From the NCBI GenBank assembly GCA_036172245.1, contig JAYWIR010000194.1, forward strand, positions 1-33,831: DNA of 33,831 nt, written 5' to 3'. The stretch is from Raillietiella orientalis. Its lineage: Eukaryota. A program made the translations under genes and the position numbers. Shown here in pieces: positions 1 to 33,831 of the stretch; the stretch's first letter is position 1; every line of letters starts with the position of its first letter. The notes below the pieces were generated by a model. It did no database searches and was not told where the DNA came from. It saw only the letters and a list, made by a program, of their open reading frames with translations.

Positions 1-667
1 AAAATTTAGGTTTCCCCACAAACCAAATGTCGACGAACTCGTCGCCAATTTCGAGCTTGTGGGGAAGCTGTACGCTTTCTCGAAGCGTCACGCGCGCGCC
101 TACTCGCCCATTAAATGCAGCGTTCACTCCGAAGGTGTTGGGCTTTCTCCACATCGCGAAAACGCTTGCGTATTTTTCCAGTTCAGCGCGGATGGAGTTC
201 TCATCCATCCGCACTGTTGTCCCTGTTAGGTGGACCACAATGGAGTCGTCCACCGTGTGTGGGAGTAAATTGCTGCCCTCAAATTCTACGGGCGTGCAGA
301 GTATCTTGTGGGTAAAAGCTGCATTCTTGCAGATGAGCTCCACCAACTGCCCTCCGCTCCGTATAGAGAGGCAAAGAATTTCATGGTCGGCAATGCCCAT
401 CTTTTTGATGGCATTGCCGAACTTTCTCGCCCTTAACGGGGAATATAAATTGCCTACCTTGTACAGGAGGGCCGGATTGTATCCCTCCTGGATGTAGGAT
501 TGGATTTCGGCGGCGACATCGGGCTTTTCCGCCGCTGCCACCGCGCTCCAGGCCCTCGCCGTAGTGGCGGGTTCAGAAGAAGTGGTGGGGCGTGATCCCA
601 CCTCCTTTGGCTTGGGAGACGCGGTCTTCCCGCCTCTTTCACCTGAAACTGCGGCGTTTACAGGCAT
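1..667 (-). CDS. Beta-family ORF1 (gag-like), N-terminal part, open to the window edge
   Basis: Manual translation from ATG at 667: MPVNAAVS...ARAWSAVAAA...GYNPALLYKVGNL...IRSGGQLVELICK...SIVVHLTG...VDIWFVGKPKF. Colinear with the ORF1 copies at 9418-11033 and 17697-19458, where this motif directly precedes the CCHC knuckles. Absent from the ORF track because it has no stop in the window. Confidence 0.85.
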   Translation of the reverse strand, partial: MPVNAAVSGERGGKTASPKPKEVGSRPTTSSEPATTARAWSAVAAAEKPDVAAEIQSYIQEGYNPALLYKVGNLYSPLRARKFGNAIKKMGIADHEILCLSIRSGGQLVELICKNAAFTHKILCTPVEFEGSNLLPHTVDDSIVVHLTGTTVRMDENSIRAELEKYASVFAMWRKPNTFGVNAAFNGRVGARVTLRESVQLPHKLEIGDEFVDIWFVGKPKF

Positions 668-774
668 TTCTTCCTGTCAACGGCCGCGAAACTCACACGA
701 AACACCAGAAAAGAAAAACTCCTTATCCACGGAGCGCACAACAATTGCGTCCGCCGTACACGCGTAGTCAAGCG

Positions 775-835
775 CTAGAAGTGGTCGATGCTGCTGGCCA
801 TTTACTCCGCGTCCCCTAACAAGTTGCGCGTGCAC
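775..835 (-). pseudogene. Short APE endonuclease remnant (SIDH region)
   Basis: Minus strand reads roughly VH(A)RNLLGDAE*MASSIDHF, matching MRARNWFAGEGGIVRSIDHVF (~17100-17165) and VHARNLEAGEPRIERCVDHVY (~24940-25000). Confidence 0.55.
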
Positions 836-1737
836 TAGGACGATCTGAAAAGATCTGTTTGCGAGTTCTGCAGCCGTTTTCCCTTGGGCCTGCTTCCCGT
901 GGCTTTGGGGAAGGCGTGGCCAGCAGCAGAGACTTTCTCCTGACACACCAATTCTCCCGATGCTAGGACGTCCGGTACCTTTCGGAGTACAAGACCAAGA
1001 CCGAGCGCCAGGTCTGGCAGTCCGGAGAGGCTTGTCTGCTCGACGACCAGGGCCTGGAGTGCTCGGGCGCGGCGAAAGTTCGCCGCCTCCTAAAGCGCTA
1101 CTACTCCTCGTTGTATGCTGTGGAGCCGGCGGAACGCAGTCTCTCGGAGCTGTTTCTGCCGGCGGATTCCCCTGCGGTCGACAATGAGGAATGCGCTACT
1201 CTTGATTTGCTCTTGACGGCGGAAGAAGTGTCTTCCTCCATAGCGGGCCTCAAGAATCGAAAGGTGCCAGGTGAGAATGGTCTGCCTGCGAAGATCTACC
1301 ATGCTTCGCGGCGGAACTCTTCCCCCTAGTGCTCAGGGTTTCTGCGCTGATGAGAGTGACGGGCAATGTCCCGGCCTCGTTTCGCTCAGCAAGGGTGCGT
1401 CTCTTGCCGAAAGGCGGACACATGCGCCATTTAAGCAACTGGCGTCGCATCACCTTGGTGAATGCGGACGACAAGTTGTTCTCCAGGCTGTGGGTCGCGC
1501 GCCCAGGTAGGATCGCTGGATCCGTGGTAAGTCCGGAGCAGTCTTACTCTGTTCCCGGGCGGTCCATGGAGGCGAACCGGTTCTTCGCGCGCACGTGGCG
1601 CAAGCTGCAACGGTGCGTTACGCACGACAACCAGGCAACCGCATCTGGGGATGCCGAGACTAGGCGTTGCTGTATTCGGCCTGGGGAAGCGTCGGGTGCC
1701 TTGGAGATCGCTATCGATATCCGCCAGGCGTTCGATT
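836..1737 (+). mobile_element. Alpha-family ORF2 fragment, left half of a split element (linker + RT N-terminal domains up to DIRQAFD)
   Basis: DDLKRSVCEFC...ERQVWQSG...LLDDQG...YYSSLYA...KVPGENGLP...VRLLPKGG...NWRRITLVNADDK...EQ...PGRSM...IDIRQAFD, with frameshifts and stops. Closest to copies at 23821-24720 and 31360-32260. Confidence 0.9.
1722..1737 (+). repeat. Left copy of a candidate target-site duplication (partner 11128-11143)
   Basis: cgccaggcgttcgatt vs cgcaaggcggtcgact, 13/16 identical. The host RT stops at AFD here and resumes at (AV)DCVNH at the partner. Confidence 0.7.
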
Positions 1738-1739
1738 TT

Positions 1740-1766
1740 CACCCGGATTTCGCCGGGACGTTTATT
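1740..1766 (-). terminator. Element 3' end: AATAAA + CCCGG/CCGGG hairpin + GGGTG(AAAA)
   Basis: Minus strand aataaacgtcccggcgaaatccgggtgaaaa; the same motif ends five other alpha/beta copies. Confidence 0.75.
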
Positions 1767-1955
1767 TTAAAATAAACATTCACAAAGACGTGCAGTGACT
1801 GGAGCATTGTTCCAGCCACGCACGAAGAAACACAGAGCCTCATGAGTCACCGGTTCGCGGACCGGCACGGTCCACCACGGCAGCAGAGCCAAGGGGCAAA
1901 AAACGAAAAAACAATAGAAAAAGAAAAGAACAAACAGGGGGGTTACGGGAAGGGA

Positions 1956-4900
1956 TCACAGTTGCTGGTGGGGCCGTTGCATCCTTTGCAGGATGCCCGC
2001 AAGCTCTTGCTGCATGCTTGGATCCAGGTGGGGCAATTGCGACGCGCTCCTTAGGAACTGGGAGGCTGGCTGGATGGCACCCTGGACGCGTTGTCCTCCC
2101 GTATCCTTGCTTCAAGCGGTGACGATCCCGCGAAGACAGCACAAAGCTGCAAACGAAGCCACAGGCCGTAGGGCGTAGGCAACGATGAGGGCTTTCAGAG
2201 TGTCCTTGGGGTTGCCGCAGAGTACTCCGATAGCCGCGGCAAAGCAAAACCCAAGGGGCCGAAGGGCAACACAATCCTTTTGCAGGTGGGGGAGTGACTC
2301 CCGTTTCTTACACCTTACGCGATTGGGGTCCAACGCTCCCCAGGTCCAGTGCTGTCTGCGGGCGTTGCAGGGGAGTCCCCAGTGCTGCAACAGTTAAGCT
2401 GACTATTGCGATTTTAAGGGGAGAGTGGAGGTGTTCATTAGTAACGGGGGCCACTTGAAACGTCCAATGGGAACGTGGAGGAGCGCGCCCCAGCGAAGAA
2501 GTTTATGGGGAGGCGTATTCGGGGTGGCAGCATCAGTCAGCTGACCCATCTTCCACTCTCCTATCTTCTTCTCCTTTCCGGAGATTTTTACTGTAACCTT
2601 CCACTTAGCTGCAACATCGTTGTCCAGATCTTCCATCAGGGAGGGCAGCGCAGCAGGGAGGAGGGTTCTGCCTGCCCACGCTCTCTTCTTTGGATCCTCC
2701 AGGATCTGACGGAACGAGCAACTTCTGTAACCCCAAACAGAAAACTTCGTTCCTCTTGGGAGCGTTCCAGGCCGAACTGTCCCCACGTTCGAACGGTTTC
2801 CTGGAACCAGGCACTACCGTTCAAAGGTCAACAGGTGTCCAATCCTGGGTTTTTCCGGTACAGCGCAGCCAATCTCCGTAGTTGGAGTCCGCATCGGTTG
2901 ACGCGGCGACGGAGTGCAAGAAACGACATCAGTCCCGTCTTCCCGGTGGCTTGCTGGAGAAGAAGACGTGCGGGGACGCACCAACAGGTGCAATACAACT
3001 CTGGAACGAGTGCCGACAATTGGAACTGGAGCTGGAGCTCCAAACGCTCCAGCGTAAGGAGGCCCAGACCACCGTCCCGACGAGGAGCGTACAAGTCCTT
3101 TAAGCGGACTCGGGCCCTCCCGTTGCCCCGAAGGGCGATACGGAGGAGATCCTTTGTCCGCTTTTTAATTCTCTCTGTAGAAGGACAAACAATAAGCAGG
3201 GAACGGAGAAGAGGAGCAGCGAACGTGTTCCAAACCGCGGCGCGTTAAGGCAGGAAAAACCTGCCGCCTCGGAACGGGCCGATCGCCGTCTCCACTTTTT
3301 GGAAGCAGCCGGACCACGCTTCCGCAGGGGAGTAGTCCCCCGACGGCACATCAAGGTACTTGAAGTACCTCACCGTGGAAATCACCAAACGGACCCAGTC
3401 TTGCTGCCCTGCCCACGCCGCACCAACTGGCTTCACAGACGACTTCGCCCTGTTCACCGTAATTCGGGTTCCCCGATACAGCAGGTCGAAGAACTCCTCG
3501 ACCGCTGAAGCCGGGGTGGACATAGGGAGCAGCAGCAGAAGGTCGTCCGCGTATGCTGAAACGGCCGGCGTACCGGCACAGTCGTGCGGCAGGTGCGCCA
3601 GAGTTCCCCTGTACGCTCTCAGTAGCAACTCAACGTAGGTACTGAAGAGCAAGGGGATCAGGCTGTCTCTTGCCGGATCCCACGCCGCACCGGCACGCCG
3701 TGCACGGTCTGCCCGCTCAAAGTAACGTTGATGAGCGCAACGCGCCAGCAGGAGCGCAGATAGGCCATTAATGAGGCCGGGAACGCCAAGCGTTCCAGAA
3801 GCTCCAGAAGGAGATTCTGGTCGACGCAATTGAATGCTTTCCGCAAGTCTATTGCGTCCGCAAGGGCTTCCTCCCACACCCGACCATCCAACCCCTTGCC
3901 GGCGCACGCACCGGAATTCCGGCTGCGCACCATGCTCCTTTCATGCTGGAGCTCTAGCCAGGTGGAAGCGTGGAACAGGTTCGCCTCCATGCTTCGCCCG
4001 GGAACAGCATATGTCTGTTCCAGTCTGATGAAGATCTTGGCAACCCGTCACAGGCGCTCTGCTTAAACCTTTGCTAGCAACTTGGCGTCCGCATTCACTA
4101 CTGTGATGGAACGCCAGTTGTTCATGCTCCTCAGATCTCCTCCTTTAGGGAGGAGCCGCACCTTTGCCGAACGAAACGAGGCAGGAACGTCACATGTTTC
4201 GCGTATCAGCAAGGTGAGTTGCTGTACGAGGGGGGTAAGCTCAGCCGCGAAAGTTAAATATAACTTCGCGGGCAGGCCGTCCTCCCCTGGAGCCTTCCGC
4301 CTCTTGAGCTTTTCGATGGCCGAGAGGATCTCGCCCATCGTGAAAGGCTCGTAGAGGGTCTTTCTCTGCTCCTCCCCGATCGCTGGAGCGTCTTCCGGAA
4401 GCAGGAGTCGTGAGACGTTCCTTTCCGGAGGTGCCCTGGCATACAGGGAGGAGTAGTAACTCCGCAGCAGGCCGCGGATTTGGGCAGATGCCGAGTGCTC
4501 CTGGCCCTGATCGTCCAGTTCGCTGGCCGATCCGGACTGCCAGGCTTGCCTCTCGGCTCCCGCTTTGTTTTCCGGCAGCCTGCGGATGTCGGGGGTCCTG
4601 GCGTAACGACGGGCCTGCAGGTAGGCTCGTTCGTTACGGACCCTGGACCCAAAACCCGTAGGTAGGAGGTGCAGCGGCAACTGGTTGCAGAACTCCTGGA
4701 CCGACCGCTTCAAGCGGTCCCAATCCTGTAGTTACCGCAGCATGAAGCTCCGTATGAACGTGCGGAAATGTTCCGCCGCGTCCGGGAGCTTCAGCCAGTT
4801 TCTTGGGAGACGCCACGCTGACGAGGGGGGCCCCTGTCTCGCGGATGGATCTCGAGGTCTAACGGGCCATGGTCGGACAGCTCGCACGGTAACTTGCCGC

Positions 4901-5405
4901 GCCTGCCCACGCGAGGGCACCGGTGCTCGTCAAGAAACACGTGTTCAATGCTGTCTTCCATCCCCGGTGCACTGGCCAACAAATCACAGGTGTGCACCGC
5001 CATGCACACCTCGTTGACCAGGTCACGCTCGCGATTCTGCCCATCTGGTTACAGTGGAACGTTGAAATCGCTTGCAACCAGATGGGCATTCTGCACGCGT
5101 GCTTCGGTCAGCCAGTCTCGCCGGAGGGCAAGGAAAAACTCTTTCCTCGCCCTCCTGGTCAATCATGTCCGCGCCCCTCGGCGCGCACACGTTCGTCACG
5201 ATCAGGTCGATCGAGTCGGACCAACTGACAGTCAGCTGGCCGACACGACCGTGATCGTCGAACCGCACTCCACGTGCGGCGGCCTCGATGGCGGGCCCAA
5301 GCAGGTAGGCGACACCACACTTTCTCGATGTTCCACACCGATACCACAGCCGCTCTCCGGAGATGCGTTCGATCTCCTCTGCTCGTACAATGCAGACGTG
5401 TTTCC
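1956..5405 (-). pseudogene. Beta ORF2 (APE-RT-Cys/His), disrupted, lacking the first ~30 codons
   Basis: APE: RLWYRCG..KCGVAY, GRVGQL, VTNVCAP, SDF, SIEHVFL, LSDH. RT: KAPGEDGLP, NWRSITVVNADAK, DLRKAFN, RGIRQ.D.L.PLLF, YADD at 3542-3553, YFKYL. C-terminus: HWGLPCN...RCKKRESLPHLQKDC, stop TGA at 1956-1958. Several frameshifts and stops. Confidence 0.92.
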
Positions 5406-5500
5406 GCGTCTATCCGCCCAAACGTTCGGGCAACTTTGTGCCTGCGTTTTCGCTCGCACTTGTGTGTTCCTGTGCAATCTGCCAAGTAGCATAGTGCAAC

Positions 5501-6544
5501 ATGGCCAGTACACAGGTTAGTGTGGAGGAGCAAGCCACTGGATTCACTTCAGCTGCACTTGAAGCGCCCGCATCATCCGTAATGGTTTCCTCGCCCCCAG
5601 TGAGGAGTTACGCCACCGTTACCTCCCAAAGTCCAGGACCCTGCGATGCGGACTTCGAGGCATATGTGTCATCAGGAAACATGCCTGCACTCCGTTATAA
5701 GGTCAGTGGACCCCTTAACGGGAGAATCGGTCGTGAGTTCAATGATGAGCTCGTCCGGATCGGCGTTAGCGAGGAGGAACTCCTTGACATAATGCCTTCA
5801 GACAGGATGGAATATACGAAGATTCGGTGCAAGAATGCAGCACTTGTTCAGCGCCTTCTACGTAAGGCGTTGACCATCAATGGCAAGGAAGTCCTACCTA
5901 CCGCGATGGACGACTCTTTTGTCGTTCAATTGTGCGATATCGAACCGCAAATCTCCGACCGCGATGTCGTAAGTGTGCTGGCGAAGTTCGCCACGGTGCA
6001 CGCTATGTGGAGGAGGCCATATCCTCTAAAGGATTTCCCCTCTGTCCACATTGGACAAGCCTCCCCGCGGATCACCGTCGCGAACAGGCTTGTTGTGCCT
6101 GAGCAGCTGCAGGTGAACGGCACGGTCGTTCACCTCTGGTTCATGGGCCAGACTCGCGCGTGCCAGCAGTGCGGCAAGGATGGGCACCGAATTAAAGAGT
6201 GCCCCTCTCCTAAATGCCGCTATTGCAAAGATTCCGGGCACGAAATCAAAAAATGCCCGGTACTTGAAAGAAAAAGAGCCGCAGCGGAAATTCGTCGGGT
6301 TCAAGAGACCACTGCACGAAAAGCCGCAGCGGCAAATAAAGAACGTCGTCCGCAAAAACTCCCAAAAAACCACGAGCGATCCGCGGATGAAAAGAAAGCA
6401 TTTCCGCCCGCAACGCCCCGAAAGGGGAAATTCACGGCGGGGAAGCCAATTAAAAAGGGGCGCGAGGGTTTGACGCGTGCCGTGCCCTCCCTCCTGCCGA
6501 ACTCGCAGGCACCTCTTGAGCCAGGAACAATGAAATCTCCGTAA
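5501..6544 (+). CDS. Alpha-type ORF1 gag-like nucleic-acid-binding protein with two intact CCHC knuckles
   Basis: 347-aa ORF. CQQCGKDGHRIKEC (6161-6202) and CRYCKDSGHEIKKC (6215-6256), then a basic low-complexity tail. Homologous to 21250-22356 (CKDAALVQRLL, DQSFVV). The element runs ~5406-6756; the stop at 6544 may be premature. Confidence 0.88.
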   Translation: MASTQVSVEEQATGFTSAALEAPASSVMVSSPPVRSYATVTSQSPGPCDADFEAYVSSGNMPALRYKVSGPLNGRIGREFNDELVRIGVSEEELLDIMPSDRMEYTKIRCKNAALVQRLLRKALTINGKEVLPTAMDDSFVVQLCDIEPQISDRDVVSVLAKFATVHAMWRRPYPLKDFPSVHIGQASPRITVANRLVVPEQLQVNGTVVHLWFMGQTRACQQCGKDGHRIKECPSPKCRYCKDSGHEIKKCPVLERKRAAAEIRRVQETTARKAAAANKERRPQKLPKNHERSADEKKAFPPATPRKGKFTAGKPIKKGREGLTRAVPSLLPNSQAPLEPGTMKSP

Positions 6545-6756
6545 CAACCTGCAGGCAAAGGTAGGAAAACAGGAAGATCGCAACAGTGCGAAGACTTCTT
6601 GCCCCGTTCCTTTGTCCCTTCCGAGTTCCGGACAGGCCCACTGCAGCGCAGGCCTCTCTACAAAGGCTACGAAAGCCGTAAAAAGCAGCGTCGCGACGAG
6701 CTAGAGCACGCTGCATGCAGTCGCCCCATCTCCGACTCGGCAGGTTTCCCCAAGTC

Positions 6757-9417
6757 TCACAAGTGGTGGGGTAAGTTTATTTTTCTATAAAAATACAAAA
6801 TTTACATTCGCACTCTCATTCACTCAATACAAACATTTTGCACTTGGGGGTCCTTGGGTTGCACTAGAGTTCTGCTTTTCAGGGGGGAATTCAAGCTGGA
6901 TGGTCCCGGGCGTTGTCCTGGATCCTCTTCAGGATGAATCGGTACGTCCAGGCGTGGATCTTCCCGCAGTTCCTGATGCCGATTTCCCTCTTCAAGAGCC
7001 CTTGTAGGATCTCCATCGGTGGTGCGGCTCTCCTGGCTTTCCTCATTTTCCACCACCGCACAAGTATGGCGGTGATGAATAGGGCTATGGTCGTCCTCAC
7101 CAAGGGATTGTAACAGGGAACATTACCATCCCCATGAAACCTCCCGGCGAGCATCTCCATAACGGACTTGTTGGTAAGTCCTATGATCCTTTTCAGGATC
7201 AGCCAGTCATGTAGCAGTGTGGGACACGTCAAGACGTGAAGTCTCGTGTCGTCGTCGCGACATGCTGCGCAGTCTCGGTCTTCCCGTCTTCCTGTGAAGT
7301 GCTGCAATCGGGACCCACTCTGGATTGCTACGTGATAAAACATCAGGAGGTCCTCCTGGGTGCCCGGCGGAAGGTCACTCCTCCAGAGCGTCGTGCCGAT
7401 CGCTAACAGGTTGAACCGTTCACTCCCGTAGCGTTCGGTGGCTTCCTGGAGGGCACTGGTGTCACGGTCGTTTTCTTGGATAAGCCTTCGGATTTTTGTT
7501 CTGGCTACCCTCGACCATGCGAAGTCGTTGTGGTTGAACCACACTTCGCGGGTCCTGTGGGTTAACCTTCCTAACATCATCTCTATATACCGAAGTATAC
7601 GTGTTTGATGTAGGTAGCCTCCTCGCCTCCACTCCTGGATTTGCAGTAGGATAACTCTGGACCGCTGGTAGATCCAGCTTCTCGTGCCCGGCGGGACAGG
7701 AAGCAACCACAGGATCACCAGGATGGTCTCGCCCTGCCAGATTTCCCTGCTTCGCGGCACGATCTTGATTTGGTGCTTCCGCACCAGCCGTTGCTTCCTC
7801 CTCCAGATTGGGTCGATTTTTCTCCATACGCCTGCTCGGCCTAGCAGCGCAGTCATCAGGCCTTTCGAGTTGTTCAACAACAAGGCGGAGGCCCTGTGCG
7901 CGGCATACGGCCAGTCATCCCAGTGAGTGGCAATGTCCAGGATGTGTCGCGTATCCATGATTTCTATGGAGTGTTCAAGCGACCTCGTCCCGGAACCGCC
8001 TTCTTCCCTGGGACGACACAGAAGTTTTAATCGGACTCTTGGGCGATAGTGGCCCCACAGTGTTTTTCTCTGCAGCTTGTCGTACTCCCTAGTAGTATCC
8101 TTGTTCATCCTCGCGAAGGCCGCCCCGAAGAGCACTTTCGGAAGGAGTACTCCGTTCCATATGTTGGCCTTTCGCTTCATTCCAAGGTCCGTTCGGGTGT
8201 ACTTGGCTGCTTCCTTGGCCGTTTTCCCTAGGATCTCGGTCCACAATAGCTTCGACGCGGAGACGTCGCCAATGTGGACACCCAGGTACTTGGCCTTGTC
8301 CACCGTTCGGAATCCTCTCCCCGCTAGAGTGGAGAGATCGAGGATTCCAACGGGCAAGAGCTGGCTTTTCTGGGAGTTGATCTTTAGACCCAGGCCTTGA
8401 TCCATCAGGTCTACCACATCCAGAAACGCTCGTTGATTTCTCTCTCCGTTGATAAAGATGAGTAGATCATCAGCGTATGCCAGATGGGTAAGACGCTGGT
8501 CATCGATTGTTCTGCCTTGCAGTAGTCCGCTGTTCTCGATAAAGGACGACAACGCCTCCATGTAGATGACGAACAGCATCGGACTTAGCGAATCGCCCTG
8601 CCGGACTGCCCGTTCCATCCGGATTGCTGCCGTCTCCTGGCCGTTGATTTTGATTCGGCAGTACTGGTTCTGGAGTACCACCCTCACGAAGTTGCTGAAG
8701 TGTTCCGGAAGGCCTAGATTCTCCAGAACCTTCAGCAGCATCCCATGGTCGATGGAGTCGAAAGCCTTCTCCATGTCAGTGAACACCAGCGCCAGATTCT
8801 CGTCGACGTATCGGCTGTGTCCGACGGTTGCCTGGGCACACTTGACATTGTCCGACATGTAACGTCCAGGGACTGCACACGTTTGGACCGGAGAGATGAG
8901 CCTCGACATGACCTTCTCTAAGCGGTTGGACCAGATTTTCGCCAACCACTTGGCATCCGAGTTCAGGATCGAGATTGGCCTCCATTGAGCGACCTGCATG
9001 AGGTCGCCTCCTTTTGGCAACAATCTCATCCGACTCTCATAGAGGGACTGTGGAAGTCTTCCTTCTCCACGGATGCAGAGGGTCAACTGGTGGAACAAAC
9101 GCAGGTAGGCATGCAAGTTCCGGTGATAGTGAGTGATGGGTACGCTGTCTGGGCCCGCTGCCACGTCCTTACGTAGTTGACCAAACGCAGTCTTCACCTC
9201 CTCTTCGGAGAATTCCTCCTCCAATCTGTTCCGCTGGAGATCGTCGGTCCTCTTCTCGAGGTAGCTCAGGAAGGCCTATTGACTAGAGCGACAGAGATGT
9301 TGTCGCCTAAAGTGTTTCATGTAATGCCTTTGAAAGGCATCCACGATGTCCTCAGACGACTGTCGCTTTTGACCGTCGTACTGGATGCAGAAGATATCTG
9401 TTGCCAGATTTCTCTTC
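6757..9417 (-). mobile_element. Gamma-family 5'-truncated non-LTR retrotransposon (youngest-looking insertion)
   Basis: Its ORF2 is clearly divergent from alpha/beta. Short AT-rich 3' UTR ending aataaacttaccccaccacttgtga (6781->6757). ORF2-like sequence extends up to ~9417 through one TAG at 9276-9278. Confidence 0.85.
6891..9224 (-). CDS. Reverse transcriptase + C-terminal Cys/His domain of gamma ORF2 (no endonuclease)
   Basis: 777 uninterrupted codons: AAGPDSVP, QWRPISILNSDAK, DMEKAFD, VRQGDSLSPMLF, YADD at 8466-8477, KYLG, EEGG, CAAC...HVLTC. The listed start is an internal TTG, not a native start. Confidence 0.93.
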   Translation of the reverse strand: MEEEFSEEEVKTAFGQLRKDVAAGPDSVPITHYHRNLHAYLRLFHQLTLCIRGEGRLPQSLYESRMRLLPKGGDLMQVAQWRPISILNSDAKWLAKIWSNRLEKVMSRLISPVQTCAVPGRYMSDNVKCAQATVGHSRYVDENLALVFTDMEKAFDSIDHGMLLKVLENLGLPEHFSNFVRVVLQNQYCRIKINGQETAAIRMERAVRQGDSLSPMLFVIYMEALSSFIENSGLLQGRTIDDQRLTHLAYADDLLIFINGERNQRAFLDVVDLMDQGLGLKINSQKSQLLPVGILDLSTLAGRGFRTVDKAKYLGVHIGDVSASKLLWTEILGKTAKEAAKYTRTDLGMKRKANIWNGVLLPKVLFGAAFARMNKDTTREYDKLQRKTLWGHYRPRVRLKLLCRPREEGGSGTRSLEHSIEIMDTRHILDIATHWDDWPYAAHRASALLLNNSKGLMTALLGRAGVWRKIDPIWRRKQRLVRKHQIKIVPRSREIWQGETILVILWLLPVPPGTRSWIYQRSRVILLQIQEWRRGGYLHQTRILRYIEMMLGRLTHRTREVWFNHNDFAWSRVARTKIRRLIQENDRDTSALQEATERYGSERFNLLAIGTTLWRSDLPPGTQEDLLMFYHVAIQSGSRLQHFTGRREDRDCAACRDDDTRLHVLTCPTLLHDWLILKRIIGLTNKSVMEMLAGRFHGDGNVPCYNPLVRTTIALFITAILVRWWKMRKARRAAPPMEILQGLLKREIGIRNCGKIHAWTYRFILKRIQDNARDHPA

Positions 9418-11033
9418 TCAGGGATGTCCATGGGAATTTCGGCCTTTTCAGGCACCTGAGGCACCTGTTCGTCCTCCACCCCCTCCATCCCCTCCGTGTC
9501 CGCGCGTAGGATTCTCTCGGGCGACGGGTCCCGAGAGTTTCCCACGCTCATGGCACCCTCGCTTGCGGAAGCTATCTCTTCCTCTTCGACGGGGGAGACG
9601 AGCTTCCTTGGCTTTGTGGACTTTCTTCCAGCCTTCTTGCGCGGTGCCGTGGAAACGGAGGCTGCGCTTCCGGCCTCCACGTCGAAGTCGGAAGTGGGGG
9701 ACTCCTGAGGGGAGGACGGACGCCTTACGGCCTGCTTGCCAGCCTTGGAGGGTTCTGGCTGCAACGAGGCTGCCAGCTCCTCCGCGGCTCGCGCGAAGGC
9801 TACGTCAGCGATGGTGGTGTCGATGACGGACGCCGGCGCCGGCTCGCTCCCCCCGCTATTGACAGAGTCAACAGAGGGGTTGTCGTCGGTAGCGGCGATT
9901 TCTGTTTCGCAGCGGTCAGGAATACGCTCGACGACAACGCTGCATTCTTTAATTTGCTCGCTTGCCTGCTGTTTTTTCTGGCGGTACGCGAGCTTTTTCT
10001 CCATTCACCTCTCCTTTTTTGATTTTTTGGCCGTAGCCACCTGCCACCCAGGATCCTGGCTTGTTCTTTCGACTTCTTTGGCGTTGTTCGCCAGGGTCTC
10101 GGGTGCGGCCTGGGCCTTGGGCGCGGGTGGCACAGCTTTCGCGGCAGCTTTCGCCGCCAGGATTTTCTGCAGAAGCCGGGCACGTTTTATAAGGTTTCTC
10201 TTGGAAACCACCCGCACTGGTGCTTTATGGCACACCTTCCTCGTGTGTCCCATGGTTCCGCATACTTGGCACTGCACATTGGGACACCTCTTTTTGAGGT
10301 GGCCCGACGTATTTCAGAAGCCACAGTATTTCGGCTTCCCCACATACCAGAGGTCGACGGTTTCGCCTTCGACCACCAGTTTGTAGGGAAGAGTGCAGCC
10401 CTCCCGAACGGTCACGCGCGCAGTAGTAAGGCCGTGTTGCAGCCCCGTGTAGTCCTCGAAAGGACTAACTTTCGTCCAGTGCGCGTGGACCGTTCCGTAT
10501 TCCTACAACGCGGCGCGAACCTGTTCCTTGGGCATCCGCGCGGTAACACCTAACAGGTGGACCACCATGCTGCGATCCGCCGTAATAGGGAGGAGCCTGC
10601 GCGTCGCCATCACCACGGTGGTTTTAAGCATTCGTTGGGCCAGCTCTGCTTGTTTGCAGAGCACCTCAACGTACTGATCCCCGCTGCGGATGGTCATAGC
10701 GCTGAGCTCCTCCTCTTTGACATCGAGAGCGCGCATGCTCTTCGAAAAGGCGCGCACGCTCTCTAAAGAATGAAGGCTGCCTACCTTGTAGAACAATGAG
10801 GGGATATATCCCTCCTCTACATAGGCCGACAATTACGCCGCGGCTGCAGACGATGGCGCCGACACAACGGCGCTTCACGCCCGCGCTGCAGCGATGACCA
10901 ATTCTCTCGGGACGGATGCCCCCTCCTCCATCGCCTATGGGGGTGACGTTGCCGCCGCGCCATGACTCTCCATCGCCTCTGAAGGCGGCGTTTCCGCTGC
11001 CCCCTGGCCATCCCTGGAGGTCGCGTCAGGCAT
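9418..11033 (-). pseudogene. Beta ORF1, disrupted
   Basis: MPDATS...GYIPSLFYKVG...IRSGDQYVEVLCK...VVHLLG...LWYVGKPKYCGF*NTSGHLKKRC...CQVCGTMGHTRKVC...GWQV...MDIPE, with stops and frameshifts. Confidence 0.88.
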
Positions 11034-11127
11034 CACTGCCTGATCGACCACCGAACCACACGACGCTTGCACTGAGGAAGACTTTTTGTTACGAGGAGCA
11101 CCGAGAAAACACGTCCACCCTGGAGCA

Positions 11128-13248
11128 CGCAAGGCGGTCGACTGCGTAAATCACAATCTCCTTCCGGAGCTCCTGGAACGCCTGAGGCTCCGGGTGCACC
11201 TCGTATCGTATTTGCGCGCTTTCTGAAGCCACGCGCTCATTTCCATCTCCTTCAGCGGCTGCCACGTATACGGCGTGCCGGTGCGGCAAGGCATCAGGCA
11301 GGGCGAAAGCTTAAGCCCGTTGCTCTCCAGCATCTTTTTTGAGTTGGTGCTGAGGAGGTACAGGCTGATGCTGGCCAACCTGCTGAGCTCTTGTCCAGGA
11401 ACGCCGTCCGTGGCAGCCTATGCTGAAGAACTGGTTCCCCTCTTACCCAAGACCAACCCGGCGTCCAGTCTTGAGGATTTCTTCGAGCTGATTCGCCGGG
11501 GAGCGGGCATGAGCGTGAACTGGAGCAAGAGCGTGGTCGTACCTATTGGTGCGGTGTGGGAGGGCAGTCCGACTGGATCCGCCTGGTGATTTCGACCGCT
11601 TCCACCATGCAATATCTGTGCGTTCCGCTGGGGAACATCAGCTCAGTGGAAGTGTGTTCGGACTGCCACCGGAAGTCTACGAATGCCCTGAGCCCGTTCC
11701 TCCATGGCAGGTTCGTCCTTCCGGAGCGGGCCACGATATGGAACACCTTCGTTTTTCCCCTCTTGCGCTTTTTTTTTTTTGTTTGCCCGCTACCCTGCTC
11801 TGCCAAGCTGCAGGCGCACCGCCTGTTGAGGAACGCTCTGTGGGGACCTGAGAGGTCAAGGATACGCCTTAAGGACTTAACGGCGCCGCGTCGGGATGCT
11901 TGTTTGGGCATCGTGACCCTGGAGAGAATCGAGCTGCAGGTGCAGCTTCGGATGTTGGCCCTGTGCGCCGATCTTTGGTCCACTTCTTGGTGCGCTCCCG
12001 CGCGCCTGCTTCTGCGGCGCTTCACAGGTAGCAATGGACTTCTGTCGCTGCGGCCGCACATGGAGCGCGCCACAAGAAGCTTCGGTTTCACCTTGAAATC
12101 GGTGTACCGGTTCCTGGAAGCCCAGGAATGGATCTCCTGCCTCCCAACGAACTTTCAAGCCTGGCGGAAGGAACCGTTGCATGGCTGGGCAAAGCACCAG
12201 GATGTTTTCCTCCTGGAACTCCGTTGCGCTCACCTCTCCCCGTACTGCACGGTTGATAAAGTGTGCAACAGCCAGAAGAAGTGAACTCGCCTGGCCGTCA
12301 CGTCCCTCGCCGATGCGCTGTCAGTCCTCAGGGGAAGAGATGACAGCTGCGATCCGGCGAGATAGGAGGTCGCCTGCACCATCGCAGGAACAACCCGACC
12401 TATTGGCGGCTGGTGGAATTGCGAGCTGGCAGATGCCGCCACGCCTCGCCACATAGCGAAATGACTCCTTCGGTGGAGCGAACACTTGAGTGTGTCCCCC
12501 GAAGAACTTGTGGTCCCTCCCTCGTGTTTGAACACTTCTGTGTTCCCCCTTCCGTGGAAGCAGGACGTCATCATGCTGGTGCATTGGGGTTTTCACTCCA
12601 ACCAGCGGACGAACCGTGTTTCCGGGGGAGTGTCTCTTCAAACTGTAAGCGGTGCGGGGAAGTAACTACGCTCCTGCACCTGCTTCTGGAATGCGGTTTC
12701 CTTCTAAGACTGTGGCGAAGGCTGGCCTAAGCGCTCCTGCACCAGGGGGACACCGCGAGGGATTTGATGCGCCGCTTCTTCACGCCAGGCGGCCTGTCCT
12801 TAGGTGCTCTTGTTGCAACCGTGTGTTGCATTGGTGCCATCGATAAGGCCCACCGACAACTACAGAAGTTGGCCATGCTTCGTCAGCCCACCGGCTTAGC
12901 CAGCGCTAGCATGTCGTCGGCAGCCGAGTGGGAGCATCTTCCGGAGAGCGGGAGGAAGGAGATCGACGCCATCCATCGCCGGTTCTGAAAGGAAGGAACG
13001 GCAGAACCAAAGACTTCTGTCCCCTACCCAATTCGGCCGAGAATAACAAACCCTGTCCCCTGCCCTCCATATCTTTATTTTTGTTTTTTTATACGGTGTA
13101 TTTGTGGTCCCCACCCTCCCGTTCCGGACTTTCAGGATACCGACTTGCGTGTCTGGGATCCCACCCCCTTCGTTATTCTATGTCCTTTGTCCGGCAACTT
13201 TATTCCTGGACAGTTTGTAATAAACGCCCCGGCGCATTCGGGTGATGA
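11128..13248 (+). mobile_element. Alpha ORF2 fragment, right half of the split element, with 3' UTR
   Basis: Begins (AV)DCVNHNLLPELLERL. GIRQGESLSPLL, YAEE (decayed YADD), CKRCGE...HLLLEC, stop at 12988, 3' motif at 13219-13245. Homologous to 22461-23432 and 29169-31370. Confidence 0.9.
13219..13245 (+). terminator. Element 3' end motif
   Basis: aataaacgccccggcgcattcgggtga. Confidence 0.75.
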
Positions 13249-14920
13249 ACAGTCGCCCCCCGAGATCGTTTTGATCTCCTTGACGTCTGCCTCTGAGATC
13301 ACATGGATCTCCTGCACCAGGGCTAGGTCGAACTCACGCAAGGTGTCGGCCGTATCTCGTCTGTTGCCGTCGTCGCGCAGCCCGTTGACGTTCGAACTGG
13401 CCACGCTGAGTCGACGGCGACAGGCGAGCCCAGGTGTTATTCCTGGGAAATCAGCTCTGCGGCGTCCGCCACCTGTTGAAGCAAGACGCTAGGTGGAGGA
13501 GAAGGGACAGGTGCCTCGAGCACCTGGTCTATCTCCTCCATCGGTCACGGCGCGTCGGGCGGGTCAACCTCAGGTGGTGCCGCGCCTACCTGTTGGCCCT
13601 CCTCCATAGGGGTAGGCTGTTCAGGGTCCGCGACGGCAAGGGGGACTTCGTCCTCCTGCTCACCCTCCTCCATGGGGGTGGACGACTCGACGACTTCCGC
13701 ACGTGGGAGTTCCCCCTTCGGGATTCCTACGCTGCCGTCGGTTTCCTGCTTCTCCTCTTCGCTCGTGGAGGGGAGGCGCCTCCTCGGCTTTTAAGCATTG
13801 CGCCCCGTCTTCCGGGGGGGTGCCTCCGAGGAGGAGGATGTGCTTCCGGCCCCCAGTTCGCACTCACGTGCGGATGCCTTCTCTGCCGGAGCCGGCCTTC
13901 GCACGGCCTTGCGTGAGAGGTTCTCACGCTCGGCCAGCGTGGCCGCGAGCTCCTCCGCCTCCTGCGCGAATGCGGCGTCCTCGCTTTCGGCGCGCGTTTC
14001 GCGCGGCTCACCGTCTGTGCAAACAGAGGGTTTGCCGTCGCGAACTTCGGGCGCGATGGAAACGGCGAGAGGAGACTCGTCGCCCCTGGTGTCAGCCTCA
14101 GGAACGCTGATGCGACCCAGTGCAACCGAGCACTCGCGGAGTTTTTTTGACAGCGGGGCGGCTTTATTCTTTTTTCCGGCCGTGTTCTTTTTCTCCGTTT
14201 TCTTTAGTGGTTCTTTCCCCACTTGTTTCTCCTTCCCGGCCTTTACCAGTTGCCATCCTTCCTCCACTACCGCGTCTTCCGCGGATTTATCCTCCGACGC
14301 CTGGGTTGGAGGAGGAGGAGAAAGCTGCTGGGGCCGGCAAGGTTCTCGCTCAGGTCTTTCGGCCTAGTCCATTTTCTTGGCCTGCGCCTTTTTGACAGCA
14401 GGTGGCAACTGGGTGGGGCGTTCAGGGCACACACGACGCACGTGTCCATTAACCCCGCACAAGTGGCACTCGATATTTGGGCACCGCTTGCGCAAGTGAC
14501 TAACTGCATCTCAGTAGACACAATAGCGGGGTTTCCCCACGTACCACAGATCGACGGATTCCTTCGCGACCTCCAGTTTGTGGGGCAACTCAGCACTTTC
14601 ATTGACGGTGACAGGCGCTGCAGCCTGGCCTCCAAAATGGCTATGAAAGCCTTCGAAGATGGTGGGCTTTGGTCAGAACGCATGTACCTCTCCGTATTTC
14701 ATCAGCTCGGAATTGACCTCCGAGCGCGTCACCCGATTTGTGATTCCGGTTAGATGGACCACTACGGAGCGGTTTATGCTAACCGGTAGGATTTTCCGGC
14801 TATCCACATTCAGCGCGGTGTTTATAAGGCGCTGTGCTAAGGCTACGTCTTTCCAGACGACCTACACGCGCTGCCCCCCGCTGAGTACCGAGAGGCCGTC
14901 AAGATCCACTTCTCTTACAC
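13249..14920 (-). mobile_element. Beta fragment: 5'-truncated ORF1 + first ~55 codons of APE
   Basis: DLDGLSVLSGGQRV...VHLTG...LWYVGKP..., decayed knuckles, GWQLVK, then SSNVNGLRDDGNRRD...LVQEIHV...TISGG. Close paralog of 17500-19170. Confidence 0.88.
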
Positions 14921-14924
14921 GAAA

Positions 14925-14952
14925 GTCCTGTTGTCCTGTAGTCCTGTAGTCC
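14925..14952. repeat. 8-bp tandem repeat (gtcctgtw) x3.5 at a deletion junction
   Basis: gtcctgtt gtcctgta gtcctgta gtcc, where ORF2 C-terminal sequence joins mid-ORF1 sequence. Confidence 0.7.
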
Positions 14953-17900
14953 AATAAGATAGGGGAGCGACTCCCGCTCCCGAACCCGGCACACGCAGGA
15001 TCCACAGCTCCCCTCGTCCAGTGGAAGCGGCGCGCGTTGCAGGGTAGACCCCTGTGCAACAGAAGCAACGCCGACTCTTGCCACTTGAGGGGCAGGATCC
15101 TGAGTTCCTTCATCACCGAGGGACACTTCAGCTCATCCCTGGGGATGGCGAGCAGCTCGCCCCATTTTAGTAATCCTCGCAGCTGGATGTTCCGGGTCGT
15201 GGCGTCTGCCAGTTCTCCAGTTTTCCACCCGCTTAACAAGTTCTCCAGTCCCTCGATGCAGCAGGAGACTTGTCACCTTGGCGTTCGGCTGCTGTGAAGT
15301 GTCCTCCTCAGGCAGGGCAGCGCCGTAGCTAGGCAAGTCTTCTCCGCCAACGTGTATCTTGCTGGAATCTCCAAGAAATTCCGCAGCGTGCAGCGGTCGT
15401 AAAGGCCGCATCGGAGACGATTCCACGTCTCGTAGCTTCTCCGGTTAACCACTGCCCACGTTTCAATATTCTCCTCCAGCCAGGCGGGGGAGTTGGCAGG
15501 ACAGCAAACCATCCAGCTGTTCTCCTTGGCCAATGTCGCCATGCGCCCGAGCAGTAGGCCGCATCTTCGCATCTTCCGGCCAGGGCTCAGAAGAAAAGAT
15601 GCGAGTCCATCGCACGGGGACACACGGCTGGCCAAGAGGCGGGCCGGAGTGCTTCAAGAAGTGTTACACATCTTCGCTGCGATGGCGAGAGTTCGCCATA
15701 GCAGCTGCCTCTTCACGCGCTTTAGCGTCAGGAGGCCAAGACCGCCGTCCCGACGCGGAGCGCACAAGTCCTCAAGTGGTACTCGGGGCCTCCCCTTGCC
15801 CCAAAGGGCGATACGGAGGAGGTCCTTCGTCCTCTTCTTGGATTCCACGGTGAAGTGGCAAACAAAAAGCAAGGGGCGGAAAATGGGGGCCGCGAAGGCG
15901 TTCCAAACCGTGGCCCGTTCCGGCAAGTGAAACTTGCCTTCCAGGAACGGGCCGATCGCCTTCTAGATTTTTTGGAGGCAGCTGGACCACGCTTCCGCAA
16001 GGGAGTAGTCCCCCAACGGCACATAGGGGTACTTGGAGTACCTCGCCGTAAAGATCCCCAGACGGACCCAGTCCTGCTGCCCTACACACGACGCACCTAT
16101 TGGCTCCACCGTCGATTTCGCCCTGTTAACCTGCAGTCCGGTCTCGCAGCTGAGCCTATCGAAGAAGTCTCCGACCGCCTTTGCCGGGGTGGACATTAGG
16201 GATTCTGCCACCTGCCCCAGACGCGAAACCCATAGCCCTGCTATCAACTTGGCGTCCGTATTCACGATCGTGATCGGACGCCAGTTCTTTAAATTCCTGA
16301 GGTCTCCTTCTTTCGGAAAGAGCTTCACTCTTGCTGACCGAAACGAGGCGGGAACATCGCCTTCGTCACGGATCAGCCAGATGAACTCAAGCAACAGGGC
16401 TGCCAGCTCTTCCGCGAAGCTCCGAAACAACTCCGCGGGCAAGCCGTCTTCCCCTGTAGCTTTACGCCTTTTCAGCCTTTTAATACCGGCGAGAATTTCG
16501 CCAGTGGTAAGAGGTTCGTCGAGGTTTTCTATCTCCTCCTCCCCTATTGCCGGGGAGCCATCCGGAAGCAAACGCCGAGAGGCGCCTCGATCCGGGGGCT
16601 CACTGGCGTAAAAAGAAGAATAAAAACCCTAGACGACATGCCGTACCAACGCCGGGGACGAGCATTCCCGGCCCTGGTCGTCCAGCAAGCTGGCCGACCC
16701 GGATTGCCGGGCTTGACGTTTGGCCCCGGGGCTGTACTCGGCCAGGCGACGGACATTTAGGGTTCTATCGTACCTACGGGCCTGTAAATAGGCCCGATGG
16801 TTGCGAGCACACTCGCCGAATCCGAGGGACAGGTGGTGCAGGGGCGACTGCTCGCAGAACTCCCGGACCGAGGCCTTGAGAAGGTTTCAGTCCGTGAAAC
16901 TCTTGAGCGTGACGCCCCTTAGGAATTCGCAAAGGTGTTCATTCGCACCTGAGGGTCGCGTCGAGTCCTCCGGCAGACGCCATTCCCTGGATGGCGGTCC
17001 CCTGTCGCAAGGCCGCATCTCGAATATTAAACGGGAATGGTCCGACAGCGTCGACGCAATCCTACATCGTGTGCCTACCCGTGAACACAGGTCAGGGTAG
17101 AAAAAGACGTGGTCGATGCTGCGCACGATTCCCCCCTCACCCGCGAACCAGTTGCGCGCACGCATGGCGGCGCACAACTCGTTTATCTCGTTTTCTTATG
17201 TTTCTGGCTCACCTGTTGCAGACGGAGATTGAAATCTCCCGCTATCAGGTTAGCCTTCCGCACGTTCGTGTCCGCCAGCCATTCGCGCTTCAGGAATTCC
17301 AGCAACCTGGTGCGGTCGCTGTATCGCTTTTTTCGGCTCGGGGCGAACACATTCGTGACGATCAGTTCGATCGAGTCGGACCAGCTGAGAATTAGCAGAC
17401 CGACCCTACCGTCGTCATCGAAGCACACGCCCTTCACGGCAGCCTCGATGGCCGGCTTCACGAAGAACGCGACCCCGCAGGTGTCGCGGAGGCCGCATCG
17501 CCATTACAACCGACCCCCCGCGATCGTCTTTATCTCCTGGGCGTCTGCCGCGGTGATCACGTGGATGTCCTGCAGCAGGGCCAGGTCGAGCTCAGGCAGG
17601 GTGTCGGCCGTATCTCGCGCCTGTTACCGTCGTCGCCCAGCCCGTTGACATTCCGACAGGCGGCGCGAATCCGACGGCGACTGGCGAGCCCAGGTGTTAC
17701 TCCTGGGAAGATGGGGATGCGGCGTCCTCCACCTGTTGAGGCGGGACGCTAGGTGGAGGAGGAGGGTCAGGCGCTGAGTGCAGCTGTTCCTCCTCCTCCA
17801 TGGGTAACGGCGCGACTCGCGGGTCACCCTCAGGTGGATTCGCGCCTACCTGCTGGATCTCCTCCATGGGGGCGGGCTGTTCAGGCTCGGCGACTGCAGG

Positions 17901-19548
17901 GAGGACTTCGCCCCCCTGCTCACCCTCCTCCATGGAGGTGGCCTGCTCGACGGGTTCCGAGCGTGGGAGTGCCCCTTCCGGGATATCCACGCTCCCGCTA
18001 CCTTCCTGCTTCTCCTCCTCGCTGGTGGAGGGGAGGCGCCTTCTGGGTTTCTGGGACTTGCGTCCCGACTTCCTAGGGGGTGCCTCCGAGGAGACGGATG
18101 TGCTCCCGGCCCCTCAGGTCCAACTAACCTGTGGGGGCCTTTGTCGCGGAAGCCGGCCTTCGCACGGCCTTGCGCGAGGGGTTCTCACGCTCGGCCAGCG
18201 TGGCCGCAAGCTCCCCCGCTTCCTGAGCGAACGCGGCGTCCTCGACTTTGACCGTCGCTATTTCGCGCGGCTCACCCTCTGTGTAGTCAGAGGGTTCGCC
18301 GTCGCGAACCTCGGGCGCGGCGGAAACGGCGAAGCGAGGCTCGTCGCCCCCGGTGGCAGTCTCGGTAACGGCTATGCGTTCCAGTGCCACCGTACATTTC
18401 CGCGTGGTCTTGGAGCGCGGCCCAGGTTTTTTCGCCTTGCCGGCTGTCTTTTTGACCGCTTTCGCGGGTTCCGCGGGGCGCACCTTTTTTTCCTTCTTGG
18501 CCTTAACCAGCTGCCAGCCGTCCTGGACTCCCGCGTCTTCGGAAGGTTTTTCTTCCGACGCCTGTGTGTGAAGAACGGGGGCTAGCGGCGGCTGCCGGTT
18601 AGTATCTCTCTTTGGTCTTTCGACCAATTTTCCGCGTGTTGCCTGCGCTTTCTTTGAGGCAGGCGGCACCGGAGTGAGGCGTTAAGGGCTTACGCGGCGC
18701 ACGTAGCCCTTCCACCCGCATAAGTGGCACACAATGTTCAGGCACCGCTTGCACAAGTGTCCTACTGCATTGGAGTAGCCACAAAAGCGGGGTTTTTTCA
18801 CGTATCATAGGTCTACGACTTCGTCATAGACCTCTAGTTTGTGGGGAAGCTCACTTTCCTTCTTTACCGTAACACCAGCGGCGGCCTGCCCTCCGAAAAG
18901 TCTATCGTAGCCATCGAAGATTGTGGCGTTCGGCTATAGCGAGTGAACGTTTCCGTATTTTCGCAGTTGATTACCAACCGCAGACAGCGTCATGCGGCTG
19001 GTGATGCCAGTCAGATGGACCACTACGGAGCGGTCTATCGTGACTGGCAGGATTTTGCGTCCGTCCACGTTCAGCGGGGTAGTAATGAAGCTTTGCGCCA
19101 AGATGATGTGCTTGCAGACAACCTCGACGCGCTGACCCCCGCTGAGCGCGGATAGACCGTCAGGATCCTTCTCTAATACGTTGGCGTTCTGCAGCGTTTT
19201 CGAAAAAGCGCGTGCAGCTCGCCCGTCGAAGAGATTGCCTACCTGGTATACCAGACTGGGCTTGTACCCAGCTTCCAGGTAGGCTGCCTTCTCGGCCATG
19301 GTTTCCGCGCTCGGCGCGGCTACCATGGCGCTCCAGCTCCTCGCCTTGAGAGGCGAGGGCGATTCCGGGGCGGACGCCCCTGATTCTGTAGGCTGTAGGG
19401 GTGCGCAAGCCTCAGCCACTTTTACCTCCATCGTGGTGTCCTCAGGCATCGCTGCCATCGGACACCAACGATGTTCCTCACCAAAAACAGCACAATAAAA
19501 CAACGCTTCCTGTCGACACGCTCGGGAGCTGAGGAAAAACACGTACTT
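14925..19548 (-). mobile_element. Beta element with 5' UTR, ORF1 (~19458-17697) and ORF2 (~17695-14950); RT core deleted and 3' end lost
   Basis: ORF1: ARSWSAMV, SLVYQVGNL. APE: NVNGL, LQDIH, TNVFAP, AGDFN, SIDHVF, LSDH. RT: KATGEDGLP, NWRPITIVNTDAK, then VAESL|MSTP at ~16195 skips the QGD/YADD region. C-terminus: HRGLPCNARR. Confidence 0.9.
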
Positions 19549-19990
19549 CCGTAACGAAAAAACGTACTTGTATGCCCGTCGTTACGCGAGGACACCCAAT
19601 GTCCGTCGCCTGGCAGAGTACCAAGCCGGGGCCCAACGTCAAGCCTGGCAATCCGGGTAGGCAAGCTTGCTGGACGACCAGGGCCGGTAGCCCTCGGCTC
19701 CGGCTAGAAAACGGCATCCCGTGCGGCGTTATTATTACTCCCTTTACGCTAGGGCGCCCCCGGACTAAAATGCTTACCGGCGCTTGCTTCCGGACGGTGC
19801 CCCTGCAATAGAAGAGAAGGAGAAGGAAAGCCTCGACGAGCCTTCTACCACCGGCGAAATTCTCGCCCAAATCAAAAGGCTCAAGAGGCGAGAAGCACCA
19901 GGGAAGGACGGCCTGCCCGCGGAGTTTTTTCAATGCTTCGCGGCAGAGTTGGCAACACTGATGCTTCAGTTGACAAGGCTGATCCGAGAT
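19549..19990 (+). pseudogene. Beta ORF2 internal fragment (linker + RT domain 0)
   Basis: RNEKTYLYARRYARTPNVRRLAEY...QRQAWQSG...LLDDQG...EAPGKDGLPAEFF...LIRDE; highly similar to the inverse of 16365-16780. Confidence 0.85.
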
Positions 19991-22437
19991 GAAGTTGCTG
20001 AGCCAGCGGTCGCTCAGTCTCTCGAAAAACTCCAGTTTCTCGGTGCGACGCGCGGAGAAGCTCGGCGCGTACACGTTCGTGACGACAAGGTTGATCGATT
20101 CGGACCACTTCGGAACAAGTTGGCCCACACGACCTTTCTCGTCGTAACAAATGCTCCGCACCGTTTCCGCCACCCTTCCTCTTACAAGGAATGAGACTCC
20201 GCAGGTATTCTGGGAGCCTGACCTCCTATGGCGCGTCCCGCCTGCGCGAACTTGCACATCAGCCGCTTGCTGCTTGGAGAGTGCGGGAATATCATGCAGC
20301 AGGGCCAGATCGAAGTCGCGCTAGAAGTTGGCGACCAATCTCCTCTTCTCGTTGTATTACAGCCCGCTGACGTTCCAACAGGTTACTCGGACGCGACAGG
20401 AAGAAGCGAGACCGCGCATTGCTGCTACGGACATGGAGGTGCGTTGTTCGCCTTGTCCGGCGAGGCATCAACCGGGAGCGCGGCGGATGAGGTAGCGCAA
20501 GCGCTTCCTGTCCCCGCCGCGCCGCTCGCGGCTGGCTCGGTGGAGTCGAAGACCATTGTCTCGGGCTCCGAGGAGCATCGGGAACCGTTCCCGGCATCAG
20601 GCTCTTGCCTGGCAAGTTTTCGCTTGGGCGCAGCCCTCGCCTAGACCGGGTTTTGACGAGCCTCTGCACTGCCCTCGGACTCCACCACGGAGTCCGAATT
20701 CCGTGCGCGCTGCGGGCGTTTCGCCTGCCTCTTTTTTTGGTGGCAGCCCGGAGCTGGTACAGAACTCTTAGAGGGTGCCCTGGTCGCCGATTCCTCTTTC
20801 AAGGTCGCGGTTTCGGCAGCTCCTTTCTCGCCGCGGGTGTTTGCCACGGCGCGCGCGGCGGCAACAGAGGCTTTTTCTTGCGCTTTCCTTGGCGCGCGGG
20901 GCTGCCTCTTCTACTCGCCTACTTTTTTGATCGGGAAGTGGGAAGGATCGCGCGTTTTGCGCTTCTTCTTCTTTCCACCAACAAAGATCCAGCCTACCTA
21001 GCCGCCTTCCGGTTGGCCTCAGGTGTTCGCGAGGGCTTCCAGGGTCCTTCGCATCCTTTGCAAGGCCTAGGATATGGCGATGGAGACCAGTGTATCCTTC
21101 GCCACGTCTGGCTTTTGCACCTTCTTACCGGAAGGTGCGGGCAGAGTGGCGGGATTCTCGGGGGTCGCGCGTGGCTTTTCAGCCTTTGCTGGCGTTCGGC
21201 CCGCCGTGGCCGGCTTTCCTGTTGCAGGCAAAGGAGCGCACAACTCATTTTACGACGCTCCGGTGGTCTTCCCGGGCGTGCCACCACTATTTCGCTCCGG
21301 AGCCAGAGCGGAAGGAAGCGGCTGTTTTGCAGCCTGCCCTATGTTATCGGCGGGCTGGGTCGCTCGGGGCTTTACTGAGGCAGCTCGGAGAAGCTTCTTG
21401 TTCTTTCGCGCAAGTTTTTGTGGAGCACTGCTCCGAGAATCGCCCGCGCAAGCGGAGTTTTCACTTCTCCGCTGCGAATCCTCATTCGCGCCGGAGTTCT
21501 TCCCCGACGACTGGGCGGATAGAGTAGGCGCGGACATCGATGTTGTAAGGAGGTTTCTCGCCCTCCTCTTACGTTTTAGCTCGACGCACTCGTTTATCGT
21601 GTGGCCGAACATCTTACAGTATCGGCAACTGCGTGTTGTGTACTTCCTCGGACGGTGGCCCTCTTTGTCGCAGTTGCCGCAAGCTGGGGTTTGCCTGGCA
21701 AACCGGAGATAGACGACAACGTCACCGAGGAGTATCTGCGAAGGCATGAGCCTCCGGTCGTCTATGGTGACGCGCGCCGTGGCAAGTTTGCAAGAGAGGA
21801 GCGCGACTTGATCGATCGGATTCGCGAGCCTCCATATTGCGTGCACTGCGGCAAACGCCTTGAGTGCAACAATGATGTCGCGGTCCGTGATTTTTGACCG
21901 AATGCCCAGGAACGGGACCACGAAAGATTGGTCCAGGGCCGAGGGGACGGCCTCCTTACCCCTGATTTTCAGGGGCCTTTGCAGCAGGCGCTGGACGAGG
22001 GCTGCATCCTTGCAGTGCATCTTCCAATGGCCTACCGCGCTTACTGGTATAAGTGACAGCAGATCGTCCTCTCGGACCCCTACGCGTTCCAGCTCGCTCC
22101 ATTGCTGGTCGCTCGTCCCATCAAGGTACGCGTCACCGACCTTGAAGGCCAGAGGGAGGGTGTAGCCGCTGGCGGCGTACGTTCGTAGCTATGCCTCGTC
22201 GAATGTGGCTCCGTGAGCCACCACTGCCTTAACAACGGCGGCAAAACTTCTCTCTGGAGGCGAGGAACGATCGCTGGAGGCTCTCACTCCTCCCGAAGAC
22301 AGTCCTACGACGCAGAGGGATTCCTTTATCTCCATTTCTGCGGACACTGGCTTCATTTTCTTCGGAGATATCGCACCACATTCAAAAGGAACAGCCGCTA
22401 AAAACTTTAGAGACAGAGCGCAAGAATGCACGGCCCA
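19991..22437 (-). mobile_element. Alpha element 5' half: 5' UTR, ORF1 (~22356-20420) and APE N-terminus
   Basis: ORF1: RSFAAVV, CKDAALVQRLL, CGNCDKEGH, CRYCKMFGHTINEC. ORF2: MRGLASS...TCWNVSGL...TCGVSFLVRG...GRVGQL...TNVYAP. Confidence 0.88.
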
Positions 22438-22460
22438 ACAATGGAGGGGAGCAACTATTT

Positions 22461-23432
22461 ATCACCCGGGTGCGCCGGGGCGTTTATTAAAAACAATCCT
22501 GGAACAGAGTTCCTGGACAAAGCGAAAGACAAGAGACGAAGGGGGCTGGATCCCCGACACGCAGGTCGGTATGGAGAAAGTCCAGAACGGGAGGGAGGGG
22601 ACCACAAATACACTACTATAAAGAGTAAAAATAAAAATATGGTGATCAGGGGACAGGAGTATTCCGTGAGTCCGTTCCTTCTTTTCTAAACCGGCGATGG
22701 ATGCCGGCGATCTCTCTCCTTACGTCCTGTGGCAGATGGGCCTACTCGGCAGCCGACGACATGCTGGCGCTGGCTAAGCCGGTGGGCTGACGAAGGATGG
22801 CCAGCTTCTCCAACACTCGGTGGACCTTGTCGATGGCGCGGATGCAACACACGGTTGCAACGACAGCACCCAAAGAAATGCCGCCTGGCGTGAAGAAGCA
22901 GCGCATCAAGTCCCTCGCGGTGTCCCCCTGGTGCGAGAGAGCTGAGGCCAGCCTCCGCCAAAGTCCTAGAAGGGCACCGCTGTCTAGGAGCAAGTGCGGG
23001 AGCGGATTTACTTCCCCGCACCGCTCACAGTTTGGGGAGGCAAATCCCCCGGAAACACGGTTCGTCCGCTGGTTTGAGTAAAACCCCAATGTACCAGTTT
23101 GATGACGTCCAGCTTCCACGAAAGGGGGAACACAGAAATGTTCAAACAGGAGGGAGGGACCACAAGTTCTACGGGGGGCACACTCACATGTTCGCTCCAC
23201 CGAAGAAGTCCGTTCGGGATTATGCGAAGCGAGGCGGCGTCTGCCAGCTCGCAGGTCTTCCAGACGCCAATGGGTAGTGTTGTTCTTGCAATCGTGCAGG
23301 CGATCCCATCTCGCCAATTCGCAGCTGTCATCTCTTGCCCTGAGTGCTGACAGCGCGACAACGAACGGCGTGACCGCCAGGCGAGTCCACTTCTCCTGGC
23401 TGTTGCACACCTGGTCCACCGTGCAATACGGG
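22461..23432 (-). mobile_element. Alpha element 3' end (C-terminal ORF2 + 3' UTR + terminal motif at 22462-22488)
   Basis: PYCTVDQVCN...CERCGE...HLLLD...IAGIHRR, ending aataaacgccccggcgcacccgggtga. Roughly 80% similar by eye to 12240-13245. Confidence 0.88.
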
Positions 23433-23820
23433 GGGGCGTTCGCCGCCTGGAGCAAGGCTACGGTAGGACCACACGACCAGGGTGCCATCCAGCCCGCCTC
23501 CCAGTTCCTAAGGATGGCGTCGCGATGGTTCCACCTAGATCCAAGCATGCAGCAAGAGCTTGCTGGCATCCTGCAAACGATGCAACGGCCCCACCAGCGA
23601 CAGTGATGCCTTCCCGTACCCTCCCATTTTTTTTTTGTTTTTGTTTTGTATTTTGGTTTTCCCCCTTTGCATTGCTGCCGTGGTGGACCGTACTGGTCTG
23701 CGAACCGGTGACCCGGCAGGCTCTGTTTCTTCGCGCGTGGCTGGAGCAATGGTCCAGCCAGTGGACGACTTTGTTAAAGTTTATTAACTAATAAACATCC
23801 TGGCGAAATCCGGGTGAAAA
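23433..23820 (+). mobile_element. Beta element 3' tail (~390 bp) inside an alpha host
   Basis: GAIQPASQFLR...LDPSMQQELAGILQTMQRPHQRQ* plus 3' UTR and aataaacatcctggcgaaatccgggtgaaaa; inverse paralog of 1737-2120. Confidence 0.88.
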
Positions 23821-26800
23821 TCGAATGCTCTGTGCAAATCTACTGCTACTGCCAAGGCTATCGGCCTTTCTCCCGTCCGTCCGCACTGGTGCTCGCAGTC
23901 GGCAGGAGGTGTTGCCGCATTTCGGTTGTCCGCCGCAACGCGCTCTCGCAGGTGCCGTCAGGTGCGCGCGAAAGGAAAGTTCGCATCTATGGATCTACCC
24001 GGTGCAGCGTTAGACTGCTCCGGGCTTACCACGCACTCCGCGACTTTTCCTAGGCGCGTGACCAACAGCTTTGAAAACAACTTGACGTCCGTATTCACTA
24101 ACGTGATCGGACGCCAGTTGTTGAGTTGGTGCAGATCTCCTCCTTTCAGAAGGAGACGCACCCTCGCTGAGCGGAAGGAAGAAGGGACATCGCCCGTCAC
24201 CCTCATCTGCGTCGAGAGTCTGAGCACCAGTGGGGCGAGTTCCGCCGCGAAGCTCTCATAGGGCTCTGCGAGAAGCCCTTTCTCCCCTGGCGTCTTCCGT
24301 TTCTTGAGTCCTGCGATGACGGAAGAAACTTCCTCCAACGAGAAGGGCTCGTCGAGACAGGCGCGTTCCTTCTCGCCGATCTCGTGTTCACCCCGCGGCA
24401 GAAGTAGTTCCGAGAGGATTCTCTCCGTCGATGATTTGGCGTAGAGCAAGGAGAAGCGACGCCTTAGTGTTTGCCGTACTTCGGCGGGATCCGTGCATTC
24501 CCGGCATTCGTCGTCGAGCAGAATAGCCGCTCCAGACTGCCGGACTTGGCGCTCGGCCCTCGCCTTGTGCTCTGCGAGGTGCCGGACTTCCGCACGTTTA
24601 GAGAAGGTGCGCGCCTGCAGAAATTCTCTGCTATTGGCCACGCCTTTTCCAAATTCGCGCGGTAGGAGGTGCAGGTTGAACCGGTCTCAAAACTCGCGAA
24701 CCAATCTTTTAAGATGGTCTCAGTCAACGAGCTGCCGGAAGGCAAAGCCGCAAAGAAACTGGCGAGGATGCTCCGCCACCTCCGGATGACTGAGTCACTC
24801 CGCCGGCATCCTCCAAACATTGTTCGGAGGTCTCTTGCTTGGCAAAAGTAGCTCGAACTCCAGCCTATCATGGTCCGATAACGTGGACGGCATCCTGCCT
24901 CTCCTTCCCACTCGTGAGAGCAGGTGTTCATCGAGGTAGACGTGATCCACGCACCTTTCTATTCTAGGCTCGCCGGCTTCCAAGTTACGCGCGTGCACCC
25001 ACGCGCATGCCTCTTCCACCCGCGACCGTTCGCCAGGGACCTCGTCTAGTTGAAAAGCAGGTGGACGTTGAAGTCCCCTGCGACGAGATGTGCCACTCTG
25101 GTCCCGGAGTTCCTGACCCATTGGTTCTCCAGCACGTCGAAGAACTCGATCCTTCCGGCGCGCTGATGAAAGTTGTTCGGCGCGTAGACGTTCGTCAGGA
25201 CGAGGTCGATTGAATCTGACCACTTCAGTACAAGTTGGCCTATTCTCCCTTTCTGGTCGAATTGAACGCTGCGCACCGCTCCTGCCATCCTACTATTAAC
25301 GAAGAACCCGACTCCGCACGATTGTGCAGAACCTTCTCGCCAGTAGGGAGTGCCACCCGCGCGCTGTTCAATTTCGGCAATTTAGGCGTCAGAGATGTAA
25401 TGCATCTCTTGAAGGATCGCCAAGTCGATGTGTCGCAGGGTGTCTGACACGTTGCGCCTCTTTCCGTTGCTGCGCAGCCCGTTGACGTTCCAACAGGCTA
25501 CGCTGAACCGACGAAGAGAGGCGACTTCCTGCATTAAGGCTGGGAAGTTGAGCACAGGTTTCTCGCCTTGTCCGGCGGGTGGTCACGAGACAGAACGGCA
25601 GATCTTGAAGACTGGACATCTCTATTCGAAGCCGCCCTGCTTGGTACCGGTAGCTCAGAGGTGAGGCTCATTCCCTCTTATTTGCTCCTTGGCAACAGTT
25701 CCTCTTCGGCAACCACGTTCTTGCGGGTTTCCGGGAGGCGATTGCGCGGTTTCGGGCGGGTTTTGCGTTGTGTGCTCATTCTGTCGGACTTTGCATCGGA
25801 ATTCGACAGTCGAGCGCTTGCCAGGCGCTGCTTCTGTTTCCCGTAATTGGGGAAATCATTTGCTGCCAGTTTCTTAGCGCTTTCTGTTACTGGGGCTGGG
25901 AGATTCGTCCTTGTAGCCCCAGTAGCAGCTTCTTGCTCCATCCGCGAGAGGAAAACTGCAAAGTAGGAAAGGATCGCTAACTTTTTTTCAAATGGTTTCG
26001 CGGGTTTCTTTCGCCCACTCACCTTCACACAGAGCTGCGAGGAACTTGACGGTTTCATTTTAATAACCTTTCTCACCTGTATCCAGCCGTCTTCCTTCGC
26101 GTCGCAGTTATGTTTGCCCTCCTGAGATGGCGCTGCGAACGCAGATGTAAGAGGCGCTGCCTTGGCTGCCTCTTGAAGTGCTGCCTCCGCGCAGGCGTAA
26201 GCGACTCTCTTAGCGATCGCGAGAGGCACTGCCTCTTGCAGGTCGGAGAATTCGCGCGTTGCCTTTGCGACCGCTTAGGGCGCTGCTGTAGCGGTTGTGC
26301 TCGCTTTAGCAGTTTCTTCCTTGTCCGCAGTAGGTGCTGAGTCCGCGCGCGAGGGTTGCGAGTTTTTCGGCTGTTTCTTTGCGGCACTCGGCGCCTGGGG
26401 CACCTTGGCCGCTGTAGGTTTTGCCGGCACGGTGTTCTTTCCCGGGGGCGCGATTTTTCCGTATCGGGCGAGCGCTCGCATCCCTCGCCACTTGCTGAGG
26501 CCTTGATAGGAGGCGTCGCGGTCGTTATGCCGACATTAGGAGGCTTCTTGCCCTTCGGCGCACTCTCTCCTGCATTGAAAAGTTCGCTGCGAGGCCTAGG
26601 TGAGATCTCGCATTGCTTGCGAGCATCCTTCAGCTCCGTACCCTGAGGCTTCGCCGCGACGAGTTTTTTCATGTTTTTTTCCCCTTTTTTGTGAGAGGAG
26701 GAAAAGAGTTTCCTACGCATAAGCGCTCAAGGTTTTCGCAACGCTCTCCAAAGTTTTGAGGTTTTTTTCTCTCGATTCTTAGCGTTTATTTCGTAATGCG

Positions 26801-27035
26801 ATACGCGCTTCCATCTTGCGCTTTTCTTTTTTCCAAAGGAGCTCCGGGCAAGTCTCTTTTGTGTGCCCGGGCTCGTGGCAGTAACGGCAAGGGCCGAAGG
26901 ACACTTCGTAAGGCGGTGACCCTCCGGCCCGCATTCCGCGCACACAAGCGTTTGCCCGCAAACCACAGGCGGACGGTCATTCCATCCACCTGCAGTCGCG
27001 CGGGCATTGTCCGGCGATCCGCCATCGTCACTCGT
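23821..27035 (-). mobile_element. Alpha element: 5'-truncated ORF1, APE and RT up to DLHRAFD
   Basis: ORF1: VRLWFAG, CAECGPEGH, CRYCHEPGHTKETC. TAATG at 25536-25532. ORF2: MQEVAS...ACWNVNGL...LQEMH...TNVYAP...AGDFN...VDHVYL...LSDH...NWRPITLVNTDVK...VDLHRAFD. Confidence 0.9.
25532..25536 (-). promoter_or_regulatory. Overlapping stop-start TAATG between ORF1 and ORF2
   Basis: cct TAA TG cag gaa gtc gcc... gives MQEVASLRRFSVACWNV. Confidence 0.7.
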
Positions 27036-28624
27036 GGGACTGCGGAACTGTGGTCCAGCTGCCTTCAAAAAGTTGAGACGGCGATCGGCTCGTTCCTGGA
27101 AGGCAAGTTATACTTGCAGGAACGGGCCGCGGTTTGGAACGCTTTTGCGCCCCATATCCTCCGCCCCTTGCTTTTTGTTTGCCTTCCCCCATAAAATGTA
27201 AAAAGAGGACAAAGCACCTCCTCCGCATAGCCCTTTGGGGCAAGGGGAGGCCCCGATTTCCTTTCAAGGACTTGTGCGCTCCGCGTCAAGACGGCGGTCT
27301 TGGCCTCCTGACCCTGGAGCGCGTGGAAATCCAGCTGCGGTGGCGAACTCTCGCAATCGCAGCAAAGATGTGAAGCACCCTTTGGTGCATTCCTGCCGGC
27401 CTCATCGCCAGGCGTGTGTCCATATGCTAAGGACTCGCGTCATTTCTTCTGTGCCTTGGCCGGAAGATCCGAAGATGCGGCCTAATGTTCGGGCGCATGG
27501 CAACCCTGTCGAAGGTGAACAGCTGGATGGTTTGTGGGCTCGCCAGCTCCTCCGCCTGACTGGAAGAGACTGCTGGCACCTGGGCCAAGCAGAACCAGAA
27601 GAGCGAAGAACCTATCAAGTGCCTGCGAATCGGCCCATACGCCAACCGCACCCTGCAAGGAATACTCGAATTTCCCCGGAGTCGCAGGTGGACGTTGCCC
27701 ACCTCATTTGCCTCAGACATGCTTTACTTCCGCAGGGCTCTTCACGACATCCAGAAGCCGAGGTGGCATGTCTCCTACCGGATCGCAAGCAGGGAGAAGA
27801 TGTTAAGCGGCTGGACCACAGGAGAACTACCCGACGCCACGACCCCTAGCGTCAAGCCGCCAGGATTCACGAGATGGGGCGAGCTGCTCGTTATCCCTAG
27901 GAATGTGCTGAAGTGGCCCCCAGTACTAAAGGAATCCAGGATCCTGCCCCTTAAGTGCCAAGAGTCGGCGTTGCTACTGGTGCACTGGGGTTTACCCTGC
28001 AACGCACGCCGCTGGCACTGGACAAGGGGAGCTGTGGATCCTGAGTGTGTCAAATGCGGAGAGCGGCAATCGCTTTTCCACCTTATTGTGGACTGTGCTA
28101 CCCTCCAACCCCTCTGGGAAAAGTTCGGGACGACCCTCGGGCTCCCTACGGGCAGCAACCTCATAGACGTTCCCCGGCCTCTCTTTGTGAAGGACGCACT
28201 GCAGTCAGCCGCAGCCATCGCAGCTTTGTTCTGCGTCCGTGGCATCGTGGCGGCATGGATCGACGCCAACGAAGGACTGGGTCCACACGCGAGGGATGTC
28301 AACCCATAAGCCCACCGCTTCTTGGGGAGAGCTGTCGGATGGCCCCAACTGGGGAATATGCGGATCGAACTCGAGGGCTTCCTTCAACGGATGGGCCCTC
28401 CCCACAGCGAAGAGTGATCCCTTCCCTGCCCTCCAACTACTCTTTGTTTGTTTAGTTTTTATTTTTCTTTCTGTTTTATCCCCATCCCCTTTCGCTGCTA
28501 AGGAACGCTTTGCCGGGCTACGTCCAGGCGTCCCGGCAGTTCCCGTGCGTAATGCCAAAAGCGGGGCCTTGTACAGCGTATGCAGAGTTTTTTAAATAAA
28601 CGCCCCGGGCGCACCCGGGTGTAA
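27036..28624 (+). mobile_element. 5'-truncated beta element (post-RT region, Cys/His motif, 3' UTR)
   Basis: AELWSSCLQKVETAIG...APRQDGGLGL...HWGLPCNARRWHW...CVKCGERQSLFHLIVDC; ends aataaacgccccgggcgcacccgggtg (28595-28621). Confidence 0.9.
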
Positions 28625-28629
28625 ATTTT

Positions 28630-29168
28630 ATTGCTGGCGAGAAGGCCGTCGGGCGTCCGGCTTGGCCTCAGGAGTCACCCACTTCCAACCCTGAGGTGGA
28701 GGCCGGAAGCACAGCTTGCATCTCCACCGGACTTCCCAAAAAGGCTGGACGAAAGTCCACAAAGCCACGGACGATCGTCTTGCCCGACGAAGGGGAAGAG
28801 ATGGCTTCCAAAAGCGAGGGTGCGATGAGCGTGGGAAACTCCGAGGACTCCTCTCCCGATAGACTCCCTCGCTTCGGCACGAAGGGGATGAAGGAGGTGG
28901 AGACCGAACAGGTGCCCCAGGTGCCTGAAGAGGCCTCCGTCCCCATTGACATCCCCAACACTTGCTCCGCGGAAGGTGCTGCAACGCCACTTTTCCAGAA
29001 ATAATGACGGGAATCGCCTCTCGTCGTCGTCTGCTGATCGCCTGCTAGAACGTCAACGGACTAAGCGATGACTGCAAGAGGCGTAACGTGGTCGCCACTC
29101 CAGCATCCTTCGACGTGGTGCTGCTGCAGGAGATCTACGTGATCTCCGCAGATCAAGCCCGGGAGATT
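28630..29168 (+). mobile_element. Beta fragment: ORF1 C-terminus + APE start
   Basis: KKAGRKSTKPR...SEGAMSVGNS...EQVPQVPE (paralog of 9420-9740), TAATG at 29002-29006, then MTGIASRRRLLIAC*NVNGL...LLQEIYVISADQAREI. Confidence 0.88.
29002..29006 (+). promoter_or_regulatory. Overlapping stop-start TAATG between ORF1 and ORF2
   Basis: ORF 28696-29004 ends in TAA, whose last A starts ATG ACG GGA ATC GCC of the APE frame. Confidence 0.72.
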
Positions 29169-32100
29169 TCTCACCCGGTCACGTCGCAATGTTTATTTCA
29201 TATAAATTCAACAGAAACAATTATATAAAATAAACCAGTTGGGGATCATGCCCCCAACCGACCAAGGCACAAGTATCAAAAGTACATTGCTGGCACGCAT
29301 GCCAGAATAGCACAGAACGGTTTGAAGGAACTGGGAAAACAAACAAACAGAAACAAGAGAAAAAGAAATCAACGGGGGACGCCGGGACCAATCTTTGGGA
29401 TCGCTCTGGTTCGCTCCGGGATAATAGGAATTGCACCAATATTTTAGCAGTGCGAGCGGGAAGGGGTATAAGTGTCCTTCAGACGTAGTGGTCACCGGAT
29501 TAAACCGTTCCTAAAAGTCTGTAAGCCGGCGGTGGATGGCGGCAATGTCCTCTTTGACATCGTCACAAAGATGAGACCTCCTAGCAGCGTTTTCGATGGA
29601 TTCTCCTGCAAACCGGTGAGCCTTCCTTCGCTGCGCTTACAACTACAGGGCGAAGCGGGCCTTCACGACTGCGCGAACGCAACACATGGTTGCGACAATC
29701 GCGCCTACCGAAAATCCATTCCTCATGAAGAAGCGCCGAAGCACATCAATAGCAGTGCCTTCCGGCGGCATGACTGAAATCAGCCTTCGCCACAGTTTAC
29801 GGAGGTCACCGCTGTCCAGGAAAAGGTGCGGAAAAGACTTGATCTCTCCGCATCACAAACAGTTTGGCAGAGCATCTCCCCCGGAAACGATGCTTCGTTG
29901 CCGATTACAGTGGAAACCCCAGTGTAAAAAAAGCAGCACATCTTGCTTCCACTTCAAGAGGAACACGGAGCTGTCCGAACAAACGAGGAGGATTACTCTC
30001 TTATCGAAGGGTACACTTGAATGTTCACTCCATTGAAGCAGGTTCTTCGCCCGATTAGGAGAAGTGGACTTTTCCATCAGCTCCTCTGTCGTCCAGCAGC
30101 CGAGGAGCTCAGTGACTTCCTTTCTTGAGCAGAACTCCCATTTCGCCGGTATGCAACTGTCGTTGCTTGACCTGAGAGCAGACAGCACTGCGGTGAGAGG
30201 TCTGGTAGCCATACGATCCGAAATCTTCTTGTCCTGCATGACCTCGTCCATTGGATGACTGAGGAGAAGTCGCAGGCTCCGAAGATCTTCCAAACGCGAT
30301 CCATTGGAAGCTGCCTACGATGAAAAGATTCCTGTTGCCATGCTTCAATGTTCATGGGGCGACAGGAGATCCAACATTGAGCTTCCAGCAGTGAGGACAG
30401 CTGCCTCAGCGGAAAGCCAAACCCTATTCTCGTGTGCCGAAAGTGGGGTAGCAACGAAAGCAGTCCCTCGCTTCCCGTGCAGTGCCTTAGTAAAAATCGT
30501 GCGGGTACGCATCACAACGTACACCACAGCTCCACACAGAGCCGCAGCATTCGAAACTGCACCTGCAGCTCGATGCTTATTAAGTCTAGGATGACCAGGC
30601 AGGCATCCTGACGCGGCGCCACCAAGTCTTCAAATCTTACGCGGGATCTTGCACCCCGCCCCCCAACGTTTTGCGTAGAAGGGGCTGCGTCCAGACTTTA
30701 ACTTCCTAGGGGAGTGAGCAAACAAAAAACAGGATGCAGAGGAGGGGGACAACGAAAATGTTCCAGATGCTGGCCCGTTCCGCCAAGACGAACTCGCCTC
30801 CTGAGAACGGTCCAAGTGCACGCTCTGCCTTCGGTAGGAAGTCCGACCACGCTTTTGTGACGCAGAACTCGCCCAACGACACGCTGAGGTACCTTAGGTA
30901 CCTGGCTGTGGGGATCCCCAGACAAATCTAGTCGGACTGTCTTTCCCACGTCGCTTCAACCGGAACAACCATGCACTTGCTCCTGTTGACGCTCAAGCCC
31001 GCACCGCGACGAATCAATTCAAAGAAATCTTCAAGCGACGCTGCCGGTGTTGACATGTACAACAGGAGAAGCAGGTCGTCAGCATAGGCTGCCATGCCCG
31101 CCGTGCCTGCACAGGAGCTCAAGAGGTTGGATGGCGTCAGCATGTGAGCCTTCAGCACCATTGCAAAATTGATGCTAAAGAGCAGGAAGCTTAAGCTATC
31201 GCCCTGCCTAATTCCTCGCCAAACCGGCACGCCGTACACGTGACAGCCACTGAAAACAATGGATGTAATCGCGTTTCGCCAGCAGGAGCGCAAGTACACC
31301 AACAGGGATGCCGGGAGGAACAGGCGTTCCAAGAGCTCAAGAAGAAGCTTTTGGTTTACGCAATCCAAAGCTCTGTGCAAATCGACTAAGGCTTCCTGGG
31401 TTTCCCTTTGCGACCCGCGCCTGCGTCGGTAAGAAATCGAAGGCGTTGCTTCCGCACGACGATCCATCGCCTGGCGATTCTGCAATTGCAGCCATATGAG
31501 GATACATAAGAGGTTCGCGTCCATGGATCTCCCAGGAGCAGTGAAGGTCTGTTCCGATCTTACCAAAACTCCGCGATCTTCCCCATCCGCGCCACTCGAA
31601 CTTTCCAGAACAACTTGACGTCCGAATTCACTAATGTGATTGGAAGCCAGTTTTTCAGTTGGCGCAAATCTCCGTCTTTCGGCAGGGGACGCACCTTGGC
31701 TGAGCGAAACAAGGAGAGGACATCGCCCGAGTCTCACATCAGCGACGGGAGTCGGAGCACCAGGGGGATGAGCTCCGCCGCAAAACACTTGAAGAATTCC
31801 GCGGGCAGTCCATCCTTGCCTGGCGCTTTTCGTCTCTTGAGCCGCGAGATGGCCGAAGAAATTTCCTCTGCCGTGAAGGGCTCATCGAGACGCGCGCGTT
31901 CCACCTCGTCTACAACAGGTGCATAAATCGGCAGAAGCAGCTCGGAAAGACTGCGTTCCGTTGGTGCCTCTGCATACAGAGAAGAGAAATAGCGCCTAAC
32001 TATCCGCCGCACATCGTCTGGAGCCGAGCATTCCCGGTCCTGGTCGTCGAGCAGAACTGTCGCTCCTGACTGCCAGACCTGGCGCTTAGCCTTGGACTTG

Positions 32101-33831
32101 TACTCGGATAATTGAACAACATCCGCGAGCCTGGAGTAAGAGCGGGCCTGCAGAAGATCTCTGCTGTTGGCTACACCCTCTCCGAGGCCGCGCGGAAGCT
32201 TGTGAAACGGAAACCGGCAGCAAAACTCGCGAACCGATGTTTTCTGATCGTCCAAGTCAGCAAGCTCACTAATGGCCAAGCCGCTGAGGTACTGGTTAAG
32301 ATGCTCCGACGCCTTAGGGTGACTTAGCCAGTCTGCTGTCATCCTCCAAAGAAAGTACGGAGGCCCCTTGCATGGCGGGAGCAACTCGAACTCCAGCCTG
32401 TTGTGGTCTGAAAGCACGTACGCCATGGGACCTATCCGACCCACTGGAGAGAGCAAGTGTTCATCAAGGTATACGTGGTCCGGCGTTGCTGCCATAACAG
32501 GGTCGCTAGCAAACAAGTTGCATGCGTGCACGGATGGGTACTTCTCTTCCACTGGCAACTATTCCCTATTGTATGCACTATTATCGGTCAGCAGGTGGAC
32601 GGTAAAGTCCTCCGCAATGAGTTGCGCCACAGAAGGGTGAGAACGAGGAAGCCACTGGCTCTGAACGGTACCGAAGAACTCAATCCTTTCGGACCATCGT
32701 CCAGCACTTCTCGCCGCGTACACGTTCGTTACGACAAGGTCGATCGAGTCGGACCACTTGAGTTGAAGCTGTCCCACTCGGCCTTCCGAGTCGAAGCGAA
32801 CGCCGCGCACAGCTCCCGCCGAAGTTCCTCGTACGAGAAAAGCGACGCCACACGTGCGTGCGACGCCGCAAGTATAATGTAGCGTTCCGCCTGCGCGCCG
32901 TTCGATTTCGGCAGCCTGGTCTTCGCAGATGCTGTGAAACTCCTGCAGGAGCGTCAAGTTGAAGGCGGGCAGAGCGTTAGCTACTAGTCCCCTCTTCTCG
33001 TCGTGTTGGACACCGTTGATGTTCCAGCAGACCACGGCAACACGACGAGAAGACGCGATTGCCTTAGTCACGGCTGGGAAAGCAAGGCCGTGGTTCTTGC
33101 CTTACCCGATGAGCGGACAGTAAGCAGCACGACGGGCTGGAGGGCGCGGTCGCCACCGACCTCCACCGTGCTGCCCGTAATCGAGTGCTTCTCCCCGGGT
33201 GCCGTACGTGTTGGTTTAAGGGTGAGCACTCGCCTTTTCTCGGCAAGTGTGTAACGCCCCAGGGCTTCTGCCCTGCGGGCGCTCGCTCCGGCACGAGTAA
33301 CACGTCGTTTAGCTAGTTGCCACCCGGAGTAACACGTCGTTTAGCGGCGTTATCGGACTCCTATACAGAGTATGATGCTCGCGCGATCGACGTGCGTTTG
33401 CATCCTTGCGATCGCACCGAAATCGTCTTCCCGGAGGTCACAGATGCGGACTTGCAAGCGTTGACAGCGCTGGCATCTTTTTGGGCAGAAGAACCCTCCG
33501 CGCGTGATATCATGTTCACGCGGCTGTTCTTTGCCTTCAAAGAGCTCGCGGAAGGAGGATACAAAGCCTGTTTGGGAGATTTTTCTTTTTTGCTCTTCAC
33601 AACCTTGCATTCTCCGTCGCGATTTCCGGACGCTTCTGCGACTTTCGTCTCGGAAACCTCTGGAGTTTTCGCGGCCGCATTTAGGATCGTTGCTTTCGCC
33701 ACGCCTTTAAAAGGAGGCAGCGAAGTCACCTTCCTGGCCTTCAAGAGATTGCTCCTCTCTTGCCGAGTAGGTGACCTGGCATCGAGGTTCATCGTATTGC
33801 GCACACGAGGACGGTTAATCACTTAATTTTG
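29169..33831 (-). mobile_element. Alpha element with whole but disrupted ORF2 (~33071-29511) and ORF1 C-terminal region running off the window
   Basis: VCWNINGV, LQEFH, TCGVAFLVRG, TNVYA, EDF, DHVYL, LSDH, KAPGKDGLP, DLHRALDC, GIRQGDSLS, YADD at 31075-31086, HWGFHCN; 3' motif at 29171-29197. The only alpha copy not interrupted at the AFD-equivalent site. Confidence 0.92.
33295..33345. repeat. Perfect 19-bp direct repeat with a 13-bp spacer
   Basis: gagtaacacgtcgtttagc at 33295-33313 and 33327-33345. Confidence 0.85.

Follow-up and report, generated by a model that had tools for sequence, protein, structure and literature searches.

Why do old copies of two related LINE families, here called alpha and beta, sit inside each other in antisense orientation and repeatedly at the same two coding spots? 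The question is raised by a gene-free stretch of 33,831 nt from Raillietiella orientalis (GCA_036172245.1 JAYWIR010000194.1:1-33831), the whole of which we analysed and refer to as the window. The nesting order alternates alpha, beta, alpha and reaches a depth of up to four levels, and a third, distant family, gamma, is present as one copy. Our best reading, which we hold at a probability of roughly 60% on the basis of one 34-kb window with perhaps only 5–7 independent events, is that alpha and beta nest in each other reciprocally and with a preference for particular sites.

Composition of the window

From their sequences, alpha and beta both appear to be complete, autonomous L1/Tx1-like LINEs, consisting of ORF1 (RRM, CCHC), APE, RT and a GGGTGA tail without poly(A). 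The elements are ~5.7 kb long with a GC content of 55–60%. Pfam RVT_1 was found in three of the 98 ORFs scanned (E = 5.7e-34 at 6894-9275, 3.4e-8 at 30931-31881 and 4.4e-5 at 23961-24686), and zf-CCHC scored 21.6 bits (cut-off 20.8) in 5495-6541, indicating the presence of the ORF1 nucleic-acid-binding module. Paired CCHC knuckles are readable in the ORF1 of the copies F, G, P5' and W; the RRM was assigned by eye alone. The Exo_endo_phos match was weak (E = 0.007, 16.5 bits, cut-off 24.5; two of five APE-region ORFs), and the APE motifs WNVNGL, LQE.H, NVYAP, GDFN and SDH were recognized by eye. The closest database proteins combine PF00078 with PF03372, often also with PF13966, at 24–35% identity, the best named hits being generic L1-like proteins of Anolis and plants.

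Four insertions, each into the one before, account for positions 778-14921 in a single parse: G <- (C1+X-right) <- (C2+P5') <- X-left <- P3'. To its left lies N (1..775, minus strand), a beta-clade 5' UTR and ORF1 running off the window start, with its 5' end near 775, identified by BLASTN to F (9-569), tblastn with ORF1 proteins and the ORF1 tree. C1 (778..1738, plus) is the N-terminal part of an alpha RT, broken directly after the AFD codons, as seen from the tree and from the alignment to P0120, the protein that we used as residue scale for RT. C2 (1739..5405, minus) is beta from the APE QE.H motif to the 3' end and has its tail against the AFD of C1; it was assigned by collinearity with F and K, translation, trees and the junction read-out. 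X-left (5406..6746, plus) holds an alpha 5' UTR, an ORF1 (a 349-aa open frame with the CCHC knuckle scored above; ORF1 tree) and a linker, and its 5' end adjoins the APE of C2, antisense. P3' (6747..9400, minus) is the gamma RT and C-terminus, with an intact 794-aa frame at 6894-9275 that gave the strongest RVT_1 match, a long outgroup branch in the trees and a variant 3' end at ~6747 in the linker of X-left. P5' (9401..11127, minus) holds the 5' UTR, ORF1 and linker of a beta copy but no following APE, and was placed by 80% identity to the U linker, the ORF1 tree and collinearity with the 5' part of F; its full-length 5' end (~11102-11127) adjoins X-right (11128..13245, plus). The latter is alpha from 5 codons before the AFD break to the 3' end, with GGGTGA ending at 13245, and its homology to C2, Z and P0120 begins in all cases at 11128-11140 (alignment and tree). 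G (13246..14921, minus), 75% identical to F, carries beta ORF1, the linker and ~50 codons from the start of APE up to GG.D, where the tail of X-right interrupts it (translations, alignment and trees).

In the remainder of the window, F (14952..19560, minus) is a beta copy uninterrupted at the APE hot spot, with ~507 nt of RT missing near 16202-16207 and its final ~530 nt absent. A fragment labelled frag (19565..20007, plus; 76% identity to F, tree) holds the beta APE-RT linker and RT start. W/V (19993..22448, minus; 5' end ~22437-22448) is one alpha element with 5' UTR, ORF1, linker and an APE uninterrupted at the hot spot, identified by tblastn, collinearity with X-left and trees. T (22449..22461, plus) is a beta-like APE remnant of ~14-25 nt, recognized by fixed-register matches to the flank in G and lying between the 5' end of W and the 3' end of S. 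S (22462..23433, minus) is an alpha 3' part, 80% identical to X-right, whose GGGTGA ends at 22462, and S' (23429..23817, plus) is a beta 3' tail, 84% identical to that of C2, adjoining the AFD of Y. Y (23818..27034, minus) is alpha, comprising part of ORF1, the linker, an uninterrupted APE and RT up to AFD. K (27041..28621, plus; 76% identity to F) extends from the C-terminal part of a beta RT through the 3' end and is followed by 11 unassigned A/T-rich bases (28622-28632). U (28633..29170, plus) comprises the linker and the beginning of APE from a beta copy, with a break that lies 8 codons ahead of that in G (alignments and tree), and Q/Z (29171..33831, minus) is alpha with its 3' end at 29171, intact AFD and APE, and a linker running off the window end.

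Four trees from four separate regions recovered the division into alpha and beta, made in the original prediction by reading alone, as clades, with SH-aLRT supports of 82–100 for the splits. The tree from the RT C-terminus to the 3' end gave (Z,(X,S)) with support 90 and ((C2,S'),(K,F)) with 100; the APE tree separated (Y,Z,V) from (U,C2,(F,G)) with 97, and the ORF1 tree (W,(X-left,Y)) from (P5',N,(F,G)) with 100; the RT N-terminus tree gave (C2,(F,frag)) with 82. On these trees alpha and beta are real sister clades and no reading artefact. The region is wholly repetitive and F reads across the alpha/beta boundary in APE, which could suggest an array mis-assembled from its repeats or a single family mis-split into two. 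We consider such an artefact very improbable: at 56–84% identity the copies have diverged too far to be collapsed during assembly, F is nothing more than a beta copy left uninterrupted, and the separation of the two clades in every region speaks against a mis-split.

Element ends and the two hot spots

Using a motif scan and an exact-register read-out, we found six elements ending in ...CCGGGTGA, at 1739, 22462 and 29171 on the minus strand and at 13245, 23817 and 28621 on the plus strand (GGGTG at 28621). All six are at most 3 nt from the positions first proposed (1737, 22460, 29168, 13248, 23820 and 28621). A seventh, variant end at ~6747 on the minus strand reads AATAAAC..CCCCA..TGGGGA. The tail has the form AATAAAC..CCGGGTGA in both clades, with AATAAA ~20 nt before the end and no poly(A); in about five of the seven tails a GC stem of 5 bp can form ahead of the terminal UGA, no better than in shuffled sequences (best z = -2.5). 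A search of metagenome and viral contigs for the 3'-end pattern gave 0 matches, and a search for loci related to P0120 gave seven, all remote (22–35% identity, or a 28-residue piece). In read run X1, 0.06 of the sampled words were present and 458 contigs matched, 290 of them at <90% identity; the joints and loose ends of these contigs were switches between paralogues and gave no junction evidence.

Five of the seven 3' ends adjoin the partner clade, antisense, at two hot spots, and so do three of the five full-length 5' ends (X-left against C2, W against T and P5' against X-right); the 5' UTR alignment left the exact 5' ends unplaced because these sequences are too diverged. At all eight classifiable hot-spot junctions insert and host belong to opposite clades: the inserts at AFD are beta in alpha (3/3) and those at APE are alpha in beta or beta-like hosts (5/5), with insertion into the own family absent from the hot spots (0/8 classifiable junctions in the window). 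Two ends already set aside as misfits when the pattern was proposed remain so, as the flank of the K tail (28621) is unclassifiable and the 5' end of F (originally ~19548) adjoins a position outside the hot spots. The 5' end of N also adjoins such a position, and the gamma tail of P3' lies outside the hot spots in an alpha linker.

Several local readings were considered and rejected. An APE fragment after the P tail (6545-6736) amounted to a 10-nt match, with no homology found by BLAST or MAFFT. K does not start at AFD; it begins at 27041 after the YLG..PLG motif, ~450 nt downstream of AFD, which also excludes a twin-priming inversion joining Y and K. The bases in the K flank that resemble an AFD remnant belong to the U linker and are common to P.

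Beta ends at 1739 and 23817 adjoin alpha RT just after the AFD codons, antisense and at the same nucleotide, bearing out the proposal that beta 3' ends abut these codons in opposite orientation. The first flank bases are host positions 1738 and 23818, in C1 (plus) and Y (minus), and both flanks read AAATCGAA, the reverse complement of the A-F-D codons. On the P0120 scale the C1 and Y alignments both reach exactly as far as residue 234 (D in KAFD), and X-right begins at residue 230; in this third case the full-length 5' end of P5' adjoins an X-right that begins 5 codons before the break. The tail of C1 matches the head of X-right at 12 of 16 positions and Y at 11 of 16. In total, the AFD site is broken in three of four alpha copies and in none of the one beta copy.

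The identical junctions could come from one ancestral composite, segmentally duplicated and then rearranged, with only one or two real insertions. A homology block (778-2132 / 24782-23429) does cross the AFD junction, but the divergence across it is not uniform: the host parts are 67.5% identical (648/960; p-distance 0.325) and the insert parts 84.1% (323/384; 0.159), the hosts thus being twice as diverged (Fisher P = 2.7e-10; transversions alone, P = 7.7e-4). CpG, at 0.06–0.10 per position, shows no sign of depletion here. We therefore take these as two independent insertions at one nucleotide, and the worry expressed earlier that two junction pairs might be copies from one old duplication is refuted for this pair. 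Nor does C1 resemble Y (67.5% identity, or 72% when the complete block is counted) more closely than it does Z (71.5%), which is uninterrupted. Judged on these comparisons, the AFD site is a target at which independent insertions share nucleotide and orientation, as expected of a sequence-specific LINE. The same divergence bears on 3' transduction or read-through, in which a master copy residing in the partner carries the flank along and its daughters show the same junction without targeting. Read-through is conceivable given AATAAA ~20 nt before the end and no poly(A) tract, but the flank should then share the history and divergence of the insert, which it does not, and the flanks are long host elements with ends of their own (1.7 kb in G, 3.2 kb in Y); we regard this explanation as highly implausible.

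Alpha 3' ends at 13245, 22462 and 29171 and 5' ends at 5406 and ~22448 adjoin beta APE, antisense, within ~62 nt, which agrees with the predicted abutment of alpha ends on the start of beta APE. Next to 13245 lies the APE of G in antisense, reading ..VQEIHVISEADVKEIKTISGGD up to the break, and next to 29171 lies that of U, likewise antisense, where the break is 25 nt (8 codons) earlier. The 5' end at 5406 adjoins the APE of C2, beginning at the H-V of the QE.H motif. With Z as the APE scale, C2 begins at residue 58, and the breaks in U and G come at residues 66 and 72. The flank of 22462, the T remnant, which directly precedes the 5' end of W, agrees in fixed register with that of 13245 at 12/16 and 15/23 positions (binomial P ~3e-4 to 5e-4); reading it as an upstream, C2-like beta sequence was rejected on its local alignment score (13, compared with a mean of 11 and a maximum of 18 for shuffled sequences). 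Also rejected was the idea that C2 and G together make up one host carrying a duplication of 62 nt, as the overlap is ~60% identical by eye and the two belong to different beta subclades.

The zone is broken in three of four beta copies plus the T remnant, and in none of three alpha copies. There is no fixed single position: a distance of 25 nt separates the two places where 3' junctions occur, one used by X-right and S and the other by Q, perhaps according to subfamily, and the 5' junctions add two further places. The APE target is thus a zone, whereas classical site-specific LINEs are precise to the nucleotide. The 80% identity of X-right and S, with similarity extending 15-23 nt into the flank, again recalls duplication, and the 13245/22462 pair with its flanks may be a single event later duplicated. 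On the other hand, X-right into G and Q into U differ in position, insert subclade and host subclade; duplication as the general source of the shared junctions is in our view improbable.

Chance and nick preference

We estimated from site counts how readily such clustering arises by chance. Under uniform insertion (5.7-kb element, two strands, two clades), two beta junctions that coincide and two alpha junctions no more than 25 nt apart would be obtained together with a chance of ~1e-7. This figure depends on which sites are usable. Within the first 5 nt, five of the seven flanks contain AAAT (AAATCG twice, TAAATA, TAAATT and GAAATC) and all seven contain AAY. AAAT occurs 11–28 times per element on both strands combined and 54 times per alpha-beta pair; as it is rare in these GC-rich elements, a simple nick preference accounts for part of the clustering.

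A loose nick preference could be the whole explanation if the endonucleases cut short A-rich motifs (AAAT or AAY) like L1 and, with few such motifs in elements of 55–60% GC, repeatedly hit the same few sites, the alternation of clades being a small-sample accident. The flank counts and the scarcity of AAAT are as this would have it, and so is the absence of AAAT from the corresponding sites of uninterrupted copies (F and C2 at APE; Z and X-right at AFD). If the 54 AAAT sites of one alpha and one beta element are the only usable ones, the joint chance is nevertheless still ~1e-3, a figure that leaves out the three 5' junctions and the clade rule (8/8), and the flank in G opens with TGAAC rather than AAAT. 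We consider nick preference on its own unlikely, yet the most serious of the alternatives.

A probable reciprocal pair among targeted LINEs

Of the original idea that each family uses a conserved motif of the other as its landing site, the antisense partner junctions, the clades, the independent AFD hits and the alternation stand, and a fixed APE site does not. Under reciprocal, site-preferential nesting, each family would insert by target-primed reverse transcription, preferring the antisense strand of a short coding stretch in its partner: beta would land at the KAFD codons of alpha RT, and alpha in a ~60-nt zone near codons 40–60 of the beta endonuclease domain. The APE endonuclease of each family would be sequence-specific and thereby set the preference, probably acting atop a general nick preference for flanks opening with AAY or AAAT. 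The overlaps between host 5' and 3' parts (P0120 residues 234 vs. 230; residues 58, 66 and 72 on the Z scale) fit putative target-site duplications, which by this geometry would measure ~15 nt at AFD and ~25–60 nt at APE; no host in the window demonstrably has both halves. The resulting arrays would feed their own growth.

A further step, to which we give slightly less than even odds, is to see in alpha and beta two site-specific LINEs that co-evolve. The endonuclease of each would recognize, on the antisense strand, a functionally constrained motif of its partner, in RT the catalytic KAFD and in APE the stretch that separates QE.H from GG, and the two families would so maintain a self-propagating, alternately nested, gene-free safe haven. 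Each insertion would disable a competitor and at the same time plant a new target for that competitor, and the arrays would form a haven that neither family could lose while the other stayed active. LINEs that target other transposons and LINE arrays that grow by nesting are already known. If true, a reciprocal pair on conserved coding motifs would be a new answer to the safe haven problem, since mutations abolishing the target would be lethal to the partner. Competition between the families would then build heterochromatin-like arrays at no cost to host genes, and the pair would provide two natural APE endonucleases with distinct, readable targets, useful for studying how APE-type specificity evolves.

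The nearest parallels are Tx1-clade LINEs. The excerpts consulted describe Tx1L and Tx2L of Xenopus and crocodilian Tx1-Mar, which inserts into Mariner-N4_AMi, as targeting transposons, and Tx1-8_Crp and Tx1-4_AMi as inserting into LTR retrotransposons, and ascribe the choice of target to the element's endonuclease (PMC4494074). In those excerpts the shared feature is an APE-type LINE preferring another mobile element; the targets there are DNA transposons or LTR elements and no reciprocity is described, whereas alpha and beta would use the coding sequence of a partner LINE. Alpha and beta are L1/Tx1-like in their domain makeup, and their best named hits are generic L1-like proteins.

R1 and R2 in rDNA and TRAS and SART in telomeric repeats are site-specific LINEs whose exact 3' junctions recall those of alpha and beta, and each of the two multicopy targets is shared by two families, with TRAS and SART lying in opposite orientations. 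The target of these four is a host repeat with one nucleotide position per family, unlike the partner element that would be the target here. In plants, mutual nesting of LTR retrotransposons is reported to be region-specific, certain families favouring particular regions of other elements (PMC6911290). These elements use integrase, and their preference is statistical and regional, not one for the coding motif of a partner LINE.

Zepp and ZeppL are L1-type LINEs of green algae. In the portions consulted, Zepp targets its own family, mostly as 3'-end tandem arrays, whereas alpha and beta would target their partner; a fixed coding site, an antisense rule and a second partner family are not described for Zepp in those portions. 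The elements also differ in size, ZeppL of Chlamydomonas being >8 kb and alpha and beta ~5.7 kb.

Window content and three LINE families

The window (33,831 nt; G+C 52–61%) yielded 51 repeat pairs in a sensitive self-BLAST, those of at least 80 nt being 56–80% identical, and tblastn with its own frames and database relatives as queries placed reverse transcriptase (RT), endonuclease (APE) and ORF1 pieces over nearly its whole length. Pfam, run on the 98 stop-free frames that reach 125 aa, identified RVT_1 in three and zf-CCHC in one and found no further domain; at E ≤ 1, two of the five endonuclease-region frames gave a weak match to Exo_endo_phos (E = 0.007, below the cut-off). Genes of other kinds were seen neither in these Pfam searches nor in the tblastn mapping. 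The most complete copies share one layout of ~5.7 kb in total: after a 5' UTR of ~100 nt comes ORF1, which contains an RRM-like region and a pair of CCHC knuckles; a long charged linker then leads to APE, RT, a Cys-rich C-terminus and a 3' UTR.

We built quick IQ-TREE trees, with SH-aLRT as the sole support measure. The region from the RT C-terminus to the 3' end separated (Z,(X-right,S)) with support 90 from ((C2,S'),(K,F)) with support 100; APE split (Y,Z,V) from (U,C2,(F,G)) at 97; ORF1 split (W,(X-left,Y)) from (P5',N,(F,G)) at 100; and the RT N-terminus joined (C2,(F,frag)) at 82. These splits assign the pieces C1, Y, Z/Q, X-left, X-right, S and W/V to family alpha and C2, S', F, G, K, frag, U, P5' and N to family beta, in agreement with the alpha and beta labels of the original prediction. 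A single-family reading, prompted by copy F (− strand, 19560 to 14952) crossing the supposed alpha/beta boundary in APE, was overturned by the trees. The RT of copy P3' formed a very long outgroup branch and thus represents a third family, gamma. Its intact frame (6894–9275, − strand; 794 aa stop-free, RT plus Cys-rich C-terminus) lies among neighbors full of stops. The ORF1 and linker upstream of it belong to the beta piece P5', which P3' follows directly with no APE in between; P3' is thus either a young insert with a truncated 5' end or a chimera lacking APE.

In the databases, the relatives of intact frame P0001 are L1-type ORF2 proteins of a generic kind, 21–35% identical to it. A much closer relative is P0120, an intact 619-aa RT on a 2870-nt contig of a JGI sample that is 62–68% identical to beta copy C2. 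Some microbial eukaryote among those sampled has, or until recently had, an active beta-like family. In the public DNA run X1, 458 contigs match positions 11000–30999 at 80–99% identity (7 at ≥99% and 40 at 95–99%), and the families are therefore abundant in organism A. The frequency of CpG in 778–2132 and 23429–24782 is 0.06–0.10 per position at 55–60% G+C, about as expected, and copies 16–33% diverged are without any sign of CpG decay; methylated CpG is probably not mutated by the organism in this DNA.

Beta junctions in the alpha reverse transcriptase

Six tails lack poly(A) and consist of AATAAAC, a 12–14 nt spacer and CCGGGTGA, ending at 1739, 22462 and 29171 on the − strand and at 13245, 23817 and 28621 on the + strand; a seventh, variant tail lies near 6747 (− strand). 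In about five of the seven, a 5-bp GC stem lies before the final TGA, but in folding energy it does not surpass shuffled sequence. Base pairing of the RNA 3' end with the nicked strand of the target was looked for, and only coincidences of 3–6 nt came up.

The tails of beta copies C2 and S' are directly followed by AAATCGAA, the antisense of the A-F-D codons in alpha copies C1 (+ strand) and Y (− strand). The original prediction had placed beta 3' ends antisense at this site, and both tails do lie there, with C1 and Y broken at the same nucleotide and stopping at residue 234 of P0120, the D of KAFD. A third break in the region, absent from the original list, is the start of alpha piece X-right at 11128 (C2, Z and P0120, used as independent references, all begin to align at 11128–11140). 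It corresponds to P0120 residue 230, five codons before the end point of C1 and Y, and is adjoined on the left by the full-length 5' end of antisense beta P5'. Alpha Z, beta C2 and gamma P3' retain an intact AFD site; in beta F it is deleted. Relative to C2, F is missing ~507 nt of RT near 16202–16207 (− strand), covering domains 3–6 with the AFD and YADD region.

Had the shared junction come from copying of a composite or from transduction of a flank, both sides would be equally diverged. This expectation clearly fails: the host parts (778–1737 vs. Y) are identical at 648/960 positions and the insert parts (1740–2132 vs. S') at 323/384 (P = 2.7e-10, Fisher test; P = 7.7e-4 for transversions alone), so the uniform divergence that the original prediction had named as refuting is clearly not seen at this pair. 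As CpG is not depleted, hypermutable CpG does not explain the difference. In self-BLAST, C1 is no closer to Y than to uninterrupted Z, the RT N-terminus tree being without resolution here. We conclude that one nucleotide was hit twice.

Alpha junctions in the beta endonuclease

If positions are counted along the host sense from the H-V of the QE.H motif (position 0), the start of beta C2 meets the 5' end of antisense alpha X-left at position 0 (5405/5406), the end of beta U meets the tail of alpha Q at +37 (29170/29171) and the end of beta G meets the tail of alpha X-right at +62 (13246/13245). Alpha ends thus lie antisense at the start of the beta APE within ~60 nt, as had been proposed from the sequence. 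Next to the tail of alpha S lies T, a remnant of ~14–25 nt that agrees with the G flank at 12 of 16 and 15 of 23 positions, and beyond T is the 5' end of alpha W (22437–22448, placed via collinearity with X-left). We infer that this order, W (5' end), T and (3' end) S, is the outcome expected if one target was hit twice in succession and a single target-site duplication stayed between the inserts. Beta F and alpha Y, Z and V carry the APE zone without interruption.

The insertions of X-right into G and of Q into U differ in position, insert subclade and host subclade and are therefore independent. X-right and S with their flanks could be one event, duplicated later, the 23-nt flank being without the power to decide. 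The earlier caveat that junction pairs might be copies of one duplication is thus possible for X-right and S and contradicted by the unequal divergence at the AFD pair. We also considered C2 and G as halves of one host and rejected this, as their overlap is ~60% identical and they belong to different subclades.

Under insertion uniform over position, strand and clade, we estimate the joint chance of two identical beta junctions and two alpha junctions within 25 nt at ~1e-7. A general nick preference is visible in the flanks: AAAT lies inside the first 5 nt of five of the seven and AAY in all seven. AAAT is also rare, as one alpha and one beta element together have 54 sites, both strands counted. 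Even with insertion limited to these sites, the joint chance is still an estimated ~1e-3, a figure leaving out the three 5' junctions and the opposite-clade rule (8/8 classifiable hot-spot junctions join opposite clades, antisense), which come on top. In our judgement, a loose A-rich nick preference explains part of the pattern but not all of it.

Proposed nested history, known systems and misfits

Reciprocal insertion of alpha and beta would give the following order. On the left side, beta G would have been hit at APE by an alpha (C1 with X-right), this alpha at AFD by a beta (C2 with P5'; tail 1739, 5' end ~11127) and this beta at APE by alpha X-left, with the insertion of gamma P3' and a deletion taking the 3' part of X-left and the start of the beta APE coming last. 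On the right side, alpha Y would have been hit at AFD by a beta extending from T to S', whose APE then received alpha W and alpha S; on the far right, beta U would have been hit at APE by alpha Q/Z. On this reading, alpha and beta alternate throughout. The terminal branches (hosts C1 0.30 and Y 0.22 vs. inserts C2 0.08–0.24 and S' 0.10) agree with hosts older than inserts.

The precise 3' ends, variable 5' truncation and overlap geometry expected of staggered nicks support target-primed reverse transcription as the mechanism. By analogy, the site preference may stem from APE specificity, which PMC4494074 and PMC1919474 document as the basis of site choice for Tx1-clade and R1 elements. Like the families here, some Tx1-clade LINEs insert into other mobile elements; their described targets include a piggyBac, a mariner and LTR elements (PMC4494074). 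Zepp/ZeppL arrays are said to "target existing copies" (PMC8226300, PMC3446292), and mutual, region-specific nesting is reported for plant LTR elements (PMC6911290). Full-text searches of the literature gave no reciprocal LINE pair with partner coding motifs as targets, which does not prove that none has been described.

Some junctions do not fit. Past the tail of beta K (28621) come 11 A/T-rich bases and then 5'-truncated U, which places the K junction outside the classification; the P3' tail lies antisense inside the X-left linker; and the full-length 5' ends of F (at frag) and N (at C1, 778) adjoin positions outside the hot spots. The tail at 28621 and the beta 5' end at ~19548 had been listed as counter-evidence, rightly so: the K tail is unplaceable, and the latter is the F 5' end at frag. 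The 5' truncation of G adjoins the truncated 3' side of F; DNA so diverged is expected to carry old deletions and truncated 5' ends. At 19993–20007, outside both hot spots, beta frag (+) and the APE of alpha V (−) overlap by ~15 nt in BLAST coordinates. Within 28595–28632, the 11 bases past the K tail start, on the opposite strand, with AATAAA and thus make an inverted pair with AATAAAC..GGGTG of that tail.

Follow-up and report, generated by a model that had tools for sequence, protein, structure and literature searches.

Five LINE layers nested on alternating strands in Raillietiella orientalis, at landing sites reused across the genome

Five LINE layers are stacked in the window (the whole 33,831-nucleotide stretch of Raillietiella orientalis DNA analysed here), in the order beta' (-), alpha (+), beta (-), X (+) and gamma (-) from outer to inner, and all of these families are L1-like APE-RT non-LTR retrotransposons (Table 1). 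The nest probably arose by successive, independent target-primed insertions, with each endonuclease favouring a fixed, asymmetric site in the coding sequence of its relatives. The layers, their TSDs, the empty sites, the age order, the reuse of the sites and the independence of the insertions were observed directly. The nesting order and alternating strand, proposed in an earlier note on this DNA, were borne out by empty copies, family comparison and layer ages, and the strands alternate because every site is used antisense to its host. The same note took the nest for a one-off stack; instead, for five of its seven junctions the landing site is a fixed one that has been used again at dozens of loci, and the nest itself is ordinary for LINE-rich regions. 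L-numbers (L050, L139, L144 and so on), C59 and C5b are labels of copies or loci elsewhere in the same genome.

Table 1. Features of the nest and of neighbouring elements in the window
Feature	Positions	Strand	Description
epsilon, young LINE	1-776	-	5' UTR and ORF1 start; 2.7% from family majority
presumed left remnant of outer beta'	777-833	-	late APE with IDHF motif; 57 nt
alpha, left half	834-1737	+	ORF2, EN-RT linker up to IRQAFD of the RT; 89.6% identity with L139, a full-length empty alpha
beta TSD, left copy	1722-1737	+	within codons of the RT KAFD motif
inner beta, 3' part	1738-5383	-	ORF2 RT, most of APE, tail; 91% to intact beta of C59
X target word	5372-5383	+	12-nt TSD word in beta APE; left copy, its right counterpart having gone with the deletion
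X	5384-6744	+	5' UTR and zinc-knuckle ORF1 (zf-CCHC) of an alpha-lineage family
gamma target word	6733-6744	+	in X ORF1; left copy of 12-nt TSD
gamma	6745-9419	-	3' half of an element from a distant LINE lineage; RVT_1 5.7e-34
deletion junction	9419-9420		about 7.7 kb lost locally; no clear microhomology
inner beta, 5' part	9420-11127	-	ORF1 and 5' UTR; 90% to C59 beta
beta TSD, right copy	11128-11143	+	bears recurrent T-to-G variant at 11137
alpha, right half	11128-13248	+	rest of RT, C-terminal part, 3' UTR, tail; 86% to L139
outer beta'	13249-14921	-	APE start and most of ORF1; ends without 5' end; Exo_endo_phos match weak
second beta, 5'-truncated (about 380 nt)	23440-23818	+	88% to intact beta; same RT motif
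tail of X-like element	29156-29175	-	same APE site in another beta-type host (77% to beta)

The alpha layer is split by an insert as had been proposed, its RT ending in ...IRQAFD at 1737 and continuing from 11128. In 16 empty alpha copies (L111, L125-L134 and L136-L140) the equivalent of 1737 runs straight into that of 11128, and natural empty sites are present for all four inner links. The 16-nt word at the beta site is single in these 16 empty alphas and doubled in the window, which confirms the surviving TSD reported earlier. Its two copies agree at 13 of 16 positions. The change at position 4 lies in the left copy, the mismatch at position 15 probably comes from the A-tail of beta, and position 10 is a recurrent variant of the right copy, found at 13 of 30 filled loci compared with none among 39 left copies or empty sites. 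The left half of alpha lacks about 2.85 kb of the 5' part.

The two parts of the inner beta, whose tail reads AATAAA...CCGGGTGA followed by a short A run, belong to one family, and at ten loci the two parts are separated by 212-219 nt and the 5384-9419 insert is absent. Empty and X-filled betas were compared at the X target word, which is repeated behind the X tail in L144. This copy, to which X is 94% identical, runs on into a 1312-aa APE-RT ORF2. The start of the inner (+) ORF1 element had been placed at 5406 and is corrected here to 5384. The closest relative of X is the element at 29168-33774; the segment 29511-32260, once suggested as the alpha reference, is X-like (83%) and only 69% identical to alpha.

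Gamma shares 27-35% protein identity with alpha, beta and X and retains a 794-aa open RT frame with one stop at 9276-9278. Both copies of its TSD occur in L141-L143, and L050, L051 and L118 have a single copy. Gamma and X, the two innermost layers, lack their right halves through the local deletion at 9419/9420, which removed about 2.9 kb of the gamma 5' part, about 4.6 kb of the rest of X and 215 nt of beta (sizes taken from L141-L144 and C59). A gamma that was merely 5'-truncated at 9419 is insufficient, since the remainder of X and the 215 nt of beta are gone too. Two further candidates, X and gamma as one convergent element and gamma as a twin-primed insertion, were ruled out by the empty X copies and the full gamma copies with both TSDs. 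Junction 9419/9420 was spanned by none of the 39 other matches listed in the genome search. If it and the 776/833 junction were assembly chimeras, the inner and outer layers would not lie on one molecule; the contig has a length of only 33.8 kb and consists entirely of repeats, and no bridge over 9419 is present among the contigs listed for the DNA run X1 (8 of 66 pieces). However, both beta parts are of the same family and matching age, in the right order and 215 nt apart, and one X1 contig bridges 618-866 with 7 differences, leaving chimerism extremely improbable. Among the runs listed as carrying the region there is no RNA run, and one DNA run at a small share.

On the outside, the alpha tail enters the APE of the outer beta' at 13249, the commonest alpha site. 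The 777-833 piece on the left is 84-89.5% identical to the beta'-type APE in L125, L097, L139 and L136, where alpha sits at its usual site; it lies 354 nt from that site and joins alpha at 834 via a 4-nt microhomology (829-832) with no TSD. None of the 39 other matches listed spans this join. For the outermost link, the earlier claim that a later piece of APE reappears on the left stands, now as a 57-nt beta'-type piece, but the match does not single out the same beta' copy as that beginning at 13249; we infer that the left 57 nt are part of that copy. A twin-primed, inverted alpha APE was rejected for this piece, which matches beta' as above and has no such alpha match. The 5' end of epsilon cuts the outer beta' at 776/777, off its usual site in alpha-type ORF2. 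Epsilon stands outside the alternating series.

The earlier note had treated the two alpha layers as one family and the two beta layers as another; their nesting holds, but neither pairing does. Alpha and X are different families, with 68% ORF2 protein identity between intact copies, as are beta and beta' (66-82% DNA identity). ORF2 proteins of closely related families are 53-71% identical to one another. Layer age, taken as the difference from the family majority letters, declines inward as predicted, from 10.7+-0.9% in beta' through 8.3+-0.9 and 8.7+-0.6% in the alpha halves, 7.5+-0.4 and 8.2+-0.7% in the beta parts and 4.9+-0.6% in X to 3.4+-0.4% in gamma. Within both alpha and beta the halves are of similar age and the same family, with no clear difference in age or subfamily, although divergence is uneven within the left part of the inner beta (9.1% vs. 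5.8%). ORF intactness, expected to be best in the two inner layers, is clearly best in gamma but not in X, which has 3.2 frame breaks per kb vs. 3.6-4.4 in alpha and beta. The value for beta' (12 per kb) is inflated, its reference being only 63% identical, and that for gamma (2.7 per kb) was dropped as its reference, L066, is apparently frameshifted (RVT_1 model 3-165 vs. 2-205 in the window).

We examined reuse of the landing sites with two kinds of query, scoring in each search the best 40 of 144-1300 candidates, so that the fractions hold for copies closely related to those in the window. With junction queries, 1737 was crossed by 39 of 39 other matches (23 with at least 120 nt of host), 11127 and 5405 were each spanned by 39 of 39, 13249 by 39 of 40 and 6745 in full by 25 of 39. 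Element-only queries used the guest end alone and left the flank unselected. Among their best matches, X started at a single APE site in 20 of 20, and gamma tails lay at the X ORF1 site in 13 of 20 and at one alpha' ORF1 site in another 5. Beta tails lay in KAFD codons in 22 of 29 (17 directly, 2 with short flanks at contig ends and 3 in tandem behind another beta) and elsewhere in 7. For alpha, only 17 of 38 tails were at one APE site and 21 were elsewhere, 2 of them ambiguous; the alpha site is a preference only. Hosts were far more varied than guests: beta occupies alpha, beta', other lineages at 70-85% and, once, beta itself (C5b, in its own RT motif), while the hosts of X resemble the window's beta at 68-93%. 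Alpha copies with differing 5' truncations (L125, L136, L139 and L097) are found at one and the same site, and landing sites are also reused in tandem. The assembly comprises 491 contigs, with matches at several places on the larger ones. Some loci appear to have been duplicated after insertion (L106/L107, L189/L190, L217/L218 and L149/L153).

The nest and the independent insertions are also compatible with a different selector, namely recognition of short words (TCGA-like for beta, CAG or CAA for alpha) combined with a chromatin draw to clusters rich in LINEs, for instance at centromeres; what look like fixed sites would then be the best such words in abundant LINE DNA, with no long recognition. 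Six of the 7 off-site beta tails still precede TCGAT or TTGAT, CAG or CAA lies behind 33 of 38 alpha tails, and many loci are on short contigs or near contig ends. Clusters of Zepp and ZeppL, according to the available text on these elements, are tied to centromeres (PMC3446292, PMC8226300). However, such words are numerous in a 5.6-kb element, yet a single position accounts for 20 of 20 best matches of X and another for 22 of 29 of beta, and these positions hold across hosts 68-96% alike; the words at off-site copies, where one end is seen, may belong to the element's own end. We regard short-word selection as unlikely, though with an appreciable chance of being correct. The 3' hairpin of the tails was in 6 of 6 cases no more stable than shuffles (z -1.5 to +2.0).

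Because the filled hosts do not form one clade and variants are uncorrelated across junctions, the insertions are independent. In the host tree of 25 filled and 16 empty alphas, 10 changes are needed and a single filled clade is rejected (p-AU 2.3e-9). Correlations of shared minor alleles across five junctions ranged from -0.32 to 0.08 (p 0.17-0.96; samples small, n=9-27), compared with 0.08-0.51 inside elements, where four of five controls gave p<0.03 and the X control was not significant. These results bear on the proposal of a single origin for every junction, after which segmental duplication or read-through retrotransposition would have multiplied the whole composite. Junctions are indeed base-identical between loci, a few pairs have near-identical flanks, and the accessible part of a preprint on LINEs in centromere satellites offers a precedent for identical TSDs by post-insertion copying (bioRxiv 10.64898/2026.09.17.752431). 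Against this, the filled hosts have no fixed difference from the empties, variants do not cross junctions together, and at 5 of 5 junctions the guest shows less divergence on its side than the host does. The same sites are moreover used in hosts of other families, twice more in the window itself (23818 and 29167), the beta at 23440-23818 lying in a minus-strand alpha', a family 70%-related to alpha. Amplification of the composite as a unit is thus largely refuted here, and we consider it very improbable. Gene conversion or recombination could also have scrambled the hosts and guests of inherited composites and so mimicked independence; these loci commonly carry deletions or are mosaics, and the tree puts two copies from a single contig, L122 and L128, on a shared long branch even though only one of them has the insert. 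Scrambling is nevertheless scarcely probable, as linkage is kept over equal distances inside elements and is zero exactly at the junctions, and conversion would not deliver beta to the corresponding motif in families that are 70%-diverged.

The families show the L1-group APE-type features of non-LTR retrotransposons in ORF2 layout, a separate CCHC ORF1, and ends and TSDs. Intact alpha, X and gamma match Exo_endo_phos and RVT_1, giving an ORF2 with an N-terminal APE followed by RT, while beta matches RVT_1 and, weakly, zf-RVT, its open frame beginning after the APE. The zf-CCHC model matches ORF1 of X, gamma and a beta'-type element and weakly that of beta; alpha ORF1 had no Pfam knuckle match. 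There are no LTRs, TSDs are about 8-16 nt against empty sites, and truncated alpha and beta copies have a fixed 3' end and variable 5' end. The best solved match of intact alpha and X ORF2 is human LINE-1 ORF2p (PDB 8sxt, 8uw3; E about 1e-43), with R2 far behind (1e-12 to 1e-16). The nearest database proteins, outside the genome's own clade, are 24-35% identical; of the 15 outgroups chosen from them, 6 were long enough to be kept in the comparison. Human LINE-1 has the same APE-RT layout, but L1 uses a loose T-rich target site and has a long poly(A) tail, whereas the elements here use fixed sites and close with AATAAA followed by a GC-rich word and then 2-4 A.

The closest parallels in behaviour are target-specific LINEs of the Tx1 clade. 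The available text of PMC4494074 regards a LINE as target-specific when one sequence type makes up more than 20% of its flanks, and the best matches here exceed this, in the sense of working alike, for alpha (17/38), beta (22/29), X (20/20) and gamma (13/20). In the parts available of PMC4494074 and PMC6719617, Tx1L inserts into the piggyBac-type Tx1D, Tx1-Mar into Mariner-N4_AMi, Tx1-8_Crp and Tx1-4_AMi into LTR elements and Tx1-9_AMi into Harbinger; the targets named there are DNA transposons, LTR elements, RNA genes and microsatellites, with no LINEs. As described there, these are also APE-RT LINEs at one position inside another transposon with a near-fixed TSD, and their tandem copies sandwich a TSD, a likeness of insertion behaviour. 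Unlike the Tx1 elements, the families here land in coding motifs of sister LINE families, and targeting is two-way, from the alpha lineage into beta APE and from beta into alpha RT. Zepp of Coccomyxa and ZeppL of Chlamydomonas form L1-clade LINE clusters and, in the accessible accounts, resemble our case in that L1-type LINEs enter older LINE copies to form nested clusters, often at contig ends (PMC3446292, PMC8226300). Nested insertion into existing LINE copies was found here as well. In Zepp, however, one family lands on its own copies in tandem 3'-end arrays with one cluster per chromosome, whereas here, comparing by those partial descriptions only, at least five families insert by cross-targeting, antisense and often at full length; self-targeting by one family with 3'-end arrays is not the pattern here, insertion being mostly cross-family and antisense, with a single case of beta in beta. 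Our literature search, thin on subscription journals, found no report of LINE families that aim at coding motifs in one another, and the available part of PMC13269885 contains nothing on LINE-into-LINE targeting. Related families landing antisense in each other's genes are what is new with respect to Tx1 and Zepp.

In the sequence of independent insertions that we favour, alpha would have entered the APE gene of beta', beta the KAFD codons of the alpha RT with a 14-16-nt TSD, X the APE gene of beta with a 12-nt TSD, and gamma ORF1 of X, again with a 12-nt TSD. Antisense use of each site would make any chain alternate in strand. Two local deletions would later have trimmed the nest, about 7.7 kb at 9419 and about 3.2 kb at 833, although the latter loss may date from the insertion itself. 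By analogy with Tx1 and R1 biology, the endonuclease is the likely selector of the site. A tentative and on balance doubtful extension is that a two-way targeting network has evolved, in which endonucleases aim at catalytic-motif codons of sister LINEs and beta may also carry upstream host letters on its RNA. Such codons could not easily mutate away, and each insertion would disable a relative while using harmless ground. Read-in of host upstream sequence has been described for R2; in beta, it would explain both the exact 5' junctions and the position-10 variant of the right TSD.

Finally, the key point is the building rule, in which related APE endonucleases have different, mappable sites in each other's genes. 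This offers a natural series for how APE-type LINEs gain or switch sequence specificity, with a bearing on site-specific gene insertion tools, and the endonucleases are open to assay, since some natural copies are near-intact, with ORF2 frames of 1203 and 1312 aa. In annotation, such recurrent junctions would pass for composite elements or duplications. The rule also provides a testable case of transposons using each other as landing ground.

The nest is real. On alternating strands, beta' (-) holds alpha (+), alpha holds beta (-), beta holds X (+) and X holds gamma (-), all of them LINE families. The reverse transcriptase (RT) of alpha is interrupted after IRQAFD at 1737 and continues at 11128. 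The earlier note had proposed a target-site duplication (TSD) around this beta insert, and the TSD is borne out by 16 other alpha copies without the insert, because each holds the 16-nt word only once. Across 19 copies with both parts of alpha, minor-allele sharing with the left half correlates weakly with that for the right half (rho 0.49, p 0.03). For beta, ten loci carry both of its parts 212-219 nt apart and lack the insert; shared minor alleles of its halves were uncorrelated in these comparisons (rho -0.11, n = 10). Comparison with empty betas places the X 5' end at 5384, and the 12-nt word at 5372-5383 recurs behind the X tail at another locus, L144. Empty copies of X run on beyond 6744 into the remaining ORF1, and the word at 6733-6744 occurs on both sides of full gamma copies (5.6 kb). 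The gamma of the window ends at 9419 and abuts beta directly, at a junction spanned by none of the 39 other matches listed. Gamma lacks about 2.9 kb at this point, X about 4.6 kb and beta 215 nt, which leaves the X and gamma layers one-sided.

At the outer link, the alpha tail adjoins the ORF2 endonuclease (APE) of beta' at 13249; 39 of the 40 other matches listed also cross this junction. On the other side of alpha, 777-833 is 84-89.5% identical to the beta'-type APE of loci in which alpha occupies the same site as at 13249. This piece lies 354 nt from that site and shares a 4-nt microhomology with alpha where the two meet at 834; about 2.85 kb of the alpha 5' part is missing. For the outermost link, drawn previously on about 60 nt, family, strand and order fit, but a single beta' copy is unproven. 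A contig from one DNA sequencing run (X1) covers 618-866 continuously, at 7 differences; the run may be related to the assembly's source, and the contig does not count as independent support. The beta' remnant is cut on its left by a young element at 1-776, epsilon (2.7% from its majority letters). Epsilon usually joins an alpha-type ORF2 at the position matching 1088-1095, and here sits away from that site, in beta' on the same strand. At its other end the outer beta', without its 5' part, stops at a short imperfect tandem repeat (14922-14951), after which another beta'-type 3' region starts.

Difference from majority letters, taken from 4-50 copies per block picked by likeness to the window, with one beta' block skipped for having too few copies, was 10.7% for beta', 8.3 ± 0.9% and 8.7 ± 0.6% for the left and right halves of alpha, 7.5 ± 0.4% and 8.2 ± 0.7% for those of beta, 4.9% for X and 3.4% for gamma. 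Divergence inside the left part of beta is uneven (9.1% and 5.8%). The halves of alpha and of beta match, as the earlier note expected of each layer, although the inner two layers are one-sided. Its prediction that inner layers are younger agrees with the order of the other layers, but the error ranges for alpha and beta overlap.

The window is an entire contig of a 210-Mb assembly of 491 contigs, and consists of non-LTR retrotransposon DNA from end to end. ORF2 of intact natural relatives, such as alpha L136 and X L144, encodes APE and RT, and their ORF1 is mostly of the CCHC-knuckle type. The best solved structure match to this ORF2 is human L1 ORF2p, and the closest database relatives are just 24-35% identical. 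In a tree of proteins from 76 element rows, with 6 outgroups, the alpha lineage (alpha, its relative alpha', and X) is separate (FastTree support 0.95), the beta group (beta and beta') is weakly supported (0.70), and gamma is distant from both. Intact ORF2s are 68% identical between alpha and X, 54% between alpha and beta, and 27-35% between gamma and the others. Tails of the alpha and beta lineages are alike, with AATAAA, a GC-rich word ending in CCGGGTG, 2-4 A and no long poly(A); their folding was not better than that of shuffles. A 169-aa stop-free frame at 33317-33826 (+), antisense to an X-like ORF1, is probably a by-product.

Five of the seven nest junctions recur at other loci among the matches listed, which was overlooked in the first reading. 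Queries were element-only DNA, so that the flank was not selected. We read flanks at all 29 other beta loci, at the 38 readable of the 39 alpha matches listed first, and at the first 20 of 39 matches each for gamma and X. Beta tails lie at the KAFD codons of RT, the motif seen as IRQAFD in the window, in 22 of the 29 loci; TCGAT or TTGAT precedes six of the seven off-site tails. Hosts of beta include alpha, beta' and other lineages. In one case the host is itself a beta: near 6.221 Mb of G000:C5 (L039/L040), the 5' end of one beta abuts the RT motif of a second (92%). X occupied one APE site in 20/20, and its hosts resembled the window's beta at 68-93%; one of these flanks had no BLAST match, yet holds the same word. 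Gamma lay at its X site in 13/20, at one alpha' ORF1 site in 5/20, and elsewhere with identical flanks in 2/20. Alpha lay at the beta' site in 17/38, the remainder being mostly before CAG or CAA elsewhere. The nest patterns are repeated within the window itself (table). The other side of the truncated beta joins an alpha 3' part (82%), which suggests a further deletion or a mosaic. The head-to-tail alpha arrangement is also present in locus L132 and contig C9. Two more recurrent break points in beta ORF1 join an alpha-like tail region and a beta' 5' end, and are probably two further landing sites.

Tails, repeated nest patterns and further break points, in window coordinates or their equivalents
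Feature	Position	Remarks
Alike alpha- and beta-lineage tails	1738-1765, 13219-13248, 22452-22485, 28597-28625, 29168-29200	
Truncated beta in alpha'	23440-23818	5'-truncated, in KAFD codons; same pattern as nest
X-like tail in beta-type APE	29167	Nest pattern repeated
Gamma-type 5' end cutting X-like element at gamma's X site	33774 (33760-33831)	Nest pattern repeated
Alpha-type tail head-to-tail on 5' end of alpha piece 19993-22449	22449-22460	Target-like word between
Second gamma landing site, alpha' ORF1	26209 equivalent	L045, L110, L124, L214, L216, L226, L229, L233
Breaks in beta ORF1	9931 and 9742-9746 equivalents	L013, L016, L018, L022, L105, L110, L114, L116, L117, L120, L122, L124

Recurrence of this kind could also arise if the composite had formed once and then been copied as a unit, and duplication after insertion is apparent in four pairs of loci. 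However, no fixed difference separates alpha hosts with the guest (filled) from those without it (empty) over 1073 positions. On a tree of 25 filled and 16 empty hosts, the filled state must change 10 times, and grouping all filled hosts in one clade is rejected (p-AU 2.3e-9). No correlation of minor alleles is seen across the five junctions (rho -0.32 to 0.08), whereas four of five within-element controls show one, and divergence is lower on the guest side than on the host side of each junction. These tests of independence use small samples and ignore recombination among copies. The TSD copy next to the 5' end of beta varies at position 11137: of the 30 filled loci, which were gathered partly by a query carrying G, 13 have a base other than T there (T-to-G in 10), compared with 0/25 left copies and 0/14 empty sites (Fisher p 3e-6). 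Allele sharing among carriers of G is slightly raised on the beta side (p 0.02, a result to which one duplicate pair contributes) but not on the alpha side (p 0.66). The variant reflects either upstream host letters carried on beta RNA (read-in) or a near-palindrome mis-copied during gap filling.

LINEs insert by target-primed reverse transcription, and an asymmetric target site would fix the position and the orientation of an insertion alike. Guests occupy all four sites of the nest in antisense to their hosts, so selection on orientation is not required to explain the alternating strands. The selector looks more like a long sequence for X and beta, and more like a short word plus chromatin for alpha. 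LINE target choice is made mainly by the endonuclease, according to PMC4494074. Two-way antisense targeting of coding motifs between sister LINEs was not found in the part of the literature that was searched. Tx1-clade LINEs are described as aiming at a single site within a DNA transposon or an LTR element (PMC4494074, PMC6719617), and Zepp and ZeppL as inserting into existing copies of themselves, probably at centromeres (PMC3446292, PMC8226300). The LINE system of the window works like both, a likeness of behaviour and not a clade assignment.
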